Shown here piece after piece: positions 1 through 63,835 of a stretch of DNA of 63,835 nt. The notes beneath the pieces are model-generated. The model saw nothing but the letters and a program-made list of their open reading frames with translations. It was not told the DNA's origin and searched no databases. A program made the translations under genes and the position numbers. How positions within the stretch are numbered: the stretch's first letter is position 1; each line of letters starts with the position of its first letter. Source of the stretch: a virus (taxonomy: Duplodnaviria; Caudoviricetes); the IMG/VR virus record IMGVR_UViG_3300007515_000008, positions 1-63,835 of that record; one strand, written 5' to 3'.

Positions 1-271
1 CACAGGATTCAGACCAGCTTATCTATTATTAAAGGCATCTACAAGAACAGGTGCTTGGACTATTTTAGATAATAAAAGAGATGTGGATAATTCAGTCGGT
101 GAATACTTAATAGCATCATCATCCCAAGCAGAAAGTACACATCTACATCTTGATTTTACCTCTAATGGTTTTAAGTTTAGAAATAATGGTGGTGATTATA
201 ATGATGATGGCGATACTTTTGTGTACATCGCATTCGCAGAAACACCTTTTAAATATTCAAACGCACGATAA
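1..271 (+). CDS. C-terminal fragment of large LamG/SPRY-type tail fibre or receptor-binding protein (5'-partial)
   Basis: Frame 2 is open from position 2 (TGFRPAYLLLK...LDFTSNGFKFR...YIAFAETPFKYSNAR*); same repeat family as the ORF running off the 3' end. Confidence 0.75.
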   Translation, partial: TGFRPAYLLLKASTRTGAWTILDNKRDVDNSVGEYLIASSSQAESTHLHLDFTSNGFKFRNNGGDYNDDGDTFVYIAFAETPFKYSNAR

Positions 272-283
272 CAGGAGCAAAAT

Positions 284-895
284 ATGTGGTATTTTAATTC
301 ACAAACAATAAAGACCCCAAAGACAATGGTGATAAGTGATATCACATATTCTCAATCAATTTTTAGAGATAGCAATATGCTTACATCTTTGGGAATCAAG
401 CCTTTAAGAGTAGTAACACCAGATTCCAGATACTATACTTTAGGTGCTTACACAGTAGATGAGTCTGGTGCTGAGGTTGTAGGAACATACGCAGGGGTGG
501 CTAAAGATGTAGCGACACTTAAAGCTGGTATGTTAGATACAATCAATTCTCAAGTAGCCTCTAAGCAAGGAGCTATAGATTGGTATTGGGCGAGAGCAGA
601 TAAAGGTGGTACAGCAGTACCTTCTAATATTGCTACTTATGCTACTACGATCTATACTGAACAAGCAACCAAAGAAGCTGAAGTTGCAGCATTAGATACT
701 TTAGATAAGATTAAAGAATATGAGAATAGACCTCATACTGAAGTAAGAAAGGTTAAACATACTGCTGAGAATGGTGATGTTACTTATGGACCAGATACAG
801 AATCATCTACTAGACATATTAATATGTTACAACATTGGACAGCAAATCCCACAGATGAGGTTGATCCAGCTTTCGTAAGCCTAACTGCAGATTAA
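284..895 (+). CDS. Tail-fibre-associated hypothetical protein
   Basis: 203-aa ORF with AGGAG RBS, directly after the fibre gene. Confidence 0.55.
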   Translation: MWYFNSQTIKTPKTMVISDITYSQSIFRDSNMLTSLGIKPLRVVTPDSRYYTLGAYTVDESGAEVVGTYAGVAKDVATLKAGMLDTINSQVASKQGAIDWYWARADKGGTAVPSNIATYATTIYTEQATKEAEVAALDTLDKIKEYENRPHTEVRKVKHTAENGDVTYGPDTESSTRHINMLQHWTANPTDEVDPAFVSLTAD

Positions 896-906
896 AGGAG
901 CAAACA

Positions 907-2382
907 ATGGCAATAACCAAAATAACAGGTGCTAGTATTGCAGCTGACGCAATTGACGGTACAAAGATCGCTGATGACGCTATTAATAGTGAGCATTTAG
1001 CTGATGGTAGTATCGATAATGTTCATATAGCTGATGATCAGATTAACTCTGAACATTATGCAGCAGGTTCAGTTGACGATGCTCACCTAGCTACAGGAAT
1101 TACTGCTTCTAAATTGACAGGGGCATTACCCGCTATTGATGGTTCAGCCTTAACAGGTGTAGCAACAGATTTAACATCAATCAGAAATGATATAGCAACT
1201 CTAGCACTGCATTCTGCAGTAGCAGATAACAAAGCTGCTTACAATCTTCCTAATTCTTTTATAGACCAATTTGAAGATGATTCAGGACTTGGCACACAAA
1301 CAGATGTAGATAGAAATACTACAAGTGAATATGTATCTTCAATAATTCCTGCTTATGGAGTAAATAGTAATACAAAAATACTACTTCATATGGATGACAC
1401 TTCTTTAACTGACAGTTCTGGAACATCTACATCAACCTCTGTTACTGGTGTTACGAGAAGTTCTGCTCAATCTAAATTTGGTGGTTATTCAGCTTTATTT
1501 GATGCTAATACTGAATATATTAATTTTTCTAATGTACCTGCTTGGACATCTTCCTCAACTTTATTTGGAATAGATTTTTGGTGGAGACCAACAAATATAA
1601 GTGGTTCTGGAAGGCAATCATTTTTTAATGGACAGACTGATGGTCAATGGTTGGGATTTGGTTATGATGAGAGTGTTGGAAAATTAGATATGGAAGTACC
1701 ATCAGCATCAGGTGGTTGGCAGGGAAGTATGGACCATGGATCAAAAAGTAATTATGCTATTAACACTTGGTATCATATAGCATTAGCAAAAACTTCAGCT
1801 ACAAATATTTCATACTATGTTGATGGTGTTTTAGATAAATCACAAACAATAGCAAATGCTAATATTAGTTGTACTGGTCAACCAAGACTAGGTGAATGGG
1901 GTGGAACACCAGGCACACAAAGTTGGTGGATTGATGGATATATAGATGAATATCGTGTGCAAATTGGAGAAAATCCTTTTGCTGTGTCAACTGACCCATT
2001 ATATATTTCTGGTTCTACATTTACACCTCCAACTGCAGCTTATTCAGCAGAATCAGTTAATGCAACTGGAACATTAATCTCAACAGCACAGACTGCTAAT
2101 GCAGCACAGACGAAAGTAAGTGGAGTTATCCTTTATAAGAATAACGCAGGTACAGCCACACTAGGAACAGATTTAAAAGTTTATTTTACTTGTAATGGTG
2201 GAACTAATTGGACTGAGAGTACGCCGACTGCTGCTGGAACTTTCTCTAGTGGAATCTTAATGGCTAAGTGTCCTGAAGTAACTTGCACAAGCGGAAATGA
2301 TGTTAGATATAAAGTTGTGTGGGCGAATCAAGCAGCAGGCTCTAAAGAAACACAGCTTCATGGCATAGCAATGAATTATTAA
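907..2382 (+). CDS. Tail fibre or virion protein with ConA/LamG-like lectin domain
   Basis: N-terminal 10-aa IADDAI-type repeats; LLHMD...SKFGGYSALFD...WYHIAL...YVDG...GYIDEYR pattern typical of LamG-like domains. Confidence 0.75.
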   Translation: MAITKITGASIAADAIDGTKIADDAINSEHLADGSIDNVHIADDQINSEHYAAGSVDDAHLATGITASKLTGALPAIDGSALTGVATDLTSIRNDIATLALHSAVADNKAAYNLPNSFIDQFEDDSGLGTQTDVDRNTTSEYVSSIIPAYGVNSNTKILLHMDDTSLTDSSGTSTSTSVTGVTRSSAQSKFGGYSALFDANTEYINFSNVPAWTSSSTLFGIDFWWRPTNISGSGRQSFFNGQTDGQWLGFGYDESVGKLDMEVPSASGGWQGSMDHGSKSNYAINTWYHIALAKTSATNISYYVDGVLDKSQTIANANISCTGQPRLGEWGGTPGTQSWWIDGYIDEYRVQIGENPFAVSTDPLYISGSTFTPPTAAYSAESVNATGTLISTAQTANAAQTKVSGVILYKNNAGTATLGTDLKVYFTCNGGTNWTESTPTAAGTFSSGILMAKCPEVTCTSGNDVRYKVVWANQAAGSKETQLHGIAMNY

Positions 2383-2391
2383 GGAGCAACT

Positions 2392-2961
2392 ATGAACGAT
2401 AAGATATTTGGCACTATAGTAGGAATAGTAATCGTTGCATGTATCCTTTTCTTACCTATTGGAGTACACGCAGATCCAATAGTAACTCAAGCCACAAGCG
2501 ATTCAACAGTAACTAATACTACAACTACGACAACTCGTATTAAAACAAATCCACCCAGTGCAATCTCGCCTAGTATCAATAGTAGTAACAGTGACTTGTG
2601 TACAGTTGGAGTATCAGGAGCAGTACAAACACAGATACTTGGTATTTCTACAGGACAAGCATATAGAGATGCTAATTGTGAGAGGCTTAAGATATCTAAA
2701 GTTCTCTATGATATGGGTATGAAGGTCGCAGCAGTTTCAGTTATGTGTGCTGATTTCAGGGTATATGATGCCATGATGAAAGCCGGCACGCCCTGTCCTT
2801 ATGACGGTAAGATAGGCGAGGAGGCTAAAGAATTATGGAAAGACAATCCAAGACAAGTACCGAAGCAAGAAAATGTTAAGTCGATGGACAGGGGTGAGTT
2901 CCTTGAAAAGCTCACTAATGGTATTATTAGCGTTGTTCTTATTGGTATGCTCGTCCTCTAA
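2392..2961 (+). CDS. Secreted/membrane Cys-containing protein (gene 1 of a 3-gene envelope module)
   Basis: Signal peptide ending VHA-D, PPSAISPS...DLC...NCERLK motif, C-terminal hydrophobic anchor. Confidence 0.65.
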   Translation: MNDKIFGTIVGIVIVACILFLPIGVHADPIVTQATSDSTVTNTTTTTTRIKTNPPSAISPSINSSNSDLCTVGVSGAVQTQILGISTGQAYRDANCERLKISKVLYDMGMKVAAVSVMCADFRVYDAMMKAGTPCPYDGKIGEEAKELWKDNPRQVPKQENVKSMDRGEFLEKLTNGIISVVLIGMLVL

Positions 2962-4765
2962 AGCGGATCCACCGATAATAGAACACACTATCGCAGACGA
3001 TGGCTGGGTAGAAGTTCCGTTAGATTTTACATTTCCTTTCTGGGGTAACAGTTATACGACCAGCTTTATGTTCAGCAACGGTGTTGTGGGGTTTATCAGC
3101 CCGAATGATATTCCCGGTACAGGAATCGTCAATGACGGTTTGTGCTGTAGTGGAATTGATTTTGAGAATGCTACTTATTCTAGCATGTCTAGTCAAGGTT
3201 ATGGTGGAGTTCGTTTTGACTTTACGATAATGCCTTGGCACACAGATTTAATTGACACTGGTCCCGGTCATTTTTATACACAAGGGGACTCTACATATCA
3301 GAAGTATATGTGGGAGGCGGTTGATGAGTATTACCAAACGACTCGTGAAAATACTTTTGACTTAACAATATACCCTCTTGGTAACATTCATATGACTTAT
3401 CAGGAAGTTGACATAGCTAATCATAGCGTGACTGTTGCTGTGGTCGGTGATTTGTCTGAAGGGGAATATGTACAGTGGTTTTATAACCATCCAACTAGTG
3501 GTGCTATCTATTGGGATACTTCAGAGTCAGCACCAGTAGAGATAGGAGAGGGAGCTAGCATTTGTGATGTAGTTCCTCTTAGTTCTTTAGTCTGTGATTA
3601 TTATCCAGCAGCTTATGCGGAGGCTTATTATGCCGAACAATGCTCTATTAGTAGCTTGTATGATACTGGTTGCACTGGTTATTGGGAAGCTTATACTAAC
3701 CAACAGTGCTCTTTAGATAGTCTATGGTCTACAACTTGTCCTAATTATGAGACAGCTTATCTAGACGATCAATGCGAAACTGATCCTTTATATTCAGTGT
3801 ATTGTCCTGGTTATTCAGCGGCAATTGCTGAAGAAGAAATTGAACAAGAACTTGAAGAAGAATTCGAGGAAGAGTGGGAAGAATATACTTATGAAATAGA
3901 GACAATGTTGTCTTGGGATAACTTTGAATTTATTGAATTCACTGATACGCCTATACTCGAAGATTATAATATTCCTGATGATTATAGTTCAGAACCTGAA
4001 ATGGAATATGAAATGACTTTTGAAGAAGTCTTTCAAGAATTAGAAATAGAACTGATGGAAACATTTGAGGATTTTGAAATGCCCTCAATGGAAGAGTTTG
4101 AGGAATTCGAAGAACCCACCATGGAACCTATGGAAGACATGATGGAAGAATTTGAGGAATTTGAAGAACCTCCTATGGAAGAGTTTGAAGATATACCAAT
4201 GGAAGAAACTATGGAAGAACCTGAAATGGAGGAACCAATAGATGAGCCAGAGTCAGAAGAAGAAACCATATCGGAAGAACAAGAACAAGAGGAGTCAGAA
4301 CAAGAGGAAATAATTGAAGAAGAACCGGAAGAGGAAGAGACTGAAGAAGTTGAGGAAGAAATTGAAGAGGAAGTCGAAGAAGTCATAGAGGAAGAACCTG
4401 AAGATGACGATAGGATTATGTTAGCTGATGCAGAACCTAAAAAACCTACTAAAAAAGAAATACAAGCAGCTAAAGAAAAGAAAATGAAAGAGATTATTGT
4501 TAATAAACTTAAATCATTAGCTAAAGAAGTTGGTGAAGCCTCTACATTACAAGCTCAAAAGGATTTACAAAACTATATTATTGCCCTTCTAGGATATAAT
4601 ACAGGTTTTAATGCTTATGGGTCAGAACTTGTTGATGGTAATTTCTATAAATATGAGGAGATATACCAGAATGTTCGTCTTCCTGAGAACCAAAGGGGCT
4701 TACTAAATGGTTTAGCGAGTCAAATATTACACGAGAAAATGGTGGACATGCAATGGCAGAAGTAG
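2918..4765 (+). CDS. Secreted acidic protein: NIDO-like N-terminus, Cys repeats, Glu-rich linker
   Basis: Signal peptide MVLLALFLLVCSSSKA; DDGWVEVPLDFTFPFWG...SNGVVGF; three Cys-paired repeats (QCSISSLYDTGCTGY, QCSLDSLWSTTCPNY, QCETDPLYSVYCPGY); long E-rich tract. Start uncertain (2873, 2894 or 2918). Confidence 0.65.
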   Translation: MVLLALFLLVCSSSKADPPIIEHTIADDGWVEVPLDFTFPFWGNSYTTSFMFSNGVVGFISPNDIPGTGIVNDGLCCSGIDFENATYSSMSSQGYGGVRFDFTIMPWHTDLIDTGPGHFYTQGDSTYQKYMWEAVDEYYQTTRENTFDLTIYPLGNIHMTYQEVDIANHSVTVAVVGDLSEGEYVQWFYNHPTSGAIYWDTSESAPVEIGEGASICDVVPLSSLVCDYYPAAYAEAYYAEQCSISSLYDTGCTGYWEAYTNQQCSLDSLWSTTCPNYETAYLDDQCETDPLYSVYCPGYSAAIAEEEIEQELEEEFEEEWEEYTYEIETMLSWDNFEFIEFTDTPILEDYNIPDDYSSEPEMEYEMTFEEVFQELEIELMETFEDFEMPSMEEFEEFEEPTMEPMEDMMEEFEEFEEPPMEEFEDIPMEETMEEPEMEEPIDEPESEEETISEEQEQEESEQEEIIEEEPEEEETEEVEEEIEEEVEEVIEEEPEDDDRIMLADAEPKKPTKKEIQAAKEKKMKEIIVNKLKSLAKEVGEASTLQAQKDLQNYIIALLGYNTGFNAYGSELVDGNFYKYEEIYQNVRLPENQRGLLNGLASQILHEKMVDMQWQK

Positions 4766-5319
4766 AATATGGTGGAATAAAAATAGGCGGAAGTAAGGCT
4801 CTTCTCTTAGTACCGTTACTAGGAACAATTATTGGTGGACTCTGGGGTGGTTTTGAGATATGGAATCGGTATTTAGTTATGGAAGAAAAGATAAATGCCT
4901 TTGTATCTCCAGATATGTCAGGATTTGACAAGAGTCTAGCAGTATTAAATGAACAAATGGATCTCATAACCAAAGAAGTAGAACTTTATACACAAGAAAC
5001 AGATGTTATTAGAGAGGCTGCTGCTGAAACAGCTGGTTATGCAAGAGATGTTAAAAATGGATTACGAAATGATATTACAAGAATTGAAAAAATTGTCGAT
5101 CAAGTTGAAGACGACATTAAAGAAGTTGAAGGCGATGTTCGAGAATTAATAGACATAGCTGAAGGACGTTTTGAAAATAAACGAGATGCGTTACAAAATG
5201 ATTATGATCAAAAAGCAGATACTATTAGAGTAGATGTAGATAGAAAATTATCCGAGTTAGAAACTCGACTTAACAAGAAATTACAGAGGGCTTTAGATAA
5301 TCCTCTGGCAAACAACTAG
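4753..5319 (+). CDS. Membrane-anchored coiled-coil protein
   Basis: One N-terminal TM helix, heptad-rich body, C-terminal LDNPLAN. Confidence 0.65.
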   Translation: MAEVEYGGIKIGGSKALLLVPLLGTIIGGLWGGFEIWNRYLVMEEKINAFVSPDMSGFDKSLAVLNEQMDLITKEVELYTQETDVIREAAAETAGYARDVKNGLRNDITRIEKIVDQVEDDIKEVEGDVRELIDIAEGRFENKRDALQNDYDQKADTIRVDVDRKLSELETRLNKKLQRALDNPLANN

Positions 5320-5327
5320 GAGATATT

Positions 5328-5432
5328 ATGAGTAAAGCAATAATATTATTAATTATCTTAGGTGTAGTTGCTTTTATAGCAGCTATGGTAATAGGAGTAG
5401 ATGCCTTAATGTGCACGCCTCCTTGTGTATGA
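5328..5432 (+). CDS. 34-aa membrane micro-protein (not in ORF track)
   Basis: AGGAG RBS; MSKAIILLIILGVVAFIAAMVIGVDALMCTPPCV*; ATGA overlap with next gene. Confidence 0.6.
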   Translation: MSKAIILLIILGVVAFIAAMVIGVDALMCTPPCV

Positions 5433-5719
5433 CAGATGTAGAAAAGGCTACAATGCATTGGCGATGGAGCGCATTGATAATTTATTTATTAGTAGTTTTT
5501 TATGACTTTATATTCTGTCCCATTTGGTGGGGTCTTAACAGACCAGATATTAGTGAATTCATGGCAATAATGTCTACAGTCGAAGACCCATTAATTAGGC
5601 TCGAACTTATGAAGAAACTCACAGGTCAACATCAACCATTTACTCTTCTTGGTGGTGGACTTTTTCACTTAGCTTTCGGTGCTATACTTACAGGATCAGC
5701 AGTCGGACTTAACAAATAA
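5429..5719 (+). CDS. Holin-like membrane protein
   Basis: Two TM segments; WR...YDFIFCPIWW and PFTLLGGGLFHLAFGAIL resemble the GTA 3TM-holin-like family. Confidence 0.5.
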   Translation: MTDVEKATMHWRWSALIIYLLVVFYDFIFCPIWWGLNRPDISEFMAIMSTVEDPLIRLELMKKLTGQHQPFTLLGGGLFHLAFGAILTGSAVGLNK

Positions 5720-5727
5720 GGGATATT

Positions 5728-5937
5728 ATGGAAGATAGAGTAGCAAGGTTAGAAACAACAGTGGATAAACACGGTGTACAGATAGCTAAATTATTCAGTA
5801 AGATTGATGATACAAATAAATGTATAGCAAAGATTAACACCTCTCTCTTGCAGATTAAATGGAGCGTATATGGTGCTTTAGGTTATTATGTTATAACACA
5901 AATTGGAATCATAGATGCATTAAAGGTAGCATTATAA
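5728..5937 (+). CDS. Small coiled-coil plus C-terminal TM protein (XhlA/holin-accessory-like)
   Basis: EDRVARLE coiled coil followed by a hydrophobic helix. Confidence 0.5.
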   Translation: MEDRVARLETTVDKHGVQIAKLFSKIDDTNKCIAKINTSLLQIKWSVYGALGYYVITQIGIIDALKVAL

Positions 5938-6317
5938 TGGCATATAGTGAAAAAGTTTTAGATCACTATGAGAATCCTAGAAATGTAGGAGTATTAGATG
6001 CTGCTTCTAAAACAGTCGGTACGGGAATGGTTGGAGCACCTGCTTGTGGCGATGTAATGAGATTACAAATTAAAATTGATGATGATGGTATTATCGAGGA
6101 TGCACGATTTAAAACTTACGGTTGTGGTTCTGCTATTGCTTCATCTTCATTATTAACGGAGTGGGTCAAAGGAAAGACTCTTGACGAAGCTTCACAAATT
6201 AAAAACACAGAAATAGTTGAAGAGTTGGAATTACCGCCAGTTAAGATTCATTGTTCAGTTTTAGCTGAAGATGCGATTAAGGCTGCAATTGATAATTTAA
6301 GGAGTAAAAGATTATGA
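5937..6317 (+). CDS. iscU: Fe-S cluster scaffold IscU (auxiliary metabolic gene)
   Basis: MAYSEKVLDHYENPRNVG, GAPACGD, KTYGCGSAIASSS and LPPVKIHCS motifs intact; TAATG overlap puts the start at 5937. Confidence 0.97.
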   Translation: MAYSEKVLDHYENPRNVGVLDAASKTVGTGMVGAPACGDVMRLQIKIDDDGIIEDARFKTYGCGSAIASSSLLTEWVKGKTLDEASQIKNTEIVEELELPPVKIHCSVLAEDAIKAAIDNLRSKRL

Positions 6318-6751
6318 TGGCATTTTTTACAAATGTTGCGCCTATTATATTAGGCTTTGTTGGGAAGTTGTTTGCGTTAAAGCAACAAGCTGCTGCTGAA
6401 AATCAAAAACTAATGATGCAGAATTTTGCTGCAAAATCAGGTGCTATAAAAGATGCACGAGATAGAGCAGATAAAGAAAGCCCTATGGCTGCAATGAATA
6501 GAAGAATAATTATTTTAGTAATATTAGCATTAATTATATTTACACAAGTAGCACCAGTTATTTGGGATGTTCCTATGGTAATACCTACCTTAGTAGAAGG
6601 AACTAGTTTCTTTGGTATTACATTTGTTCCTGATGTTATAGAATATGTTACAATACAAGCAGGCTCAGTATTGAAGATGGAGGAAGTCTTCGGGTGGGCT
6701 ACAATGATCATTGAGTTTTATTTCGGAGCCCAATTAGCGAAGGGGAAATAG
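6314..6751 (+). CDS. Multi-TM membrane protein, holin-like
   Basis: Hydrophobic N-terminus, RRIIILVILALIIF helix, C-terminal IIEFYFG. Confidence 0.5.
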   Translation: MMAFFTNVAPIILGFVGKLFALKQQAAAENQKLMMQNFAAKSGAIKDARDRADKESPMAAMNRRIIILVILALIIFTQVAPVIWDVPMVIPTLVEGTSFFGITFVPDVIEYVTIQAGSVLKMEEVFGWATMIIEFYFGAQLAKGK

Positions 6752-6752
6752 T

Positions 6753-8312
6753 ATGCCTTATCAAACAAGTCCAGAGATTGATTTCTCATCCATTGGTTTA
6801 ATGGTCGATGTACCAGCTAATGCGATACCGCAAGGTGGTTGGAGTGATTCTTTAAATGTAAGATGTAAAAATGGATCAGTACAAGGAGTTAATTCTTTTA
6901 CTGATGATATAGCTTTATGGCATACAGCTGGTAGTATTGCTAGTGGAGAAGCTAAAGCAGTATGTCAATTTACTCCTGCTGGTGGATCAGATTTAATCAT
7001 AGCATATATTGTTAAAAGAACAGATGGAAATGGTTCTGTTATATTATATAATACAGGTGGTTCTGGAAACTCTCGTTGGGAAGATGTTACAAATGCAACT
7101 GCAGATCAAGTCTTTACTTTCGATGATAATTATCCTCCACAAATATTTGTATTTAACGAATTGCTTATTGTTAATCCAGGAAAGGATGCTCCGCCTCAAT
7201 TTACTAATGCTAAAGTAACAGCGGGAAGTTTAGTAGAATTACCTAATTGGCTTAATGATAGTACAGGTAATCCTATAATATGTAGAGTTCTTAGACCATA
7301 TAATGATAGATTAATTGCTATGAATATATTCGAAGAACATACTGCTTCAGCAGCAGATGATGTATACCAACCTATTGATTTTTTATGGTCTAGTCATATT
7401 TCCACAATAGCTTCTTTAACAGCTGCAACATGGACTGCTGCTTCTGATAATACTGCAGGAGATGCGTTCTTATCAGATACTCCTGGTAAAATATTAGACG
7501 GTGGGCAATTAGGTGAATTCTTTATTGCTTATAAATCTGATAGTGTAGTAAGAATTAGAGAGACTGGTGATGTTTATGTAATGGGAATAGAGAGTATATT
7601 TGAAGATGATGGTATATATTCTACTAGATGTTTTGCTAATATAGGAAACTCACAACATTTAGTTGTTGGTAATTATGGAGTTTATATACATGATGGTCAA
7701 TCACAGAAACAAGATATAGCTAAAGATCTATTTAAAGATACAATGTATGCTTTAGTTAAAACAACTGAACGTGATAGAGCTTTTGTTTTCTCACAAACAC
7801 GAGATAAAGAAGTATGGTTTTGTTTGAGTTCTACTACTAATAGTGGTGGTGGTTGTGATGTAGCTTTTGTATATGATTATGATTCTGGAAAACTACATAA
7901 AAGAAGTTTACCAGGACTTTCAGATATATTTGAAACAGAACTTAATGGTGAATTAAAAATATACGCAGCCAAACCTGATGATACAAATATTCAAGTATTA
8001 TCTGATTCTGTTTTAGAATCGAATGGATATTTTGAAAGACAAGATGATAATCTTACTGACAATAATTCTATGAAAATGATTAATAGAGTTCTTGTTAATG
8101 CTAAAGGTTCTTGCAATGTAGCTTTATCTGGAACGAAATTTTTAAGTGATAGTAAAACTTATACTAACAAATTATTTAATCCTGCTACAGATTATAAAGT
8201 AGACACAAGAGCGACTGGTAGATATATGAATTTGAAAGTTACTATGAATGGAGCTATAAATCCAGAATTATCAAAACTTCAATTTGATGTCAAAGTAACA
8301 GGCGTTAGATAA
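6753..8312 (+). CDS. Tail nozzle/stabilisation protein (P22 gp10 or SU10 nozzle-like)
   Basis: 519 aa, beta-rich; FLWSS...W and EVWFCL...AFVYDY patterns; lies before the ejection cluster. Confidence 0.65.
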   Translation: MPYQTSPEIDFSSIGLMVDVPANAIPQGGWSDSLNVRCKNGSVQGVNSFTDDIALWHTAGSIASGEAKAVCQFTPAGGSDLIIAYIVKRTDGNGSVILYNTGGSGNSRWEDVTNATADQVFTFDDNYPPQIFVFNELLIVNPGKDAPPQFTNAKVTAGSLVELPNWLNDSTGNPIICRVLRPYNDRLIAMNIFEEHTASAADDVYQPIDFLWSSHISTIASLTAATWTAASDNTAGDAFLSDTPGKILDGGQLGEFFIAYKSDSVVRIRETGDVYVMGIESIFEDDGIYSTRCFANIGNSQHLVVGNYGVYIHDGQSQKQDIAKDLFKDTMYALVKTTERDRAFVFSQTRDKEVWFCLSSTTNSGGGCDVAFVYDYDSGKLHKRSLPGLSDIFETELNGELKIYAAKPDDTNIQVLSDSVLESNGYFERQDDNLTDNNSMKMINRVLVNAKGSCNVALSGTKFLSDSKTYTNKLFNPATDYKVDTRATGRYMNLKVTMNGAINPELSKLQFDVKVTGVR

Positions 8313-8321
8313 AGGAGACTT

Positions 8322-9809
8322 ATGGCTAAGATTTCAGAAACAGAACTTCAAAAAAGATTAAAGAAAATTGAAGCCGATAAAAGTAATAATCAATTAGTAC
8401 ATAAAGTTAATGATCAGTATGAATATATCATGGATTATATCTATGTAGCTTATGCATCTGCGCTTGCTAATTTATCTGCTGGTAAAATAACAAATCAAAG
8501 TGATGCTACTACATTTCAATATAGTCCTTATGACGCAGATGGAGATCTTCTAACATATAGAGGATACTATGTATCTAAATCTGTTTATGCCTCAGGAGAT
8601 CCAACAGATTATACTTGGGAATTAACTTCTGGTGCTATAAACTTTACATCTTCTGAAAGACAATATACTACAACAGGTGGATTAGAATCTGCTTTAGGTA
8701 CACCTACTAAACCTGGAGCTGGAGTAACTTGGACGGCAGTTACTGCTGGTACTGCTATACCTAATACTGCTGTTTGGATAGCAACAAGACATACAATAAA
8801 TAATATAACATCTAACTGGGTTCTTTCACCTAATGGTGCTTATGTTAATAATACATTAATACAAGATAATGCAGTAACAGGAGTTAAACTTGCTGCTGAT
8901 GCTGTTACTGCTGATAAAATTACAGCTAATGCTGTTACTGCTGATAAAATTGCAGCTAATGCTATTACTGCTGATAAAATTGCAGTTGGAAGTATTACTT
9001 CTGACAGATTGAATATTGATGAAAGAGTAACTATCTCTGCAAGTGGAGCATTTGCCTGGGCAAAAACAGGTCCAAGTGATACTACTGCAGGAGTATATAT
9101 GGGTAGAGAATCAGGCACACCACAAGTTGAAATAGGAAATTCATCCTATTATCTAAGATGGAATGGCACTTATCTTTATGGTGTAGGAATGATAACAACT
9201 GCTCCCGCTGAAGTAGGGCAATCCCAAAATATAACTAACCCGGGTGACACAAGATACGACATACCGCTAGGAGCTCAGACATTAGATATAGAGGTTTCTG
9301 GTGGTGGTGGGGGAGGCTCTGGCTTTGATGCAGTTGGTCTCACTGGGTCAGATGGAAGTTCTGGAGGTAGTTCAACAGTTAAAGTGTATACTGCTGGTGG
9401 AAGTCTAAGAACAACTCTCTTAACTGCAAGCGGTGGAACAGGATCTGGACAAAGTGGGCGGACTGGGCAAAGCTTTGATCCTAGTAGTGCACATAGTTTG
9501 TTTACTGGAACTGGAGGAACTGGTGGTAGTGGAACATTCAATAACTCTAGCGCTGCAGGTGGTGATGCTTCTGGAGTATCGGCAGGTGGTGGTGGCTCTA
9601 TAGACTCTGGTGGTTCATCTTCAGGATCGACAACAGGTGGTAACGCCGGTAGTTATGCTACAAACGCATCATACTCGGTAGTAGCAGATGGGGATTACTT
9701 AATATTTAGTATTGGTACTGGTGGAAGTGGAGCAGATGGTTATCAATATGCAGATGGTGGTGACGGTACTAAAGGTGCTGGTAGGGTTGAAATTACAGCA
9801 GTTAGTTAG
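8322..9809 (+). CDS. Tail needle/fibre protein with Gly-rich C-terminus
   Basis: AVTADKI repeats; GGGGGGSG glycine-rich domain. Confidence 0.6.
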   Translation: MAKISETELQKRLKKIEADKSNNQLVHKVNDQYEYIMDYIYVAYASALANLSAGKITNQSDATTFQYSPYDADGDLLTYRGYYVSKSVYASGDPTDYTWELTSGAINFTSSERQYTTTGGLESALGTPTKPGAGVTWTAVTAGTAIPNTAVWIATRHTINNITSNWVLSPNGAYVNNTLIQDNAVTGVKLAADAVTADKITANAVTADKIAANAITADKIAVGSITSDRLNIDERVTISASGAFAWAKTGPSDTTAGVYMGRESGTPQVEIGNSSYYLRWNGTYLYGVGMITTAPAEVGQSQNITNPGDTRYDIPLGAQTLDIEVSGGGGGGSGFDAVGLTGSDGSSGGSSTVKVYTAGGSLRTTLLTASGGTGSGQSGRTGQSFDPSSAHSLFTGTGGTGGSGTFNNSSAAGGDASGVSAGGGGSIDSGGSSSGSTTGGNAGSYATNASYSVVADGDYLIFSIGTGGSGADGYQYADGGDGTKGAGRVEITAVS

Positions 9810-9833
9810 GGATAATAATTAAGAGGTAATGAT

Positions 9834-10181
9834 ATGTACACGTTAATGACACTAGAAACTAATTCGGTTATTGATATAGGATTAACTAGAGACCAAATGT
9901 TAGAGAAGATAGATAATACAATGAGACACCTTTTTACCTCGGACTGGTCAGAAGAACCCCAGTTAGGTATGACAACAGACCCTAAAACTATGTCATTCGT
10001 ATATCCACTTAAAAATCATAGAAAGAATGAGTTAATAAGATTACTAACTAAATCGGATTGGAGAATGGGGGTAGATTATCCTCATGATAATCAACAAGAA
10101 TGGATTGACTATAGAGCTAAAATCAGGACTATGTTAGGTAATGATAGTAAAGTATTTCCAGTTCCCCCAGTTCCATACTAG
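9834..10181 (+). CDS. Tail fibre assembly chaperone-like protein
   Basis: LTKSDW...EWIDYRAKIR...FPVPP motif. Confidence 0.55.
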   Translation: MYTLMTLETNSVIDIGLTRDQMLEKIDNTMRHLFTSDWSEEPQLGMTTDPKTMSFVYPLKNHRKNELIRLLTKSDWRMGVDYPHDNQQEWIDYRAKIRTMLGNDSKVFPVPPVPY

Positions 10182-10232
10182 AAAATATAAATATTTAAGA
10201 GATGTTTGAAAAATTAAAAGGTGGAATGAGTA

Positions 10233-10673
10233 ATGTATGAGATAAAGCGAGTTGAAGGAGAAGATGTTCTCAAAAGATATAATGTAATTAAGATAGAAAT
10301 AGATAAAGCTATGGTACATTCTAGTCGTGAATGGACTGCAGCTGAAATAATTAAACATGTTATAGCTGAACCAAATCTGTTTCAGGTATGGGAAGTATTA
10401 GAAGATAATACTACTATAGCATTTGCTACGACACGTGTATTGCAATATAATAATTTTATTGCTTTACATATTATTAGTTTAGGTGGTTCGGATATTTATA
10501 ATAAAATTCCTGCCCTGATAACTATATTTGAAGATATGGTTAAAAAACATGAGAACATAGATGTACTCGAATATACAGGCCGTAGAGGCTTTGTAAAGCA
10601 ATTAACTACGGTAGGGTGGACTGAAAAATACACCACAATGCGTAAAAGTCTAAAGGAGAATTTTAATGTCTAA
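10233..10673 (+). CDS. GNAT-fold-like virion assembly protein (P22 gp14-like position)
   Basis: Size, position before ejection genes, EYTGRRGF...VGW motif. Confidence 0.5.
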   Translation: MYEIKRVEGEDVLKRYNVIKIEIDKAMVHSSREWTAAEIIKHVIAEPNLFQVWEVLEDNTTIAFATTRVLQYNNFIALHIISLGGSDIYNKIPALITIFEDMVKKHENIDVLEYTGRRGFVKQLTTVGWTEKYTTMRKSLKENFNV

Positions 10674-11376
10674 AATTAAAATTTATGATGGTGTTGTCAT
10701 AGACATGGCGACAAGCAACATAATAAAAGAAGGCAAAGTTAGTTATGCAAACTCTGATCAAGTCGCATATACTAAAGGTGGTGATAAAACTCAGGTAACT
10801 AATACAGGTGTTGCCTCAGAATTTAAACCCCAAATATCAAGCATGCTTGGTACTGCTGAAAGTTTATATGGATCTGGAAAATTAGGTGCAGTAGCAGGAT
10901 TTACTCCTGAACAAATGGCTGCGCAACAACAATCGCAAGTATTAGCTCAAAACCAATTAGGTTTAGAAAGTGGTATAGCAGGACTTGCTCAACAACCTCT
11001 AAATTTACAAGGTATGAGAACTGCAGCCGCAACACAAGCACAACAAGCTTTAGGTTTAAATGCTTATGGTGCTGGTCGTGCTGGTGGTTTAGGTGGATCT
11101 AGACAGTATTTAAATCAAGCGAATATACAGAATGATCTTGCTGCTAAGTTTGCTGGTATTGATTTACAAGCTCAGCAAGGACAATTTGATCGAATGCAAC
11201 AAGCACTTGGTGCTCAAGGAGCAGGAGCTAAAACTCTTTCAGCTCTTGGTGCAGCGACTCAACAACAAGCACAGAATGAAGCTGATGCAGCTTATAAAGG
11301 TTTACAACAATATGCTAGTGTTTTTGGTACTGCAGCTCCTAAGGAGACTGTAACAACTTCAACTGGAGGTAAGTAA
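10666..11376 (+). CDS. Small ejection (internal virion) protein
   Basis: A/Q/G-rich helical sequence with GGLGGSRQ motif, typical of podovirus pilot proteins. Confidence 0.6.
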   Translation: MSKIKIYDGVVIDMATSNIIKEGKVSYANSDQVAYTKGGDKTQVTNTGVASEFKPQISSMLGTAESLYGSGKLGAVAGFTPEQMAAQQQSQVLAQNQLGLESGIAGLAQQPLNLQGMRTAAATQAQQALGLNAYGAGRAGGLGGSRQYLNQANIQNDLAAKFAGIDLQAQQGQFDRMQQALGAQGAGAKTLSALGAATQQQAQNEADAAYKGLQQYASVFGTAAPKETVTTSTGGK

Positions 11377-11933
11377 TGGCTGTTGACAGACCTAAAAAAA
11401 TTAATGAGATGACTTACCAAGAATGGTTAAATCTTAGTCCCAAAAGACAGAGAGATCAAAAAGAACACATGAGAAGAATAGATACTGGAATAGGTACTTT
11501 ATATCCATATGAAGCTGCAAAACGATATTATAATAAGAATTCCCCTGGTGCTGGAATTGGTGCTTGGTCACCTTATGATTTAAATTTAGGAGTAGCTACT
11601 CAAAGTAAATTTGAACCTATAGTAGGTAGTAATGTTGGTATTAAAGCTCCAACACATCAAGACACTAGTCAAATAGGTGCTGAAGAAAGAGCAACTGGTA
11701 AAGCTGTTGGTGGTACTGTAGGTGGTATTGTTGCGGCTATGATGGGTTTACCTCCGCAAGTAGGTGTTGCAGCTGGTAGTGCTTTAGGTGGAGGTGGTAG
11801 TGTAGGAGAAACTGCTACATCTGCTTTAGGAGGATATGCTGACGAGATAAAACCTGGTGATGAAGGTAAAATAAAAGATTTCATAAAACAAGATACTAGT
11901 GTTCCAGATGTTTGGGGTCATCCAGCAAGATGA
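11376..11933 (+). CDS. Ejection protein with glycine-zipper segment
   Basis: GKAVGGTVGGIVAAMMG...AAGSALGG; position in cluster. Confidence 0.5.
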   Translation: MAVDRPKKINEMTYQEWLNLSPKRQRDQKEHMRRIDTGIGTLYPYEAAKRYYNKNSPGAGIGAWSPYDLNLGVATQSKFEPIVGSNVGIKAPTHQDTSQIGAEERATGKAVGGTVGGIVAAMMGLPPQVGVAAGSALGGGGSVGETATSALGGYADEIKPGDEGKIKDFIKQDTSVPDVWGHPAR

Positions 11934-11959
11934 TTACGATTTAATTAAAGGAGAAATAT

Positions 11960-14119
11960 ATGGCTGTTCGTGATTTTACGGCATTACAAGAAAAAATTGA
12001 AGCAGAGAAACTTGCTGCTATTGCCGCTGCTGAAGCTGCCGCTGCTGCTACAGAAACTCAGACCTTGTCAGAATTTGATCAAAATAATAATATAGATCTT
12101 TTACGTAGTCAAAGTGATAGACTTCTTAATCAAGCTACTATACCTTTCGAAGATTTACCAGCTGATAGTTTATTAAGAGCACAACCTGCAGATCAATTTT
12201 CAGAATTTGATATTACAATGCCTGGTGAAAGTGAATTTGGTAGTGGTTACTTTCATTTTGAAAGACCTAAGGATGCAGCAGATAGAGTACATGCAGAAGT
12301 ATTAGCTCAAGGTGGAACTGGTACTCAAGCTAGAGCTTATGGTATAGAAGCACTTAATTTAGCTAAACAAAATCAACAACAAGAAGTTGTATATCCTCAA
12401 ACTGAAGAGGATTTTATTGCTCAAAATATATCTAAATTATATCGACAAAATCCTGAACGTTATAGAAATTTACATGGTGATGCTGCTGCTGATGAACAAG
12501 AAAAACTTTGGGCTTTAACTAATAAAGGTCAATTCGAAAAAGAACGAGAAGAATTATTTGCGAAAGCTGCAATTCAAAAAGAAGAACGAGAAGCTAAAGA
12601 AAATGCCGCTATTGAAAAATATGGTCTTGAAGATCGAGAAGGTTTTCAATTATATCTAAGGAATCCTGATAGATATGAAGTAATATATGGTACAGAAGCT
12701 AGAGACGAATTAGATAATCTAATAGGTAGAGAAAGAACAATTGCACATGCTGGTAGTACTATTGGAGAACATGGTAGTGCTATGGCTCTTGCTAAAGCTG
12801 CAGATGATAAATCAAATTCTGAAACAATATTAACTGAAACTGAGTTAGCTGCTAGTCAAAATGATGGTACAGAAACTGATACTTCTGAATCTGTTGCTAA
12901 AAGTATTGCAACAGAATTAAATTTAGATGTTCATGATACTACAAAAATAACAGAAGATTTAGAAGAAGGCGCTAATATTAAAAATCCTAAGGATAAAGCT
13001 ACTTGGATAAAAAGTATTAGAAGTTTTTACAAAGAAAATCCAGAGCTTGCTACTGCTATTATCAGAGCTGCATCTACTTATCTACAAACAGGTAAGTGGT
13101 ATATGGCTGCTGCAGCAGGATTAGAAGGTGCGTTAGAAGGAGCAGGTGTTAAGATCGCTGCTGATGAAAGACATTTAACAAGACAAGAAGGTCTTAGAAA
13201 ATTATATACTCCTGAGTCTGTTAATGCATATAATATATCAGGTGATGTTAGAGATCTTAAATGGGATATGACTAAGATTGAAAAGAACCATGAGATATAT
13301 CTTGCAGAATTAGCTGCTCGTACATCAGAAGCAAAAGCAGAAGAACTAAGGAAATTACTTGTTTCTTTAAATCATGATAATGTTAAGTATCTTGAAGCTC
13401 GTCAAGCTAGTATAGTAGGTGGATTAGATGCAATGTTTGGTGAGTCAGAAAAAGGTGATGGCTTTAAAAGATCTGGGTTCGGTATTGAACCAGGAGATGT
13501 TGGAAGTTTAATATTACTTCATGCTAGAAATAATGGTCTTGTAGATGAAGCAGGAAATTTATATTTAGAACAAATAACAGAAACTGGTATGAATGATATA
13601 CGTAATATTGTTGAAGAATATGGACGTATTCAATATAAACATTACGAAAAGAACGGATATGTTGATAGAAATATGAGTCTTCTGAAGTTCGCAGATCAAC
13701 AAATTATTCGTAAAGAGTTGGAACAAGGTCCAGGTATTAGTGGTGCTTTACTTGAAGAGTGGACCACTGATCCTGAAGAAGGTGTATATGCTGCTGAGTC
13801 TACTGATGCTGTTAAAAATACTATCAATGAATTAATAAGAGTAAATCCTAGTTGGGATACAGATCCTGATACAGGTGGTGTACAAAAACCTACTGAGAAT
13901 CAGATATGGAAACAACTTGGAGCTCATTGGACTGATATGGGTGAAGACAATCAAAAATTCTGGATAGATGCGGCTACAAAACAAAAGAACCCACCAACAA
14001 GTGGATTCCTTTTCTTTGCTAATCAATGGGTAACTGCAGGTGATGAGTATGAATGGTTTAAAACAAGAGGTATGCAGTTATTTCAAACACCGAAGATTTC
14101 AATACAAGCAGTAAAATAG
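11960..14119 (+). CDS. Internal virion/ejection protein
   Basis: 719 aa, helical and acidic, between ejection genes. Confidence 0.55.
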   Translation: MAVRDFTALQEKIEAEKLAAIAAAEAAAAATETQTLSEFDQNNNIDLLRSQSDRLLNQATIPFEDLPADSLLRAQPADQFSEFDITMPGESEFGSGYFHFERPKDAADRVHAEVLAQGGTGTQARAYGIEALNLAKQNQQQEVVYPQTEEDFIAQNISKLYRQNPERYRNLHGDAAADEQEKLWALTNKGQFEKEREELFAKAAIQKEEREAKENAAIEKYGLEDREGFQLYLRNPDRYEVIYGTEARDELDNLIGRERTIAHAGSTIGEHGSAMALAKAADDKSNSETILTETELAASQNDGTETDTSESVAKSIATELNLDVHDTTKITEDLEEGANIKNPKDKATWIKSIRSFYKENPELATAIIRAASTYLQTGKWYMAAAAGLEGALEGAGVKIAADERHLTRQEGLRKLYTPESVNAYNISGDVRDLKWDMTKIEKNHEIYLAELAARTSEAKAEELRKLLVSLNHDNVKYLEARQASIVGGLDAMFGESEKGDGFKRSGFGIEPGDVGSLILLHARNNGLVDEAGNLYLEQITETGMNDIRNIVEEYGRIQYKHYEKNGYVDRNMSLLKFADQQIIRKELEQGPGISGALLEEWTTDPEEGVYAAESTDAVKNTINELIRVNPSWDTDPDTGGVQKPTENQIWKQLGAHWTDMGEDNQKFWIDAATKQKNPPTSGFLFFANQWVTAGDEYEWFKTRGMQLFQTPKISIQAVK

Positions 14120-14128
14120 GAGTGGTTT

Positions 14129-17100
14129 ATGACTTTAGAAGTCAATATTATTAAAGGTAATACACCAGTTCCAAAGTTTAATATGAGTGGTTTTACTGGT
14201 GCAGCTATGTACCAAGATATGGATATCGATGGAGAGAATCGTAACTTCCGTTGGGAAGATGGTGATACAGTATACGATGATATAACAGATCAAGGTTATA
14301 GACTCCGTGGTTTTGATGCTCTTGAAACAGAGCATATAGGTTTAGATAAACAAATATATAAGTCTGGTGAAGTTGGTGGTGAGACTCAGAAGAGAAAGTT
14401 TTATGAACTTGCTAAGAAATTAGGTTATAACAAACTTGTTAAGACAGGTGAGAAAGATGAGTACGGTAGACATATAGCTGATTTACAAAATGCTCAAGGT
14501 CAATCATTTGCTACCTCATTATATTCAAATGGGTTAATGCATACTAATCATTTTACTTCCGAAAAAGATAAACAAGCTTATGAGAGTAGACATTTTAATA
14601 GTCTTATGGGTATTGATACTACTACTAGTGAGTGGGGTAAAGCTAAAGCTGAAATAGATGATTACATGAATAAATCAACATTAGTTGATAAAAATGGTAA
14701 TCCTTTAATGAAAGTAAAAGCCATGAATGAATGGGAGTTAAATAATGCTCAAATAGCTTCTGAACTTTATGGTGTTATAAATCCTTATATGGATCATACA
14801 GTAGAATATCGACATGAAGGTATGGATATATATGGTAAAGCTTACAATCCTTTTAGAGCTGGTTTAAAACAAGGCTGGATGAGTATATTAGAAGGCGCAA
14901 GCGGAGCTAAATCTGTATTAGGTTCTTTAGTTGGTAATCAACGTTGGTACGAACAAGGTATGTTGAATGCTGAATCTCGTGCTGAAGATATGAAAAGACT
15001 TCCTAGTTTTGTTCAAGATATCCATGATGTAGATTTTGGAGAGAATGCTGCAGAATATATTATGGGTTTAGGTGGTGTCGCTATACCTTATATGTTAGGA
15101 ATTATTGGTGCTGGTGTTGCTGGAACTCTAGCTGTAGGTGCAGGAGCTACTGGATTAATGGCCGCACTTGGAACTGGAATAGCTATAACGCCTATTGCAG
15201 CAGTTTATGCTGGTGAAGTATTTAATAATATGGAAGGAGATATTAATACCAAGGATCCAAAAGTTGCTATAACAGCTGGAATAGCTATGTCTGTTTTAGA
15301 TAGGTTAGGTTTAAAAGGTATTCTAAAACCTTCTCAAGTATTAAAAAAAGATGGTTATAAACAAGTAGAAGAACAACTTGTTAAACGAGAAATAGATGGT
15401 ATAAAAAATAGATTTATTAATGAAGAAATAAATATATTAAAAAAATCAGATAAATATGCTAAAATGAATTCTTCACAGAAGAAAACAGCAGAAGCAGGAG
15501 CTAGAACAAGAGGCTCAAATAGATATGATAATATGAATGCCTCACAAAGAGCTGTAGCAGAACAAGGTGCTAAAACAAGAGCTGCTCATCAACTAGCAGA
15601 AGCTAAAGTACAAGGTGTTTTAGGTTTAGTTAAATCAATGGCTGGACATGCAGATATTCAGATTAAGAAACAATTATTATTAAAAGAGTTTGGTATTGGT
15701 ATGATGAAAGGTACTGCTATTGAATCAGCTACTGAGACTATGCAAGAAGGTATTGGTAATATAGCATCTGCTTATGGATCTGAAAAAGATTTTAATTGGG
15801 CTGAGTTTCAAAACATTGTAGAGAATGCTGCTGTTGGTGGTGCTTTAATGGGTGGTACTATTGGTGGTGTTTCAAGTGGCGTTTCAGGTTATGGTTCTAT
15901 TAAGAAGATGCAATCAGATTATGGCACTGCTAAAGAAAATGCCGGTGATGGATTCTTTAATTATGCTGAAGATTCAGATGGTAATACTTTAGGACATGTA
16001 TTAGGTGAAGATGGTAGTGCTTTAGGATATGTTACAACTCCTAATGGACATACATATTCTAAACCTATGACTCAACTTGAGTTTGATAACGATCCAGATA
16101 TGAGAGGAAACAAGTGGAGTGTTATCAATAAGATGACAGAAGATCAAAAGAATAATAATAGTAATTTTAAAAATAATACGTGGGAACCTGCATTTGTTGA
16201 TGTTGAAGATATTAACGATGAGATAGTAAATGCTTTTGATTCAGATACAGATATGAATGACTCTGAAATACAACGTCAAATAGATGAAGAAATAAAAATA
16301 GGTGAGGGTAAAGGTCAGACTGAAGCTGGAGAAGTTATTATACCTAAGATGACTTTATGGGAGAGAGCTAAAAAACTTCCTAAACAAATGTTTATGAAAT
16401 ATGGAGCTATTGAAGCTGGTAAATTAAATGATCCTGATCTTAATCCTACTGCTAAAAGATATCTTAGTGCTTTACTACAAACATTCGCGCAGTCTAATAT
16501 AGGTTTAGCTGTTGGTGTTGGTTTTATGAAAGTCAAAGGTAGACTAACACAAGGTTTTACTCAAGAATCTACTAATTTAAAAACCGCTTTACTTAATACT
16601 GTTAATAAACCCAATACATCTAAAGGTGTTGAAGAAGCTACTCAAACATTTAGAGAGTTTGTAGAAAGTAAAAGAGCAATGGAACGTGGAGATAAAACTC
16701 TTCAAGAACATAAAACCCAATGGGGTGCGATGGAAAAAAGACTTGATGTTATTCATAATAGAATGACTCAGTTGACTGATACATTACGTAAAGTAGTTAA
16801 TGCTAATGCCTTTGAAGAAGGTGAAGCGAAGATGGGTTATGTAGAAGATTGGTTCTTTAATTCTGCTAAACTAGATACTTCAAAACTTGTTAAAGGTAAA
16901 GGAGCTTTTGTTAATGCACTCCAACAAGATTGGACGCATCCTAAAACTGGTCAAGTACATAAAGGTATTAGTAAAGAAGCAGCTGAAGATTTATATGAAA
17001 AATTAGTATTTGATTTTAAAGGTCAAAGAGAAGTTTTAACAGATAGTATTTATCATACTACAACTGATGCTGATGCTACTAAGAAAGTTACATTAAATAT

Positions 17101-18760
17101 TAATGACAATCCTTTAATGCAAGATTTCCTGCATACAGATCATTTCGGAAAGTTAGATAATAATATACATGATATGGTTAATTTTGCTATAGATATGAAA
17201 TATTTAGGTAGAAATGATATCAAACTTAACAAAATGATTATGAAAGTTAAGGATGTTATGGGAGATAAATGGGATCCTAGTATAGCAGCAACAGTTAGAA
17301 ATTCTGTAGATACACAACGTGGTAAATACAAAGCTATACGTAGTAAAGCTTTAAAGAAAGCTCAAGATCATATTACTTTCTTTAATACATTAACTCAATT
17401 AGATACTTCAATGCTAGCGTCTTTACCTGAGTTAGCACTAGTTATGGTTGGTGCTGCATATCACAAAGGACTTATCAATATAGTACGTCAAGGTGCTAAA
17501 GACGTAGGTAAACACTATGCTGGGACAGCGAGAATGACTAAGGGAAGACTTAAAGGACAAAGCCTTACTGACCCTACATTAGAAGATGTTATGCCTACTC
17601 CACGAATAATTGAAAATTTTGGTGGTAGAGAAGGCGACGGTATGGTAGATAGAGTAGCTAGAGATCGTTTAGATATTTCTATAGAAAATATCAACATGAA
17701 TCGTCTTAGTTTTTATGGTGGTATGTATGGAACAGCTCAACACGGTGTGCTTGGTGCTGTTGATATTGACTCAGCAGCTTATAATTCTCACAAATGGAGA
17801 ACTTGGATTTTAGAATCATTCTTTCGTATGAATGGTCTTAAGTTCTTAACAGATGGAGCAAGAGTAGCTAGACTTGCAATAGCTAATGATGCTATTTTTA
17901 CTGATTTAGAAATTATTAATGGTTTCTATGAAGTTGGTAAAACAAATAGTAATTATGCTAATGATGCTTATGAAAGATTAAGAGAGTTAAATATTGATCC
18001 AGTTAAGACTGCTAAATTATATGCGAATGCTACTAACGAAGTTGGAAAATTAGCAGCATACGGTACTGAAGGTTTCCAACCAAAGAAAGATGGAAAACTT
18101 GATACACAGGTATTACATGAATATATATTTAAAAATCATGCTGAGCTTTATAATATATTAGAAGATGGTAGAATATCTTTTGTTGATAACGCATTAGCAA
18201 GACCAACATCTGTTGATAGGCCTTTATGGTATTCTAATCCTCACTTCAGGTTACTTACTCAGTATCAAGGTTTCTTATCAACATTTACTTCTCATATAAT
18301 ACCGAAGTTATATAAGAGAGCTAAGAAAGCAGATCCAACTCTGAGATATCAAGCATTTGCAGTTGCTGCTACTATGTTAGCTCTTGCTATACTTGGTCAG
18401 GAATTAAAAGATGAATGGAAATTTGGAAGACATAGTCCTTATGTTGATACAAATTTAAAGACTGCTCAAAGAGCTTTAAGTGCTTCTGGTTTATTAGGTA
18501 CTGGTCATAGATTATTAGACTTTGTACATCCAATATATACTAGTAAACCAAGATATAATCAGACTACTTTAGATCAATTAGGTAGATTTGCTGGACATAC
18601 TATTGAAGAATTTGGTGGTCCTACTGGTGGTACAGTTAAAAATGCTAGTAGAATAGCTACTAATTTAATTAGTGGTAAGAATGCTACTGCTTTATATTAT
18701 GCAAGAAATTGGATACCACTAATTGGTAGACATCAGAAAGGTGAAAGACCTTATGAATAA
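14129..18760 (+). CDS. Large ejection protein with N-terminal thermonuclease (SNase)-like domain
   Basis: 1543 aa; EDGDT...RLRGFDALE...DEYGR at the N-terminus; hydrophobic Gly/Ala membrane-inserting segments. Confidence 0.7.
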   Translation: MTLEVNIIKGNTPVPKFNMSGFTGAAMYQDMDIDGENRNFRWEDGDTVYDDITDQGYRLRGFDALETEHIGLDKQIYKSGEVGGETQKRKFYELAKKLGYNKLVKTGEKDEYGRHIADLQNAQGQSFATSLYSNGLMHTNHFTSEKDKQAYESRHFNSLMGIDTTTSEWGKAKAEIDDYMNKSTLVDKNGNPLMKVKAMNEWELNNAQIASELYGVINPYMDHTVEYRHEGMDIYGKAYNPFRAGLKQGWMSILEGASGAKSVLGSLVGNQRWYEQGMLNAESRAEDMKRLPSFVQDIHDVDFGENAAEYIMGLGGVAIPYMLGIIGAGVAGTLAVGAGATGLMAALGTGIAITPIAAVYAGEVFNNMEGDINTKDPKVAITAGIAMSVLDRLGLKGILKPSQVLKKDGYKQVEEQLVKREIDGIKNRFINEEINILKKSDKYAKMNSSQKKTAEAGARTRGSNRYDNMNASQRAVAEQGAKTRAAHQLAEAKVQGVLGLVKSMAGHADIQIKKQLLLKEFGIGMMKGTAIESATETMQEGIGNIASAYGSEKDFNWAEFQNIVENAAVGGALMGGTIGGVSSGVSGYGSIKKMQSDYGTAKENAGDGFFNYAEDSDGNTLGHVLGEDGSALGYVTTPNGHTYSKPMTQLEFDNDPDMRGNKWSVINKMTEDQKNNNSNFKNNTWEPAFVDVEDINDEIVNAFDSDTDMNDSEIQRQIDEEIKIGEGKGQTEAGEVIIPKMTLWERAKKLPKQMFMKYGAIEAGKLNDPDLNPTAKRYLSALLQTFAQSNIGLAVGVGFMKVKGRLTQGFTQESTNLKTALLNTVNKPNTSKGVEEATQTFREFVESKRAMERGDKTLQEHKTQWGAMEKRLDVIHNRMTQLTDTLRKVVNANAFEEGEAKMGYVEDWFFNSAKLDTSKLVKGKGAFVNALQQDWTHPKTGQVHKGISKEAAEDLYEKLVFDFKGQREVLTDSIYHTTTDADATKKVTLNINDNPLMQDFLHTDHFGKLDNNIHDMVNFAIDMKYLGRNDIKLNKMIMKVKDVMGDKWDPSIAATVRNSVDTQRGKYKAIRSKALKKAQDHITFFNTLTQLDTSMLASLPELALVMVGAAYHKGLINIVRQGAKDVGKHYAGTARMTKGRLKGQSLTDPTLEDVMPTPRIIENFGGREGDGMVDRVARDRLDISIENINMNRLSFYGGMYGTAQHGVLGAVDIDSAAYNSHKWRTWILESFFRMNGLKFLTDGARVARLAIANDAIFTDLEIINGFYEVGKTNSNYANDAYERLRELNIDPVKTAKLYANATNEVGKLAAYGTEGFQPKKDGKLDTQVLHEYIFKNHAELYNILEDGRISFVDNALARPTSVDRPLWYSNPHFRLLTQYQGFLSTFTSHIIPKLYKRAKKADPTLRYQAFAVAATMLALAILGQELKDEWKFGRHSPYVDTNLKTAQRALSASGLLGTGHRLLDFVHPIYTSKPRYNQTTLDQLGRFAGHTIEEFGGPTGGTVKNASRIATNLISGKNATALYYARNWIPLIGRHQKGERPYE

Positions 18761-18773
18761 ATAGGAGATATAT

Positions 18774-21700
18774 ATGGGTAAGTATACTGGTGGTAAAAGT
18801 TCTGCTAATCAAAAAACAGATCTTAAAAAACCTAAGTTTAATATGGAAGGTTTCAAACCTTCTGAAGAAGACGCTGGTAATATTGAAAGAAAACGATTAG
18901 CTTTATCACAAGCAGCTAAAAAAGCCTCGCAAATTGAAAGAGATCAAAGAGGTAAAGAAATACCTGAATATTCTAAAGAATGGTCTGAAGCTCGTAGAGC
19001 TAGACTTGAAAGGCAATTAGCTCAACAAGAATATGAAAAAGTTTTAATGAACTTAGATCAACAATCAAGTCTTAATAATGATTTAATTGATGATGTTTAT
19101 GGAGGTACTCAAGATACTACTGGTCAAATAGGTACACCTATAGTAGAAGAAGCAACAGCTCCTGAACAAACAATATATTCTACTCCAGAAGAAGCTCCTG
19201 ATACAGGCACGGGTTTTCCTGGAAATGAACCTGAATCATTAGGTGTGGGTCCTGGAGGAATAGCTGTTACCGATCCTATTGGAACTATGTCTAAAGCTCC
19301 TTTAATAGAGGCTATATTATCTATACCTCAGGAACAAAGAACTACATGGATGTGGAATCAACTTGATGAGCATGGTCCTGAACATTATGATAGGATGCAA
19401 GCTGTAGATCGTGAGATGGTAGATCAAGATGAAGATACTGGAGATCGTCCAAGTCCTATAAGTAAGGTTCAAATACCATACCAAGAAAAAATGCAGATGA
19501 TGCATGATAGTCATGAGATGGGTAGGCAAATACAAAGAGAGATGGATAGACTCTGGGAATCAGGTCAACTTTATGCAAATCAACCAGGACAACCGGGTTG
19601 GGATCGTGCAGATAATGCGGCTATGCTTCAACGTATTAAAGATGGTGAGTTTACAGTAGAATCTGTTCGTGATTTTATGGAAGGTATAGTTACTACTCAT
19701 GAAGAATTAGCGAGAAGAGGTGTTCCTAATGCTCTTTCTGATGTTATGTTACATTCAGTATTACATCAGATAAGAGAGGCTTATAGAAGAAAAGGAGATC
19801 CTGATGATATTAGAGGGCGTGAAGAAGCTATAAGAGATTCTGGTGCTGCACCAACTACTCAAGAAGAAAATGACCAGAGAATAGTTATGAGAGCTCACGA
19901 CCATCGTGAGATAGGTAACTTAATTCTTGGAGCTATGGGTATAGCGCCTGATAGTCGTAATGTTAATAATACTACAGCAGGTACTATTGCTAATAATATG
20001 GTAGCAAAAGTATTTCCAGATTTATTTTATAAAGATTCAAAAGGTAATACTGTAGTTTCTCAAGAAGGTTTTAATACAGCAGAACGTATGCTTCCTATGA
20101 CACAAACTATATTACCACAAGTTAAAATAGGTGTTAGATTTAAAAAGAAAACTACTCAAAGTAATATACAACGACCTCGTTCAGGAGATAAAGATGTTTA
20201 TTATGGAGATTATGATTTAGTTAATGACACTATAGATGTTCTTGATAATCAAGCATGGACAATTGATCAAGATTTTGTTAGAGTTGTAGATGCTCTTGTT
20301 CAATCTGTTGAAACAGATGTTAATGGTAATGTTGTTCTTACAAATATAGATAAATTAATTGGTATAGGTCCAGAAGATACCGGTCAATTAAATAATAGAA
20401 CAGGTGAGCGTAGAAAGAAAGATCCTAGAACAGGACGAGATGTTCTTGATGAAAATGGTCAACCAGTAATGGAATGGTACGCAGGAGATAGAATTAAAGA
20501 TGTTATCTTCAATGATAATATGGATTGGGCTATAGCATTAGGTAATGATAGATTTTATTATGATCACTTTTTAGGTGGAAATAATAGATTTTATATTTCA
20601 CAGTTTGTTGGTAATTATCATAGTCATAAATTAGCTAGAGCTATGTTAATGGCTGATTTTATAGAAATGTATGATACTTCAAATCCTGTTACATTAATGG
20701 AATTAAAAGCAGGAATTGCTAAAAAGTTTGGAAAAAATAAAATGGGTGTTCAAGCAGCTGCAGATTATTTTGATGCTAACATTCAAAGATGGTCTAATAT
20801 GATGGACAATATTAGAGAAGATGGTAAAGCTATTATTGATTTAGCTTATGATAATGATGGATGGGCTTCTGTTAGCGCTTTAACCGAAGCTAAAAAACTA
20901 TTTGATCATTTACGAGATGTTGAAGCAGGTAAATCTAATACAGTATATACATCTAAATTTCTTACTGAGATTGATGGAACAGGAAATGGATTAGCTCATA
21001 ATGCTTTACAAGCTGGTGATTTTAATACAGCATTATTAACTAATATTAATCCTTATTTTAATGCTCCAAAAGGCACTGCTAGAGTAGATAAAGATGGTAA
21101 TTTATTAGAGCATGATGTATATCATGTTACTGGTTCTGGGTTAAAAGCTCAATTAGAATCATTAGCTGATGAAGCAGATGCTGATTATCTTAATCAAGCT
21201 TTTGTAGCATTAGGTCTTATAAATGATAAAACAAGAAGAGATTTTTCAAAAGCACCTTTAATGATATTTCAATATGGAGCAGGTAGAAATTTAATAAAAA
21301 GAATTGTTCGTGAAAATGTATTGTTAATGTTAGAAGATGAAGGTACTTTAAATGCTTTTAATCAGGTAGCTATAGCAATGGGTAAAGATCCTAAAACTAA
21401 AGCACAGATACAAGAAGCTATAGAAGCTGGTGATTTTGAAGGTAGTTCTAATTATAGAGATGCTGATTGGATCATTGATCGTATGGGTGATATGATGGTT
21501 AAGTCTGTAGAAAGTAATTTTCCCATGCTTAAAGACTTAAGTAATATATTATCATCAATGGCTAATGCTGCTTCACTTCATCAACCACCTATTGATTTAT
21601 CAGTTATTACTATAGGTGGGCATCGTATTAATTTTGGCCATACTATGTGGGAGAAAGATGAGGTTAGATCTTTTGTAGATACTGTAAATAAAGGAGATTA

Positions 21701-22421
21701 CAAACAATCTACAAAGTTTGATGTAGCTGAGAAGAATTTATATCCACAAGGTAGAACTATCTTTACTAAAACTAAAGAAGGTAGAGATATTCAAATGAAA
21801 AGAAAGGCTACAGGAACTGAGCCTAATCCTTTTTATAGAAATGATTGGAAAGAACATCCTATTTTTAATCCTCCAGAAGTTCCAATAGGAACTTTAAAAG
21901 CTGCAACTCAAGCAGCGGTATTAATGACTCACTCACTTGATGGTATAAATGTGGCATTATCATTAACACAATTTAAGAAAGATCATACTCAAGCAGGTGT
22001 AGCCCAAATATTTGATGGCTTTTTAGTAACACCAAAAATGGCTAGACAATTAGCTACACAACTTAATAAAGATTTTCTTGATATAAATTTTGGGAAAGGT
22101 GGGCGTTCAAGAACATCAGGTCATGGTATTCTTGGTCCAGAAGATACTGTAGCTGATGCTCGTAAAGATGCTAAAAACTTAAATCTATACAATCCAGATA
22201 CACGATATGATTTCTTAATGAATAATCCTAATAATAGTAATGTATTATTATTATATAGAGCTATGGCTAGATTAGGATTTAGATGGGACGACTATAAAGG
22301 TGGTGGTCTTGTTGAAAGAATTAAAAAGTTTGAACAACAAAGAAAAGCTTATCGTAAGAAATTCTTAAAGAAAGATGGTACTTTAAACTATGATTCTACT
22401 AAGCAATACTTTTGGGATTAA
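18774..22421 (+). CDS. Putative virion-encapsidated single-subunit RNA polymerase (N4 vRNAP-like)
   Basis: FLGGNNRFY (DxxGR-equivalent), motif A EIDGTGNG, motif B RDFSKAPLMIFQYG, THSLDG, motif C QIFDGF; last gene of the ejection cluster. Confidence 0.85.
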   Translation: MGKYTGGKSSANQKTDLKKPKFNMEGFKPSEEDAGNIERKRLALSQAAKKASQIERDQRGKEIPEYSKEWSEARRARLERQLAQQEYEKVLMNLDQQSSLNNDLIDDVYGGTQDTTGQIGTPIVEEATAPEQTIYSTPEEAPDTGTGFPGNEPESLGVGPGGIAVTDPIGTMSKAPLIEAILSIPQEQRTTWMWNQLDEHGPEHYDRMQAVDREMVDQDEDTGDRPSPISKVQIPYQEKMQMMHDSHEMGRQIQREMDRLWESGQLYANQPGQPGWDRADNAAMLQRIKDGEFTVESVRDFMEGIVTTHEELARRGVPNALSDVMLHSVLHQIREAYRRKGDPDDIRGREEAIRDSGAAPTTQEENDQRIVMRAHDHREIGNLILGAMGIAPDSRNVNNTTAGTIANNMVAKVFPDLFYKDSKGNTVVSQEGFNTAERMLPMTQTILPQVKIGVRFKKKTTQSNIQRPRSGDKDVYYGDYDLVNDTIDVLDNQAWTIDQDFVRVVDALVQSVETDVNGNVVLTNIDKLIGIGPEDTGQLNNRTGERRKKDPRTGRDVLDENGQPVMEWYAGDRIKDVIFNDNMDWAIALGNDRFYYDHFLGGNNRFYISQFVGNYHSHKLARAMLMADFIEMYDTSNPVTLMELKAGIAKKFGKNKMGVQAAADYFDANIQRWSNMMDNIREDGKAIIDLAYDNDGWASVSALTEAKKLFDHLRDVEAGKSNTVYTSKFLTEIDGTGNGLAHNALQAGDFNTALLTNINPYFNAPKGTARVDKDGNLLEHDVYHVTGSGLKAQLESLADEADADYLNQAFVALGLINDKTRRDFSKAPLMIFQYGAGRNLIKRIVRENVLLMLEDEGTLNAFNQVAIAMGKDPKTKAQIQEAIEAGDFEGSSNYRDADWIIDRMGDMMVKSVESNFPMLKDLSNILSSMANAASLHQPPIDLSVITIGGHRINFGHTMWEKDEVRSFVDTVNKGDYKQSTKFDVAEKNLYPQGRTIFTKTKEGRDIQMKRKATGTEPNPFYRNDWKEHPIFNPPEVPIGTLKAATQAAVLMTHSLDGINVALSLTQFKKDHTQAGVAQIFDGFLVTPKMARQLATQLNKDFLDINFGKGGRSRTSGHGILGPEDTVADARKDAKNLNLYNPDTRYDFLMNNPNNSNVLLLYRAMARLGFRWDDYKGGGLVERIKKFEQQRKAYRKKFLKKDGTLNYDSTKQYFWD

Positions 22422-22423
22422 AT

Positions 22424-22470
22424 AAAAAAAACCTACACAGGTCATTACGACTCGTGTAGGTATTTTTTTT
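22424..22470. terminator. Bidirectional intrinsic terminator between the convergent arms
   Basis: A-run, ACCTACAC...GTGTAGGT stem, T-run, between stops at 22421 (+) and 22470 (-). Confidence 0.9.
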
Positions 22471-22787
22471 TACTTGTTAGCTGTGTAACTCTTAATAGCT
22501 TTGTCAACAACCTTTCGTCTTCGCGCTGCTTCCATAGTTGCTTTCTTTACTGCATCTTCTTGGTTCATTCCTTGACGTGTTAATACATTAGCATCCTCGA
22601 TCATGTTTAATTTTTCAATCTCACCTGCTACGTATGCATGAACATCATTACCTTTAAGATTAGGTGGTCGATCTGCATCTGTTCCACCTTTCAATATTGC
22701 TACAGCATCTAACAACTCAGCATCAGTAACACCTGTTCTAGCTAAGATGTTACTATTTTCTTCGAAGTCGTATTTTCCTTCTGCCAT
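22470..22787 (-). CDS. Hypothetical protein
   Basis: 105-aa ORF with RBS, last gene of the - arm. Confidence 0.6.
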   Translation of the reverse strand: MAEGKYDFEENSNILARTGVTDAELLDAVAILKGGTDADRPPNLKGNDVHAYVAGEIEKLNMIEDANVLTRQGMNQEDAVKKATMEAARRRKVVDKAIKSYTANK

Positions 22788-22945
22788 TCTTCTTTCTCCT
22801 TTTCATTTGCATCCATATAGGTTATTAAACCTTGTACAGGATGTACATTATCATCTATCACAAACGGACCATATTCTATAACCCATGTGGATTTCTCTCT
22901 TTCTGTGTCATCAACTACAGTAAACATAGCTTTGCATGTAGCCAT
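22742..22945 (-). CDS. Hypothetical protein
   Basis: 67-aa ORF, TAATG-coupled to the upstream gene. Confidence 0.5.
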   Translation of the reverse strand: MATCKAMFTVVDDTEREKSTWVIEYGPFVIDDNVHPVQGLITYMDANEKEKEEWQKENTTSKKIVTS

Positions 22946-23232
22946 TACTTATCTCCATCTACTAAGTTGTACCCATATATTGCCATACTTTTAAGTAAAC
23001 TTTGCAAAGCAGTTTCAGCAGCAACAGCTAAATCTTCTGATACATTGCCGTCTGAAGCTATACTGTGAGCAGCATTGGTCATTTGCCATAACTGGACACC
23101 AATGTTGCCACCAGAACACAAGTTTTCTGTATGTTGTTTATCATCTATTTTTTTTACTGTCATATCATCTCCATATTTTTTAAGTCTTTCATTATAATTA
23201 TTTAACATCTGACTTCTTGTTTCGTCAACCAT
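22945..23232 (-). CDS. Hypothetical protein
   Basis: TAAGGAGG RBS before MVDETRS. Confidence 0.55.
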   Translation of the reverse strand: MVDETRSQMLNNYNERLKKYGDDMTVKKIDDKQHTENLCSGGNIGVQLWQMTNAAHSIASDGNVSEDLAVAAETALQSLLKSMAIYGYNLVDGDK

Positions 23233-23367
23233 AATGGTATCCTCCTTATTACTTTTTCCAGTCACTTCTCCAGAGTCTGGGGTTTTTTTTAGTTAAATCT
23301 CTCTGTAGTTCTGAGGTCTTATCCTTTTGAACAAGACCCCAGTTTTCTTTCTTTTTCTTCGAGTCTT

Positions 23368-23469
23368 TTAAAGCCACGATACTAATAACAATACTACTAC
23401 AATTGCTACAAATATCATAAGGCTTTTATTACCCGTTAGTTTCATAAGGCTTTTAGTCTTAAGATCCAT
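23368..23469 (-). CDS. 33-aa membrane micro-protein (not in ORF track)
   Basis: GGAG RBS; MDLKTKSLMKLTGNKSLMIFVAIVVVLLLVSWL*. Confidence 0.5.
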   Translation of the reverse strand: MDLKTKSLMKLTGNKSLMIFVAIVVVLLLVSWL

Positions 23470-23480
23470 TTTACTCTCCG

Positions 23481-23723
23481 TTAATCAGATAATTCTTTCG
23501 TGATGTCTTTATCTAATAATTTCCAGATAATGGCTGCGGCTATAAGGCCCGCCAGTCCAGCATTACCGAGCGTCCACACTATATCTAGTATACTACCGAT
23601 AACGTTCCCAGTTAGGAATGCTACTTGACTACCAAATATAATTTGAAGCACAATTGATAAGCTGATTAACTTAATGCCTACATCGATCGCGGCATCAGCT
23701 CCGTTCTTTATTTTATCTAACAT
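23481..23723 (-). CDS. Small two-TM membrane protein
   Basis: 80 aa, two hydrophobic helices (IVLQIIFG; LGNAGLAGLIAAAIIW), AGGAG RBS. Confidence 0.7.
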   Translation of the reverse strand: MLDKIKNGADAAIDVGIKLISLSIVLQIIFGSQVAFLTGNVIGSILDIVWTLGNAGLAGLIAAAIIWKLLDKDITKELSD

Positions 23724-23745
23724 GCTATCTCCTATAAAATTAAAA

Positions 23746-24711
23746 TCACCAACCCCACTCTCCTACCATACCAACCGTAGAATAGTCTGTTACAGTTTTC
23801 TCAAAGAAATTACTAAGAGAATCACCTGAGGTTAAATCTTCAACCCAAGGTAAAGGATTAGTCTTTACTTTAAAGTTTCCTTTAAAGCCTAGTTGGATTA
23901 ATCTTCTATCAGCTAAGTATTTTATATAATCTTTAACCTCTTTCTTATCTAAGCCTTCAATATCTCCGGCTGCATAAGCAAGATCAATCACTTTTTCTTC
24001 TAACTTAACTACTTTTCTAGCCATTTCATATATATCTGACTTGAATTCATCAGTTAGAATTCTACTATGCTCTCCACAAAACTCTCTAAACAACTTACTC
24101 ATTCCTTCAACATGTAGAGTTTCGTCACGTATACTCCATTCTATAACTGTTCCCATGCCCTTCATTTTACCACGTCTCTGATAATTCAGTAGCATAGCGA
24201 AAGCTGAGAATAAAGTTACTCCTTCATTAAATACAGATAGAGCTATAGATTTAGCTATTCCTTGGTGGGAATTAACATCTGCACCTCTCATGAAGTTTGC
24301 TTTGTTTACCATTTGTTTATATTCTAAGAATGTACTGTATTCTTTTTCATGTAAACCTAGTGTATCATTCAGTAAGGCATAAGCCCTCTGGTGTATACCT
24401 TCCCTTGCTGCGATCGATAATAACATTGATCTAATTTCATTATTAGGGAATTTAGGTATATAAAAGTCGCAGTAATTCTGAGCCACAATAACATCAGCTG
24501 AGGTAAACAACCTAAGTATAGATGTTATATGTTCTTTCTCAACATCAAGTAACTCTCCGTTTTTCCATTGAGTTACGTCTTCAGCTAGGTTTATTTCTTT
24601 TTCTGTCCAATGTATATCCTCATGTTGCTCAGCTAATTCTATAGCCCAAGGAAATTGGAACGGTTTAAATACTATATTTTCTTCCATTAATCCCATAATA
24701 TCACCCCTCAC
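23746..24711 (-). CDS. nrdB: Ribonucleotide reductase class Ia beta subunit
   Basis: HWTEKE, EGIHQRAY, EGVTLFSAF, WSIRDETLH, NFFE...DY ferritin-like motifs; start may be 24696. Confidence 0.95.
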   Translation of the reverse strand: MRGDIMGLMEENIVFKPFQFPWAIELAEQHEDIHWTEKEINLAEDVTQWKNGELLDVEKEHITSILRLFTSADVIVAQNYCDFYIPKFPNNEIRSMLLSIAAREGIHQRAYALLNDTLGLHEKEYSTFLEYKQMVNKANFMRGADVNSHQGIAKSIALSVFNEGVTLFSAFAMLLNYQRRGKMKGMGTVIEWSIRDETLHVEGMSKLFREFCGEHSRILTDEFKSDIYEMARKVVKLEEKVIDLAYAAGDIEGLDKKEVKDYIKYLADRRLIQLGFKGNFKVKTNPLPWVEDLTSGDSLSNFFEKTVTDYSTVGMVGEWGW

Positions 24712-26476
24712 ACGCTAAACATTCATCAGTAGCATCACCAAGAGCTACTCTTTCAACTCTTTGACCCATGTTTTCAGCCACTTGAGTGCTTGACGTTCGT
24801 AGATAATATAATGTTTTTAATTTCTTATTGAATGCGCTAAGATGTACGCTGTTAACATATGATTTATCTGATCCAGCTGGAAAGAATAAGTTAACACTTT
24901 GTGATTGACATATATATTTTTGTCTATCACTTGCGTGTTGTACAATCCAATGCTGATCTAATTCAAATGCTGTTTTAAATACATCGCGCTCCCAATCAGT
25001 TAAGTAGTCTAGTTGTTGAACAGATCCTTGATGGTGACCTATATTCCGCCACTCTCTTTCTAGCCATTCTTTATCCTTACCTAGTCTTAACCTGTGCTCT
25101 TCCATCACCTCTTTCAGGTGTTTGTTTTTTATTAAGTGTGAACCAACCCTGGTTTTATGTATAAAACTATTAGATTTAATAGGTTCTATAGACGGGGATG
25201 TTCCTATGATCATTCCGCTGTTAGCATTCGGCGCTATAGCTAAGAGATGACTATTTCTATCACCACTTCCTTTACCAAAAGGATATTCATACTTACGTTT
25301 AGCTAAGTTTTTAGTAGCTTTTTTAGCTCTGCTTTTAATATGTGAAAATATTCTTTTGTTCTGACCTACTGCTAAAGCAGATTCCCATGGAATGCTTTTA
25401 GATTGTAAGTAAGAATGAAAACCCATAGCTCCTAATCCTAAAGATCTCTCTGTCTTAGCACTGTTCACCGCTCTAAATAAAGGCTCTGGTGCTTGAGCTA
25501 TAAATTTAGTTAATACGTTATCTAACATTTCAATTAAATCTTCTACTATAGTAGAGTCTTTCCACTCATCAAACTTTTCTAAGTTCAAACTACTTAAACA
25601 GCAAACAGCTGTTCTCTTTGAATCAGTAGGTAGTATAATCTCAGCACAAAGATTACTACCTTTTACTTCTAATCCTTTCTTTTTAAGAAATTCAGGTAGT
25701 TTTCTATTGCTTTCATCGATGAAGTGAATATAAGGTTCACCTGTTCTAAAGCGAGTTTCCAGTATTCTTTCCCATAGTTCTCTCGCACGGATCGTATCAC
25801 GTATTGTATCATCGTGAGGATCAATAAGATCCCAATCACTGTCATTAGTAACACATTCCATAAAAGCATCAGTAATATTAACAGCATTGTTAATGTTAAA
25901 GCACTTGCGATTTGAATCACCACCAGAGGGAATCCTGATATTGAGGAACTCGATAATATCTGGGTGTCTGACGTCCAAGTATGCTGCATAACTCCCCTTC
26001 CTTGTTTGTCCTTGTTTATAAGCAGTCATCGCTGAGTCTGCTACCTTAATAAAAGGTATAGGACTCGGAGCTTTATCACTCACAGCTCTTACATCTGACC
26101 AATGACCTCCAACACCTCCACCTTTAACACTTAACCAAGCTAATTCTGATTGATGATCTATCAAACCTTCTAATGTATCAGGTATATAATTCAGAAAACA
26201 ACTTATAGGTAAGCCTAATGGTTTCTCTCCTGGAGCTGGTGCGTTACTTAATATAGGACTACTAAACATAAACCAACCATTACTGACTCCGTCATATAAT
26301 CGTTGAGCTAATTTCATATCTTTTTCGCAATATGCTAAACATGCTCTAGCATAAGCCTCTTGTGGAGATCTTTCTTTTCCTCTAAGATAGTGAGCTTTTA
26401 ATAAATCAATAGCTTGATCGCTTATTTCTCTATCTTTAGATCTGTTTATTTCTATTCCTAAATATTTACTTTTCAT
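24701..26476 (-). CDS. nrdA: Ribonucleotide reductase class Ia alpha subunit (short, no ATP cone)
   Basis: PISCF, KGGGVG, SNLCAE, AVCCLSSLNL, AIAPNANS, TLYY, C-terminal CLACEG. Confidence 0.96.
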   Translation of the reverse strand: MKSKYLGIEINRSKDREISDQAIDLLKAHYLRGKERSPQEAYARACLAYCEKDMKLAQRLYDGVSNGWFMFSSPILSNAPAPGEKPLGLPISCFLNYIPDTLEGLIDHQSELAWLSVKGGGVGGHWSDVRAVSDKAPSPIPFIKVADSAMTAYKQGQTRKGSYAAYLDVRHPDIIEFLNIRIPSGGDSNRKCFNINNAVNITDAFMECVTNDSDWDLIDPHDDTIRDTIRARELWERILETRFRTGEPYIHFIDESNRKLPEFLKKKGLEVKGSNLCAEIILPTDSKRTAVCCLSSLNLEKFDEWKDSTIVEDLIEMLDNVLTKFIAQAPEPLFRAVNSAKTERSLGLGAMGFHSYLQSKSIPWESALAVGQNKRIFSHIKSRAKKATKNLAKRKYEYPFGKGSGDRNSHLLAIAPNANSGMIIGTSPSIEPIKSNSFIHKTRVGSHLIKNKHLKEVMEEHRLRLGKDKEWLEREWRNIGHHQGSVQQLDYLTDWERDVFKTAFELDQHWIVQHASDRQKYICQSQSVNLFFPAGSDKSYVNSVHLSAFNKKLKTLYYLRTSSTQVAENMGQRVERVALGDATDECLACEG

Positions 26477-26478
26477 TT

Positions 26479-26682
26479 TTAATCCTCTTTAATAACTTTA
26501 ACTTCTATTATTTCATCTCCGTCGTTATCACGGCTGATGTTGTACTTTATTCTTGATCTTGCATGTTCCTTTAAAGCATAACATATACCGTCTTCAAATG
26601 ATGTTTGTTTTTCTCTACGCATCCAAAGGTAGATAAACAAACAAGTTCCTATTGTGCTAATTATTATTTGATAAGTTTCCAT
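26479..26682 (-). CDS. Small membrane-anchored protein
   Basis: 67 aa, N-terminal TM helix, AAGGAG RBS. Confidence 0.55.
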   Translation of the reverse strand: METYQIIISTIGTCLFIYLWMRREKQTSFEDGICYALKEHARSRIKYNISRDNDGDEIIEVKVIKED

Positions 26683-26692
26683 ATCTTTCTCC

Positions 26693-26872
26693 TTAATGAT
26701 ATTTATTAATTTCGTCTAACTCTAAAGTTAGATATTCAAAGCCAAGTTTCTTAAGCTCTTCGCAAGTTTGCAGCCAAGCTATACATTCTGTTAAAACTCT
26801 TTCGTCTTTCGAGTGTGTTATTACTGTTTTTATTTTACTTTTTACATCATTCACGTGTATCTGTTGACTCAC
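26693..26872 (-). CDS. 59-aa hypothetical protein (not in ORF track)
   Basis: GTG start after AAGGAG; fills the gap between neighbours. Confidence 0.5.
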   Translation of the reverse strand: MSQQIHVNDVKSKIKTVITHSKDERVLTECIAWLQTCEELKKLGFEYLTLELDEINKYH

Positions 26873-27284
26873 ATTCTTCTCCTTCTATTTCTAATATAAC
26901 ATAATCTTCCTTATTATCGTCATACCCTCCGAAATGTGATGAGAATCCAGTTACTATTTCATTGTGATCATCTTTAATAGCTTCATATTCTACCATTGCA
27001 TCCATTAAAAACTTGTGCAATGCCCACGTAAAGTTATCTATATCTCGTTTTCTTTTGTTTCCGAAATATAAAGTATAATGTATTGTTAATTTATTGTATT
27101 TTGGTAAAGACTCCACGAAGTTTTTTACTTCCTCGTGGTAGTCTTTTTTAGCTTTAGCTAGTGTTGCCCAATGTAAATTTCTATATAAATTACCAGTAAG
27201 TATTCCAGCTTTACCTTTCTTTATATATAATGGGAAGTTCAACCTAGCTATCAACCTTTTGCTCCTGTCATTGTAATAGTCCAA
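26847..27284 (-). CDS. RusA-like Holliday junction resolvase
   Basis: RDIDNF...KFLMDAMV...IKDD motif. Confidence 0.8.
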   Translation of the reverse strand: MDYYNDRSKRLIARLNFPLYIKKGKAGILTGNLYRNLHWATLAKAKKDYHEEVKNFVESLPKYNKLTIHYTLYFGNKRKRDIDNFTWALHKFLMDAMVEYEAIKDDHNEIVTGFSSHFGGYDDNKEDYVILEIEGEECESTDTRE

Positions 27285-28087
27285 CGATCTTTATCAGGAT
27301 TATGTCGTACTCTTACTCCAGCTCCTTGATGAGACTGACCGTCGCATAGTTCTATTAACTTTTTCTTCATAGTTTCCATGCGTCCTTCTTGTAGTTGCTT
27401 TTCTTCACGTGCCATTTTCCAGAAGAATGCTAACTCTTTCCATTCTTGATCTTCACGTTTAATAATATCATTAACTCCAGGCTCAGGTTTCCCCTTAAAA
27501 TATTCTTTCCATGAACTTAAGATATCATCACGGAGTTCTGGTTGGGTTTTATGAATCCTATGTAGACCTTCTTTATTATGTCTGTCATAAACCCAAAAGT
27601 TACAATGATCTTCACCTGAAAGTAACATTTGTTGTTCCATTTGAATTTGATATTGAAATGGAAGTTCTTCATTATTTAACATTGTCTTCCATAATGGAGA
27701 CTCTGATCCATTTAATGGTACTTTGATTTCTACAATCTCAGATCCACTCCATTTCTGACGACCATCTAATGAAGCCATTAACGGTAATCCTTCTATTTCG
27801 TCAACTATACAGCATGGTTCGAAAACAGTTCCATGATAATGTTGCCAAGATTCTCTAGCTTCATCTTCAAATTCACTACCTATTGTCATCGCGAAGTTTT
27901 GTTTAACTTCTAACTCTCCGTTCTTTAACTCCCATAGTTGTAATGGTGTTTTAGGAATCCACGGACTAACGCCCATAGCTGAAGCAGCTTCAGAAGCTGT
28001 ACCATATTTCCTTCTAAACTTTAACCAAAGTTCACTACCTTGTGGCATTGAATTTTCGTCATACAACCTTGTTGTTTCACTATACAT
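27251..28087 (-). CDS. YqaJ/lambda-exonuclease-like nuclease
   Basis: QGSELWLKFR...TASE, ASLDG...EIK, YQIQMEQQM. Confidence 0.9.
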   Translation of the reverse strand: MYSETTRLYDENSMPQGSELWLKFRRKYGTASEAASAMGVSPWIPKTPLQLWELKNGELEVKQNFAMTIGSEFEDEARESWQHYHGTVFEPCCIVDEIEGLPLMASLDGRQKWSGSEIVEIKVPLNGSESPLWKTMLNNEELPFQYQIQMEQQMLLSGEDHCNFWVYDRHNKEGLHRIHKTQPELRDDILSSWKEYFKGKPEPGVNDIIKREDQEWKELAFFWKMAREEKQLQEGRMETMKKKLIELCDGQSHQGAGVRVRHNPDKDRWTITMTGAKG

Positions 28088-28101
28088 ATTATTACTCCTT
28101 A

Positions 28102-29595
28102 TTATTTTCTACGTTTAGCCCATTTTATTTGAAGATGTTTAATATAACTCATCGTCTCTTTGTTAGGCTTTTCTGCAACGGCATCTTTAAAATTAGGATA
28201 ATTATCAAACCGTTCTTTATACTTATGATTAGCCCAGTTTTCTTTATAACCTTTGATCACAGTATATCCGAGTAGTTGTTGATAAAACTCTTTCCTAAAA
28301 TTCTCACCGTATTTCTCTTTTCTTTCTACTTTCTTTGTCTTTTTATTTACTAAACCTAATTCAGCATCTATAAACTCGACATAAGAACTTTTTATTACAT
28401 GAACCTTTCCGCAACTTGGACAAACGTTATGACCGCTGAATGTTCTAAAACATCCTTCGCAAATTATTAAACGTTCTTCTCGTTCTTTAGGTTCAACTCT
28501 TTCATTTTCTTTTACTTTTCCAACAGATAATATCCAGTTGTGATCGTCTGTTGCTAATCCATTTGTATATACAGCACCAGAATGATCTATAACTATTGCT
28601 TTATCTTTTGACGGATGTGGACGCAGCACTCTTCCTACCATTTGAATATATAATCCTAAAGATCTTGTTGGTCTTGCTAATACACAAACTTGAGCTTTTG
28701 GTGCATCAAATCCTTCAGTAAGTACCATGCAATTACATATTACTGTTATTTTACCAGAATCAAAATCTTCAAGTATTTTTACTCTTTCTTTTGTTGGTGT
28801 TTGTCCATCTAAATGAGCAGCTTTAATTCCATTATCTACAAAAGCTTCAGTAAGATTTCTACTGTGTTTCACACCTGAAGCAAATACCAAAGTTCTTTTA
28901 TCTTCCGCTAAATGCTTCCAAGTTCTTATAACGTCTCCAACTAGTTTCGGTAAATCCATACGTCTACTTAATTCTTTAGCATTATAATCACCTGCTACTA
29001 ATCCTATACCTTTAAGATCTGGAATACTTGGTGAATAATATATAGCTTCTATTAAACTTCCCATTTTTGTAAGAGTTTTAATTCCTGGTGCTTTAACCAT
29101 TTTAGAATACATAGAGCCTAATCCCATTCCATCAGATCTAACTGGTGTAGCTGTTAATCCTACAATTAAACTTTTACTATATAAATTTATTAATTTTCGA
29201 TATGTATTACTCATTGATCTATGAGCTTCATCAATAACTATTAAATCTGCTTTAGGTAATTCCATTTTCTTTTTTGTTATTGCTCTAGCACGTAGAGTAT
29301 CTATTGAAGCTATTTGTACTGAAGCAAATTCATTTTCTTTTTTATGATTAGCCATAATAACTCCATGTCTTACTCCGAAGTCATTTAACTTATCTGATGT
29401 TTGTATAATTAATTCACGTCTATGAGCTAAGAATAATACTTTTTTATCTTTATCTACAAATGCTTTTACTAATGCTGAAGCCATAACAGTTTTACCTGAA
29501 CCTGTAGCAGCTTGTAATATTATTCTTCTATGTCCTGCTCTTTCAACTTTAATTAATTTGTTTAAAACATCTTTTTGATATTGTCTAAGTTTCAT
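28102..29595 (-). CDS. SF2 (DEAH) DNA helicase with C-terminal Zn finger
   Basis: LRQYQ, ATGSGKT, DEAH, TAT, QMVGRVLR, CEGC...CPSC. Confidence 0.93.
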   Translation of the reverse strand: MKLRQYQKDVLNKLIKVERAGHRRIILQAATGSGKTVMASALVKAFVDKDKKVLFLAHRRELIIQTSDKLNDFGVRHGVIMANHKKENEFASVQIASIDTLRARAITKKKMELPKADLIVIDEAHRSMSNTYRKLINLYSKSLIVGLTATPVRSDGMGLGSMYSKMVKAPGIKTLTKMGSLIEAIYYSPSIPDLKGIGLVAGDYNAKELSRRMDLPKLVGDVIRTWKHLAEDKRTLVFASGVKHSRNLTEAFVDNGIKAAHLDGQTPTKERVKILEDFDSGKITVICNCMVLTEGFDAPKAQVCVLARPTRSLGLYIQMVGRVLRPHPSKDKAIVIDHSGAVYTNGLATDDHNWILSVGKVKENERVEPKEREERLIICEGCFRTFSGHNVCPSCGKVHVIKSSYVEFIDAELGLVNKKTKKVERKEKYGENFRKEFYQQLLGYTVIKGYKENWANHKYKERFDNYPNFKDAVAEKPNKETMSYIKHLQIKWAKRRK

Positions 29596-29660
29596 TCTGT
29601 ATACCATTGAAATAATATACATAATAAAAACCCTGTCATTAATATTATTTTTATTATCAT
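29592..29660 (-). CDS. 22-aa hydrophobic micro-protein coupled to the helicase start
   Basis: TAAGGAG RBS; MIIKIILMTGFLLCILFQWYTE*; ATGA overlap. Confidence 0.45.
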   Translation of the reverse strand: MIIKIILMTGFLLCILFQWYTE

Positions 29661-29684
29661 CTTATACTCCTTATTATTTATAAC

Positions 29685-29725
29685 ATCTATCGAGGACACT
29701 GGATGGGCCAATGTCCTCTGTAGAT
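29685..29725 (-). promoter_or_regulatory. Long intergenic hairpin (processing site or terminator)
   Basis: GAGGACATTGG-CCCAT-CCAGTGTCCTC with flanking ATCTA/TAGAT pairing. Confidence 0.55.
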
Positions 29726-29735
29726 ATTACTGTTT

Positions 29736-30227
29736 TTAGAACATTATATCTTCGTCATCATCACTAACTGCTTCAAGTGGTTTTTCTGATTTTTCAGAGA
29801 AAGTAAATTCAACACTGTCGCTTTGTGCTCCAGAGTATTCATTTAAATCTACAACTTGAACAGCAATTAATTCAGCTGACTTTCCTTTTTGACCTTGAAA
29901 CTCCCATTCGCGGACTGAATATTGTACATTACATACAGAATCATTACCAATAATAAGTGGATCCATTGAGTCACCAAACTTATCAACTACCATAGGTGGT
30001 TTCTTTGGGTCTCCAGAATTGCGCCATACACAGTCTTTCTTAAGTTTAATGAACGTAAGTCCATCTTTATCTTTAACTGCTGGTTTAACTCCAGAATCTT
30101 CCCAGGATTTAGCTTGTTCAGGTGAAAGCAAACAGTCAATAGACCATTCTTTTTCATCTGACATATACTTAGTTCCTGCGTTGTCGCCTAGTTTAGGCCA
30201 TAGTACTTTAGTGTTTTCTAATATCAC
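29736..30227 (-). CDS. T7 gp2.5-like ssDNA-binding protein
   Basis: PPMVVD...IIGNDSVCNV...LIAVQVVDL.EY; acidic tail ending DDDEDIMF. Confidence 0.8.
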   Translation of the reverse strand: MILENTKVLWPKLGDNAGTKYMSDEKEWSIDCLLSPEQAKSWEDSGVKPAVKDKDGLTFIKLKKDCVWRNSGDPKKPPMVVDKFGDSMDPLIIGNDSVCNVQYSVREWEFQGQKGKSAELIAVQVVDLNEYSGAQSDSVEFTFSEKSEKPLEAVSDDDEDIMF

Positions 30228-30239
30228 TTTTATTACTCC

Positions 30240-30551
30240 TTAATTGTTAAACATATTTTTATCACTATTTTGACCTGGAACATCACCGTCCATATAAGCT
30301 ATAAAGAAAGTGGTGTAGTTTATCAGGTCCACACAAGAGTCCTGAACGGACTCAAAGTTCGTACTGTCACGAGTTTCCATTTGCTCCATAACAGATTTAA
30401 TTCTTAACATTTTTGCCCACATAATATCATATATAGACTGTACACCTCTAGGATAATAATCAGCTTGAGTCACTGATGATTTTCCAGTATAGTCTTGGGC
30501 TTTCTTTTCCATTACTTCTTGACAATGTGTCAAGGCTTCTATTGATGTCAT
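30240..30551 (-). CDS. Nucleotide-modification-associated domain 1 (Nmad1)-like all-alpha protein
   Basis: KKAQDY...KMLRI...ESVQDSCVDLINY; adjacent to the TS-family gene. Confidence 0.7.
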   Translation of the reverse strand: MTSIEALTHCQEVMEKKAQDYTGKSSVTQADYYPRGVQSIYDIMWAKMLRIKSVMEQMETRDSTNFESVQDSCVDLINYTTFFIAYMDGDVPGQNSDKNMFNN

Positions 30552-30568
30552 ATTATTACTCCTTATTA

Positions 30569-31303
30569 TTAAATTAAAGTTTGATTAATTTCATCTAGTT
30601 TAATCATTTTCAAGATACTATCTGTATCTTTTTCATATATATGTAAACTGTCCGCACTAAATGTTAATGTACCTATTCTTAATTTCGGATAAGTACGACC
30701 TAGGTCCCATTGCATCTTTTCCATTAAATACGAAAACCAAGGTAAGTCATATACAGGACCAGTGAATAAATCTGCTGATCTCATCCTTACTGTTGAATGT
30801 AATTTATCTTCTCGTATATGGAAGTTTTGATACATAGTACATACAAAATCCTTTGGATTTAGTTTTGCGTGTTTTGCTTTATTATATCTACATATAGCTT
30901 GTCTACTATCTTTATCTTCTTTTATTGTTCTTAAAGCAAAGTAATACGGTGTAGTATTAAATTCACTATGATCTTTCAATGTTATATGTCCATAGTTAGA
31001 ATTTATTTTACCATCATCATTAGCTATAGTTTTCCAAAACTTACTTGGTGCACCATCTGCTTTTGTATCACCGTTTAAATACCAATCCAATTCTTTTCTA
31101 GTATAGTGTTTTATAATTCTATTCCTATCTATATCATTAGTTATAATAGGATCACTGTTTGGATTGTCTATTGTTATTTGTACATTTAGTTTTTCTCTTA
31201 CTGGCATACCTCTTGGTTTTACTTTATAATCATAATGGTTATAAACAAGCCATAATAATTGAGAGTATGCATCAGATATATTTTTTGCATTATTAACGAA
31301 CAT
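30569..31303 (-). CDS. Thymidylate-synthase-family enzyme, probably dCMP-specific (dCMP hydroxymethylase-like)
   Basis: ELDWY, NSNYG, SRQA, DFVCT, MRSADLFTGPVYDLPW (Asp at the specificity position), SLHIYE. Confidence 0.8.
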   Translation of the reverse strand: MFVNNAKNISDAYSQLLWLVYNHYDYKVKPRGMPVREKLNVQITIDNPNSDPIITNDIDRNRIIKHYTRKELDWYLNGDTKADGAPSKFWKTIANDDGKINSNYGHITLKDHSEFNTTPYYFALRTIKEDKDSRQAICRYNKAKHAKLNPKDFVCTMYQNFHIREDKLHSTVRMRSADLFTGPVYDLPWFSYLMEKMQWDLGRTYPKLRIGTLTFSADSLHIYEKDTDSILKMIKLDEINQTLI

Positions 31304-31315
31304 ATCGCCTCCTTA

Positions 31316-31846
31316 TTATTTATCTCTTATATAATCACCTACTTCATTTAAGTGTCCTGTACGGTCCTTTATCTCATCATAAGCGGATAAAATACAATCG
31401 TATAATCTTATCTTTTGTAGGGCACATTGCATAGTTAATGTTACTATTATATCACCTATAGCATCTATAATTTCTTCTTTATCATTTCTATTAACTGCTT
31501 CTAATAATTCATGGCATTCCTCAAGAGTTTTAATAGCTTGAGTTATAGGTTTACCATTTTTAGTTATCTTTCTTTCATCACCCCATTTAGTTATTAGATC
31601 AATTATCTCATCTATCCAATAATCATTATTAGTATAAGTATTATATTTAGTATACGTTACACCATCAAATGGTACAAAAGTATCTTGTTTACTATCGTAT
31701 CTAGAACTAACAGCTTTATTTAAACTATGTCCACAAAATGGACAATGAGTTGCTGGTTGATCTAATTCAATAGATTCAGTAGCGAAACCCATTTCATCTT
31801 TAACCATAACTTCAAATGGTTCACTTTCACATTTTTGACATCTCAT
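31316..31846 (-). CDS. Zn-ribbon plus MazG-like NTP pyrophosphohydrolase
   Basis: CQKC...CPFC; KTLEECHEL...DAIGDIIVTL...AYDEIKDRTG. Confidence 0.85.
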   Translation of the reverse strand: MRCQKCESEPFEVMVKDEMGFATESIELDQPATHCPFCGHSLNKAVSSRYDSKQDTFVPFDGVTYTKYNTYTNNDYWIDEIIDLITKWGDERKITKNGKPITQAIKTLEECHELLEAVNRNDKEEIIDAIGDIIVTLTMQCALQKIRLYDCILSAYDEIKDRTGHLNEVGDYIRDK

Positions 31847-31848
31847 TT

Positions 31849-32340
31849 TTACTCCTTATTATTCCATATCTTTTTCGGATCCATGTAGTATCCGCCAAAG
31901 TTGGATTCTTTTAATTGTTTAATTATATTTTCAGCAGGCCATAAAGCATATTTTTCAATATTAACACTATCACCAACTTCTAATAATTTACTTTGATCGC
32001 GGTCTGTTTTAATAAATAGAAAATGAGTTAATTCACCTTCTTTTATATTACGAGTCCACCATTTCTTTTTATTTCCACTCTTACCACCAACATTAAACCA
32101 TTTGTTATTAACTTCTTTAATGTCAACAAACATATCTTGAAACCTAAAGTCATTCTTTATACTTTCTGTTTCATCTACAAGTCTTAATGATGATAAATAC
32201 CATTCTAATAATTGAGCATCTAATTGAATTTCAGCTTTAGAATAACCTAAATCCCATTGTTCTTTTCTATGTTTAATAAAACTTTCTCTAACAGGTATTT
32301 CTTTAAAATTATCCATTATATTACAGAGTTCAGCACTCAT
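31849..32340 (-). CDS. Hypothetical protein, possible PD-(D/E)xK nuclease
   Basis: LLEWYL...NDF...VDIKEV spacing. Confidence 0.45.
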   Translation of the reverse strand: MSAELCNIMDNFKEIPVRESFIKHRKEQWDLGYSKAEIQLDAQLLEWYLSSLRLVDETESIKNDFRFQDMFVDIKEVNNKWFNVGGKSGNKKKWWTRNIKEGELTHFLFIKTDRDQSKLLEVGDSVNIEKYALWPAENIIKQLKESNFGGYYMDPKKIWNNKE

Positions 32341-32378
32341 AATAACTCCTTATTTTTAGTTAAAATTATCTCAACCGG

Positions 32379-32400
32379 CTCTATAAGGGAGTGGTCGAAT
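32379..32400 (-). promoter_or_regulatory. Candidate phage RNAP promoter for middle genes, ATTCGACCACTCCCTTATAGAG
   Basis: Identical 22-mer at 43843 in opposite orientation; T7-promoter-like; overlaps the RNAP stop codon. Confidence 0.75.
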
Positions 32401-34841
32401 TAGCAGAAGAAATAATCTGAATCTATTAATTCTAGTAAGTTGAGTTTCCCTTTCTTCGGTTCAGGTTCTACAAATAGAGGATCATTATTTATAATTTGTC
32501 CTCTCATATCTTTAAATATATTCTTATCATATATATCTATAAATGTTTCTTTTGTTATATGTAATAACTCAGGTACGTTTTCAGCGTGTACACTAAAACT
32601 ATCGTGTATTGCACCAAATGATAAGATACCTGCTTTTTGTAATTCAATTATGACTAACGACATGTGAGCTGCATCCATTGAATGTACATAATTCGGACTG
32701 ATTCCTGAAATCATTTCATGCATTGCAGGACGTTCAGTTTGTTCGTGTACTACTACTTGTATTCTTCCTTGTGTAAATGGTAGTTCTATCTTCTTTTTGT
32801 TCATAATCCACTTCTCAGACACACATGGGAACCCGCTAGGACTTACCCAGCATACTGTATCTTCATTTTGTACACCTACCCTATGCTTGACTAAGGCTTG
32901 TAAGTAATTTTTAATAGAAACAGGACCAGAACAAATTGCATTATAAGTGTGCACAAGATCTTTTGATAGCTTTTTCGCTATTGTTTTTGTGATTCCGTAT
33001 TTTGTTGTCATACCAGCGTCATAGCAATCCATGTAAATAATATCAGCTATACATTTCACTCCAGCATCATAAGCTTTAGTCATAGTTCCTCTTTTACTAA
33101 TACCTTTTCGTATTAATTTCATAGGTATTTCTGCTAATATTTTACCTAAATCAGTACCAATATTTCTATTAAGAATTCCTTTAGCTACTACTATATAAAA
33201 GTCTATTGGTTTTTCTTGTGGAATTAATCCAACCATTCTACCAGCTATTTCATCTTTTGACATCGCAGCTAGATGTTGAGTTCCATTAGAAGATCCATCA
33301 ATAGCAATTGGTAGATTTGAATAATGCTCTTCACCTGATAATACTGAACCATGATAAGCACATATTTCAAAACATATTGATAAGAAAACCCAAGGTTTTT
33401 CAGCTGCCATCCAAATATCTTTAGTACCTATAGGATCTTCTGCTATATTCCAAAATAATTCAGTGTTTTGTTCTGACCATTCTTGTCGATCTTCTAATGA
33501 CATTTTATCTACTGAAAGATCTGGTATTCCATCAGTAACAAGGTCCGTTATATAGTTCGTTTTAGTCCATTCTAATTCAGTTAATTCTGCTACTGTATAG
33601 GACTGATTATAACTATTTGCAGCATGTATTAATAAATATTTAAATCCTTTTTCAGTTACTAGTTGTTTCTCAGCAAATTGTAAATGTCCTCTTGCTAGGT
33701 CATTAGATTGATAAGAAAAGTATGGATCTCTAGCATATACTCTTCCTCTAAAGTCAAGAAACATAGATAAGTAAAATGTGTAAGATGCCCAACCGTTTAT
33801 TCCATGTATGCTATTTAATATTGCATGGTTTCTTGCAGCTTTTGATTGTGTCGCTAAGCATAGTTGTTTTGCTGTCCACATTAAATTGTGTTTGTCAAAT
33901 AATTTACTAAGTTTAGCTATGCTTTTCTTACACTTTTGCATTGCTTTTCCATCTATTTTCAGGTTATTCTTGCGCTTCTCTTCTTTACTTAATTGAGCTT
34001 CAATTGTTTTAACTGTTGTAGCATTTCCTTTGTGAGGTTCGAATAGTGATCCATCTTTATAAAGATTAACGTCTTTATATATTTCATTTATATTTTCTCT
34101 TCTAATATCTTTTGTATCAAATTCAATTTCATCACCATTTTCTGTTTTTAGTTTTATTATTGTTTCAGTTAATTTGTTTGTTAATTGTTCACTCACTTTC
34201 GCAACACTAGCATTTACGCACCACTTAACTTTCTCTAATGTATTAACTGCTTTCACATATTCATCGTATCTATCAATTTCTTTTATCGAGCTTTTAATTA
34301 GTCGATCTTTAATTCCGTCTACCATTCTTACGTTTTGTTTCCAAGCAGGATATTGGTGTCTCGATATTCCTATTCTTTCTTTGTCATCTAATATTATGTT
34401 TCCATATCTATGTCCCATTTCTAAATGATATGGCTGCAGACGCACAGTTCTTTTTTGTCCTCGTTCCATAATTTCTTCTATTGTAAAGAAAGGTTCTCTT
34501 GTTAGTATTAAATATTCGTTATCGATAAGTGTGTTCAGTACTAAACAACCAAGTTTCATTTTAATAACTATATTATCGTTTTCTATATTTAAGTGCCTCA
34601 CGATTATTTCACCAACATTCATATTAGTGTTGGTCAACATAATTTTCCCTTCGTGTCTTTGAAATGTTGATGTAAGATAATTAAACGTTTCTTTAATTAT
34701 ATTCACCATTCGGAAATCATCTCTAAGACAGTTTGCATTTCTTACTTCTTTAATTGCAGAATTATTATTATTTGCACTTCCACTCTGCATGATCTTTTCT
34801 TCTATCGACCAAACTATTTCTTGTACATTACTGTTTTCCAT
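32400..34841 (-). CDS. T7/T3-like single-subunit DNA-directed RNA polymerase
   Basis: LDFRGRVY, SNDLARGHL, AEKPWVFL, PIAIDGSSNGTQH, KRGTMTKAY, PNYVHSMDAAHM, IHDSF, C-terminal YFFC; GGAGG RBS before 34841. Confidence 0.96.
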   Translation of the reverse strand: MENSNVQEIVWSIEEKIMQSGSANNNNSAIKEVRNANCLRDDFRMVNIIKETFNYLTSTFQRHEGKIMLTNTNMNVGEIIVRHLNIENDNIVIKMKLGCLVLNTLIDNEYLILTREPFFTIEEIMERGQKRTVRLQPYHLEMGHRYGNIILDDKERIGISRHQYPAWKQNVRMVDGIKDRLIKSSIKEIDRYDEYVKAVNTLEKVKWCVNASVAKVSEQLTNKLTETIIKLKTENGDEIEFDTKDIRRENINEIYKDVNLYKDGSLFEPHKGNATTVKTIEAQLSKEEKRKNNLKIDGKAMQKCKKSIAKLSKLFDKHNLMWTAKQLCLATQSKAARNHAILNSIHGINGWASYTFYLSMFLDFRGRVYARDPYFSYQSNDLARGHLQFAEKQLVTEKGFKYLLIHAANSYNQSYTVAELTELEWTKTNYITDLVTDGIPDLSVDKMSLEDRQEWSEQNTELFWNIAEDPIGTKDIWMAAEKPWVFLSICFEICAYHGSVLSGEEHYSNLPIAIDGSSNGTQHLAAMSKDEIAGRMVGLIPQEKPIDFYIVVAKGILNRNIGTDLGKILAEIPMKLIRKGISKRGTMTKAYDAGVKCIADIIYMDCYDAGMTTKYGITKTIAKKLSKDLVHTYNAICSGPVSIKNYLQALVKHRVGVQNEDTVCWVSPSGFPCVSEKWIMNKKKIELPFTQGRIQVVVHEQTERPAMHEMISGISPNYVHSMDAAHMSLVIIELQKAGILSFGAIHDSFSVHAENVPELLHITKETFIDIYDKNIFKDMRGQIINNDPLFVEPEPKKGKLNLLELIDSDYFFC

Positions 34842-35061
34842 AATTTCCTCCATAATCATTATCAACTAAATATTTATTATCATCAATTTCTATTACATAT
34901 CCTACTTCTAATGCTTTCTTTAGAAGTTGATCTTCATCTAATTCAAAGTTAAAATTAGGTGCTTGATTCATAAATAGCTCATGTTTAGTAAAAATTACTT
35001 CTTCAACAATTTGAATTGTTTTAACTTTTCCTGGAATTGTCCAGTTATTATTGCTTTTCAT
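34828..35061 (-). CDS. Hypothetical protein
   Basis: 77-aa ORF with AGGAG RBS. Confidence 0.55.
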   Translation of the reverse strand: MKSNNNWTIPGKVKTIQIVEEVIFTKHELFMNQAPNFNFELDEDQLLKKALEVGYVIEIDDNKYLVDNDYGGNYGKQ

Positions 35062-35169
35062 GATACTCTCCTGTCTTTTTAGCTTGTTTTTTCTTATCTG
35101 GTATTATTTTTGTATGCCATATTTTACTATGTCTTAAAGCATATTTTAGTTTATTTTTAATCCTGTGTT

Positions 35170-36141
35170 TCATTCTTTCTCCTTATATCTATTCCAGTCT
35201 AATTTATCATTCCAATCTTCACCAGTTTCTTCAGGAATAAATACATAAGCTTTTATTCCTTTCATTTTCATTTTCTTAGCTAGAACGTATGCTGCGGCTT
35301 GTCCTGTGAATGATGCGTCATTATCACCATATATCATTACACATTCCACACCATTTGGTGGAATAAAGTTTTCTAAACAATGTGCATTAGTAGACGCGAA
35401 TGCTGGGTATCCACAATCTAAACTACCCGCGTATGCTGATTCAATTCCTTCTGCTACGCAAATTGTGCTTATACCATTTCCAGAATCACAGTAAGAAGCA
35501 AGTACAGATTTTTCTATCCAATCAGTATCTAAACGTATTGATGCTCCAGTTATTGTACCTTTTGGTGGCATAACTTTTCTAGCACTCTTTAGATCTGCTT
35601 TCTTACCATCTTTTGTGTATGTGATATGGAATGACACTCCATCTCCTTTAAAGTCTTGTATTAAACTAACCATGCAATCAAATTTACCTTTAGATTTTCC
35701 ATCTTCAAAGTAATCTAACCTTGCTTGTTTTAATCCATCTGGAATATCTTTAAATCCTCTTGATCTTAAGTAAAGACCAACAGATCCGTTCCATTCTATT
35801 GGTTTCAATTGTTTTGCTACATAATTTAGTGCTGGTCGTGGATCTTTCTTTGGTACAACTTCAACTTTTTCAAGTTTACCAAGTCCCACTAGCGGCTCTA
35901 TATGTTCTACAGCAGTACGGAAATCCCACTTGTATAACTTTTGTACTAGTGTCCAACCATTTCCGTTACCACATCCTCTACATAAATATACTCCATCACC
36001 ATTTAGATCTGTGAAAGTATATCTATCTTTACCTCCACATAATGGGCAAGGACCATTTTTATTTTGCAGGTATTTATCATCAACACCAAGTGTTTTGAGA
36101 ATACCGTGCCATCTGCCTTTTACGGCTTCGGTTACATCCAT
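35170..36141 (-). CDS. DNA primase (P4-alpha-type Zn-binding domain plus Toprim)
   Basis: GPCPLCGGKDRY...CRGC; YLRSRG; VAEGIES; YGDND...GQ; DWND. Confidence 0.9.
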   Translation of the reverse strand: MDVTEAVKGRWHGILKTLGVDDKYLQNKNGPCPLCGGKDRYTFTDLNGDGVYLCRGCGNGNGWTLVQKLYKWDFRTAVEHIEPLVGLGKLEKVEVVPKKDPRPALNYVAKQLKPIEWNGSVGLYLRSRGFKDIPDGLKQARLDYFEDGKSKGKFDCMVSLIQDFKGDGVSFHITYTKDGKKADLKSARKVMPPKGTITGASIRLDTDWIEKSVLASYCDSGNGISTICVAEGIESAYAGSLDCGYPAFASTNAHCLENFIPPNGVECVMIYGDNDASFTGQAAAYVLAKKMKMKGIKAYVFIPEETGEDWNDKLDWNRYKEKE

Positions 36142-36155
36142 ATTATTACTCCTTA

Positions 36156-36413
36156 TTATTTACTATCGTTTGCTGCGCATTTAGTGTCCCAGTGTTTTGC
36201 CCAGAAATTTAGGATTTTAGACGATGTTATTCTATCAAGTTCATCATTAACATCAATGTCAATTTCTATTTCTCTTTTTACTGGTTCATTTGGTTTTACT
36301 TCGCTTGCATTATTTATTAATTTATAGCTTCCTGTTGGAATACTAGAAATATCTAATAAGTCAAACAACATTAACTGTTCATTCAAACCATCGCAAGTCA
36401 TTGTTATTTTCAT
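36156..36413 (-). CDS. Hypothetical early protein
   Basis: ORF with TAAGGAG RBS. Confidence 0.55.
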   Translation of the reverse strand: MKITMTCDGLNEQLMLFDLLDISSIPTGSYKLINNASEVKPNEPVKREIEIDIDVNDELDRITSSKILNFWAKHWDTKCAANDSK

Positions 36414-36426
36414 TTGTTACTCCTTA

Positions 36427-36816
36427 TTATAATGTTATATTTCTATACCAAGGCGTTTCTCTCTTTTCCCTAGCATAAGCTTCTTTTTCATTTGATTCAA
36501 TATCTTCAAAATCAAAACGATCTTCAGTATATTGTTCCAAATGTATTAGCTCATGTCTTAATACTTGATTAAATTCGTCAAGTATATCTTGAGCTTCGAT
36601 CCAACTGATATTAACACCTTTTTCGTGTGTATGAATATCAATTTCGATTGGTGTACTGATACTCTCTACTTCAAAATAAGGATTAAAAGCTCCACATATA
36701 ACTATATCGTATTGTTTTATATCATCATTTTGAATTAAATTTACAGTAACTTTATCTGTATCGATTTTGTTTTGAATTATTTTTAAGAGATCTTCATTTG
36801 TCATGTTGTTCTCCAA
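36427..36816 (-). CDS. HExxH zinc-metalloprotease-like protein
   Basis: VLRHELIHLEQY...NEKEAY. Confidence 0.6.
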   Translation of the reverse strand: MENNMTNEDLLKIIQNKIDTDKVTVNLIQNDDIKQYDIVICGAFNPYFEVESISTPIEIDIHTHEKGVNISWIEAQDILDEFNQVLRHELIHLEQYTEDRFDFEDIESNEKEAYAREKRETPWYRNITL

Positions 36817-37060
36817 ATAATTCCTTTATTACTTCGTTATAGACTTCCTCTTTTGACAATTCTGTATGGTGCCATCTTTTTCGACGACCATATATTGCCT
36901 GCACATTGTCTTTTATATATTTCTTAATATCTTTATCAGAGTGTGTTCTTGTTCCTTCGAACATGATCGCAACATCTTCATAAATACTATCAACTATATG
37001 AAATACAAAATTCCAATCTTCGCGAGTCAATCCATTAATCGTCCCGCTTTTGTTTTCCAT
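36794..37060 (-). CDS. Hypothetical early protein
   Basis: ORF with AGGAG RBS. Confidence 0.55.
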   Translation of the reverse strand: MENKSGTINGLTREDWNFVFHIVDSIYEDVAIMFEGTRTHSDKDIKKYIKDNVQAIYGRRKRWHHTELSKEEVYNEVIKELFGEQHDK

Positions 37061-37442
37061 ACATTTCTCCTAAAAGATTATGTGTTATTAAGGCTTTGTT
37101 ACTAACTTCATCGCCTAGTAGAACTGGATATAAGTTTTCATTTAAATATTCATCGACTTCTTCATCGAATTCATATTCTACCGTGTCAAATGGTTCTTCT
37201 TCTGGTAGATTAAAAATGTAATAACCTAATGTCCAAGCTTGTTTTAGGAATTCAAGAGCTAAACCTTTCTTTTTAACATCTATGAATCCTGTCTTTTCAT
37301 CGACTAAGTTTAAATATATTTTTTCTATAGTTTTTAATTCGTCGATCATTTCATCTTTGGCTATACTTCTATAGGTTTCCCATATTCTCTCATAGTCTTC
37401 TTCTTTTTTCCAATCACTTGAGTTCATCCAATGTGTACTCAT
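37035..37442 (-). CDS. Hypothetical acidic early protein
   Basis: ORF with AAGGAGG RBS. Confidence 0.6.
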   Translation of the reverse strand: MSTHWMNSSDWKKEEDYERIWETYRSIAKDEMIDELKTIEKIYLNLVDEKTGFIDVKKKGLALEFLKQAWTLGYYIFNLPEEEPFDTVEYEFDEEVDEYLNENLYPVLLGDEVSNKALITHNLLGEMYGKQKRDD

Positions 37443-37457
37443 ATTACCTCCTTCGTT

Positions 37458-37727
37458 TTATCCTGGTAAATCTTCTTCTTTATGACCTTGAAAAGCTTTA
37501 TCAGAATTTTTATAATTAACAATATTACTTAATATTTCTAAAACATCCTCATCTGAACATTTACCTCTTCCTAATTGGTCGACTAAATCTTCTAATGATT
37601 CTAATAAGTTAAAATGCTCATATTCTATATCACATTCTAAACATATAGGTGGGATAAGTATTTTACCGTCAGGATCTTCATAAGTTAAAGCATCAGAAGA
37701 ACCACATTTATTACAAATTACACTCAT
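37458..37727 (-). CDS. Small Zn-finger protein
   Basis: CNKC...CLEC; AAGGAGG RBS before MSVIC. Confidence 0.55.
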   Translation of the reverse strand: MSVICNKCGSSDALTYEDPDGKILIPPICLECDIEYEHFNLLESLEDLVDQLGRGKCSDEDVLEILSNIVNYKNSDKAFQGHKEEDLPG

Positions 37728-37738
37728 ATTACCTCCTT

Positions 37739-38035
37739 TTATAGTAGTTTTTCCCATTGATATTCATCTGTAGAAGTTTGGTATACTTTTTCAGGTCTTT
37801 TGTATTGCTCGTCATTACCCATTTCATACCGTTCGGCTTCACGGTTTGTTTTATATTCTAAAGCAGAGTCTTCGTCTTCTCTTATTCTTTTGTAATGTTC
37901 TTCATCTGTTATTACATATAGAATTTGCCATTTTATCCACCAACTATATACTTCATTTAAATTATATGGTAGTTTATAATAGTCTTGAGTCGAATGCCAA
38001 GCTTCAACTAAAAAACTTGTTTTTTCTTTACTCAT
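37739..38035 (-). CDS. Hypothetical early protein
   Basis: ORF with GGAGGT RBS, ATGA overlap. Confidence 0.55.
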   Translation of the reverse strand: MSKEKTSFLVEAWHSTQDYYKLPYNLNEVYSWWIKWQILYVITDEEHYKRIREDEDSALEYKTNREAERYEMGNDEQYKRPEKVYQTSTDEYQWEKLL

Positions 38036-38334
38036 TTTATTTTCACCTCCCTTATTATTATTTTAGATATATCATGTACTTCATTCCATCCAATATTTAA
38101 AGTTGGATGTCTATGCATTCTTACATGATCCATAGACAGAATATCAGCTATGATTTCTCTATTTAATGGTTTTAATTCCAGTGAATATAATTCAGCTTTA
38201 CTATCTGGTGTCGCATATTTTATTATTTCTAAAGCTTTTACAGCTTTGTCTTTGCGTCCATAATATTTGCTGAATATTAATTCATCTGTAATTTCATGCC
38301 AATAATGTTTATTTGTTATTTCATATACTATCAT
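38032..38334 (-). CDS. Hypothetical early protein
   Basis: ORF with TAAGGAG RBS. Confidence 0.55.
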   Translation of the reverse strand: MIVYEITNKHYWHEITDELIFSKYYGRKDKAVKALEIIKYATPDSKAELYSLELKPLNREIIADILSMDHVRMHRHPTLNIGWNEVHDISKIIIREVKIK

Positions 38335-38463
38335 TATTACTCCTTATATATACATGTGCCATAAGTATGGTAAATATCCAATACATAATCCTACCACAAA
38401 ACCTTTGAATTGTTCTGCGTATTTCGGATTTTTATAATGTTCATATTTAATCATATTATCCTC

Positions 38464-39030
38464 CTATGCTCTAAAGTAATAACCATCTTCTTCAAAATAG
38501 TCATACATAAGTTCATGAGCAGCAGATTCCCAATCTATGCAATTCATCGGCCAATCCTCTCCACCTTCATCAAATCCAAGTGTTTCAGATGCCATTTCTC
38601 TTGCAAAGTCTTCATCATCATCATAATAACCTATATAACTTTCTTCTATATCACATAATTCCATATAGTTTTCTAAGGCAGCATTAACAGCTGCAATAGG
38701 TATGTGCTCATTATCTCTTAAGAATTCGATATATTCAAATATCTCATCCATTTCCATTGCTTCATCACTTTCTACACCATCAGGCCAATCTTGAAAATCT
38801 TGAAACATAAATTCAGGATCGTCTTCATCTTCGTGTATTTGCATACAACGTTCTAAGAAATCTTGTTCATTACCATAGTCAGCTATCGTTACCCACTCAC
38901 CATGTAGATCACCTTCGGCATATTTCTTATAAGTTCCAACATATACTTTTATTTCTTCTATTGCTTTTTCACGTTCTGTTTGTTCAGTATATTTTTGAAA
39001 CGCTCTTAGTTCTTCTGTTGTCATTGCCAT
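38464..39030 (-). CDS. ardA: Antirestriction protein ArdA (DNA mimic)
   Basis: VYVGTYKKY..G.L.GEW, PEFMFQD, YIGYYDDDEDFA, IDWESAAHEL..DY, GYYFR; highly acidic. Confidence 0.88.
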   Translation of the reverse strand: MAMTTEELRAFQKYTEQTEREKAIEEIKVYVGTYKKYAEGDLHGEWVTIADYGNEQDFLERCMQIHEDEDDPEFMFQDFQDWPDGVESDEAMEMDEIFEYIEFLRDNEHIPIAAVNAALENYMELCDIEESYIGYYDDDEDFAREMASETLGFDEGGEDWPMNCIDWESAAHELMYDYFEEDGYYFRA

Positions 39031-39173
39031 TTTTCACCTTCCTTATTTTTATTTGTTGATTTTAATTTGCTAAGCTTTCTTTGGAGCTTCAAGTTCTTAG
39101 CATATTGCTTCACGGCAATATCGTGCGCCGCTTTTTGTACTTTTTCTGATTTATTCATATTATTTCCTTATGA

Positions 39174-39347
39174 TTATATTTCTTTTATCCAACCTACGCA
39201 TAGTTGCGCGTCTTCTGGTTCACATACCAGAGGATCTGCACTATTTTGTAGGACCCTTTGCTCGTTAAACTTTTCTTCTAACGAGCTGCATCCAGTTATT
39301 AATGTGACTAATAACTGTAATACTATTATTAAAGCTATAGTTTTCAT
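39174..39347 (-). CDS. 57-aa lipoprotein (not in ORF track), possible superinfection exclusion
   Basis: TAAGGAG RBS; MKTIALIIVLQLLVTLITG-C lipobox. Confidence 0.6.
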   Translation of the reverse strand: MKTIALIIVLQLLVTLITGCSSLEEKFNEQRVLQNSADPLVCEPEDAQLCVGWIKEI

Positions 39348-39865
39348 CTAGTGTAACTCCTTATTGTATCTGAATCAAGTTCTATTTGATCTAACAAATC
39401 TTGTATTTCATCTTGATTCATTTCTTGTAGTTCTTTGATCTTATCCATGTGTTTCTTGATTCTTACCTTAGCATTAAATAACCATGTGTTATGACTATCT
39501 TCTGCATAATACACATCGAAATATTCAGCGTGTTTATGTGGTAAGTATTGATCATAGTATCTACGATTATGTCCATCAGCTAGAGCGTGTTTAACTCTTG
39601 GACCACGTGGCATGAGACGAACTCTCATAAGTGAATTCCAATTACCTAATTCCCAGTTACGTTTTAAAGCGAATTTTCTGGCATGAGCATTATGCTTAGC
39701 AGCTTTCTTCTTTAAATCCAAAACTAATGGATGTTTCTTGTGACTAACGGTAAAACGATACATTAGAGAACCTCTTTTTTCGTGGTTCATTTTGATTTCG
39801 TTATCACCTAGATAATTAGTGTCGTTTGATAATCTCAAGACACTAGTGTGTTTTGCTTTTTTCAC
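39344..39865 (-). CDS. Hypothetical basic early protein
   Basis: 173 aa, GTG start with TAAGGAG RBS. Confidence 0.6.
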   Translation of the reverse strand: MKKAKHTSVLRLSNDTNYLGDNEIKMNHEKRGSLMYRFTVSHKKHPLVLDLKKKAAKHNAHARKFALKRNWELGNWNSLMRVRLMPRGPRVKHALADGHNRRYYDQYLPHKHAEYFDVYYAEDSHNTWLFNAKVRIKKHMDKIKELQEMNQDEIQDLLDQIELDSDTIRSYTR

Positions 39866-39893
39866 GTTATACTCCTTATATTATTATTATATT

Positions 39894-40268
39894 TTACCAC
39901 GGATAGACTCTTGCAGAGCCAGCATCGTGCCATTCAATAATGCAATTATTATTATCTGCAATATTTTCAAGTTCTGAATGAATCCAAGGACAGCCATTAC
40001 AACTGCCATAACCCTCGTATTCTCCGTAGTAGTTTAACCACTTGTAGCTGTGTGGTTCTTCAGCACTTATACCAAATGAAGTCGCACGACCTTTTTCGTC
40101 TTCTTCATATGATCCGTCAGAGTAGGTTTCAAATATAGGTACATTACCTATACTTTTGCCTTCAATATCTTCAACATATAATTTCTTCATTTGATTTAGT
40201 GCAGTTCTTAAATTTCTTTTCATTTTCATTTTATTACTCCTTTGTTTTATGTAATGGATCTTTTTCAA
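39894..40268 (-). CDS. Hypothetical early protein
   Basis: ORF; likely start about 40229 after AAGGAG. Confidence 0.55.
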   Translation of the reverse strand: MKKIHYIKQRSNKMKMKRNLRTALNQMKKLYVEDIEGKSIGNVPIFETYSDGSYEEDEKGRATSFGISAEEPHSYKWLNYYGEYEGYGSCNGCPWIHSELENIADNNNCIIEWHDAGSARVYPW

Positions 40269-40755
40269 GTTCGATTTTTATTCTTTCTAATCGATCTTTT
40301 AATAATGGATTTACATACTTTAAATCGACTTCTGGCATCCAATATTCCCATAATGCTAACATGATATCGCCAAATGGTCCATTTTCCCAACGATCAAACA
40401 TGTTTATGTTGTTTAAACGGTCTATCGGACTACATCTGCGGAAACATTGTTTTGCTATTCTTTCGATTTCAGTATATATTTCCTTATTCGTACATTCACC
40501 AGATTCAATCATAGCAACAATAATCTCAGCAGTTGAATCTTTTGCAAGATTAATAACTACTTGAGTTTTTTGATACGTATTATTGTTGTATAAGTGTATT
40601 AGTTGCTCAATATCATCGTTATCCAATTCATATAAATGATCTGGATTAGATCTATTTAGCAGTTTTTGTACGCTTTCTCTTAGCTTTATATCGCCGTGCG
40701 ACATTGCTCTTTTTAACTTTGACATAGCTTTTACCTCCAAAGTATTGTTGAACAT
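40234..40755 (-). CDS. Hypothetical early protein
   Basis: ORF; likely start MSKLK at about 40725 after GGAGGT. Confidence 0.55.
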   Translation of the reverse strand: MFNNTLEVKAMSKLKRAMSHGDIKLRESVQKLLNRSNPDHLYELDNDDIEQLIHLYNNNTYQKTQVVINLAKDSTAEIIVAMIESGECTNKEIYTEIERIAKQCFRRCSPIDRLNNINMFDRWENGPFGDIMLALWEYWMPEVDLKYVNPLLKDRLERIKIELEKDPLHKTKE

Positions 40756-40915
40756 CTACCCATAATGGGTAGTTCCCATCTTTATCTTTATCAAACTTGG
40801 TATATGTTACACCATTTTTAGTTTGATATGTGATAAAAATTCCTTTTTCTTTGAGTTTACTAGCAACCCAACTTAGTCGTCTTAAGGTCGACCATTTCTT
40901 TTTAGTCTTTTTCAT
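40652..40915 (-). CDS. Hypothetical basic protein
   Basis: 87-aa Lys-rich ORF with GGAG RBS. Confidence 0.5.
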   Translation of the reverse strand: MKKTKKKWSTLRRLSWVASKLKEKGIFITYQTKNGVTYTKFDKDKDGNYPLWVDVQQYFGGKSYVKVKKSNVARRYKAKRKRTKTAK

Positions 40916-40916
40916 A

Positions 40917-41219
40917 TTATCTCCATCCTAGTTTCTTTTCAAGATATTGCACGTTGTTTTTTAATTGGAAGTTATCTTCATTCATCATATGATTTTCATT
41001 TTGTAATCGAAATATTGTCGCTTCCATTTCTAAACTGTCTTGCATTAATTTATCATATCGCTCTGCCCATGCTTCTAGTGATTCATTGTCTTCTATATCT
41101 TTTTCAATTTCAGTTTTTTGTTTTTGAACTTTATCTTTTATATATTGTTCTTTAACTTTTTCTAATATTTCAGAATTATCTACTATATCACATGCTTTTG
41201 TATATTCATTTATACTCAT
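40917..41219 (-). CDS. Coiled-coil early protein
   Basis: ORF with TAAGGAG RBS. Confidence 0.55.
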   Translation of the reverse strand: MSINEYTKACDIVDNSEILEKVKEQYIKDKVQKQKTEIEKDIEDNESLEAWAERYDKLMQDSLEMEATIFRLQNENHMMNEDNFQLKNNVQYLEKKLGWR

Positions 41220-41229
41220 ATTATACTCC

Positions 41230-41445
41230 TTATTCTAAGTTTTTCTTGACTTGTTCGTCAAATTGTTGGAATGAATGACAGTTACAGTATCTTTCTTGGT
41301 GTATTGCAGCTACCAATTCAAGATTTGGATGTATTAAACTGTCACATTTTTTACAGCGCTCACCTTCAGCCGCTATAATGTTTTTAATGTATGTTTGGTA
41401 CATTAATTTTTTTGTTGCTAATAACATTTTGTTTCTCCTTTTCAA
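41230..41445 (-). CDS. Small Cys-containing protein
   Basis: CKKC...CNCH; likely start MLLAT after AAGGAG. Confidence 0.5.
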   Translation of the reverse strand: MKRRNKMLLATKKLMYQTYIKNIIAAEGERCKKCDSLIHPNLELVAAIHQERYCNCHSFQQFDEQVKKNLE

Positions 41446-41451
41446 AAATTA

Positions 41452-41507
41452 AAATTACATTTGTAAAACTACATTTGCGAAGCTACATTTGCGAAACTAC
41501 ATTTGTC
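41452..41507. repeat. 4 x 14-bp tandem repeat (AAACTACATTTGCG consensus)
   Basis: aaattacatttgta, aaactacatttgcg, aagctacatttgcg, aaactacatttgtc; intergenic. Confidence 0.9.
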
Positions 41508-41731
41508 GCACTGACCTTAACGAACTCTATCGTCTACAGTGGCTTGGCTTATCTACCTACCATGCCCTGATTTCGGTTTTAAGTCCTGTTTAAAATAACC
41601 TCTCTTACATTTCAATCTATATATTTTCTTGAAGATAGTACTCCTTATATAGATGGTTAAGATCTCTTTCTTTTATGTCTCGAAATCTTTAAGACTTTTC
41701 ATTTCATAGGCATCTCCTTATATTTATGAAA

Positions 41732-42007
41732 TTATTGTGTTACTTCTTTAAGTGATACAGCAAGCTTTTCAATACAATCAAGTTCATGAATACCTTCTTG
41801 AATTACATTGAGCAAAATATGGTGTTTCAATTCTGCTGTTGTTGTAACATCAGGTGGTATTCTAACACAAAACATTTGATCTTTATTTGTTTCAGCTATT
41901 TCTATCGCTTTTTCTGGAATTATCTTATTGTGACCAACTAACCAAGCTACCTGGTCTTTTTCAGTTAATTCCGCAGTCCAGTCTTTTGGACTATCTCTTA
42001 TAATCAT
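41732..42007 (-). CDS. Hypothetical early protein
   Basis: ORF with AGGAG RBS. Confidence 0.55.
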   Translation of the reverse strand: MIIRDSPKDWTAELTEKDQVAWLVGHNKIIPEKAIEIAETNKDQMFCVRIPPDVTTTAELKHHILLNVIQEGIHELDCIEKLAVSLKEVTQ

Positions 42008-42131
42008 GATCTTTCTCCTATCATGAGTGATTCTTACTAATCAGTGTTAATAATTCTTAACTGATCGTAAGCTAGAAAAGCAATGAGAGCAACTGACGCT
42101 GCTCCCATCACTATAAGCAATATCACCAGCA

Positions 42132-42470
42132 TTAAGCTTGTGTTTCTTCTGGTAATATTTCGACGACTTTGTAAGCGTTCACAAAGACATCTGTTTTCCA
42201 AGAACCGTCGACATTTTTCTCTGTCTTCTCGATTCTTGCTTCTACAGATACTTTCGTACCCTTCTTAAGTCCTTCGATCGCTTTGCGAGCGGTATTCGCG
42301 AACACAGTCACGAACCACCATGTGGGTTCTCTTTTAACCCAAGACTTTGTAGTCTCATCATAGTAGTCGTTTGATTCAGCGATACGGAGCTTTCCAAACT
42401 CCTTACCGTTTTTCGCTTTACCCATTTCTGAGTCTTGGCCTAAATGACCAACAAACGTTAACTTTGCCAT
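42132..42470 (-). CDS. ssb: Bacterial-type single-stranded DNA-binding protein (OB fold, no acidic tail)
   Basis: LTFVGHLGQDSE...LRIA...PTWWFVTVF...LKKGTKVSVEARI. Confidence 0.85.
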   Translation of the reverse strand: MAKLTFVGHLGQDSEMGKAKNGKEFGKLRIAESNDYYDETTKSWVKREPTWWFVTVFANTARKAIEGLKKGTKVSVEARIEKTEKNVDGSWKTDVFVNAYKVVEILPEETQA

Positions 42471-42487
42471 AATAATTCTCCTTATAA

Positions 42488-42647
42488 TGACAGTTTATGC
42501 CCGAATAGCCCATCTATTCGGATCGGTTTAAGGATCGACGATCCTTATGTGAGCACACTCACACTAAACTGGAATGTACTCAGATAAAGAAAGTGAGCAG
42601 TTTTAACACATGTGACCACGCTCAGGATAACGTGTCTGCTCAGGTGC
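42488..42647 (-). promoter_or_regulatory. Structured RNA leader upstream of ssb
   Basis: Several stems with G-U pairs in - sense; loop CAGTTTA is complementary to TAAACTG near the RBS. Confidence 0.6.
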
Positions 42648-42658
42648 GGAGAGTTTAT

Positions 42659-42892
42659 TTAAGTGTATCCTGGATGACCTTTTTCTTTCATTCTTTTAAC
42701 ATGGTCATCATGTAGATCACTTCTATTACTACAGTCTACACTATTGTGATCAGTATATTCTATACATAATGCAGTTAAATGTTTCTTTAATCTCCATTTG
42801 CTTAAAGGTATAAAATCATCTAATCTATCTTCTAAATCATCTATTTTATATTCAAGATGTTGTATTTTCTTCATTAGTTCTTTTGTTGACAT
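42659..42892 (-). CDS. Hypothetical early protein
   Basis: ORF with TAAGGAG RBS. Confidence 0.55.
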   Translation of the reverse strand: MSTKELMKKIQHLEYKIDDLEDRLDDFIPLSKWRLKKHLTALCIEYTDHNSVDCSNRSDLHDDHVKRMKEKGHPGYT

Positions 42893-42954
42893 ATATTACT
42901 CCTTATAATTAAAAAATGCGGCCTTTTTACTTGGATACCGCAGCAAGGTCGACC

Positions 42955-43146
42955 TTAGATCTCGTTGTATCGCTCTTTCCAGCGTACGAATTCTTCATAG
43001 AGTTCTGGATCATCGAATTTTAGCTCTATGATTGGAGCTTCTAATTCGTTGAGCGACATTTGTCGCATCTCAAATGATCCTTCAGCTCCCATGAATTCTT
43101 CATAGAGAACGAGATCGTTTCTGGCTTTCGCCATTTTCTCAACCAT
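42955..43146 (-). CDS. Hypothetical early protein
   Basis: ORF with AAGGAGG RBS. Confidence 0.55.
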   Translation of the reverse strand: MVEKMAKARNDLVLYEEFMGAEGSFEMRQMSLNELEAPIIELKFDDPELYEEFVRWKERYNEI

Positions 43147-43494
43147 GATAACCTCCTTTAGTTATTATAGTTTATTAGAAATATGATTAGAAATATTAAA
43201 GAGACTGCTAAAATCTTCCACAATCTCTTCATTTCTGAATCCCAAGCAAATGTTCTTTCGATCCATTTGTTCTTCATTATATCTCCTTATATTTAATCTC
43301 AGCTTCATTACTAAGATTCGATCAAGTGATCGGCAATAGGACCTCTTTCGAAGCCCTATTAACTGTCACTTATATTTGTCATTGATGCGATCGTTCATGT
43401 CCATGAAGAACGGAACGAATACACAACATAATCCAATGATACCAAATACAAATATCATTAGATGAATCGCGAAATGTTCTAACATAATAGTCTC

Positions 43495-43806
43495 CTATGA
43501 TTTAGAAGGTATAGGCTCGATAAGATCTTTCACTTCTATCAAGTGTCTTACAACATCTCGAGCGTCTAGATACTTTAAAGTATCATCAGTAATATGAGTA
43601 TCGTAAGTAATATCACCTTTCTGATCTAGCACTGCCATCTCGAAATAGCGAACATCTTTACTGATACTGTATTCATCGGGTTTTCTATATACATTGTACA
43701 TAGTGTTCACGACGCTGGCTCCATAACCATTAGGGAATTTATATATCGTCACAAATCCATAAGAATTCTCCCTTTCTTTCACGATATATTGGTCGAAATC
43801 TGACAT
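43495..43806 (-). CDS. Conserved phage early protein
   Basis: YKFPNGYGASVV...EMAVL...ITYDT motif recalled from other phages. Confidence 0.65.
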   Translation of the reverse strand: MSDFDQYIVKERENSYGFVTIYKFPNGYGASVVNTMYNVYRKPDEYSISKDVRYFEMAVLDQKGDITYDTHITDDTLKYLDARDVVRHLIEVKDLIEPIPSKS

Positions 43807-43842
43807 AATAATCTCCTTATAATGTCGTTAAAAAGATCATAG

Positions 43843-43864
43843 ATTCGACCACTCCCTTATAGAG
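43843..43864 (+). promoter_or_regulatory. Candidate phage RNAP promoter for the late arm, ATTCGACCACTCCCTTATAGAG
   Basis: Exact inverted copy of 32379..32400; intergenic; points toward terminase and structural genes. Confidence 0.7.
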
Positions 43865-43951
43865 AAGAAATATAAGGTAAGACTGAATGAATCTGAATCT
43901 ATGATATTCCCTTGGGCAAGGAATTAGATAATCCCTATATGCCCAAAGCAA

Positions 43952-44242
43952 TTATAGACAGCCCCATTTCTTGAGCTGTGATTTACTAAAATCTCCATAC
44001 TGTTGCAGATTTTTAAGATCTTCTGCTTCTTCTTGGAGTCTTTCTTTGTGTTCAGCATTAGCTTTATCACAAAGATCCTTTAGTTCTATCTGACGATCTT
44101 TTTCAGATAATTTAGAGAATTCGTTTCTTGAGAATTCTCCAGGTCTTGAACCAAATACATCTTTAAAAGCATCACTAAAGAATTGTAGATCAGCTTCTAA
44201 AGGTGTGTAATCTTGCCACGGATCTCTACGTTTTACTGACAT
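43952..44242 (-). CDS. Hypothetical early protein
   Basis: FFSDAFKDVFGSRP motif; AAGGAG RBS. Confidence 0.6.
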   Translation of the reverse strand: MSVKRRDPWQDYTPLEADLQFFSDAFKDVFGSRPGEFSRNEFSKLSEKDRQIELKDLCDKANAEHKERLQEEAEDLKNLQQYGDFSKSQLKKWGCL

Positions 44243-44432
44243 AATACTCTCCTTTATAATTAAGGATCACATGGTTTAAAGTCTCGTGATCTAAAAAGAC
44301 TATGTTAATAAACTGTAAGATCACAGTGTATTAAGATAATCTTTGGGTAAGACAAAGCGTGCAATCACAGTGTCACCTTGTGGTCAACATGTGGTATCTA
44401 CAAAGTAATTACACGCATATATCTCTTATCTC

Positions 44433-44765
44433 TTATCTCTTCCAGGCTCCGATCGTGTTGAGGCCTATAGACTCAAGATCGTCCGCAGAGAATACATCCT
44501 CTGGAGAGACCGTAACAGTCTTAATGTAAGAGAAGTGGTTATCCCTAAGATCTACTTGCACTTCGGCTTGTAATGCATCATTAAACCAGATGTGAGTGTG
44601 ATCACCCAGAATAGAGTGAGTCCACTTAGTAGAGTTATGGACGTACGATACTACATTCTTAATGGCTTGCTTGCTAAGGCTAGCGATGTAGTGACTACGA
44701 TCTGTTGGATTTAGATCGTTTAGTTTTTTGATCATTGATTGATCGGGATTTAATTTGTATTTCAT
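44433..44765 (-). CDS. First gene of the early arm, hypothetical
   Basis: 110-aa ORF with AAGGAG RBS. Confidence 0.6.
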   Translation of the reverse strand: MKYKLNPDQSMIKKLNDLNPTDRSHYIASLSKQAIKNVVSYVHNSTKWTHSILGDHTHIWFNDALQAEVQVDLRDNHFSYIKTVTVSPEDVFSADDLESIGLNTIGAWKR

Positions 44766-44820
44766 TTGATATCTCCTTTATTATTATAAAAGTGCATAGT
44801 AAATAATGCACATGAGCTCT

Positions 44821-44876
44821 TGATCTTGATCTCTTATCTCTGATCTCTTGATCTGAAGCTCGGGGGCACTTGATCT
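44821..44876. repeat. Cluster of five TGATCT hexamers and ATCTCTT heptamers at the divergent junction
   Basis: TGATCT at 44821, 44827, 44841, 44849 and 44871; ATCTCTT x3 also at 44421..44441. Confidence 0.8.
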
Positions 44877-44924
44877 TATGCTCGTAGGCTCTTTATATAG
44901 ATTTAACCCACAGGTGATAAACAT

Positions 44925-45185
44925 ATGAAAAATGAGAAAACACCATTGGATGGTGAGGAATTTATGGAATCAGTATATAAAAAAGAATTGGGTCCTGATT
45001 TTGCTACAGTGGAAAGCGGAGTCGCAATTGGGGAAATAGATTGGACGAAGGATTCAGAATATATACGATTATTTGGAGATAATAGGCCGCCTCCACTGCC
45101 GCCTATGTCTCCATTCGAACATTTAAAAAAATTTAAAAATCAATTAAAGAAAGAATTATTTCCCAAAGGAATTTTACCAAAGTAA
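44925..45185 (+). CDS. Hypothetical protein, first gene of the late arm
   Basis: 86-aa ORF with AGGTG RBS. Confidence 0.55.
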   Translation: MKNEKTPLDGEEFMESVYKKELGPDFATVESGVAIGEIDWTKDSEYIRLFGDNRPPPLPPMSPFEHLKKFKNQLKKELFPKGILPK

Positions 45186-45250
45186 AAAATTATTTAGAAA
45201 ACGTACAGAGCTCTCAACAGAGCCCATTCGTATCGACAGGATCGCTACGT

Positions 45251-45306
45251 AAGAACATACAGGGAAAGCAGCAGCCTCGGGGTTGCTACAGTTCTGTATG
45301 TTTTTT
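45251..45306 (+). promoter_or_regulatory. Long hairpin plus U-run before terS (attenuator or processing site)
   Basis: AACATACAGGG...TTCTGTATGTT outer stem, AGCAGCC-TCGG-GGTTGCT inner stem, then a T-run. Confidence 0.55.
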
Positions 45307-45330
45307 AAATCATTTAATATAGGAGGAAGT

Positions 45331-45687
45331 ATGCCATTTAAGAAAGGCGAACCTCAACATCCTAACGCTATGGCTCAACATTGGAAGAAAGGGGAGTCCG
45401 GGAATCCTAATGGAAAACCTGTTGGCTCAAAAAATAAATTAACCCTGACGAAGGAAGCTTTTAGTAGGGGTGAAGGTTTGAGTCCCGCCGATATGCTGGT
45501 GGAGATTGCAAGGAGGAACTTTGCACAACAGACGACTGCAGGTGATAGTTTAGCGATGAAAGCGATTATCGAGGCGAATAAGTTTATTGAGCCTACTGCG
45601 GATATAGAAAGTATTAAAGAGAATGTTAAAGATGTATCTACAGAAGAGTTGCAGGCAAGAGTATTAAAACTTGTGAGCAATAAGTAG
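45331..45687 (+). CDS. terS: Terminase small subunit
   Basis: WKKGESGNPNGKPVGSKNK motif; AGGAGG RBS; precedes TerL. Confidence 0.75.
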   Translation: MPFKKGEPQHPNAMAQHWKKGESGNPNGKPVGSKNKLTLTKEAFSRGEGLSPADMLVEIARRNFAQQTTAGDSLAMKAIIEANKFIEPTADIESIKENVKDVSTEELQARVLKLVSNK

Positions 45688-45695
45688 GAGACGCT

Positions 45696-47336
45696 ATGCC
45701 AAGCGAAGATGAGTTGTTGGAAGCAGTTGAAGAGCTTGAGAAAAGAAAGCAATGGGAGATTTGGAAAAATGATCCTGAAGCTTTTATTAATGAATGTTTA
45801 TATATTTATCCTAAAGATGCAGCGCTGGGTAAAATAAAACTTAAGATCAATTCAGCGCAAAAGATTGTTGTCGATGAGTTTAATCGGCAGATGAATAAAT
45901 ATGGTCGTGTTCGAATGATCATATCTAAATACCGCCAAGCTGGGTTCAGTACGATAAGTTCTGCCTTGATATTTCACAGAGCTTTATTCTACCAATCCAC
46001 GAGGGCGGTTATTATATCTTTAGATAAACCCACGACGGAAAGTATTTTTAGTATGTCTAAAACTTTCTACGAGGATTTGCCAAAGGATATACAACCCGAG
46101 TTAAGTGCATCGAATAAAAGGGAAATGAAATTTGTAGACAACGGGTCGATGTACCGTTGTTTTACTGCAGGCGCAGATAACCCCGGAAGAGGGACAACTA
46201 ACACTGCCTTGCTATGTGACGAAACTGCTTTCTTCCAGAGTGCAGAGAAGGTTATGGCTGGACTATTCCAGTCTATTTCACTCTCTCCTGGAACGATAAT
46301 CATTATCAATTCTACGTCTAACGGGGCGCAGGGGGTGTATTATGATCTATGGCATAAAGCAGAACAAAAATTAGGGAATTTTACATCGTTGTTCGTACCT
46401 TGGTATATCCAGGACGAATACAGAATTGCAGTACCAGATGGTATTGTATTAACATCTGAAGAGGAGAAACTTAAAGAAGAGTGGAACCTAGATGATGAAC
46501 AGATTTATTGGAGACGAATAAAAATAGCAGAAACATCTTCTATTTTATTCAAACAGGAATACCCGTTTACCGCACAGGAAAGCTTTATACAATCAGGATC
46601 TAATGTATTTGATGTTGAAGTAATCAACCAGTATATGCCTTCACCACCTGAATCTATAAGAAGATTTAATAAGGAATATGCTAGCTTTGACGAGAATGTC
46701 GAAGGAGAGTTGCAAGTATGGGAACCGCCGAAAAGAGAAAGTAAATATCTCATCGGCGCGGACGTCGCCGGTGGGGTCGGCGGGGATTATTCTGCGGCAG
46801 TTGTGATGGATAGCAATAGAAATATTGTCGCGTTGTACAGAAATAACAGGATTGATCCTGTATTTTTTGGACATGTATTATTTTATTTAGGCAGATGGTA
46901 TAACAATTGTTTACTAGCTCCTGAATCTAATTCTATTGGATTGGCTACGATACAACAGTTACATTCAATGAATTATCCGAATCTATATCAACAGAGAAAA
47001 ACAGCTAATGTTAATTTAGGCCATGATATAAATTCATATGGATTTAAAACTACGGTAAGTACTAAGGTACCTATCATATCTAATTTACAGGCTATGATTA
47101 AGGATTATGATATAAGTATTCCTTCAAGTCTTATTTTAAGTGAATTAAAGAATTATATATTAGTAGGTGAAAACAATAGGATGCAAGCCGCTGCAGGTCA
47201 TCATGATGATACTGTTATGGCTACTGCTATTACTTGTGAAGCTTATAGAACACATGGTAATTCTTTAACAAATAGAAAGTTCTCCTTTGGAGAAATGAAT
47301 CAACATACATATACAGATGATACTAATTGGCTGTAA
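45696..47336 (+). CDS. terL: Terminase large subunit
   Basis: KYRQAGFST Walker A, LLCDE Walker B, STSNG, IGADVAGG...DYS and HDDTVMA nuclease motifs. Confidence 0.95.
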   Translation: MPSEDELLEAVEELEKRKQWEIWKNDPEAFINECLYIYPKDAALGKIKLKINSAQKIVVDEFNRQMNKYGRVRMIISKYRQAGFSTISSALIFHRALFYQSTRAVIISLDKPTTESIFSMSKTFYEDLPKDIQPELSASNKREMKFVDNGSMYRCFTAGADNPGRGTTNTALLCDETAFFQSAEKVMAGLFQSISLSPGTIIIINSTSNGAQGVYYDLWHKAEQKLGNFTSLFVPWYIQDEYRIAVPDGIVLTSEEEKLKEEWNLDDEQIYWRRIKIAETSSILFKQEYPFTAQESFIQSGSNVFDVEVINQYMPSPPESIRRFNKEYASFDENVEGELQVWEPPKRESKYLIGADVAGGVGGDYSAAVVMDSNRNIVALYRNNRIDPVFFGHVLFYLGRWYNNCLLAPESNSIGLATIQQLHSMNYPNLYQQRKTANVNLGHDINSYGFKTTVSTKVPIISNLQAMIKDYDISIPSSLILSELKNYILVGENNRMQAAAGHHDDTVMATAITCEAYRTHGNSLTNRKFSFGEMNQHTYTDDTNWL

Positions 47337-47350
47337 CTGAGAGAGGGAGT

Positions 47351-49522
47351 ATGGAAATAAAAAAAGTAACTGATGAAGAACTGATTGCTCAGATTGATTC
47401 AAAAGTTCGTAATAGTATTGGAGGTCTGACGGGCGCTGGTGATTTGTCCGCTAGAAGAGAGAATGCTACGTATGAATTTAATATGTCGCCGTTGGGTGAT
47501 TTAAAACCTCAAGGAGTCAGTAAGATAGTATCTTCTGACACGACTGAAATCATTGAGAGTTATACCGCTCTTACTACTAAGTTATTACTTGACAACAATA
47601 AACTAGCAAACTTCGTACCTAGAAGTACTAAACCACGTGATATTCATCAAGCTAAAGTAGCTTCGGATGTAGTTAATTATTGTATCTTTAATAAGAATGA
47701 TGGTTGGAAGACAATAAACACTTGGGTTAAATCTGCTTATTTATACGGCAATGGAACACTAAGTTGGTCTTGGGTAGAAGACTCTGAATATGAAATGGAA
47801 GAGTACGATCAAATTCCTGAAACAGTATTAGATGAATTACTTGCTGATCCGTTAGTAGAGATTGTAGGTGATTTAGAAGTTGCAGAGAATTATGATCCTA
47901 ACCAACAAGAGCAAGTATATCAGAACGTAAGGCTTCGTAGGACAATTGATAAATCAAAAGTAGTTATTGAAGCTATTCCACCTGAGGCATTTCTAATTAA
48001 TAAAGATGCTAAGGGAATTCAAGACGCCACGTTTGTAGCTAAAGTTGTAGAACTTAGTTATTCAGAGATTCGTCAAATGTTCCCTGACTTCCATAAAGAT
48101 TTGTCAGAGATAGGTGAGAATTCTGAAGTTGGTCGAGGTATGTCTTGGTCGCAAGAAATATCATCTAGGAAGTCTTCTGCCGGAATAGACAATTGGTTAG
48201 CTAACGAGACTTTAGATGATTCTGACGAAGCTAATACTATAATAGAAGTCATAGAATGTTGGATTAGATCTGACAGAGATGGTGATGGTGTAGCAGAATT
48301 AAAACATGTAATTAAAGCTGGTGAAGATATTCTACAAGAAGATGATGTATCTTATATTCCTGTAGCTGATTTAAATCCAGTAGAGATTCCTCATGAGTAT
48401 CATGGTTTATCTTTAGCTGATATGGTTCGTCCTCAAATGCAGGCAACTACAGCTATATTAAGAGGTTTTGTAGAAAATGTATACTTTGGAAATTATGGCA
48501 GAACACTTGCTGATCCAAATGTAGTAGACTTTTCAGCATTACAAAATCCAGTACCTAAACAAGTTATTGCTACTAATGGTCCTGCTGTTAATTCAGTTCA
48601 ACAAATAGGACCTGAGCCTATATCTTCTGGAACACAAGGCATGTTAGAATATCTACAGTTGCAGAAAGAACAATCAACAGGTTTAACTAAAGCCGCTATG
48701 GGATTAAATGATGCTTTATATGTATCAGGAAACTCAGAAGCAAAATTAGCACAAACACAAAATGCTGCTCAAATACGTATTGAGCATATAGCAAGAAGAT
48801 TTATGGAAACTGGATTTAAAGATCTATGCCGTGGATTATTAAAAGAAATGAAGCAGAATATTAAAGAAGATATGATGTATAAGACTGATAAAGGTTATGC
48901 CTCAATATCTCCTGCAGATCTGCAAATGATTCCTTCTAATTTAGACTTAGATATTCAAGCTAATTTAGGGGAGAACTCCAATCTTAATATGCAGCATAAG
49001 TTACAGCAAATAGGTGAATTGATTCCTTTAATGGCTCAAGATCCTACTGCTAGAAAGTATATATCTAAAGATGCTGCTTTTAATTTAGGTGTTAAGATGG
49101 TTAATTCTATGGGATTAGATCCACTTGATTACTTCGTAGATCCAGATGATCCACAAGTAATGAAGGAAATAGAAGCAAGAGAACAAGAAAGAAAACAGCA
49201 AGAACAGCAACAAGCCCAAGCTGTGCAAGATCAAAATGCTGCTAATACTAGTCTTATTAAAGCTGAAATAGATAATAAGAAGATAGATAATAAACGTCAA
49301 TTACTTGAAGCGGAAGATGAAAGTAATAGAAACTGGGCTGAGATTAAAATTAAAGCTGAGGGAACTGAAGGTGCTTCATTGCCTACAAAAATCCCTGTAA
49401 ATTTCCAAGGTCTATATCAAGACACAGAGGAGAGTGAGAAACAAGCTGCACTGCAGCAACAACAGCAACAACAACAAATGCAGCAAATGCAGCAAATGCA
49501 AGGAGGAATGCAAAATGGGTGA
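47351..49522 (+). CDS. Portal protein
   Basis: Follows TerL; IPPEAFLI, DRDGDGVAE, PHEYHGLSLAD; Q-rich C-terminal barrel. Confidence 0.9.
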   Translation: MEIKKVTDEELIAQIDSKVRNSIGGLTGAGDLSARRENATYEFNMSPLGDLKPQGVSKIVSSDTTEIIESYTALTTKLLLDNNKLANFVPRSTKPRDIHQAKVASDVVNYCIFNKNDGWKTINTWVKSAYLYGNGTLSWSWVEDSEYEMEEYDQIPETVLDELLADPLVEIVGDLEVAENYDPNQQEQVYQNVRLRRTIDKSKVVIEAIPPEAFLINKDAKGIQDATFVAKVVELSYSEIRQMFPDFHKDLSEIGENSEVGRGMSWSQEISSRKSSAGIDNWLANETLDDSDEANTIIEVIECWIRSDRDGDGVAELKHVIKAGEDILQEDDVSYIPVADLNPVEIPHEYHGLSLADMVRPQMQATTAILRGFVENVYFGNYGRTLADPNVVDFSALQNPVPKQVIATNGPAVNSVQQIGPEPISSGTQGMLEYLQLQKEQSTGLTKAAMGLNDALYVSGNSEAKLAQTQNAAQIRIEHIARRFMETGFKDLCRGLLKEMKQNIKEDMMYKTDKGYASISPADLQMIPSNLDLDIQANLGENSNLNMQHKLQQIGELIPLMAQDPTARKYISKDAAFNLGVKMVNSMGLDPLDYFVDPDDPQVMKEIEAREQERKQQEQQQAQAVQDQNAANTSLIKAEIDNKKIDNKRQLLEAEDESNRNWAEIKIKAEGTEGASLPTKIPVNFQGLYQDTEESEKQAALQQQQQQQQMQQMQQMQGGMQNG

Positions 49523-49748
49523 GATATGGTTTTATGATCATTCTGCTTTAACTTATATTAAACCATCAGCTTTTACAGTTGATGCTAATAATAGGTTAAC
49601 TGGCAATGTTACTAAAATGGATGGAACAACAAATGTTGCGGTAGCAGCAGGAGATTTATTAGTTTCTTTTGATAACATGGATGGAGTGACTGGTACTACT
49701 ACAGTAGCAGGTGCATTAGTTCACACTACATTAGTTTCAAAAGCATAA
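49515..49748 (+). CDS. Small virion-associated hypothetical protein
   Basis: AGGAGG RBS before MGEIWFY. Confidence 0.5.
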   Translation: MGEIWFYDHSALTYIKPSAFTVDANNRLTGNVTKMDGTTNVAVAAGDLLVSFDNMDGVTGTTTVAGALVHTTLVSKA

Positions 49749-49768
49749 TCATGGGAGATTGATGAGAG

Positions 49769-50089
49769 ATGAGTGATTATAAAAGACATAAAGAACACGT
49801 GTCTGTAGGTGGTAAACCTAAAAAGGTCACACCTTATGATGATAGTCAACGTGTTCTACAAAAAGGATGGCAATGTGAAGAACTAAAAGACACAATGACA
49901 TTTGTATATGAAGACTTAATGAATGATTTATTTAAAGCTTGGATTACAACTAAACATCATGAAACTCAAGCTCGTGAATTTATTTATCATCAAGTAGTTT
50001 CATTAGGAGCTGTTCAATCTAATATTGAAAGAGCAGTTACTGCTAAAAACAACAAAACCAAAGAGATGGAAGGAGATGTAGATGGTTAG
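49769..50089 (+). CDS. Conserved head-cluster protein
   Basis: W..T...ETQAREFIY motif; between portal and scaffold. Confidence 0.6.
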   Translation: MSDYKRHKEHVSVGGKPKKVTPYDDSQRVLQKGWQCEELKDTMTFVYEDLMNDLFKAWITTKHHETQAREFIYHQVVSLGAVQSNIERAVTAKNNKTKEMEGDVDG

Positions 50090-50285
50090 TTTAGAACAGA
50101 TAGAAAAAGCTATTGATCAAATAGAACATATGATTGGAGTTATGATTAGTGATATTGCGCTTGGCGCGTCATACACTAGAGTTAATGCAACAGCTTGTTT
50201 AGATTTAATAAATTTAAAAAAAGAGTTGTTAATACGAAAGACCGCACTAGAGCCTAAAGTGGTAAAATCAAAGGCAAAGAAATAG
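50082..50285 (+). CDS. Hypothetical protein
   Basis: ORF with AAGGAG RBS. Confidence 0.5.
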   Translation: MVSLEQIEKAIDQIEHMIGVMISDIALGASYTRVNATACLDLINLKKELLIRKTALEPKVVKSKAKK

Positions 50286-50360
50286 AGGTTCTTGAAGAAC
50301 CCTGATGAGAGATGATATGAGAGTTGTTCAAGACTCTCTTAAACTATAGGAGACTTATTT

Positions 50361-51497
50361 ATGAGTGAAAATTCTACCCAAACGGATGATGCAAACACGA
50401 ATGAATCTGACTTTGACAACGCGATGGATGATGCGATTGATACTTTATTAGATAGAGCAGTAGAAAGAGGTACTTTATCTGCTATTCCTGAAAATGAAGA
50501 GGAAGTTGAATCTACCCAAAACGAAGACGAAGTCACAGAAGAACTTGAAAGCGAAGAGGAAGACCACGCTGAAGAGGACGCTGACGATGTTGATGATGAT
50601 GAAACTGAGACCGCTACCGATGAAGAGGAATCTGAGGACGATGAAGAATCTACCCAAGATGATGAATCTGAAGAAATAGAGGAAGGTGAACTTGATATGG
50701 AGTTTCTTGTACCGGTTAAAATAGACGGACAGGAATCTGAAGTAACTATTGAAGAGTTGATCAAAGGTTATCAGACTAATCAGAGCCAGACTAAAAAAGG
50801 TCAAGAACTGGCGGAACAAGCTAAACAGTTAGAGGTTGAGAAAGAGAAATCACAAATTTATCAAAAGATAAGTGATGATTTACTTAAACAACAAGATGAT
50901 CGCGACTTAACTTTATTGAAAAATAAAAAAGCTGTTATGGACAAAATGGCTAAAGATGGTTTTGTTGAGGGTGTTGATGATGATTTAGCAACACTACAAT
51001 ACAAATATAGATCTTTAGAAGATGAATATAACAAACGTAAAGAAGAGCGCAGTAAAATTACGGATCAAATGATTGAGACTCAAGAAGAAGAGTTTCGTGA
51101 AACAATGAAGAAGAATGTTGAAATTTTCCAGAAGGAAATTAAAACATTAATTCCTGATTGGTCTGAAAATATAGCGAAAGATAACTATGCATTTGCAGTT
51201 GGAGAAGGGATTCCTGAGGAATTTGTTTCTACAATTACATCTCCTGTTATTGCTAAATTTATAGATGATTATCGTAGATTAAAAACATCTGCTTCTAAAG
51301 GTGCTAAGAAAAGAAAGAAGGCACCGATTAAGACAGTATCAGCTAAAAAGCCTGTTTCAAAACAAAATAAATTAAAGAGTAAGAGTGTTGATGCTCGTAA
51401 GAGACTTCAGAAAGGTAAAGGAACTGATAAAGATCTAAAAATCCTTAATGATGATATTTATGAAAGTATATTTGACAATTCAGAACTCTTTAATTAG
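50361..51497 (+). CDS. Capsid scaffolding protein
   Basis: Acidic N-terminus, VKIDGQESEVTIEELIKGYQ...TKKGQELAE, coiled coil; precedes MCP. Confidence 0.88.
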   Translation: MSENSTQTDDANTNESDFDNAMDDAIDTLLDRAVERGTLSAIPENEEEVESTQNEDEVTEELESEEEDHAEEDADDVDDDETETATDEEESEDDEESTQDDESEEIEEGELDMEFLVPVKIDGQESEVTIEELIKGYQTNQSQTKKGQELAEQAKQLEVEKEKSQIYQKISDDLLKQQDDRDLTLLKNKKAVMDKMAKDGFVEGVDDDLATLQYKYRSLEDEYNKRKEERSKITDQMIETQEEEFRETMKKNVEIFQKEIKTLIPDWSENIAKDNYAFAVGEGIPEEFVSTITSPVIAKFIDDYRRLKTSASKGAKKRKKAPIKTVSAKKPVSKQNKLKSKSVDARKRLQKGKGTDKDLKILNDDIYESIFDNSELFN

Positions 51498-51514
51498 TCA
51501 AATAGGAGAATATT

Positions 51515-52513
51515 TTGGCAACAACGTTTACAACAGCAACGAACGCGGCTAGTAACCGCGAGGATCTTGCGAACTTTATTTCTAATATTGTTCGTGATGA
51601 TACGCCGTTTATGTCGTCTTGTGGTAGAACAAAAGCTACAGCAATTTTACATGAATGGTCAACCGACGAGTTGCAACCACCAGGCGCTAATAATAACGCT
51701 GAAGGTGCGGCCTTCCCAGGCACACCATCTGCTGGTCCGGTTGTAGTCCGTCTAAATAACAAGACGCAAATCTTTACCAAGTCAATCGAAGTTTCAGGTA
51801 CTATGGAAAATGTATCTAAAGCAGGTCGTAAGTCTGAATTTAAATATCAGTCTGAAAAACGTGGTAAAGAATTAATGCGTGATATCGAGTATGCTTTAAC
51901 GACCAGTAAGGGAATTAAATCATCTTCTGGTAACCGTATCATGGGTGGATACCAATCTTGGGTGCCGGCAGGTAATACTGTTAATGCCTCAGGTGGTGCA
52001 ATCACTGATGGTGCTGGTGACGGTTCTAACGTTCCTGCATCTGCAGGTTCTGCAGCCGCTTTTACACTTTCACAAGTAGATGCTACAATGCAAGCTTGTT
52101 GGGAGAATGGTGGAAGACCAACTACTCTTATGATGTCACCACGCATTAAGCGTAGTTTCTCAACAGCAGCTCAAGGCCAAGTCCAATATGGAAACGTCCG
52201 TCGTAATATCGACGACGATGGTAAGCTTCGTCAATCAGTAGAAATTTATGAAACTGATTTTGGCGCTGTTAAAGTAGTTCCTAATTATATTATGGGACAT
52301 ACTGGTTCAGGTGCCGGCGCAGCAAATGCTGCAGCTGATGATAATATCTTAGTATATGATTCAGCTATGTTTAAGATGGCTACACTTCGTCCGTTACATC
52401 ACAGAGATATCTCTGAAGATGGTGATAGATTACGTGCGTTAATGGTACATGAAACTACTCTTGAGTGCTTGAATCCAAGTGCTTCAGGTTTAGTTGATAA
52501 CCTTAGTGGCTAG
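51515..52513 (+). CDS. Major capsid protein (phiEco32/SU10 DUF5309-type), TTG start
   Basis: NREDLANFISNI...TPF...HEWSTDEL, NKTQIFTK...VSGT, KELMRDIE, YETDFG. Confidence 0.92.
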   Translation: MATTFTTATNAASNREDLANFISNIVRDDTPFMSSCGRTKATAILHEWSTDELQPPGANNNAEGAAFPGTPSAGPVVVRLNNKTQIFTKSIEVSGTMENVSKAGRKSEFKYQSEKRGKELMRDIEYALTTSKGIKSSSGNRIMGGYQSWVPAGNTVNASGGAITDGAGDGSNVPASAGSAAAFTLSQVDATMQACWENGGRPTTLMMSPRIKRSFSTAAQGQVQYGNVRRNIDDDGKLRQSVEIYETDFGAVKVVPNYIMGHTGSGAGAANAAADDNILVYDSAMFKMATLRPLHHRDISEDGDRLRALMVHETTLECLNPSASGLVDNLSG

Positions 52514-52524
52514 TAATTAGTCCG

Positions 52525-52554
52525 TAACCCCGGGTTCAAACTCGGGGTTATTTT
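52525..52554 (+). terminator. Intrinsic terminator after the major capsid gene (position analogous to T7 Tphi)
   Basis: TAACCCCGGGTT-CA-AACTCGGGGTTA followed by TTTT. Confidence 0.75.
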
Positions 52555-52572
52555 AACATAAGGAATATTAAT

Positions 52573-52875
52573 ATGAGTGCGATAAAAGCTGGAGTTAAAG
52601 AAGGTAGAGGAGTGGCAACTCAAGAGATTTCTGATTATTTAGATTATGCTAAAGATATGAGAAATGTAACACAGAATTTTGATAAAACTACTATGAGAAG
52701 TTTTGCTATAATACCAGATATTGTAGCTATTGATATATATACAAAATATGGTATAGATGTACATGCAGATGATTTTATAAAACATCCTGCTACTGTTAAT
52801 AAACTCAAGCGAATAATAAAACAAGAATATCCGAAGCTACTAACAGGTGGCATTTCAAACAGATTTAAAATTTAG
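52573..52875 (+). CDS. Conserved hypothetical protein after MCP
   Basis: MRSFAIIPDIVAIDI..KYGID. Confidence 0.6.
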   Translation: MSAIKAGVKEGRGVATQEISDYLDYAKDMRNVTQNFDKTTMRSFAIIPDIVAIDIYTKYGIDVHADDFIKHPATVNKLKRIIKQEYPKLLTGGISNRFKI

Positions 52876-52884
52876 GAGATTTAG

Positions 52885-53679
52885 ATGGCTACTATTAAAG
52901 ACCAAGTTACTTTACGAACAGGAGTAGCTGACTGGCTAAACAGGTCAGATCTAACTGATTCTCAAATAGATGATTTTATTACTATAGGCGAAGCAAGACT
53001 TTATGAAGATCTTAGAGTCCCGCCTTTAGAAGTTGTTCAATCATTTTCAGTAACATCTTCAAATTCTAGTATTATAATTCCTGCTGGACTTATTGAAATT
53101 ATAGAATTAAAATTAGATGAAACTGATAAAGATGATGATATTGTATTAAGTAGAATTGATTCAAAAACATTTAGTAATCAAAAGGTAGCTCATGCTTATA
53201 CAAGACAAGCAGGTAATTTTCTCTTAACTGATAAAAATGGAGAACAAGAAGCTGCGGGAACTTTTGTAATGACTTATTACAAAGCTGAAGATCCAATAGG
53301 AACTTATGCTACAGCAACTACAGCATCAACTGCGATTGTAGCTGGTAAATATTATAAGATTGCTAGTGCAGGAAATACAAGTTTTACAGGAATCGGAGCT
53401 GCTAATAATAATGTAGGCACTATTTTTCTAGCAACAGGTGCTGGTTCAGGTACTGGTACAGCTTACATAGAAGTTATACCTTGGATTTTAGGAACAGAAT
53501 TTGAAACTATACTTTATGCTTCATGTACAGTAGGTGCAACATTCCTAGGTGATGTGGAGATGGAACAAAAGTTTAATGATTTAACACAAAGAAAAGTTTT
53601 AGCATTGAATCAAAAAGAAGTTAGGGCTAGTATGAAAGGCTCTTCTTTTGCTGCTAGATTTGATTCACCATTATTGTAG
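52885..53679 (+). CDS. Head-tail adaptor
   Basis: VADWLNRSDLT..IDDFI..GEARL...LR; LYAS...A..FL.D. Confidence 0.8.
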   Translation: MATIKDQVTLRTGVADWLNRSDLTDSQIDDFITIGEARLYEDLRVPPLEVVQSFSVTSSNSSIIIPAGLIEIIELKLDETDKDDDIVLSRIDSKTFSNQKVAHAYTRQAGNFLLTDKNGEQEAAGTFVMTYYKAEDPIGTYATATTASTAIVAGKYYKIASAGNTSFTGIGAANNNVGTIFLATGAGSGTGTAYIEVIPWILGTEFETILYASCTVGATFLGDVEMEQKFNDLTQRKVLALNQKEVRASMKGSSFAARFDSPLL

Positions 53680-53687
53680 GAGATATT

Positions 53688-56033
53688 ATGGCAAGAAATT
53701 CCTTTTATGAAGGTGATGTAGGTACTGAAGTTGCTATTGATACTTCTGCTAGTGAAGCTGCTGCTTCCGCAACTGCTGCTGCTAGTAGTGCTTCTACAGC
53801 ATCAACTCAAGCTACTAATGCAGCGTCTAGTGCAACAAGTGCTGCAGCATCTTATGATTCCTTTGACGATAGATATTTAGGAACCAAGAGTTCGGATCCT
53901 TCTGTAGACAATGACGGAGACGCTTTAGTAGATGGAGCTTTATACTTCAATACTACTAATAATGTAATGATGGTATACGATTTAGGTAATACCACATGGA
54001 ATAGAACTACCCCTACATCATCAGATCAAACAAAAATTAATACAGTTTCAGGTATTCAAGCTAATGTTACTACAGTAGCAGGGATATCTAGTAATGTAAC
54101 TACTGTTGCTGGTATAAGTTCAGATGTTACAGCAGTAGCAGGAGATGCTACAGATATTGGTACAGTTGCAGCTAAAGCTACTGAAATAGGTAGATTGGGT
54201 ACTGCAGATGCTGTAGCTGATATGGCGATTCTTGGTACTACTGATGTAGTAGCAGACATGAATACTTTGGCTACTGCTGATGTAGTAGCTGACATGAATA
54301 CATTAGGTACAGCTGATGTAGTTGCAGATATGAATACATTAGGTACTGCTGATGTGGTAGCTGATATGAATACATTAGCAACTTCTGATATTGTAGCTGA
54401 TATGAATTTATTAGCTACAAGTGCAAACGTAACTGCTATGGGTTTACTAGGTAACGCCGATACTGTTGCAGATATGGGAATACTAGGCACAGCCGATGTT
54501 GTAGCAGATTTAAATACTTTAGCAACTGCAGATGTAGTTGCAGATTTAAATACTCTTGGCACAGCTGACGTTGTATCTGATTTAAATACACTCGGTACAG
54601 CTGATGTAGTATCTGATATGAATACTCTTGGTACTTCTAGTAATGTAACTAATATGAATACCTTAGCAGGTATATCAAGTAATGTTACTACAGTGGCAGG
54701 TATATCAGGCAATGTAACAACAGTTGCTGGTATTGCTAGTAATGTAACTAGCGTAGCAGGAAATGCTACTAATATTAATGCAGTTGCAGCAGATGCTTCA
54801 GATATTGGAGCAGTAGCTGGTAAAGCAACAGAAATAGGTAGACTTGGAACAGCTGATGCTGTTGCTGATTTAGCTGTTTTAGGTACAGCAGATGTTGTAT
54901 CTGATTTAAATACATTAGGAACTGCAGATGTAGTCGCAGATATGAATACATTAGGTACAGCAGATAATGTAACTAATATGAATACTGTTGCTGATAATAT
55001 CGCAGGAGTTAATAGCTTCGCTGAAAGATATAGAGTAGCAAGTTCAGCCCCTAATAGTTCTTTAGATGAAGGCGATTTATACTTTAACACTACAGATAAT
55101 AAACTATACCATTACAACGGTTCAGCTTGGGTTGAAATAAAAAGTTATTCTGTTCAAGATGGTGAGTTATCACAAGTTAGCTTTACTACTGCAGATAATA
55201 CTAAATTAGATGGCATAGAAGCAAACGCTACTGCGGATCAAACTAATGCAGAGATTAAAACTGCTTATGAAGCTAATTCAAATACTAACGAATTTAGTGA
55301 TGCTGAACAAACAAAGGTATCAAATCTTTCAGGAACTAATACTGGTGACCAAACAATAACCTTAACAGGTGATGTAACAGGTTCAGGCACAGGTTCTTTT
55401 GCAGCTACTATTGCAACTGATGCGGTTGATATTGCAATGTTATCTGCTACAGGTACAGCAAGTAGTTCAACGTTTTTGCGTGGAGATAATTCTTGGGTAA
55501 CACCTACTGATACAAATACAACTTATACTGCAGGCACAGGTTTAACATTAGCTGGAACAGAATTTTCAGCAGCTTCATTAGCTCTAACTACAGTTCAAAC
55601 TGCAGCTAACCAAACAGCACATTTAGCTTTAACTGCTCAAGAAGGAGATGTAGTAGTACGCTCTGATGAAAACAAGAGTTATGTTCATAATGGTGGTACT
55701 GCCGGAACTATGGCAGACTATACTTTACTATTAACACCTACTGATGCAGTACTAAGTGTAGACGGAAATACTGGTGCAGTTACTTTGAATCACGATACAT
55801 TAACTGGTTTTGTTGCCAATGAACATATAGATTGGACAGCAGACCAAGGTGGAACTAATATACATGCTGGTAATTATACTGATACAGTATATACTCACCC
55901 AACATCTGCAGGAAATAAACACATACCTTCCGGAGGTACTGCAGGACAGATATTAAGATATTCTGCTTCAGGAACAGCAGTATGGGGAGAAGACGAAAAC
56001 GATGCGGTTGCTATGGCAATTGCCCTTGGATAA
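53688..56033 (+). CDS. Long tail fibre with 10-aa and 12-aa repeats
   Basis: DSFDDRYLG.K...DNDGDAL..GALYFNT; NVTTVAGISS and ADMNTLGTADVV arrays; C-terminal AMAIALG. Confidence 0.8.
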   Translation: MARNSFYEGDVGTEVAIDTSASEAAASATAAASSASTASTQATNAASSATSAAASYDSFDDRYLGTKSSDPSVDNDGDALVDGALYFNTTNNVMMVYDLGNTTWNRTTPTSSDQTKINTVSGIQANVTTVAGISSNVTTVAGISSDVTAVAGDATDIGTVAAKATEIGRLGTADAVADMAILGTTDVVADMNTLATADVVADMNTLGTADVVADMNTLGTADVVADMNTLATSDIVADMNLLATSANVTAMGLLGNADTVADMGILGTADVVADLNTLATADVVADLNTLGTADVVSDLNTLGTADVVSDMNTLGTSSNVTNMNTLAGISSNVTTVAGISGNVTTVAGIASNVTSVAGNATNINAVAADASDIGAVAGKATEIGRLGTADAVADLAVLGTADVVSDLNTLGTADVVADMNTLGTADNVTNMNTVADNIAGVNSFAERYRVASSAPNSSLDEGDLYFNTTDNKLYHYNGSAWVEIKSYSVQDGELSQVSFTTADNTKLDGIEANATADQTNAEIKTAYEANSNTNEFSDAEQTKVSNLSGTNTGDQTITLTGDVTGSGTGSFAATIATDAVDIAMLSATGTASSSTFLRGDNSWVTPTDTNTTYTAGTGLTLAGTEFSAASLALTTVQTAANQTAHLALTAQEGDVVVRSDENKSYVHNGGTAGTMADYTLLLTPTDAVLSVDGNTGAVTLNHDTLTGFVANEHIDWTADQGGTNIHAGNYTDTVYTHPTSAGNKHIPSGGTAGQILRYSASGTAVWGEDENDAVAMAIALG

Positions 56034-56047
56034 TATAGGAAATAGAA

Positions 56048-56389
56048 ATGGCAAATACATTTAAATTAAAAACTAAAGCTGGTATAGACGCATCATTGGT
56101 TACGATATACACTGTACCAAGTTCTACTACTACTGTAGTGATAGGACTTACTATTGCAAATATAAATGCAGGTTCAGTAACAGCTGATGCACAGATAGTA
56201 ACGGCTTCTTCTTCGGGAGAAAATGCAGATGATGTATATGTCGTTAAAGCTATACCATTACCAGCAGGTTCTTCGGTAGAAGTTATGTCGGGTAATAAAA
56301 TTGTTCTCGAAACAGGAGACGTAATTAAAGTCAAAGGTTCTGTAACTGATTCAGTAGATGCTATACTTAGCATTATGGAAATAACATAG
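56048..56389 (+). CDS. Small tail connector/structural protein
   Basis: MANTFK...YTVP...VIGLTIAN...KIVLETGD...LSIMEIT family. Confidence 0.65.
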   Translation: MANTFKLKTKAGIDASLVTIYTVPSSTTTVVIGLTIANINAGSVTADAQIVTASSSGENADDVYVVKAIPLPAGSSVEVMSGNKIVLETGDVIKVKGSVTDSVDAILSIMEIT

Positions 56390-56399
56390 GAGATATAGT

Positions 56400-58019
56400 A
56401 TGCCTTATATAGGAAAGGAACCCGCTAAGGTTCCAGTAACAGCTGCTGATATTCCTGACAATAGTATTACAGCAGCTAAGATCGTAGACGGTGCTATTAC
56501 TATAGCTGATATAGCAGATGATGCAGTTACAGAAGATAAGTTAGCTAATGCAATTAATACTGCTATTGCTGCTAATACAGCTAAGGTAACTAATGCTACA
56601 CATACTGGTGAAGTAACAGGTGCTACAGCTCTTACTATTGCTGCTGACGCTGTTGACGGAACAAATATTGCTGATAATGCTATTGGTAATGAGCATATAG
56701 AAGATGATGCTGTAGGAATTGCAGAACTAAGTGCAACAGGTACAGCGAGTAGTACAACTTTCTTAAGAGGTGATAATTCATGGGTTACTCCAACAGATAC
56801 AAATACAGTTTATACTCATCCTAATCACTCTGGAGAAGTAACTTCAAGTGCTGATGGTGCAACGGTTATTGCTGATAACGTTGTAGACGAGGCTAATCTT
56901 AAAGTATCAAATAGTCCTACTAACGGACAATTCCTTTCCGCTCAATCTGGAAACACAGGTGGTCTAACATGGGCTGCTGCAGCTGGAACTTTAGATGGTT
57001 TAACAGACTGTACAGTATCTTCATCTTCTCCAACAGTTACAACTAATCCATCAGCAGTTGGGCATATCTGGATAAAAGAAAATTCAGGTGATGTTTATGT
57101 TTGTACTGATGCAACTACTAATGAAAATACATGGGTTAATACTGGAGGTCGTTCTGGTGATATTGTCCCCAATATTCAGATAGATTATCTTGTAATTGCT
57201 GGTGGTGGTTCAGGAGGTAGTGATAATGCTGGAGGAGGAGGAGCAGGAGGTTATCGTAATTCATACAATAGTGAAACATCTGGTGGTGGGGGTTCATCCG
57301 AAACAGCAATAAGTATAGGGGACGGCGTTTCTCTCGTAGTAACAGTTGGTGCTGGAGGTTCAGGTACATCTGGTGGTGCTAGAGGAAATAATGGTACTAA
57401 TTCATCAATAATTGGTACAGGTGTATCTATTACTTCTACTGCTGGAGGAGCTGGAGGTGGTGATACTTCTGGTCAACGTACAGGTAATAACGGTGGCTCA
57501 GGTGGTGGTGGAACAGGTAATTCTAGTTCAGCAGCTGGAAGTGGTACAGCTAATCAAGGTTATGCTGGTGGTAATGGTCACTATGGTAGTGGTGCAGCTT
57601 CCTCTGGAGGTGGAGGTGGAGGCTCTGGTGGTGGTGCTCATGATGCAATTCATACTTATGCTGGGCAAGGTGGTGCTGGTACATCTTCTTCTATTACAGG
57701 TTCATCTGTAACAAGAGCAGGTGGAGGCGGTGGCGGTGCTCAAAATGGTACTCCGGGTGCAGGTGGTTCAGGCGGCGCTGGTAATGGTGGTGATAATAGC
57801 CCTTCAACTGATCCAACAGTTCCAACTGCTAATACTGGTTCTGGAGGAGGCGGTGGAAAAAGTAGTGGTGGTGCTGGTTCAGCTGGTGCTTCAGGTGTTG
57901 TGATACTTCGTGTGCCAACATCTAGTTATTCGGGTACAACATCAGGTTCCCCTACGGTAACAACAAGTGGTTCAGATAAAGTTCTAGTATTTAATGGTTC
58001 AGGTTCGTATACAACATAA
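56400..58019 (+). CDS. Tail fibre with glycine-rich domain
   Basis: MPYIGK start; YLVIAGGGSGG...GGGGAGG...ANTGSGGGG...SGVVILR. Confidence 0.75.
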   Translation: MPYIGKEPAKVPVTAADIPDNSITAAKIVDGAITIADIADDAVTEDKLANAINTAIAANTAKVTNATHTGEVTGATALTIAADAVDGTNIADNAIGNEHIEDDAVGIAELSATGTASSTTFLRGDNSWVTPTDTNTVYTHPNHSGEVTSSADGATVIADNVVDEANLKVSNSPTNGQFLSAQSGNTGGLTWAAAAGTLDGLTDCTVSSSSPTVTTNPSAVGHIWIKENSGDVYVCTDATTNENTWVNTGGRSGDIVPNIQIDYLVIAGGGSGGSDNAGGGGAGGYRNSYNSETSGGGGSSETAISIGDGVSLVVTVGAGGSGTSGGARGNNGTNSSIIGTGVSITSTAGGAGGGDTSGQRTGNNGGSGGGGTGNSSSAAGSGTANQGYAGGNGHYGSGAASSGGGGGGSGGGAHDAIHTYAGQGGAGTSSSITGSSVTRAGGGGGGAQNGTPGAGGSGGAGNGGDNSPSTDPTVPTANTGSGGGGGKSSGGAGSAGASGVVILRVPTSSYSGTTSGSPTVTTSGSDKVLVFNGSGSYTT

Positions 58020-58028
58020 GGAGTAGTT

Positions 58029-58394
58029 ATGGCATATTTTGCAAAGTTAAATGGAAATAATATAGTAACTAAAGTTGAAGCAGTTGTTAATGAAGTAATT
58101 ACTGATGGTGATGGAGTTGAACAAGAACAATTAGGTATTGATTTTTTATACTCTTTACATGGTAATTCTGGTTGGTATAAACAAACATCATATAATAGCA
58201 GTATGCGTAAAAATTTTGCTGGAGTAGGATTTACATATGATGCAACAAGAGATGCTTTTATTCCTCCACAAGAGTATGCCTCTTGGACACTAAACGAAAC
58301 TACTTGTCAATGGGAAGCTCCAGTAGCTAGACCAGATGATGGTAAGCAATATAAATGGGATGAAGCAACAACTAGTTGGAAGGAGATTGAATAA
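58029..58394 (+). CDS. Conserved partner/chaperone of the Gly-rich fibre
   Basis: MAYFAKL...KQTSYN...RKNFAGVGFTYD..RDAFIPP...WEAP. Confidence 0.65.
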   Translation: MAYFAKLNGNNIVTKVEAVVNEVITDGDGVEQEQLGIDFLYSLHGNSGWYKQTSYNSSMRKNFAGVGFTYDATRDAFIPPQEYASWTLNETTCQWEAPVARPDDGKQYKWDEATTSWKEIE

Positions 58395-58999
58395 TGGCTT
58401 ATATAGGTAACAGTCCTGCTAACGTAGGCAACTATCAGATAGTAGATGACATATCTAGTAGCTTCAATGGATCGTTAACGTCCTTTGCGTTAACATCAGG
58501 TAGTATTGCAGTAACTCCAGCTAAATCAGGACAACTCTTGGTTGCTATTAATGGAGTTATGCAACAGCCAGATGATACTGGCACAAACGGATTTAAGGCA
58601 TCTAGCTCAAATATAGTATTCAGTTCGCCCCCGGCTAACGGAGATACTTTTTGGGCAGTATACCAAGGACAGAATGTAGATATTGGAACGCCTTCTGATG
58701 GTACAGTAAGTGAAGCACAGTTAAATATATCTAATAATCCTACTAACGGACATTTCTTATCTGCTCAATCGGGTAATACTGGGGGATTAACATGGGCGGA
58801 AGTAGATGCTCTACCTTCTCAATCAGGTAATGCAGGTAAATTTTTAACAACAAATGCCTCAACAGCTAGTTGGGCAACGATTTCTACGGTATTTCCATTT
58901 TTCAAAGCCGATGGAAGTGCAGACAATATAACAATAACCAATGGAGAATTTCCATTCTACAAAGCCAATGGTTCACAAGATAATATAGGAGTTTCATAA
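58394..58999 (+). CDS. Tail fibre/structural protein
   Basis: MAYIGNSP; DDISSSFNG; LLVAINGVMQQP. Confidence 0.65.
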   Translation: MAYIGNSPANVGNYQIVDDISSSFNGSLTSFALTSGSIAVTPAKSGQLLVAINGVMQQPDDTGTNGFKASSSNIVFSSPPANGDTFWAVYQGQNVDIGTPSDGTVSEAQLNISNNPTNGHFLSAQSGNTGGLTWAEVDALPSQSGNAGKFLTTNASTASWATISTVFPFFKADGSADNITITNGEFPFYKANGSQDNIGVS

Positions 59000-59634
59000 T
59001 GGCAGATAAAATACCAGTCAAGGCGATATATTCAGGTTCTGATGTAACATCACTTGGCGAATATGCGAGCGGTGATACAATTGCAGCAAGTTATATCAAT
59101 GGTCTTGCAGGCGAGGTAACTGGTACAGGTGGTGCCACAGTTGTTGCAGACAACATTATTGATGAAGCTAACCTCAAAGTATCTAACTCGCCTACTAATG
59201 GATATGTTCTTACAGCACAATCTGGAAATACGGGTGGTCTAACGTGGGCAGCAGATTCCACGACAGATTCAACTAAGTTACCTTTGGCTGGAGGCACATT
59301 AACAGGAGCAGTTATGACTGCTACTGATACTGACGCAACTAATACAGGTTCAATAACTTTAAATTTCTCTACTAATCAGAATTTCGTATTGACCTTAACA
59401 GGTAATGTAACTTTAGCTAATCCTAGTACAGAAGCAGTAGGACAATCTGGATTCATTGCTTTCATTCAAGATGGCACAGGATCGAGAACAGTTTCTCTAG
59501 GAACAGATTATGAAACTGCAGGTGCAGCAGGATTAACATTAACATCAACAGCAAGTGCTACGGATTTAGTTCCATACTTAGTTGTTGCTTCAAACAGAAT
59601 TTTATTAGGAACACCGCAACTTGCGTTTGCTTAA
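58999..59634 (+). CDS. Tail fibre/structural protein
   Basis: KLPLAGGTLTG; NFVLTLTGNVTLANP...QDGTGSRT. Confidence 0.65.
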   Translation: MADKIPVKAIYSGSDVTSLGEYASGDTIAASYINGLAGEVTGTGGATVVADNIIDEANLKVSNSPTNGYVLTAQSGNTGGLTWAADSTTDSTKLPLAGGTLTGAVMTATDTDATNTGSITLNFSTNQNFVLTLTGNVTLANPSTEAVGQSGFIAFIQDGTGSRTVSLGTDYETAGAAGLTLTSTASATDLVPYLVVASNRILLGTPQLAFA

Positions 59635-59646
59635 AGGAGAGATAAC

Positions 59647-62600
59647 ATGGCTTTAGGATCACCACAATGGATGTACGCTTCTGGTGAGGCTTTCACTATA
59701 GACCAGAGTCTTAGGTTTAATGATGATGATAGTGCTTATTTAAGTAGAACTTTTGCAACACCTACTAATCCTGATATATTTACTATAAGTTGTTGGGTAA
59801 AAAGAGGTAATCTTAGTGCTAATTCAACAGACTCTCAATCTGGGTTTTTTGGTCAGCAAGGTTCTGATTGGGGATTGATTAACTTTGACTCTAATGATAA
59901 ATTGTTTTGGAGAGATAAGCCAAGTGGAGCAGATAATTGTGTTTTAAAAACAACTAGGGTATTTAGAGATTTAAGTGCGTGGTATCACTTAGTATTTATA
60001 TATGACAGTTCAGATGGTACAGAGGGTGATAGAGCTCAGATTTGGGTTAATGGAGTAAGAGAAACAGTATTTGATTCTGGAGAAGAACATTATCCTTCTT
60101 CAAGTGCAACTAGTGCTTGGAATACAGCTGGTGTTCGTACTATTGGTGGATATAATGCAACTACTATTGAGCAGGAATATGATGGCTGCCTAGCAGAAGT
60201 ACACTTCATAGATGGTACTGCCTTAACCCCAACTTCATTCGGTGAAACAGGTGATTATGGTGAATGGAAACCTATAGAAGTAAGTGGTTTAACTTATGGT
60301 ACTAATGGATTCTATCTACCATTCAAGCAAGACTACACAGTAGAGGGTTTTAGTGCTACTACTTATAAAGGTGAAGGTGGTACTAGATATGTAGGAGGAA
60401 CTGGATTTAGACCAAGCCTTAACTGGATAAAACGAAGAAACGGTAATGGTAGTCATAGAATAACTGACATTGTAAGAGGTGCAGGAAAAACTTTGATGTC
60501 TGATGACACAGGTGCAGAATATGTTGGTAACGATACTTCTGCTTTTAAACCAGATGGTTTTACCAATGGCGGTAATAGTGATGACTCTGGCGATACTTAT
60601 GTAGCTTGGTCTTGGGATATGGGTGCTAATAGCCCTACTGGTTTCGGTTGTGTTACTTATAAAGGTAATGGTGGTACACAATCTATTGGAGATGTTGGAT
60701 TTAGTCCAGATTTAGTTTGGACAAAATCAAGAACTTCAAGTCACGGTTCAGCAGTTTTTGATACGATTAGTGGTGGAAACAATAGATTAGATACAACTTC
60801 TAGTCAAGAAAGTAGGTCAAATGAAGGTAATATAAAATTCGAACCTGATGGTTTTAGTGTAACTTCTTCTCATCCTACAACTAATTATAATAACGCTGAT
60901 ATGGTATCTTATTTTTGGAATATGGGTGGCACAAGTGTTGCTAATACTACTGGAAGTATTAATTCAACTGTACGAGCGAGTACAACTTATGGACAATCAA
61001 TAGTTTCTTATACTGGTACAGGTAGTAATGCTACAGTTGGACACGGACTTAGTTCTGCTCCTGAGATGATTATAGTTAAACGCAGAAGTTCAAGCCAAAG
61101 CTGGATGGTTTATCACGCAGGTATTGCTTCTGATGCTGAAACTGATGCAATTAAATTAAATACTACTGATGCAGCTTTTGATGACAATAGTGCGTGGAAT
61201 GACACAGCACCAACAAGTAGTGTATTTAGTTTAGGTACTGGTGGTACTAACGGCTCTAGTGAAACTCATATAGCCTACTGTTTCCATAGTGTATCAGGCT
61301 ACAGCAAGTTTGGAACTTATAGTGGTTCAGGTGGTTCAGGAAATGCACAGACATTAGGATTTAGACCTGCATTCTTAATGGTTAAAAGAACAGACTCTAC
61401 TAGCAATTGGGCAATAATGGATAGTACGAGGTCACCTCTTAATCCTGTCGATAAAGCTCTAAGAGGTGACGCAAGTAATGCTGAAGATGATTTAAGTTCT
61501 AATTACCAAGTTACTTTTACTGATACAGGATTTAGTTTTAGTAATTATGGCTACAATGAAACAGGTTCAACTTATGTCTATATGGCATTTGCTGGTGGTA
61601 TGGATAGTATCTCAGACTATAACGATACTGGAACAATAGACTCTAGGGTTAAAGCAAATACTACTTATGGACAGAGCATAGTTTCTTACAATGGAAATGC
61701 TACAGCAGGTGCTACTTTAGGACACGGATTATCTTCAGCTCCTAATATGATTATATTAAAACATAGGGATAATAATGGTGAGTCAGCGAGGGTTTATCAT
61801 TCTGGCGTTACTAATGGACATTTAGGATTTTTAAATCTAAATAATACCAATGCGTGGTCAGATAATACACTATCAGCTTGGAACGATACTGCACCTACAT
61901 CAAGTGTGTTTTCAATAGGTAATGACACAGCACTTAATGGTGATGGTAAACCTTATATAGCTTGGTGTTTCCATAATGTAACTGGGTATAGTTCATTTGG
62001 AAGTTATACTGGTAATGGGGGTTCAGGAACTATTACTGTTACAACTGGTTTTAAACCAGCTTGGATAATGGTGAAAAGAACTGACTCAACATCTGATTGG
62101 TCAATATTTGATACAACAAGACAGCCTTCTGGAGATGCTAATAATGTATTAGACGAAAGTTTAGCTGCTAATTTATCTAATGCAGTTGGAACAGATAATG
62201 ATTTTGCAAAGTTAACTGATACAAGTTTTATAGTTCAAGCAAATGATTATGGTTTTTGTAATGCAAGTGGTGGTACTTACATCTACGCAGCTTTCGCTGA
62301 CAAACGAGAGTACGCATACTGGCTAGATCAAAGTGGTAACAACAATGACTGGACTTCTAATAACCTAACAGAGTCAGATATATCTGTTGATAGTCCTACG
62401 AATAACTTTGCTACCTTTAATCCAATAGATGCTTCTGGTAATGATAATACTTATTCTGAGGGTAATCTTAAAGTATATCTACACAATCAAGGACAGGATG
62501 AAACTGTTAAAGCTACAATGGGTGCTAGTTCTGGTAAATGGTATTGGGAGCATTATGCTGAATCTTCAACTGACGATGGTGGTAATTTTTATGTAGGAAT

Positions 62601-63835
62601 AAGGTCGCCAGATGAAAGTAATTATTGGATAGTTCGTGGCTCAAATGGAGAATACGAAACTACTGGTGGTACTCAAGGTACAAATTCAGCAATTTCTTAT
62701 GATGTTGGAGATATTGTAGGTGTTGCTGTTGATTTAGATAACAGTAAATGGTGGGTTTCTATAAATGGTGTTTTTGTTGGCTCACCAACATCAGGAACAA
62801 GTCCAATTCATTCTAATTTATCTGGAACAGTTCTTCCAACTACACAGAACGCAAATAGCGGTGAAAGACATACATTTGTAGTCAACTTCGGTCAAGATTC
62901 CTCATTTGCTGGTAACAAGACAGCACAAGGTAATCAAGATGGTAATGATATAGGTGATTTCTATTACACTCCGCCTACAGGATATTTAGCATTATGTACA
63001 TCTAACCTACCAGCAGTAGATGTTGTACCTAGTGAGCATTTTAATATTGTTACTTATAGTGGTGATGGTGCTACTGACCAAAGTATTACTGGAGTAGGTT
63101 TTCAACCAGACTTTACTTGGTTGAAACGAAGAAATGCCAGTGAGCGACATATGTTAGTAACGCCTCTCCATACTCACACTAGTGGTGCTTATCATTGGAA
63201 TGATTCTGCTTCTAATGAAGGAGATTTTAGTGGTGGAGTTGGTCTTGGTTCTTTTGATTCAGATGGATTTACATTTGATGGTTCGGATGCTACTTGGAAT
63301 GCAAGTGGAAGCACATACGTATCTTGGAATTGGTTAGCAGGCAATACTACTTTAGGAACAGGTGATTTTACACAAGGAGATATTGCATCAACTTGTAGAA
63401 GAAATGTTGATGCTGGATTTAGTATTATTTCTTATACTGGTAATGGAAGCTCTAATCAAGATGTAGGACACGGATTGTCCAAGCGACCAGAGATGGTATT
63501 TTATAAAAACAGAGATGAAAATAGTAGGAATTGGAGTGTCTACCACAAAGATATGAATCCTTCTGATGAAGGTGCATTTCATATGAATTTAAATTTAACT
63601 GATGCCAGAGGAGCTGCTTCTGTTATTTTCAACGACCAAGAAACAACAGCTACAACAATTCCTGTGGGTACAAGTTCTGATAATAATGATTCTGGTAGTA
63701 AACATATAGCTTACGCTTTCCACTCTGTAGATGGCTTCTCGAAAGTGGGTTCATATACTGGTAATGGTAATGCTGATGGTACATTTGTTTACACTGGATT
63801 TAGACCAGCTTGGGTAATGTATAAGAGAACTGATA
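59647..63835 (+). CDS. Giant (at least 1396 aa) LamG/SPRY repeat tail fibre or receptor-binding protein, 3'-partial (not in ORF track)
   Basis: AAGGAG RBS then ATG at 59647; MALGSPQW...IDQSLRFND...WVKRG...WYHLV...EVHFIDG; repeated GFxP and GHGL units; SGKWYWE; still in frame at the window end. Confidence 0.85.
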   Translation, partial: MALGSPQWMYASGEAFTIDQSLRFNDDDSAYLSRTFATPTNPDIFTISCWVKRGNLSANSTDSQSGFFGQQGSDWGLINFDSNDKLFWRDKPSGADNCVLKTTRVFRDLSAWYHLVFIYDSSDGTEGDRAQIWVNGVRETVFDSGEEHYPSSSATSAWNTAGVRTIGGYNATTIEQEYDGCLAEVHFIDGTALTPTSFGETGDYGEWKPIEVSGLTYGTNGFYLPFKQDYTVEGFSATTYKGEGGTRYVGGTGFRPSLNWIKRRNGNGSHRITDIVRGAGKTLMSDDTGAEYVGNDTSAFKPDGFTNGGNSDDSGDTYVAWSWDMGANSPTGFGCVTYKGNGGTQSIGDVGFSPDLVWTKSRTSSHGSAVFDTISGGNNRLDTTSSQESRSNEGNIKFEPDGFSVTSSHPTTNYNNADMVSYFWNMGGTSVANTTGSINSTVRASTTYGQSIVSYTGTGSNATVGHGLSSAPEMIIVKRRSSSQSWMVYHAGIASDAETDAIKLNTTDAAFDDNSAWNDTAPTSSVFSLGTGGTNGSSETHIAYCFHSVSGYSKFGTYSGSGGSGNAQTLGFRPAFLMVKRTDSTSNWAIMDSTRSPLNPVDKALRGDASNAEDDLSSNYQVTFTDTGFSFSNYGYNETGSTYVYMAFAGGMDSISDYNDTGTIDSRVKANTTYGQSIVSYNGNATAGATLGHGLSSAPNMIILKHRDNNGESARVYHSGVTNGHLGFLNLNNTNAWSDNTLSAWNDTAPTSSVFSIGNDTALNGDGKPYIAWCFHNVTGYSSFGSYTGNGGSGTITVTTGFKPAWIMVKRTDSTSDWSIFDTTRQPSGDANNVLDESLAANLSNAVGTDNDFAKLTDTSFIVQANDYGFCNASGGTYIYAAFADKREYAYWLDQSGNNNDWTSNNLTESDISVDSPTNNFATFNPIDASGNDNTYSEGNLKVYLHNQGQDETVKATMGASSGKWYWEHYAESSTDDGGNFYVGIRSPDESNYWIVRGSNGEYETTGGTQGTNSAISYDVGDIVGVAVDLDNSKWWVSINGVFVGSPTSGTSPIHSNLSGTVLPTTQNANSGERHTFVVNFGQDSSFAGNKTAQGNQDGNDIGDFYYTPPTGYLALCTSNLPAVDVVPSEHFNIVTYSGDGATDQSITGVGFQPDFTWLKRRNASERHMLVTPLHTHTSGAYHWNDSASNEGDFSGGVGLGSFDSDGFTFDGSDATWNASGSTYVSWNWLAGNTTLGTGDFTQGDIASTCRRNVDAGFSIISYTGNGSSNQDVGHGLSKRPEMVFYKNRDENSRNWSVYHKDMNPSDEGAFHMNLNLTDARGAASVIFNDQETTATTIPVGTSSDNNDSGSKHIAYAFHSVDGFSKVGSYTGNGNADGTFVYTGFRPAWVMYKRTD

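Follow-up and report, generated by a model that had tools for sequence, protein, structure and literature searches.

The gene at positions 18,774–22,421 (plus strand) of the DNA analysed here (the window, 63,835 nucleotides, IMG/VR virus record IMGVR_UViG_3300007515_000008) encodes a divergent single-subunit RNA polymerase of 1215 amino acid (AA) residues, P0001, and is the final gene of the late arm. The explanation we favour, and judge to be fairly probable, is that P0001 acts like the virion RNA polymerase (vRNAP) of phage N4, as a stand-alone protein of 1.0–1.7 thousand residues in a CRP-7-like marine podovirus lineage outside the Schitoviridae. To our knowledge, injected single-subunit RNA polymerases have so far been known solely as the giant gp50 of N4-like phages.

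Catalytic motifs and predicted fold of P0001

The assignment of P0001 is based on the list of open reading frames (ORFs), matches to PF00940, fold matches and the absence of cysteine. PF00940 (RNA_pol) matches the protein with 32.1 bits against a gathering cut-off of 22 (E 7e-8), and with 29.7 bits in the genome scan, while phrog_414 'RNA polymerase' gives E 8.8e-14. Computed from the ORF, the three catalytic motifs named in a first-pass annotation of this DNA all lie where it had placed them: motif A, EIDGTGNG (20,967–20,990, from AA 732, with the catalytic D734); motif B, RRDFSKAPLMIFQYG (21,234–21,278, from AA 821, with K826 and Y834), which fits the pattern RxxxKxxxMxxxYG; and motif C, IFDG (22,008–22,019, from AA 1079, with the catalytic D1081), which is N4-type in having FDG in place of HDS. 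The equivalent of the T/DxxGR motif reads GGNNRFY (20,574–20,594, AA 601–607), in which the Arg is retained as the invariant R605 and the Gly is lost. In an alignment of 43 family members with 19–62% identity to the window protein, R605, D734, G735, N738, K826 and Y834 show no variation, with conservation of D1081 at 90% or more, suggesting that P0001 is a catalytically competent RNA polymerase. The distance from the N-terminus to motif A is 644 AA or more in each of the 55 family sequences counted, compared to 537 in T7; the truncated window query and sequences cut at a contig end were left out of the count.

The polymerase body (AA 300–1215; 19,671–22,418, plus strand), comprising N-terminal domain, palm, fingers and thumb, was delimited with an AlphaFold2 model and VIA-align, the ranges of which make it equivalent to T7 RNAP residues ~99–883. 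The model of residues 300–1215 has a pLDDT of 82.9 and a pTM of 0.84, and matches T7 RNAP (Z 28.2, 528 AA, 4.4 Å), yeast mitochondrial RNAP (Z 26.6, 605 AA) and N4 mini-vRNAP (Z 22.7, 684 AA), with further mini-vRNAP entries at Z 22.4–22.6 over 687–700 AA; the N4 vRNAP structures are 2PO4 and 3C2P for mini-vRNAP and 9PNQ/9PNT at full length. These matches of Z 22–28 cover model residues 1–914, and the alignments begin at model residue 1 (AA 300), paired with T7 residue ~99. Foldseek gave E values of 1e-16 to 7e-12, and in a search of predicted structures from viruses the top match was to an N4-like virion polymerase (E 9.3e-19). Structure prediction, proposed earlier as a check, has thus returned a right-hand polymerase fold, and P0001 is predicted to be a complete single-subunit RNA polymerase. 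By gathering score, catalytic residues and a right-hand fold with the T7-type N-terminal domain, it falls within the PF00940 superfamily.

Preceding the body, AA 1–300 (18,774–19,673, plus strand) form a compositionally biased, less conserved extension with no counterpart in T7 RNAP. The description of this region as a roughly 300-residue low-complexity N-terminus held in part: disorder-promoting residues are enriched (0.57–0.71 vs 0.50 in the remainder) and conservation is low (0.28–0.58 vs mostly 0.5–0.85 elsewhere), but sequence entropy is scarcely reduced (3.64 vs 3.75 bits). Compared to T7 RNAP, the extension measures 100–640 AA across the family.

Relationship to N4-like and T7-like polymerases

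Fetched sequences bore out the earlier statement that ExDGxxNG and IFDG are N4-style while T7 carries IHDS, N4 reading VEADGVTNG and KIFDG, and T7 reading FDGSCSG and IHDS. Within the family, motif A starts with Glu in at least 43 of 60 members and with His in at least eight more, and motif C is FDG or YDG in 43 of 60 by a strict pattern. Five of six N4-like vRNAPs have E[ALV]DGxTNG as motif A, and [IV]FDG was found as motif C in all four N4-likes for which motif B served as an anchor. HDS occupies motif C in nine of ten T7-likes examined, the other being missed by the pattern, and H-D at this motif is kept by T7-likes and by two of three family A DNA polymerases examined. Judged from these sequences, the motif A and motif C signatures of P0001 are those of N4-like vRNAPs, not of T7. 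An ExDGxxxG signature served as a filter in PMC10654107.

The overall similarity of the family to the two groups is about equal. In profile–profile comparison the family scores 207 with the T7-like group (E 5e-23) and 175 with the N4-like group (E 7e-19); between themselves, the profiles of those two groups match far more weakly (E 1e-9) than either matches the P0001 family. A 60-member family HMM with filters off scored N4 mini-vRNAP at 32.8 bits vs 13.2 for T7. Outside residues 1542–1698 of N4 gp50, the family HMM gave nothing above zero. Single sequences of the gp3 type, from the two-polymerase phages discussed below, scored highest in hhalign against the family profile (118–141 vs 85 for N4 mini-vRNAP). 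The N4 vRNAP family phrog_2206 was not among the PHROGs matches of P0001, only the generic phrog_414, and the family's A1 profile listed no N4 chains in a PDB sequence search. A tree of the polymerases gave an unrooted three-way split, rooting with DNA polymerases being unreliable (AU p 0.32).

Tentatively, and with more doubt than confidence, the family may be a sister or ancestral form of the N4 vRNAP polymerase domain, in which a compact injected enzyme, encoded by a separate gene right behind a membrane-spanning ejection protein, came first and then, through fusion and enlargement, became the 3,500-residue gp50 of the Schitoviridae. Phages keeping the compact form would do without host RNA polymerase throughout, with the injected enzyme serving the early genes and a T7-like enzyme those of the middle and late classes. 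This is supported by the family profile being nearer to both groups than they are to each other, and by the derived FDG in motif C that is common to the family and the N4-likes.

Family, gene order and virion module

The P0001 family is uncultured, with 50 representatives among 1.84 billion proteins; tblastn with three family queries gave no match for any of them in 50,697 phage records, and no cultured phage in that set has a detectable family member. Full-length members measure 1007–1699 AA, and the 1215 AA of P0001 agree with its description as a compact stand-alone polymerase. In 18 of 23 related loci the polymerase gene closes the late arm and comes straight after a homologue of the 1543-AA protein that precedes P0001, and the remaining five loci are cut at that point. 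In the window, a ribosome-binding site (AGGAGA) stands 13 nt past the stop codon that ends the 1543-AA gene. Located 3′ of P0001 is a terminator, and P0001 is the last cistron of a late arm of ~41 kb, coupled to the 1543-AA gene; its place as last gene of the ejection cluster, noted earlier, is borne out. This terminator-like hairpin, read from the sequence as bidirectional (A-run, arms ACCTACAC and GTGTAGGT, T-run; ~22,424–22,471), separates the convergent late and middle arms, and is absent from the pattern scanner's listing because its loop is 15 nt.

The ORFs of 719, 1543 and 1215 AA are present as the first-pass annotation had them. The 1543-AA protein, P0002 (14,129–18,760, plus strand), is a cysteine-free, presumed inner-membrane ejection protein with hydrophobic Gly/Ala-rich segments at AA 310–362 and 1404–1423; it matches phrog_6958 'virion structural protein' (1.7e-17), and its N-terminus is weakly SNase-like (E 0.0053, below the cut-off). 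Upstream of it lie P0003 (11,960–14,119, plus strand), a poorly conserved cysteine-free protein of 719 AA and no known family, and three small cysteine-free genes (146, 236 and 185 AA; 10,233–11,933, plus strand) that open the cluster, the first two being conserved both among relatives and in CRP-7 (gp38 and gp37).

The suggestion that the 719-, 1543- and 1215-AA genes are together a split counterpart of the N4 polyprotein found no support, given missing profile matches and a misfit in gene order. HMM profiles of the upstream genes gave no match at E ≤ 1 to either the N-terminal or the C-terminal domain of N4 gp50 or to gp51–53, and hhalign probabilities against the same set were at most 6.6%. 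The order does not fit because the polymerase of N4 is central and followed by ~1400 AA, whereas P0001 stops 135 AA past motif C. N4 also has its own two further ejection proteins, gp51 and gp52 (PMC13434306).

That the virion module is not of the N4 type agrees with a phmmer comparison of 59 ORFs from the window with 11 late proteins of N4, including the capsid gp56, the portal gp59 and gp51–55, which gave no match at E ≤ 1; among the capsid and portal matches listed, none was to a phage identified as N4-like. Its labelling as SU10/phiEco32-type proved loose. Among cultured phages, Roseobacter phage CRP-7 comes nearest (45% identity in the portal, 43% in the capsid), followed by LUZ24-like Pseudomonas phages (~33%), and the E. 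coli phages of 75–79 kb give solely distant partial capsid matches. As part of the explanation we favour, the phage would belong to the CRP-7-like lineage and not to the Schitoviridae.

Absence of cysteine

Cysteine is missing from all 60 family members (72,762 residues). The chance of 1215 residues without it is ~6e-6 at the 0.99% cysteine frequency of the window's other ORFs, and P0001 closes a run of eight consecutive cysteine-free genes (4,654 residues; 8,322–22,421). Also free of cysteine are N4 gp50 (3500 AA), gp51 and gp52, T7 gp15 and gp16, CRP-7 gp33–35, and all five further N4-like vRNAP segments, whereas the T7-like polymerases examined carry 9–15 cysteines (11 of 11). In this respect the P0001 family and the N4 vRNAPs stand apart from every cytoplasmic T7-like polymerase examined. 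Cysteine is likewise lacking in the scaffold protein of the window and in two fibre-like proteins, and its absence here is a mark of virion proteins generally, not of ejected ones alone. Packaging of P0001 is made more likely by the conserved synteny together with the total absence of cysteine that is common to known ejected proteins. Being a cheap sequence marker, this absence could help to find further ejected enzymes.

A co-resident T7-like polymerase and its candidate promoters

The window also encodes a canonical T7-like RNA polymerase (32,400–34,865, minus strand; an 821-AA frame with 13 cysteines and the motifs DFRGRVY, IDGSSNG and IHDSF), matched by phrog_414 (1.6e-109) and PF00940 (229.8 bits). 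Since this ordinary polymerase is present in the window and co-occurs in nine of nine relatives, P0001 is not the phage's main transcriptase. Similarity between the two proteins is at motif level only (BLASTP E 0.13). A T7-like promoter candidate, ATTCGACCACTCCCTTATAGAG, faces the middle genes at 32,379–32,400 (minus strand), and a second copy faces the late arm at 43,843–43,864 (plus strand), the two forming the exact inverted pair I25. These two are the only copies at up to three mismatches, against 0 expected, and the copy at 43,843–43,864 is conserved with one mismatch in a relative (G001).

Proposed function and alternatives

It is proposed that P0001 would be made late, together with the structural proteins, be packaged in the capsid alongside the ejection proteins, and be threaded into the host either before the DNA or together with it. 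Once injected, it would transcribe the early genes, from ~44.9 kb down to the gene of the T7-like polymerase at 34.9–32.4 kb, with no need of host RNA polymerase, and a contribution to pulling the genome in is probable; the T7-like polymerase, made early, would afterwards transcribe the middle and late genes, using the two identical T7-type promoters. We infer its presence in particles, its ejection, its activity and its use of the early genes as template. The late, structural context is likened to that of N4 because gp50 follows gp53, gp52 and gp51 there and converges on the middle genes. Counting against an N4-like role, CRP-7, the only cultured relative, has at the same position gp33, a cysteine-free protein of 1235 AA that is not recognisable as a polymerase (hhalign probability 0.4%, no PF00940 match). 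Also weighing against it are the searches that found neither a family member in cultured phages nor an N4-type hairpin promoter family, the lack of cysteine in virion proteins other than ejected ones, and an overall similarity that does not favour N4.

P0001 is unlikely to be a second, non-packaged transcriptase that stays in the cell and reads a particular class of genes, as in phages with two cytoplasmic T7-type polymerases. Alteromonas phage vB_AspP-H4/4 (Foturvirus) provides the precedent of two single-subunit polymerases in one genome, gp3 and gp29, neither of them in the internal-virion cluster, and it is the gp3-type sequences that score highest against the family profile. However, both Foturvirus enzymes have 10–14 cysteines, in contrast to none in any family member; they also differ in their HDS-type or unmatched motif C and in lying among early and replication genes. 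In addition, P0001 would be made last, because it is the last cistron of the late arm and coupled to the 1543-AA gene, and one T7-type promoter in two copies is enough for the middle and late arms. A packaged, polymerase-derived ejection protein with a mainly mechanical role, as a DNA-translocating motor or channel part, and with transcription secondary or lost, would suit the position, the absence of cysteine and the variable N-terminal extension, and CRP-7 retains a non-polymerase protein at the same position; transcription itself helps genome entry in N4 and T7, according to PMC4496689. We regard this mainly mechanical role as improbable given that the catalytic Asp, Lys, Tyr and Arg have been kept with little or no change in a family diverged to ~20% identity, which argues for retained catalysis.

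It is very improbable that P0001 is a replication enzyme, either a primer-making polymerase or the DNA polymerase missing from a phage that has a primase, a helicase and an SSB but no family A DNA polymerase. In its favour, the fold of single-subunit RNA polymerases is common to family A DNA polymerases, PF00476 (DNA_pol_A) has no match anywhere in the window at E ≤ 1 (positive in 10 of 14 known genomes used as control), and no DNA polymerase is among the 33 PHROGs-annotated ORFs. Against it, family A DNA polymerases use a Glu in motif A as steric gate; at this position (+5) P0001 has Gly instead (DGTGNG, where the DNA polymerase of H4/4 reads DYSQLE). P0001 also has the T7-type N-terminal domain in full and no exonuclease domain, and neither the late-operon position nor the absence of cysteine suits a replication enzyme.

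If P0001 does act as an injected polymerase, the stand-alone form in unrelated, widespread marine podoviruses would make the strategy older and broader than the Schitoviridae and would provide an evolutionary bridge between T7-type and N4-type polymerases, as well as a much smaller system in which to study polymerase packaging, unfolding, tail threading and refolding. For biotechnology, P0001 may prove to be a new compact polymerase that follows a promoter rule of its own.

Comparison with known systems

P0001 resembles N4 gp50 in the single-subunit fold, the ExDGxxNG and FDG motifs, the lack of cysteine and the position as last late-arm gene after ejection proteins, converging on middle genes, and N4 too encodes a T7-related polymerase for later genes, although that of the window is one unsplit T7-like protein. 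It differs from the giant three-domain architecture of gp50 (~2,800–3,800 AA; 2,842–3,820 AA in reference N4-like phages, PMC10654107) in having neither the large C-terminal domain nor a detectable N4-type N-terminal domain; neither an N4-like capsid and portal nor hairpin promoters were found in the window, nor a phrog_2206 match for P0001. With T7 RNAP and the Autographiviridae it shares the fold with the best Z, a score above the Pfam cut-off, the spacing of motif B and a polymerase body of ~900 AA; unlike them, it has FDG and GGNNR in place of HDS and DxxGR, and it stands at the end of the virion cluster instead of among early or middle genes. CRP-7 (MK613349.1) has the same two-arm layout. 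Its gp30 is a T7-like polymerase, its gp34 is homologous to the 1543-AA protein (258 bits), and the product of its last late gene, gp33, is free of cysteine; in contrast to P0001, gp33 is not recognisably a polymerase, and CRP-7 has its own DNA polymerase, gp24, whereas the window has no DNA polymerase match. In part of the CRP-7 paper (PMC6918029), only the T7-like ORF30 is named. The gp66 protein of the crAss-like phage phi14:2 is, like P0001 as proposed here, a packaged polymerase for early genes, but its description sets it apart as another fold class, with the DFDxD two-barrel site of multisubunit polymerases.

Early region

An early promoter was looked for in the window and none was found, nor was a family of N4-type hairpin promoters shared among five early regions, that of the window and those of four relatives; one hairpin that precedes the first early gene has another sequence in G001. 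At the point where early and late genes diverge lies a conserved non-coding block, CACCTGTGGGTTAAATCTATA...TCAAGTGCCCCC (44,860–44,917, minus strand), present as a single copy in the window and not significantly structured as single-stranded DNA (folding z -1.08). It is a candidate early promoter or genome end, and its core is identical in G001 and agrees at 17 of 21 bases in another relative, G005.

A compact single-subunit RNA polymerase of uncultured viruses

The three catalytic motifs of the 1215-aa polymerase, encoded at 18774-22421 (+), lie at exactly the positions at which the first-pass annotation had placed them. The protein passes the Pfam RNA_pol model (32.1 bits, cut-off 22 bits) and matches phrog_414 'RNA polymerase'. 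A single-sequence search of PDB sequences returned chance matches only; with a profile built from 43 relatives, yeast mitochondrial RNA polymerase was detected (E 1.1e-6). Structural modelling of residues 300-1215 from the 43-member alignment gave a confident model (pLDDT 82.9, pTM 0.84), and the right-hand polymerase fold proposed as a check was recovered by Foldseek, which matched mitochondrial (yeast and human), T7 and N4 polymerases with E values of 1e-16 to 7e-12. VIA-align paired the model with T7 RNAP (Z 28.2, 528 aa, 4.4 A), yeast mitochondrial RNAP (Z 26.6, 605 aa), human mitochondrial RNAP (Z 24.1) and N4 mini-vRNAP (Z 22.7 over 684 aa; 687-700 aa and Z 22.4-22.6 for other mini-vRNAP entries; 5.0-5.4 A). 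These alignments cover model residues 1-914, so the body of the 1215-aa protein is a full T7-sized polymerase, preceded by ~200-300 extra N-terminal residues of biased composition and lower conservation.

A word-indexed search identified nine close relatives (52-60% identity, 1205-1230 aa) and one at 32%, and an exhaustive phmmer scan of 1.84 billion representatives gave 50 proteins at E<=0.001, mostly of 1000-1430 aa. No match was obtained in tblastn searches of 50,697 deposited phage genomes with three members of the polymerase family (the 60 collected homologues), indicating that all known members of the family are from uncultured viruses. Four positions do not vary among 43 family members, namely the T/DxxGR Arg, the Asp of motif A and the Lys and Tyr of motif B, and the motif C Asp is nearly invariant. 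The 1215-aa gene is thus a real, well-conserved single-subunit RNA polymerase gene of a new compact cysteine-free family, and its product is apparently catalytically active. No account of a compact virion-cluster single-subunit polymerase was found in the literature, supplementary files aside. According to the accessible portion of its text, a survey of N4-like viruses in uncultured sequences dropped candidates under 2,500 aa (PMC10654107), a filter by which it would have missed this family.

Genome layout and position of the polymerase gene

The window spans one complete IMG/VR virus record (63,835 bp; CheckV completeness 100%), and its genome has two arms. The minus-strand arm, from ~44.9 kb down to 22.47 kb, holds many small early ORFs and, after them, genes for primase, a T7-like RNA polymerase, MazG, thymidylate synthase, SSB, helicase, exonuclease and ribonucleotide reductase. 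The other arm, on the plus strand, starts at 45.3 kb, crosses the record end and extends to 22.42 kb, encoding terminase, portal, scaffold, capsid, fibres and tail genes, then proteins of 146, 236, 185, 719 (11960..14119), 1543 (14129..18760) and 1215 aa, with ORF 18774-22421 as the final gene of this cluster. Terminal repeats were looked for at the ends of the record and none were found; the final ORF (59647 onwards) has no stop inside the record and closes 11 codons beyond the 63835/1 junction if the ends are joined, as in a circular record. A 781-aa fibre-like protein gene at 53688-56033 contains a long 36-nt repeat array with 16 copies in register.

The closest cultured genome is Roseobacter phage CRP-7 (L004, MK613349.1; portal 45% and capsid 43% identity), followed by LUZ24-like Pseudomonas phages at ~33% identity, and E. 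coli phages of 75-79 kb are distant, with partial capsid matches only. CRP-7 encodes a DNA polymerase. In the whole window no family A enzyme (PF00476) was matched at E<=1, even though it encodes primase, helicase, SSB, exonuclease, ribonucleotide reductase and thymidylate synthase.

An IMG/VR pattern scan with the family alignment gave 28 loci, 23 of which contain a polymerase-family member, and their ORFs were compared to those of the window. The polymerase gene (1023-1668 aa) immediately follows a homologue of the 1543-aa protein in 18 of these 23 loci, where it is the final plus-strand gene ahead of the convergent replication arm; in the remaining five the sequence ends at or just before the polymerase gene. 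As L007/L009 and L012/L013 are near-identical pairs, the 18 syntenic loci amount to ~16 independent ones. Together with the window layout, they uphold, as regards position, the earlier description of the polymerase as the last ejection-cluster gene. Its start is 13 nt past the stop of the 1543-aa gene and is preceded by AGGAGA, and an A-run/hairpin/T-run terminator can be read directly 3' of the gene. The layout of N4 is alike, with gp53, gp52, gp51 and then gp50 (vRNAP) closing the late arm and converging on the middle genes. The protein is a compact cysteine-free polymerase whose catalytic motifs are of the N4 type and whose gene consistently closes a putative ejection-protein cluster.

The neighbouring 1543-aa protein matches a PHROG of virion structural proteins and contains two hydrophobic segments rich in Gly/Ala (aa 310-362 and 1404-1423). 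An SNase-like domain at its N-terminus (window 14129-14600) is weak in Pfam (E 0.0053, 17.6 bits, cut-off 21 bits); 15 homologues preserve its D-x-D-T and R/E positions, and a look-up of the protein in a protein atlas yielded unnamed clusters and one similar cluster (score 0.88) with an SNase domain in 48% of members. The predicted model of aa 760-1543 from 15 sequences is poor and all-helical (pLDDT 56.1, pTM 0.34).

The layout of the window, its T7-like polymerase and its 1543-aa protein all have counterparts in CRP-7. The last late gene there, gp33 (17859-21566), occupies exactly the place of the window's polymerase gene but codes for a cysteine-free hypothetical protein of 1235 aa that is not recognisable as a polymerase, and comparison with the polymerase family gave only a non-significant motif A-B-like alignment (hhalign probability 0.4%), which does not support a hidden polymerase; gp33 may be an extremely diverged or replaced homologue. 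As far as its accessible text goes, the description of CRP-7 mentions T7-like ORF30 only (PMC6918029). Where the window has its 719-aa gene, CRP-7 encodes gp35 (25696-29367, 1223 aa); the N-terminus of gp35 scores 27.5 bits (cut-off 25.8) for a Pesticin/lysozyme-like domain, a domain type that wall-cleaving ejection proteins typically carry.

Absence of cysteine

Cysteine is absent from eight consecutive late genes at 8322-22421 (495, 115, 146, 236, 185, 719, 1543 and 1215 aa), a run of 4,654 residues that comprises the polymerase and the seven genes before it. Other ORFs of the window have a mean cysteine content of 0.99%, and the chance of none in 1215 residues is ~6e-6. No cysteine occurs in any of the 60 polymerase-family sequences (72,762 residues) or the 15 homologues of the 1543-aa protein, nor in N4 gp50 (3500 aa), gp51 and gp52, five further N4-like vRNAP segments, T7 gp15 and gp16, or CRP-7 gp33-35. 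The T7-like polymerases, including those of T7, the window and CRP-7 and both Foturvirus enzymes, contain 9-15 cysteines (11/11). Among the polymerases examined, virion and cytoplasmic enzymes are told apart by this character without exception. The cysteine-free state is not limited to ejected proteins, being found also in the window's scaffold and two fibre-like proteins. Cysteine absence provides the strongest indirect support for packaging of the 1215-aa polymerase, and may represent a general sequence marker of ejected proteins. A literature search for cysteine-free ejection proteins found nothing; the StenR_269 paper, in its accessible part, makes a guess at a vRNAP from size and lack of cysteine, without motifs (PMC10747016).

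Relation to the N4 and T7 polymerases

The distinction between N4-style and T7-style motifs drawn in the first-pass annotation held on fetched sequences: N4 has VEADGVTNG and KIFDG, other N4-like vRNAPs have E[LV]DG[LVIM]TNG and [IV]FDG, and motif C is HDS in all T7-likes caught by that pattern. Motif A is DG[ST]C[NS]G in 8/10 T7-likes, the exceptions being the window's own IDGSSNG and IDGSVNG in its L012 relative. With filters off, a 60-member HMM scored N4 mini-vRNAP at 32.8 bits, T7 at 13.2 and the window's T7-like enzyme at 9.2, and single Foturvirus gp3-type polymerases topped N4 (49-58 bits; hhalign 118-141 vs 85 for N4). Profile-profile comparison gave 175 over 332 columns for the family against six N4-likes, 207 over 496 columns against eleven T7-likes (the partial L031 protein excluded), and only 91 between the N4 and T7 groups. 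Among predicted viral structures, the best match was an N4-like vRNAP with T7-likes close behind. Overall, the family is about equidistant from the N4-like and T7-like groups.

For phylogeny, 58 of the 60 family sequences had a usable motif A placement and were reduced to 45 rows by removing redundancy; an unrooted tree took every second of these rows (23) and a DNA-polymerase-rooted tree every third (15). The unrooted tree joins three well-supported groups (family, N4 and T7) at one node, from which sisterhood is not readable without a root. Three phage family A DNA polymerases did not provide a reliable root, the outgroup being non-monophyletic with long branches, and an AU test with this outgroup, which says nothing either way, did not reject a family plus N4 clade (p 0.32). 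Motif C reads H-D in two of the three DNA polymerases (IHDA, YHDE), as in T7-likes, and the FDG common to the family and N4 vRNAP hints at shared descent.

It had also been suggested that the 719-, 1543- and 1215-aa genes are a split counterpart of the N4 polyprotein. The upstream genes lend this idea no support: neither an HMM built from 15 homologues of the 1543-aa protein nor profiles of the 719-, 236- and 146-aa genes matched N4 gp51-53, T7 gp13-16 or the N- or C-terminal domain of N4 gp50 at E<=1, noise apart, and hhalign probabilities were <=6.6%. Two further points speak against it: the polymerase is the last protein of the cluster and extends just 135 residues beyond motif C, and N4 has two extra ejection proteins of its own, as the accessible text of PMC13434306 has it. 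The sum of ~3,480 aa is best read as coincidence. The same paper describes the N4 N-terminal domain as likely membrane-spanning (PMC13434306). Whereas N4 has this domain within gp50, the window has a putative membrane-type ejection protein as a separate gene immediately upstream, which, as a weaker form of the idea, would be the arrangement a fusion starts from.

A second polymerase and the early promoter

The canonical T7-like polymerase of the window (32400-34865 (-); phrog_414 1.6e-109; PF00940 229.8 bits; DFRGRVY, IDGSSNG and IHDSF) resembles the 1215-aa protein at motifs only (BLASTP E 0.13). A polymerase of this kind was found in 9/9 IMG/VR relatives examined, and in eight of these the Pfam model also detects the divergent copy. 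The compact family is found in CRP-7-like marine podoviruses, alongside a T7-like polymerase. The Foturvirus Alteromonas phage H4/4 (L036, MF278336.1) has two genes for T7-type RNA polymerases, gp3 (921-3047) and gp29 (19779-22169), and several Vibrio phages likewise have two matching places per record.

A 22-nt T7-type promoter candidate has only two copies in the genome, an exact inverted pair, and is kept in the relative G001 with one mismatch. The copy at 32379-32400 (-), just past the T7-like polymerase gene, is directed at the middle genes and that at 43843-43864 (+) at the late arm, so the early genes, and among them the gene for the T7-like polymerase, require another polymerase, either the host's or an injected one. 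Sigma-70-type promoters are not enriched in the early region (66 found vs 68.2 expected). No hairpin promoter was common to the early regions compared, and the folding energy of the early/late junction is ordinary; no early promoter was identified in the window. We infer packaging, ejection and activity of the 1215-aa polymerase, and consider, with some reservation, that its most likely role is that of an early transcriptase, which would be injected.

At the divergence point of the early and late arms, a non-coding block (44860-44917 (-)) is conserved and present as a single copy. It could serve as an early promoter or a packaging site, or mark a genome end; its core is identical in G001 and retains 17/21 bases in G005, another relative. 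The block is followed (44792-44850) by short repeats of the AGATCAAGAG type and a hairpin ~24 nt before the first early ATG; this hairpin, itself a candidate early promoter, has a different sequence in G001. Another hairpin, CCGAATAG-atggg-CTATTCGG, lies at ~42,500-42,520 (-) upstream of an SSB-like gene and is retained in G001 with altered stem bases (TCTGAATAG..CTATTCAGA).

What the first reader, a model, noticed from the sequence alone, without database searches (positions are those of the whole stretch)
18774..44924. Two distinct single-subunit RNAPs implying a host-RNAP-independent three-stage programme
Seen: a vRNAP-like gene in the late arm, an unsplit T7-like RNAP at the distal end of the early genes, and two identical T7-like promoters facing the middle and late genes. 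Established: Autographiviridae have one RNAP and use host RNAP early; N4-like phages have vRNAP plus a split RNAP II and use host RNAP late. Inference: injected vRNAP transcribes early genes including RNAP2, then RNAP2 drives both middle and late arms, so host RNAP may never be needed. I know of no described phage group with this combination on an SU10-type capsid; this is my best candidate for the undescribed system.
Basis: partly seen in the sequence, partly recalled or inferred. Interest (0 to 1): 0.92.

Follow-up and report, generated by a model that had tools for sequence, protein, structure and literature searches.

The report
Podovirus with two single-subunit RNA polymerases
This complete 64-kb phage genome carries two different T7-family RNA polymerases, one of them sitting among the proteins that are shot into the cell, so the phage may start and run its own transcription with little or no help from the host enzyme.

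Summary
The window is a whole 63,835-bp phage genome with an SU10-type capsid gene. Its closest cultured relative is roseophage CRP-7.

- **RNAP-B** (32400-34865, minus strand, 821 aa) is a clear T7-type enzyme.
- **RNAP-A** (18774-22421, plus strand, 1215 aa) is a very divergent single-subunit RNAP with motifs A, B and C intact. It is the last gene of the structural arm, behind two giant virion-type proteins, the same slot as N4 gp50.
- **Promoters:** an exact 22-nt T7-type promoter occurs twice. One copy abuts the RNAP-B stop codon and faces the replication genes. The other lies 11.4 kb away on the other strand and faces the structural arm.
- **Relatives:** in four related metagenomic genomes the same pair sits at the same places. 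The CC-TATAG core is invariant and the upstream half is clade-specific. The promoter tracks RNAP-B (88% identical where the promoter is shared), not RNAP-A (54%).
- **Both polymerases** co-occur in 9 of 10 related contigs examined.
- **New here:** CRP-7 gp33, annotated hypothetical, folds as a single-subunit RNAP at the same slot.

That RNAP-A is packaged and makes the early transcripts, and that host RNAP is dispensable, remain inference. I found no early promoter and have no virion data. Verdict: a new variant of a known kind.

The parts
18774..22421 (+). RNAP-A: 1215-aa divergent single-subunit RNA polymerase, last gene of the structural arm; candidate virion/ejected polymerase
   Evidence: PF00940 E 7e-8, phrog_414; motifs A/B/C invariant in 13 homologues; model Z 23.0 to T7 RNAP, 17.4 to N4 mini-vRNAP; same position in 6 of 6 genomes read
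14129..18760 (+). 1543-aa giant virion-type protein just upstream of RNAP-A; candidate ejection protein
   Evidence: phrog_6958 virion structural protein E 1.7e-17; homologous at both ends to CRP-7 gp34 (blastp 4e-17, 4e-16)
11960..14119 (+). 719-aa protein with no family match, first of the three large end-of-arm genes; candidate ejection protein (by position only)
   Evidence: no PHROG or Pfam hit; a 503-815-aa gene precedes the giant gene in 6 of 6 genomes
22422..22469 (.). bidirectional terminator-like hairpin between the converging arms
   Evidence: sequence; fold -19.6 kcal/mol, z -6.0, 0 of 200 shuffles as stable
22470..32340 (-). middle genes downstream of the first promoter copy: MazG, ThyX, gp2.5-like SSB, helicase, RecE-like exonuclease, RusA, RNR large and small subunits
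   Evidence: PHROG and Pfam matches
32379..32400 (-). T7-type promoter copy 1, overlapping the RNAP-B stop codon; predicted +1 G at 32381; faces the middle genes
   Evidence: syntenic copies in G001-G004
32400..34865 (-). RNAP-B: unsplit 821-aa T7-type RNA polymerase at the distal end of the early unit
   Evidence: PF00940 E 3.8e-70, phrog_414 E 1.6e-109; motif alignment with T7 RNAP
34866..44765 (-). early unit: about 35 small ORFs with strong Shine-Dalgarno sites, including ArdA (38464-39030), an SSB-like gene (42132-42470) and primase (35170-36141)
43843..43864 (+). T7-type promoter copy 2; predicted +1 G at 43862; points toward the structural arm, antisense to two early ORFs
   Evidence: conserved with 1 mismatch in G001
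43865..43950 (+). non-coding leader after promoter copy 2, far better conserved than neighbouring genes (a 50-nt run identical in G001)
   Evidence: pairwise alignment; no significant fold (z -0.08)
44862..44913 (.). inter-arm element: G5-6, about 24 nt, TATATATATAT, yACmCACAG; one per genome; candidate genome end/pac site or early promoter
   Evidence: regex found one copy in each of G000, G002, G003 and G004; the G001 copy comes from the alignments
45195..45312 (+). structured element ending in a hairpin plus U-run, between promoter copy 2 and terS; about 95% identical in G001
   Evidence: fold -38 kcal/mol, z -5.33, 0 of 200 shuffles; alignment; terminator-like site; no Rfam match
45331..52513 (+). 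start of the late arm: terS-like gene (45331-45687), TerL (45696-47336), portal (47327-49522), scaffold (50361-51497), SU10-type capsid (51515-52513)

Best explanation
This is the complete genome of an uncultured CRP-7-type podovirus that runs a cascade of two single-subunit RNA polymerases. Shown: RNAP-B is a T7-type enzyme encoded at the far end of the leftward early unit. An exact 22-nt T7-type promoter abuts its stop codon and faces the nucleotide-metabolism and replication genes. The only other copy faces the 41-kb structural arm. Inferred with good support: RNAP-B reads both copies, giving middle expression and at least part of late expression. Inferred from position and analogy with N4 gp50: RNAP-A is made late as the last gene of the structural operon, after two giant virion-type proteins. 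It is then packaged, ejected with the DNA in the next infection, and transcribes the early unit including RNAP-B. If so, host RNAP may be dispensable, but that last step is the weakest.
For: Both polymerases are real, and motifs A, B and C are kept. RNAP-A follows the 1543-aa virion-type gene by 13 nt, and a strong bidirectional terminator comes after it. N4 gp50 is likewise the last late gene, converging on the replication arm next to virion proteins. The trio of a 503-815-aa gene, a 1345-1543-aa gene and RNAP-A recurs in 6 of 6 genomes read. Of 10 related IMG/VR contigs searched with PF00940, 9 hold a T7-type RNAP of 812-832 codons (open frame) as well as RNAP-A. The tenth is a fragment rated 15% complete. 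The RNAP-A profile reaches N4-like virion RNAPs (phrog_2206) at E 1.8e-14 to 8e-12, but the one T7-type hit I checked only at 1.4e-4. A family member's only cultured-phage hits are N4-like vRNAPs. RNAP-A is the least conserved large orthologue between G000 and G001 (54%, against 64-94% for the others). Promoter evidence: 11 sites in 5 genomes share an invariant CC-TATAG core with a genome-specific upstream half. The placement matches T7 phi1.1A, 26 nt after gene 1. The promoter is identical in G000 and G001, where RNAP-B and its specificity-loop region are nearly identical. The late arm has almost no intergenic space and no other promoter copy.
Against: There is no evidence of packaging. RNAP-A is about the size of N4 mini-vRNAP alone. 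It lacks anything like the N- and C-terminal parts of the 3500-aa N4 gp50 that flank the 1106-aa mini-vRNAP core (residues 998-2103; passage read). Their roles in injection and encapsidation are recalled, not seen in a call. Its aa 1-430 look like an ordinary RNAP N-terminal domain (Atlas score 0.80, a lead only). Structurally it is nearer T7 and mitochondrial RNAP (Z 23) than N4 mini-vRNAP (Z 17.4). hhalign gave T7 E 0.0017 against N4 E 0.13. I identified no early promoter of any kind. The sigma-70 scan is at chance (52 against 52.0 expected) and the host is unknown, so host transcription of the early unit is not excluded. The late-facing promoter is 1.47 kb from terS, and a stable hairpin plus U-run lies between them, so late expression may need read-through or another polymerase. 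The promoter next to RNAP-B was seen in only 5 of the 10 genomes checked (G000 and nine relatives).
Confidence: 0.55

Rival explanations
1. The programme is T7-like plus an extra polymerase. Host RNAP transcribes the early unit including RNAP-B, as in T7. RNAP-B then does middle and late transcription. RNAP-A is not packaged and has a specialised intracellular job late in infection, for example transcription across concatemer junctions, priming, or boosting late genes.
For: RNAP-B, its promoter form and the promoter's placement after the polymerase gene are T7-like. RNAP-A lacks N4-style flanking domains and is structurally nearer T7 RNAP. A second T7-like RNAP outside the ejection module is reported in Vibrio phage Peru-2 (passages read). 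The first early genes include ArdA-type host-takeover genes, as in T7.
Against: There is no convincing host-type promoter upstream of the early unit; the scan is at chance. A polymerase encoded as the very last gene of a 41-kb late operon arrives too late to drive that operon. It sits fixed behind giant virion-type proteins in 6 of 6 genomes and also in CRP-7.
Confidence: 0.3
2. The logic is fully N4-like. RNAP-A is ejected and makes the early RNAs, and RNAP-B makes the middle RNAs. The structural arm, however, is transcribed by host RNAP with a phage activator. The late-facing RNAP-B promoter makes only a roughly 1.45-kb antisense or leader RNA that ends at the hairpin plus U-run at 45255-45305.
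For: A strongly structured, conserved element ending in a U-run lies between promoter copy 2 and terS (z -5.33). The transcript would be antisense to the first two early ORFs. N4 uses host RNAP for late genes (abstract in the listing and passages, PMC4496689).
Against: I saw no host-type or other promoter in the 25 nt between that element and terS, nor in the few late-arm gaps. In G002 the same promoter is followed by about 650 nt of non-coding sequence and then directly by + strand genes.
Confidence: 0.1
3. The 22-nt inverted pair is not a promoter but a recombination or inversion site flanking the 11.4-kb early segment, or another protein-binding site.
For: It is a perfect inverted repeat that flanks a discrete block.
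Against: The segment has the same orientation relative to its flanks in 5 of 5 genomes. No recombinase turned up among the annotated ORFs. The motif has the bipartite form of T7-type promoters, with an invariant TATAG and a variable upstream half, and the same placement as T7 phi1.1A.
Confidence: 0.03

Closest known systems
Roseobacter phage CRP-7 (MK613349), the 'CRP-7-type' group of marine podoviruses
   Same: It is the closest cultured relative: portal 45% and capsid 43% identical. It has a homologous giant virion protein (gp34), scaffold and structural proteins, and a T7-type RNAP of 819 aa (gp30). A large gene, gp33, lies at the end of the structural arm. A close family member of gp33 (62% identical) folds as a single-subunit RNAP: Z 19.1 to mitochondrial RNAP, 18.2 to T7, 14.1 to N4; the top 50 entries listed by Foldseek and the 50 entries listed by VIA-align are all single-subunit RNAPs.
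   Different: gp33 and RNAP-A show no detectable sequence similarity. CRP-7 has its own DNA polymerase and places its RNAP after the replication genes. The window has no family-A DNA polymerase, and its RNAP-B lies before the nucleotide-metabolism and replication genes. In the passages I read, the CRP-7 paper names only ORF30 as an RNAP.
Coliphage N4 and Schitoviridae (vRNAP gp50 plus RNAPII gp15/gp16)
   Same: Two phage single-subunit-type RNAPs are used in sequence. The candidate virion enzyme is the last gene of the late arm, next to virion or ejection proteins, and converges on the replication arm. The nearest sequences outside the RNAP-A family in a profile search are N4-like vRNAPs.
   Different: gp50 is about 3500 aa with a central 1106-aa polymerase core; RNAP-A is 1215 aa in all. 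N4 RNAPII is a heterodimer (abstract and passages); RNAP-B is one chain. N4 late genes use host RNAP. The capsid here is SU10-type. No 3-nt-loop hairpin promoters were established here.
T7 and Autographiviridae
   Same: RNAP-B has T7 motifs A, B and C and the C-terminal foot. The promoter is bipartite, with TATAG at the start site, and a copy lies directly after the polymerase gene, like T7 phi1.1A/B.
   Different: Genes lie on two divergent and convergent arms, not on one strand. The capsid is SU10-type. There is no phage DNA polymerase. There are only two promoter copies. There is a second polymerase in the ejection-protein slot.
Vibrio phage Peru-2 (2026 preprint, PMC13320782)
   Same: It is a podovirus reported to encode two T7-like RNAPs (passages read).
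   Different: [quoted passage not shown]
phiKZ and AR9 jumbo phages
   Same: Their logic is a virion RNAP followed by a non-virion RNAP, and infection is reported rifampicin-resistant for phiKZ (abstracts in the listings).
   Different: Those enzymes are multisubunit two-barrel RNAPs in genomes above 200 kb. Here both are single-subunit enzymes in a 64-kb genome.

Membership tests
T7-type single-subunit RNAP (PF00940), for RNAP-B | Full-length PF00940 match above the curated cut-off | tested here: met
   E 3.8e-70, 237 bits against a cut-off of 22
T7-type single-subunit RNAP (PF00940), for RNAP-B | Catalytic motifs A (DG..NG.QH), B (R...K.......Y[GD]) and C (HDS), and a C-terminal aromatic foot, on a single chain | tested here: met
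   Alignment with T7 gene 1 protein: IDGSSNGTQH, RKGISKRGTMTKAYDAG, IHDSF, and a ...YFFC end; the ORF is one 821-aa chain
T7-type single-subunit RNAP fold, for RNAP-A | Right-hand polymerase fold superposable on T7 RNAP, with motifs A, B and C conserved | tested here: met
   Z 23.0, rmsd 3.6, 527 aligned to 1s76_D; D734, R822/K826/Y834/G835 and D1081 are invariant in 13 sequences
N4-type virion RNAP (gp50, phrog_2206), for RNAP-A | Giant polypeptide of about 3500 aa with a central polymerase core flanked by large N- and C-terminal domains | tested here: not met
   RNAP-A is 1215 aa. Relatives are 1141-1668 aa in the genomes read and 1017-1230 aa among the homologues. The N4 core alone is 1106 aa
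N4-type virion RNAP (gp50, phrog_2206), for RNAP-A | Sequence membership in the vRNAP family | tested here: not met
   The only PHROG hit is phrog_414. N4 gp50 scores 14.9 bits, E 7.5e-5, against the RNAP-A family HMM, about the same as RNAP-B. hhalign gives E 0.13. N4-like vRNAPs are, however, the best outgroup in the 1.84-billion-protein search
N4-type virion RNAP (gp50, phrog_2206), for RNAP-A | T/DxxGR motif | tested here: inconclusive
   At the aligned position RNAP-A has GGNNRFY; only the final R (R605) is invariant
N4-type virion RNAP (gp50, phrog_2206), for RNAP-A | Encoded at the end of the late arm beside virion or ejection proteins | tested here: met
N4-type virion RNAP (gp50, phrog_2206), for RNAP-A | Present in virions and ejected; transcribes early genes from hairpin promoters with a 3-nt loop | not testable with these tools
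   No proteome or transcript data are available. Hairpins exist upstream of the first early gene in several genomes, but with varied loops
T7-type promoter, for the 22-mer | Bipartite duplex element: a polymerase-specific upstream binding part and a conserved initiation part, repeated identically in the genome | tested here: met
   11 sites in 5 genomes; CC-TATAG is invariant; the upstream half is identical within a genome and differs between clades. The bipartite definition was read
T7-type promoter, for the 22-mer | Transcripts start at the G after TATA and depend on the phage RNAP | not testable with these tools
Autographiviridae (the phage as a whole) | All genes on one strand, a T7-type DNA polymerase and a T7-type capsid | tested here: not met
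   Two arms; no PF00476; capsid is PF17236 SU10_MCP
Schitoviridae (the phage as a whole) | Giant vRNAP plus split RNAPII | tested here: not met
CRP-7-type group (the phage as a whole) | Shared portal, capsid, scaffold and giant virion protein, plus a T7-type RNAP, with the same end-of-arm layout | tested here: met
   Only about 10 ORF pairs match at E <= 1e-3, so the relationship is distant

The most novel reading that the evidence does not exclude
A whole clade of 58-64-kb marine podoviruses, including cultured roseophage CRP-7, carries a compact RNA polymerase of about 1000-1700 aa as the third ejection protein, plus a T7-type RNAP. It may run early, middle and late transcription entirely on single-subunit phage enzymes. 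That would be the first host-RNAP-independent programme built only from T7-family polymerases. It would also be a minimal counterpart, or an independent invention, of the N4 giant vRNAP.
Probability: 0.35. Interest if true: 0.85.

Novelty: new variant of a known kind. Interest (0 to 1): 0.7.

Why it matters
Phage transcription strategies are textbook paradigms. T7 uses host RNAP and then one phage RNAP. N4 uses a virion RNAP, then a split RNAP II, then host RNAP. phiKZ uses two multisubunit phage RNAPs.

A compact single-subunit RNAP sitting in the ejection-protein slot beside an ordinary T7-type RNAP would be a fourth layout. It would show that recruiting a polymerase into the ejected protein set does not need the 3500-aa N4 architecture.

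Because CRP-7 is in culture, the idea can be tested directly. Both enzyme families and their short promoters could also be new orthogonal transcription parts.

RNAP-A and gp33 sit at the same genomic slot but have no detectable sequence similarity, so annotation pipelines miss them. Such polymerases may therefore be under-counted.

Tried and rejected
**Early promoters.** A sigma-70 consensus scan of 34800-45400 gave 52 sites against 52.0 expected, so it says nothing either way. I inspected the early intergenic gaps by eye and aligned them with G001. There are well-conserved non-coding blocks (44295-44441, 44862-44925) and hairpins, but no motif I could defend as an RNAP-A promoter.

**Further copies of the 22-mer.** There are none at up to 3 mismatches, none for the 15-mer at 3 mismatches or the 11-mer core at 1 mismatch, and one chance 8-mer inside a gene.

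**Known RNA families and tRNAs.** There were 0 Rfam matches, both at gathering thresholds over the whole window and at E <= 1 over 43700-45400, and 0 tRNAs.

**RNAP-A in cultured phages or cellular genomes.** tblastn of RNAP-A against 50,697 phage records gave no match. P0052 gave none. P0036 hit only N4-like Vibrio vRNAPs, in 4 records. A scan of GTDB species genomes gave 0 confirmed relatives among 51 pattern matches.

**Sequence link between CRP-7 gp33 and RNAP-A.** All the sequence methods failed: Pfam, hhalign of a single sequence and of profile against profile, and the family HMM. Only a motif register and then the fold showed that it is an RNAP.

**PDB by sequence with the RNAP-A profile.** The best hit was yeast mitochondrial RNAP, motif A only, at E 0.07.

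**Inversion-site reading of the inverted repeat.** Rejected; see the rivals.

**Literature.** Six searches found no description of a podovirus with a T7-type RNAP plus a compact RNAP in the ejection module. The library lacks most subscription journals, and supplements were closed. The supplementary ORF tables of the CRP-7 paper could bear on whether gp33 was ever flagged.

**Promoter downstream of RNAP-B.** It was present in only 5 of the 10 genomes checked (G000 and nine relatives). In G005 and G007-G009 the next gene starts at the stop codon, and G010 has a hairpin there instead.

Full report
**What the window is.** The window is the whole record: one contig of 63,835 bp, rated 100% complete. 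Coding strand and GC skew divide it into two parts. A minus-strand arm runs from 44765 down to 22470. A plus-strand arm starts near 44926, runs off the end of the record and continues from base 1 to 22421. Joining the end to the start closes the last ORF after 10 more codons, which fits a circularly permuted assembly.

The plus arm is structural:
- a terS-like gene, TerL, portal and scaffold;
- an SU10-type major capsid protein (PF17236, E 8e-78);
- many tail-fibre genes;
- then three large genes of 719, 1543 and 1215 codons.

The minus arm has three sections:
- about 35 small ORFs with strong Shine-Dalgarno sites, including ArdA, an SSB-like gene and a primase;
- then an 821-codon RNAP;
- then MazG, ThyX, a gp2.5-like SSB, helicase, RecE-like exonuclease, RusA and both RNR subunits.

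No family-A DNA polymerase is present. The arms converge on a strong bidirectional terminator-like hairpin at 22422-22469 (z -6.0).

**The two polymerases.** RNAP-B (32400-34865, minus strand) is an ordinary T7-type enzyme. It matches PF00940 at E 3.8e-70 and is about 25% identical to Autographiviridae RNAPs. Aligned with T7 gene 1 protein, it has motifs A, B and C and the C-terminal aromatic foot.

RNAP-A (18774-22421, plus strand) is far more divergent. It matches PF00940 at E 7e-8 over part of the domain, and has no tblastn match in 50,697 phage records. Thirteen metagenomic homologues of 28-100% identity keep motif A (DGTGNGLAH), motif B (R..K.......YG) and motif C (FDG) invariant.

A model of residues 401-1215 (pLDDT 70.5, pTM 0.72) superposes on several solved polymerases:

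| Solved structure | Z | rmsd | aligned residues |
|---|---|---|---|
| T7 RNAP | 23.0 | 3.6 | 527 |
| yeast mitochondrial RNAP | 22.8 | 3.2 | 498 |
| N4 mini-vRNAP | 17.4 | 5.7 | 574 |

A profile search of 1.84 billion representatives found 102 proteins at E <= 1e-3 and 62 at E <= 1e-10. Outside the family proper, the best hits are proteins of 2300-3071 aa. The three I checked are N4-type virion RNAPs (phrog_2206), at E 1.8e-14 to 8e-12. The one T7-type hit I checked appears only at 1.4e-4. Against N4 gp50 itself the link is weak: 14.9 bits and hhalign E 0.13. RNAP-A is therefore a separate deep branch of the single-subunit family, not a member of the gp50 family.

**The promoters.** The 22-mer ATTCGACCACTCCCTTATAGAG occurs exactly twice, as a perfect inverted pair. 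There are no other copies at up to 3 mismatches, and no shuffle gave two matches. The minus-strand copy overlaps the RNAP-B stop codon and lies 38 nt before the next gene's start codon. In T7, phi1.1A starts 26 nt after gene 1. The plus-strand copy at 43843 lies in an intergenic gap of the early arm.

Relatives give the decisive support. Four IMG/VR genomes (G001-G004) have a pair or a triple at the same two places. Eleven sites in five genomes share an invariant CC-TATAG. The upstream 12-14 nt are identical within a genome and differ between clades. That is the bipartite form of T7-type promoters as defined in the N4/T7 review (passage read).

G000 and G001 share the promoter (22 of 22 and 21 of 22). 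Their RNAP-B proteins are 88% identical, with a nearly identical specificity-loop region, while their RNAP-A proteins are only 54% identical. The promoter therefore belongs to RNAP-B.

A caveat: of the 10 genomes checked (G000 and nine relatives), only 5 show a repeated motif right after RNAP-B.

**How widespread the pair of polymerases is.** Of 15 IMG/VR loci found through RNAP-A, I searched the contigs of 10 with PF00940. Nine hold a T7-type RNAP of 812-832 codons (open frame) as well. The tenth is rated 15% complete. The other five loci lie on contigs of 7.7-19 kb and were not examined. In 6 of 6 genomes read in full, RNAP-A is the last gene of the structural arm. It follows a gene of 1345-1543 codons and one of 503-815 codons.

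**The cultured relative.** CRP-7 is the closest isolate: portal 45% and capsid 43% identical. The passages I read of its paper describe one RNAP (ORF30) and call the phage a new group.

CRP-7 gp34 is homologous to the window's 1543-aa protein. Its neighbour gp33 (1235 aa, annotated hypothetical) occupies the RNAP-A slot. Sequence methods see no RNAP in gp33.

The gp33 family alignment, however, has three invariant stretches:
- D-A-R-Q-S-N-A-G...G-D..TA..L.L.P, in register with motif A;
- K...R.......YGK, with motif B spacing;
- IHDA, at the motif C position.

A model of a family member 62% identical to gp33 (pLDDT 66.5) matches only single-subunit RNAPs: Foldseek's top 50 entries are all of that kind. 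By VIA-align, yeast mitochondrial RNAP scores Z 19.1, T7 RNAP 18.2 and N4 mini-vRNAP 14.1, over residues 30-1050. So the two-polymerase layout reaches a culturable phage, where it had apparently gone unnoticed.

**Mechanism: shown and inferred.** The two enzymes, the promoter pair and their conservation are shown. That RNAP-B reads the pair is well supported.

The inference is that RNAP-A is packaged and ejected and then transcribes the early unit. It rests on four points:
- Position: it is the last late gene, 13 nt after a virion-type gene, exactly as N4 gp50 lies.
- A polymerase made at the very end of the late operon has no obvious use in that cycle.
- It diverges fast.
- Its outgroup in the profile search is the vRNAPs.

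Against this reading:
- RNAP-A has little room for the extra domains that flank the polymerase core in N4 gp50. Residues 450-1215 already cover T7 residues 265-883, and residues 1-430 look like an RNAP N-terminal domain (a lead only).
- No early promoter was found.
- Host-type promoters cannot be judged.

Late transcription is also unsettled. The late arm has almost no intergenic space and no further promoter copy. The only upstream candidates are the 43843 promoter and the inter-arm element. A very stable structure ending in a U-run (z -5.33) lies just before terS.

**Unexplained elements.** An element of G5-6, about 24 nt, TATATATATAT and yACmCACAG occurs once per genome between the arms in G000-G004, although their polymerases are only 46-60% identical. 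In the window, arrays of 7-nt repeats lie on either side of the first early ORF. From recall, T7 genome ends look similar, with a terminal ...CACAG-type end followed by heptamer arrays, so this may mark the genome termini or a pac site. If so, the late-facing promoter would reach the late genes only across a circular or concatemer junction. It could instead be an early promoter.

**Comparison and verdict.** The system works like N4 in its first step (inferred) and like T7 in its second (well supported), on the chassis of an SU10-capsid, CRP-7-type podovirus. It is not a member of Autographiviridae or Schitoviridae by the features tested. Six literature searches found no description of this layout. 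The nearest reports are a second T7-like RNAP in Peru-2, at a different genomic position, and a split giant vRNAP in AltAD45 phages. I rate it a new variant of a known kind. Interest is 0.7, because a cultured member makes the key claims directly testable.

Noticed in passing
L016:17859-21566 (-), CRP-7 gp33: This 'hypothetical protein' of a cultured roseophage occupies the RNAP-A slot. Through a close family member (62% identical), it folds as a single-subunit RNAP (Z 19.1, 18.2 and 14.1 to mitochondrial, T7 and N4 enzymes). Motif A/B/C-like invariant residues are present. Pfam, hhalign and HMMs all miss it.
   Followed up: yes
window 44862-44913: An inter-arm element (G5-6, about 24 nt, TATATATATAT, yACmCACAG) occurs once per genome in G000-G004 despite deep divergence. 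It may be a genome end or pac site, or an early promoter.
   Followed up: partly
window 44420-44441 and 44813-44854: Arrays of 7-nt repeats (TATCTCT x3.1; TGATCTC-type x about 5) lie on either side of the first early ORF (44433-44765). From recall, they resemble the heptamer arrays beside T7 terminal repeats.
   Followed up: no
window 45195-45312: A 118-nt element just before terS is about 95% identical in G001 and folds very stably (-38 kcal/mol, z -5.33). It ends in a hairpin plus U-run and matches no Rfam family. Part of it (TACAGAG.TCTCAACAGAG) recurs in G002.
   Followed up: partly
window 43865-43950: The leader after the late-facing promoter is conserved (a 50-nt run is identical in G001), while the flanking early genes have diverged. 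It has no significant predicted RNA structure (z -0.08).
   Followed up: partly
window 41450-41506: Four tandem 14-nt repeats (unit TAAAACTACATTTG on the + strand) lie in an early intergenic gap. They look like iterons and may be an origin or a binding array.
   Followed up: no
whole window: There is no family-A DNA polymerase gene (PF00476: 0 matches), although primase, helicase, SSB, exonuclease, RusA and RNR are present. CRP-7 does have a DNA polymerase.
   Followed up: partly
window 54037-55063 within ORF 53688-56033: A long array with 36-nt periodicity (16 copies in register) lies inside a tail-fibre gene.
   Followed up: no
window 59647-63834 and 1-30: The record ends inside a DUF7483 tail-fibre gene. 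Joining the end to the start closes the ORF after 10 codons. There is no terminal overlap, so the contig is probably a permuted, nearly closed circle.
   Followed up: partly
window 22470-44765 (- arm gene starts): Nearly every gene has a strong TAAGGAG-type Shine-Dalgarno site. By inference, this argues against a Bacteroidota host despite the 35% G+C. There are no tRNA genes, and no relatives of RNAP-A in GTDB genomes.
   Followed up: partly
CRP-7 record: 2028 (+), 7149 (+), 14766 (+), 38278 (-): A repeated motif, AGTCC(C/A)(C/T)TATTAAAAGG, occurs at least 4 times in CRP-7. One copy lies just before its RNAP gene. It is a candidate phage promoter.
   Followed up: no
window 52514-52572: A G+C-rich hairpin plus T-run lies directly after the capsid gene. 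It looks like the attenuator commonly found after phage capsid genes.
   Followed up: no

Follow-up and report, generated by a model that had tools for sequence, protein, structure and literature searches.

The window analysed here is an entire phage record of IMG/VR (IMGVR_UViG_3300007515_000008, 63,835 b, CheckV completeness 100%). Its features relevant to replication, transcription and completeness are as follows, each with coordinates, strand and supporting profile matches:

1-283, forward: 3' end of a giant repetitive tail-fibre-like gene (frame 2; repeat resumes at TGFRPA; 93 codons, then stop)
11960-18760, forward: candidate ejection proteins of unknown function, encoded by two large ORFs of the virion module (719 aa and 1543 aa)
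18774-22421, forward: second, divergent T7-like RNA polymerase (RNAP)-like ORF of 1215 aa (phrog_414 E 9e-14; PF00940 E 7e-8)
23746-24711, reverse: class I ribonucleotide reductase (RNR), small subunit (PF00268 E 2e-70)
24701-26476, reverse: class I RNR, large subunit (PF02867 E 5e-106)
26847-27284, reverse: RusA-like Holliday junction resolvase (phrog_1682 E 3e-27; PF05866 E 0.0014, below cut-off)
27251-28087, reverse: YqaJ/RecE-like recombination exonuclease (PF09588 E 2e-14; phrog_434 E 3e-24)
28102-29622, reverse: SF2 (DEAD/DEAH, ResIII) DNA helicase (PF04851 E 7e-33; PF00271 E 9e-19; phrog_16 E 1e-105)
29736-30227, reverse: gp2.5-like ssDNA-binding/annealing protein (phrog_112 E 1e-8; no Pfam match)
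30240-30551, reverse: DUF1599, nucleotide modification associated domain 1 (PF07659 E 2e-5)
30569-31303, reverse: thymidylate-synthase-fold enzyme, dCMP-hydroxymethylase-like (PF00303 E 5e-15)
31316-31846, reverse: Zn-ribbon and MazG-like nucleotide pyrophosphohydrolase (PF03819 E 7e-7; phrog_1992 E 3e-26)
31849-32340, reverse: 163-aa ORF of unknown function (no Pfam or PHROG match)
32400-34865, reverse: T7-like single-subunit RNAP (PF00940 E 4e-70; phrog_414 E 2e-109)
35170-36141, reverse: DNA primase (PF08273 E 2e-12; PF13362 E 7e-14; phrog_510 E 3e-52)
42132-42470, reverse: second ssDNA-binding protein (SSB), OB-fold, bacterial type (PF00436 E 2e-13)
59647-63834, forward: the giant tail-fibre-like gene, open at the record end (4 x DUF7483; PF24299 E 5e-244, 4 stretches)

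An earlier note on this DNA had recognised a replication set of Toprim primase, SF2 helicase, recombination nuclease and SSBs, and this description stands. Of the features that it had placed within 26847-36141, the primase, helicase and gp2.5-like SSB do lie there, but the RNR genes (23746-26476) and the OB-fold SSB (42132-42470) lie outside. The primase is built of a Zn ribbon, DUF7146 and a Toprim domain, with no helicase domain; the SF2 helicase carries a Cys-rich extension at its C-terminus; and the OB-fold SSB has no acidic tip. As the note had also proposed, the phage brings its own transcription enzymes, the T7-like RNAP and a second predicted RNAP-like ORF that closes the virion module.

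The record is linear, without a terminal repeat, its two ends share no DNA-level overlap, and exact-match searches of viral and metagenome contigs with both ends returned no bridging contig. These are the circumstances in which a polymerase gene might be missing from the assembly, in the unjoined junction (where, by the earlier note, a find would count against its reading) or in unassembled sequence, but we give this only a very slight chance. The contig breaks inside a single repetitive tail-fibre gene, with both ends in frame within this DUF7483 gene, and in all six related loci with upstream flank a homologue of the first complete ORF (284-895) follows directly after the tail-fibre gene, within about 15 b. 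Because the break falls within one gene and nothing lies between the ends in these six loci, no gene is hidden at the junction. One related contig (G008) bridges the junction region, with 750 b between the neighbours, and another (G010) spans the entire early region and has only small ORFs there. The record is also longer, at 63.8 kb, than the ~57-58 kb expected from a calculation on the completeness values of its kin.

Search for a DNA polymerase

Six-frame profile searches of the whole record, covering PolA, PolB, protein-primed PolB, Pol III alpha, PrimPol, Y-family polymerase and reverse transcriptase, gave no match at E<=10 to PF00476, PF00136, PF03175, PF07733, PF00817 or PF00078 and none at E<=1 to PF09250; PF03796 (DnaB-type helicase) was likewise without a match in the whole record. 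All ORFs of at least 200 aa were scanned with PHROGs, and also with Pfam except for five with a clear PHROG virion assignment, and no polymerases other than RNAPs were found among them. The 20 small ORFs of the early region received no named function. With the same tool we recovered the PolA of the cultured relative CRP-7 (E 4e-37), the record's main RNAP (E 8e-70) and the very divergent second RNAP-like ORF (E 7.5e-9), and detected the second RNAP in four of six clade genomes. PolA was recovered by the same method in four of five isolates that carry a gp2.5-like SSB; AP013547, an Autographiviridae record with such an SSB, gave no PF00476 match where we would expect a PolA from its family, so that either the search can overlook a polymerase or that record is partial. 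The record is confirmed to have no DNA polymerase gene, in agreement with the earlier note, which had seen no PolA, PolB or PolC motifs and no DnaB-type helicase and had proposed a profile search of this kind together with a check of relatives (below).

The note's further statement that every large ORF was accounted for proves too strong, since for three ORFs of the virion module (630, 719 and 1543 aa) no function could be assigned at the level of a family. The two shorter ones match no family, the 1543-aa ORF matches only phrog_6958 'virion structural protein' and a sub-threshold SNase, and none of the three has a PDB sequence match. A cryptic polymerase of unrecognised family might be encoded by one of these ORFs, or the 1215-aa T7-like polymerase could make DNA as well, an alternative that we consider distinctly unlikely. 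Besides the absence of any PF00476 match even at the permissive threshold, each candidate ORF speaks against it in its own way. None of the five examined relatives has the 630-aa ORF, which therefore cannot be an essential replicase; the 719-aa family is conserved at only 15-34%; and for the last 544 aa of the 1543-aa protein the low-confidence prediction (pLDDT 57) is an all-helical fold free of beta strands. All three belong to the virion operon, where their size and position are reminiscent of T7 ejection proteins, and the 185-, 719- and 1543-aa ORFs would likewise correspond to such proteins in size and order.

A case for DNA synthesis might also be made from the 1215-aa ORF, which has a polymerase fold (T7-type RNAPs and PolA share a common fold) and occurs in 6/6 examined genomes of the polymerase-less clade, while its profile detects no homologue in CRP-7. 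Against this, all 15 PDB matches of its family profile are T7 and mitochondrial RNAPs, with no DNA polymerase among them. Residues D734, R822, K826, Y834, G835 and D1081 are invariant across six sequences, and the motif A Asp, the motif B Arg/Lys/Tyr-Gly and the motif C Asp align to the matching motifs of T7 RNAP. The Tyr of the T7 RNAP YG motif, which we take to select ribonucleotides, has its aligned counterpart among the residues kept in motif B. A bolder proposal, that this enzyme took over part of DNA replication and that its gain was linked to the loss of PolA, strikes us as very improbable; in such a role it might supply long primers or origin transcripts to the host enzyme, or might itself incorporate deoxynucleotides.

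Relatives and comparable replication modules

The record belongs to a large uncultured clade from Tara and other marine samples, for which the searches gave 1690 relatives of the portal (E<=1e-20) and 319 related viral loci. PF00476 is matched in 0/20 related IMG/VR records (3 + 10 + 7), many of them fragments, and PF00136, PF03175, PF07733 and PF09250 in 0/13 records, CRP-7 among them. The primase, T7-like RNAP, gp2.5-like SSB, SF2 helicase, YqaJ exonuclease and RusA resolvase form a core present in 5/5 fully examined relatives, with the T7-like RNAP gene located among the conserved replication core genes. The absence of a polymerase, and nothing else, would suit an element that is not autonomous and takes its polymerase from a co-infecting helper phage. 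We hold this to be extremely improbable, given the full set of virion, packaging and transcription genes in the record, the size of the clade, and the fact that two phages with a homologous helicase, PS-1 and Baldr, were each grown on a host of their own, according to the host and source entries of their records.

Roseobacter phage CRP-7 (MK613349) is the only cultured relative that we found, a podovirus by electron microscopy (PMC6918029). It is 45% identical to the record in the portal, 42% in the large terminase, 43% in the major capsid protein and 36% in a virion protein, and its virion module likewise ends in three giant ORFs. In the replication module only the gp2.5-like SSB (31% identity) and the T7-like RNAP are common to both; the latter is 33% identical to CRP-7 gp30 and 22-27% identical to T7-group enzymes. 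CRP-7 has a PolA (gp24, E 4e-37), a DnaB-domain primase-helicase (gp29, E 2e-14) and another exonuclease, whereas neither PolA nor a DnaB-domain primase-helicase was found in the record and three tested kin; conversely, no homologues of the SF2 helicase, Toprim primase, YqaJ or RusA were detectable in CRP-7. The kinship is distant, not that of one genus. Since CRP-7 has a T7-type replisome (PolA and DnaB-type primase-helicase), the clade carries a different replication module.

Closer counterparts of that module occur in other cultured phages. Pseudomonas phage PS-1 has a helicase 36.5% and a primase 33% identical to those of the record, both over full length, and also carries RusA and an exonuclease; Pelagibacter phage Baldr has a helicase 41% identical over full length, but its primase shows no detectable kinship to that of the record; and Stx2-converting phages have a primase 27% identical. 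The helicase and primase homologues are adjacent in PS-1 and, by the annotation under the match, in Stx2 phages too. No polymerase is annotated, and no PolA or PolB match was obtained, in PS-1, Baldr or Escherichia phage T1, and we take the Stx2 phages to be without a polymerase gene. These systems differ from the record: a phage RNAP is absent from the annotation seen of PS-1, Stx2 phages and Baldr, and the first two of them are temperate.

The earlier note had drawn its analogy to T1-like phages. T1 does combine a primase, helicases, a RecE-like exonuclease and an annealing protein with the lack of a polymerase match, but the analogy is loose, with closer homologues in PS-1 and Baldr. Its matches to the record are remote and partial (primase N-terminus 33% over 111 aa, helicase 35% over 99 aa), its annealing protein is of Erf type rather than gp2.5-like, and it is a siphovirus with no RNAP. 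An assignment to the T1-like (Drexlerviridae) replication set was rejected on the partial, remote matches and the other type of annealing protein. The T7-like Autographiviridae have the single-subunit RNAP and gp2.5-like SSB in common with the record, which differs from them in having neither PolA (PF00476) nor a gp4-type primase-DnaB helicase (PF03796). N4-like phages encode PolA and two RNAP genes, one of them, of about 3500 aa, in the late/virion block. The record too has two RNAP genes with one in the virion block, perhaps a functional analogy; its virion-module RNAP-like ORF has 1215 aa, not about 3500, and is assigned to the virion block by gene position.

The base-modification genes have a narrower distribution than the replication core. 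The best solved relative of the thymidylate-synthase-fold enzyme is T4 deoxycytidylate hydroxymethylase (1b49, E 6e-19); the best-scoring thymidylate synthase reaches 2e-6. The catalytic Cys aligns between the two (DFVCT against DFMCT; DF[MV]CT), as does the cytosine-specifying Asp (VYDLPW against RNDYAW), where thymidylate synthase has Asn; the Asp-to-Asn mutant chain scores lower. The parallel to the T4 pathway extends to the adjoining MazG-type pyrophosphohydrolase. In T4, gp42 is accompanied by a dCTPase and a kinase; no nucleotide kinase or glucosyltransferase was recognised in the record, and T4 uses a polymerase of its own. The modification cluster is limited to the record and its nearest kin (G001); the other four of the five fully examined relatives are without it and are also without a polymerase. 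The 163-aa ORF next to the cluster was likewise found only in the record and G001. Its atlas neighbours are automatically named restriction endonuclease (score 0.95, a lead only), and its AF2 model is poor (pLDDT 41.5).

The SSB tip and probable synthesis by a host polymerase

The gp2.5-like SSB of the record ends in the acidic tip DEDIMF, and its counterparts in 16/16 complete loci of the clade end in IPF (8), VPF (3), PPF (2) or ITF (3). A bacterial-type tip is an acidic run followed by a hydrophobic residue, Pro and Phe; the PF end is found in 13 of the 16 clade loci, the record having IMF. Homologues elsewhere end in LDGLDFDD (11 loci; PolA in 4/6 tested records, the other two being 10-kb fragments), in SDEGDF (4 loci; PolA in 3/3 tested) and, in the PolA-bearing CRP-7, in GAGEDF, while those of four isolates end in IKEF, NEEF, GDFE and TAVI. 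As a pattern of terminal residues, the clade tips thus resemble the bacterial SSB tip, and homologues in PolA-bearing lineages end otherwise. [quoted passage not shown] A 2026 report suggests, in its passages on the subject, that prophage DUF669 (gp2.5-like) proteins mimic DDDIPF and so engage host proteins (PMC13687109); common to that case and ours is a gp2.5-family protein with a bacterial-SSB-like tip, although those passages state no link between the tip and a missing phage polymerase. Unlike the prophage proteins, the record's SSB falls short of the Pfam DUF669 model. Because the clade is a single polymerase-less lineage, the correlation between tip and polymerase counts as one evolutionary event, not many. 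gp2.5 proteins whose partners are encoded by the phage also typically have acidic tails with a terminal Phe, so it may be the phage's own helicase or primase that the tip serves.

Reasoning from the absence of a polymerase gene, we consider that a host polymerase most likely copies the phage DNA. As a whole, the following scheme, in which this phage and its uncultured marine clade have no DNA polymerase gene and rely on the host enzyme, appears to us probable. The phage helicase and primase would open and prime the DNA; the YqaJ-type 5'-3' exonuclease, annealing SSB and resolvase would support the formation of concatemers by recombination and their resolution; and the DNA itself would be synthesised by a polymerase of the host. 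The most likely one is the Pol III holoenzyme, the general view being that phages with modules of this kind use it. The acidic tip of the gp2.5-like SSB would be the likely recruiting hook, in the manner of the bacterial SSB docking site for chi, DnaG and repair proteins. In the least secure step, the dCMP-hydroxymethylase-like enzyme, MazG and DUF1599 proteins of the record and G001 would feed modified dCTP to the host enzyme; the earlier note's suggestion that the host polymerase would have to incorporate modified dCTP may hold for these two only.

Synthesis might instead fall to host polymerases other than the replicase, for example Pol I or the repair polymerases, through recombination-dependent or break-induced replication, with the YqaJ exonuclease, annealing SSB and RusA driving synthesis and the primase and helicase in support. 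The conservation of that recombination set in 5/5 relatives is consistent with such a course, as is the role of the bacterial SSB tip as a hub for repair proteins as well as chi, but with a primase and a helicase dedicated to the task the phage looks equipped for processive fork replication, and this, together with the presumed use of Pol III by comparable phages, leads us to regard the alternative as unlikely.

Many phages have their DNA synthesised by the host, and the mere lack of a polymerase gene is therefore no surprise. What is unusual is the combination: a large marine clade with its own transcription enzymes, some of its members with nucleotide-modification genes, and no polymerase. 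If the hydroxymethylase-like enzyme does make modified dCTP, a host replicase would have to accept it. Together with CRP-7 and its full T7-type replisome, the clade forms a natural pair for studying the swap from an autonomous to a host-dependent replisome. In a milder version of the linked-change proposal, it could have been the switch of the SSB tip to I/V-P-F that let the clade drop a T7-type replisome and join that of the host. The SSB tip, the new clue here, is a concrete and testable candidate for the docking device.

Searches for a DNA polymerase gene

The window spans one IMG/VR virus record from end to end. At 63,835 b with zero N, the record is classed as linear and rated 100% complete by CheckV, and its features considered here are organised as follows.

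Principal features of the window (coordinates, strand, description)
1-22421 (+), virion block
2873-4765, 630-aa ORF with no family-level function
11960-14119, 719-aa ORF without family-level function or PDB sequence match
14129-18760 (+), 1543-aa ORF without family-level function or PDB sequence match
18774-22421 (+), second, highly divergent T7-like RNA-polymerase-like ORF, 1215 aa, closing the virion block
22470-44765 (-), early/replication block
23746-26476, ribonucleotide reductase (RNR), outside 26847-36141
26847-27284 (-), RusA
27251-28087 (-), YqaJ/RecE-like exonuclease
28102-29622 (-), SF2 helicase
[quoted passage not shown]
30240-30551 (-), DUF1599
30569-31303 (-), thymidylate-synthase-fold enzyme
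31316-31846 (-), Zn-ribbon+MazG protein
31849-32340 (-), 163-aa ORF
32400-34865 (-), T7-like RNA polymerase (RNAP)
35170-36141 (-), Zn-ribbon/DUF7146/Toprim primase
42132-42470, OB-fold SSB, outside 26847-36141
44925 to end (+), packaging/head/tail block

An earlier note had described 26847-36141 as lacking a DNA polymerase despite RNR, primase, helicase, two SSBs and a base-modification cluster. The gp2.5-like SSB does lie in that span, with RNR and the OB-fold SSB placed outside it, and the absence of a polymerase is borne out. Profile searches in all six frames, covering the record from end to end, returned zero matches to DNA_pol_A, DNA_pol_B, DNA_pol_B_2, DNA_pol3_alpha, Y-family IMS and RVT_1 at E<=10, zero to Prim-Pol at E<=1, and none to DnaB_C. 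The same method detects PolA in Roseobacter phage CRP-7 (4e-37) and in 4 of 5 isolates carrying a gp2.5-like SSB, as well as the window's main RNAP (8e-70) and its very divergent second RNAP-like ORF (7.5e-9), an ORF that it recovers in 4 of 6 genomes of the clade. One Autographiviridae record, AP013547, gave no PolA match, so that either the search can overlook a polymerase or this record is partial. No DNA polymerase was recognised among ORFs of at least 200 aa, all of which were scanned against PHROGs and all but five, with clear PHROG virion assignments, against Pfam; for 20 small early ORFs no named function was obtained. Absence of a polymerase from the window is thus confirmed and robust.

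Several further features of the early genes were recorded. The helicase (28102-29622, -) carries a Cys-rich CxxC...CxxC segment at residues ~363-410, past the helicase core, possibly a zinc ribbon through which DNA or a partner is bound, and an ArdA anti-restriction protein is encoded at 38464-39030 (-; PF07275, E 3e-17). A 22-nt stretch recurs at gene starts in three identical copies (28085-28106, 30549-30570 and 36139-36160, all -), with a fourth copy, 86% alike, at ~42880; it was rejected as a phage promoter, being a strong Shine-Dalgarno sequence plus ATG start codon. A tRNA search of the window found zero.

Candidate locations for a cryptic polymerase

The statement that every large ORF is accounted for proved too generous, as none of the 630-, 719- and 1543-aa ORFs has a function at family level or a sequence match in the PDB. 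The 630-aa ORF is missing from all five relatives that were fully examined (portal identity 60-92%), and the 719-aa family is 15-34% conserved. PDB searches with the 719-aa and 1543-aa family profiles returned nothing. For the last 544 aa of the 1543-aa protein, AF2 (33 sequences) predicts an all-helical structure at low confidence (pLDDT 57), and only this secondary structure was used. None of the three resembles a replicase, and none is positively identified. An Atlas look-up of the 719-aa ORF was discarded, its best score of 0.88 being at chance level and to viral hypotheticals only. The 1543-aa protein (14129-18760, +) has an N-terminal stretch like staphylococcal nuclease (Pfam E 0.005, below cut-off) in which 5 homologues all keep D44, D46, T47, R58, E66 and R114, and it may be an ejected nuclease.

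The 1215-aa ORF matches the T7-like RNAP profiles phrog_414 (9e-14) and PF00940 (7e-8). A single-sequence PDB search with it found nothing; with a six-sequence family profile, all 15 PDB matches were T7 and mitochondrial RNAPs (best 3.3e-5). In 6 genomes of the clade the Asp of motif A, the Arg-Lys-Tyr-Gly of motif B and the Asp of motif C are all invariant, in alignment with the corresponding motifs of T7 RNAP; the Tyr of motif B would select for ribonucleotides. The ORF has a polymerase fold but is a relative of RNA polymerases. Because the gene sits after candidate ejection proteins, the likeliest role of its product would be as an RNAP carried in the virion, possibly as in N4. A profile search of CRP-7 found no homologue.

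A polymerase gene might also have been lost between the ends of the linear record. Four DUF7483 units make up the last ORF (59647-63834, +), whose 3' end is open, and the window's first 283 b resume this repeat in frame at the matching TGFRPA point and run on to a stop codon. Closing the gap directly failed: exact searches found no match to the window's last 40 b in viral or metagenome contigs, nor to 47 b near its start in metagenome contigs. The question was settled by synteny, anchored on the window's first complete ORF (284-895). In all six related loci that extend far enough upstream, the tail-fibre homologue ends 8-15 b before the homologue of that ORF; these tail-fibre homologues run ~75-78 residues past the window's stopping point, and the window's start supplies 79, a match. 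Both ends therefore lie in one giant tail-fibre-like gene (59647-63834 plus 1-283, +), which comprises four or more DUF7483 units and inside which the assembly broke. Of two relatives, G008 bridges the junction region with only 750 b between the neighbouring genes, and G010 covers the whole early region with only small ORFs there. Given this synteny and coverage, a polymerase gene hidden in the gap is very unlikely. Relatives differ most in the tail-fibre region (~56.4 kb to the end, plus the start to 6.3 kb).

Polymerase absence and base-modification genes across the clade

The only cultured relative found is CRP-7, with 45% identity to the window in portal, 42% in TerL, 43% in MCP and 33% in RNAP. 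It has PolA, a DnaB-domain primase-helicase and an exonuclease, whereas the window has neither PolA nor DnaB_C. Its authors call the polymerase Cobavirus-like and the RNAP distantly T7-like (PMC6918029). The window's own clade is large: a cut-off of E<=1e-20 gives 1690 portal relatives, and the best 80 of 319 related viral loci were retained. PolA was detected in none of 20 related IMG/VR records (completeness 13% to 92%). In 13 records, CRP-7 among them, there was no match to PolB, protein-primed PolB, Pol III alpha or PrimPol. A core of primase, RNAP, gp2.5-like SSB, SF2 helicase, YqaJ and RusA is kept in all five fully examined relatives. The literature searched, with subscription journals and supplements outside its scope, yielded no description of this clade. 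As hosts of the clade, weak hints suggest marine bacteria with pelagiphage-like GC. One source assigns P0143, a homologue (40% identity) of the 14129-18760 product, to a Candidatus Thioglobus MAG, a weak host hint for some relatives, binning of phage contigs being unreliable.

Base-modification cluster is a fair description of the genes beside the gp2.5-like SSB. The thymidylate-synthase-fold enzyme is closest to T4 dCMP hydroxymethylase (1b49, E 6e-19; best thymidylate synthase 2e-6), with which its catalytic Cys and cytosine-specifying Asp align; no nucleotide kinase for the pathway was recognised in the window. Among the window and the five fully examined relatives, the hydroxymethylase/DUF1599/MazG cluster is restricted to the window and its nearest kin, G001, and RNR to these two and G004, another relative. 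Since the cluster is confined to two genomes and the polymerase is missing clade-wide, polymerase absence is a clade trait independent of base modification. The adjoining 163-aa ORF (31849-32340, -) is likewise found only in the window and G001; it has no Pfam match, and the neighbours returned by Atlas carry the automatic name restriction endonuclease (score 0.95). Speculatively, it could be a nuclease directed at unmodified DNA. Its single-sequence AF2 model (pLDDT 41.5) was unusable.

Probable host dependence of the replication module

Among isolates, the helicase best matches Pelagibacter phage Baldr (41%), then Pseudomonas phage PS-1 (36.5%), and the primase best matches PS-1 (33%), then Stx2-converting phages (27%). 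Features annotated under the matches place helicase and primase adjacent in PS-1 and the Stx2-converting phages. PS-1 is temperate and also carries RusA, an exonuclease and RecT; Baldr has a complete 39-kb genome. PS-1, Baldr and T1 have no annotated polymerase and no PolA or PolB match. T1, the comparison proposed in the note, is only remotely similar; the closest analogues are the helicase-primase modules of PS-1, the Stx2 phages and Baldr. Homology to modules of PS-1 and Baldr, which lack a polymerase, indicates that the window's module is probably of a known, host-dependent kind.

At the end of the clade's gp2.5-like SSBs an acidic run precedes a short tip, which in 16 complete loci is IPF (8), VPF (3), PPF (2) or ITF (3); the window's own tip is IMF. 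Homologues in PolA-bearing lineages end unlike these. An LDGLDFDD tip occurs at 11 loci, with PolA in 4 of the 6 records tested (the other two are 10-kb fragments), and an SDEGDF tip at 4 loci, with PolA in all 3 tested records; the CRP-7 SSB ends GAGEDF, and those of four isolates IKEF, NEEF, GDFE and TAVI. Contig ends truncated two further loci. The OB-fold SSB of G010 (13540-13959, +, locus L103) ends VVDMPF, and that of the window is without an acidic tip. In T7, an acidic tail ending in Phe serves phage-encoded partners too, and the clade's tip pattern belongs to one lineage and hence represents one evolutionary event. [quoted passage not shown] It is plausible that the clade's SSB tip recruits host replication proteins. 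The same literature searches gave no description of a tip-polymerase link.

Polymerase absence in phages is routinely read as host reliance, as in PMC12629253, and we infer use of a host polymerase as the best-supported reading here. A host-dependent replication module would then sit in a podovirus carrying two T7-like RNA polymerases, to which some members of the clade add a dCMP-hydroxymethylase-like pathway.
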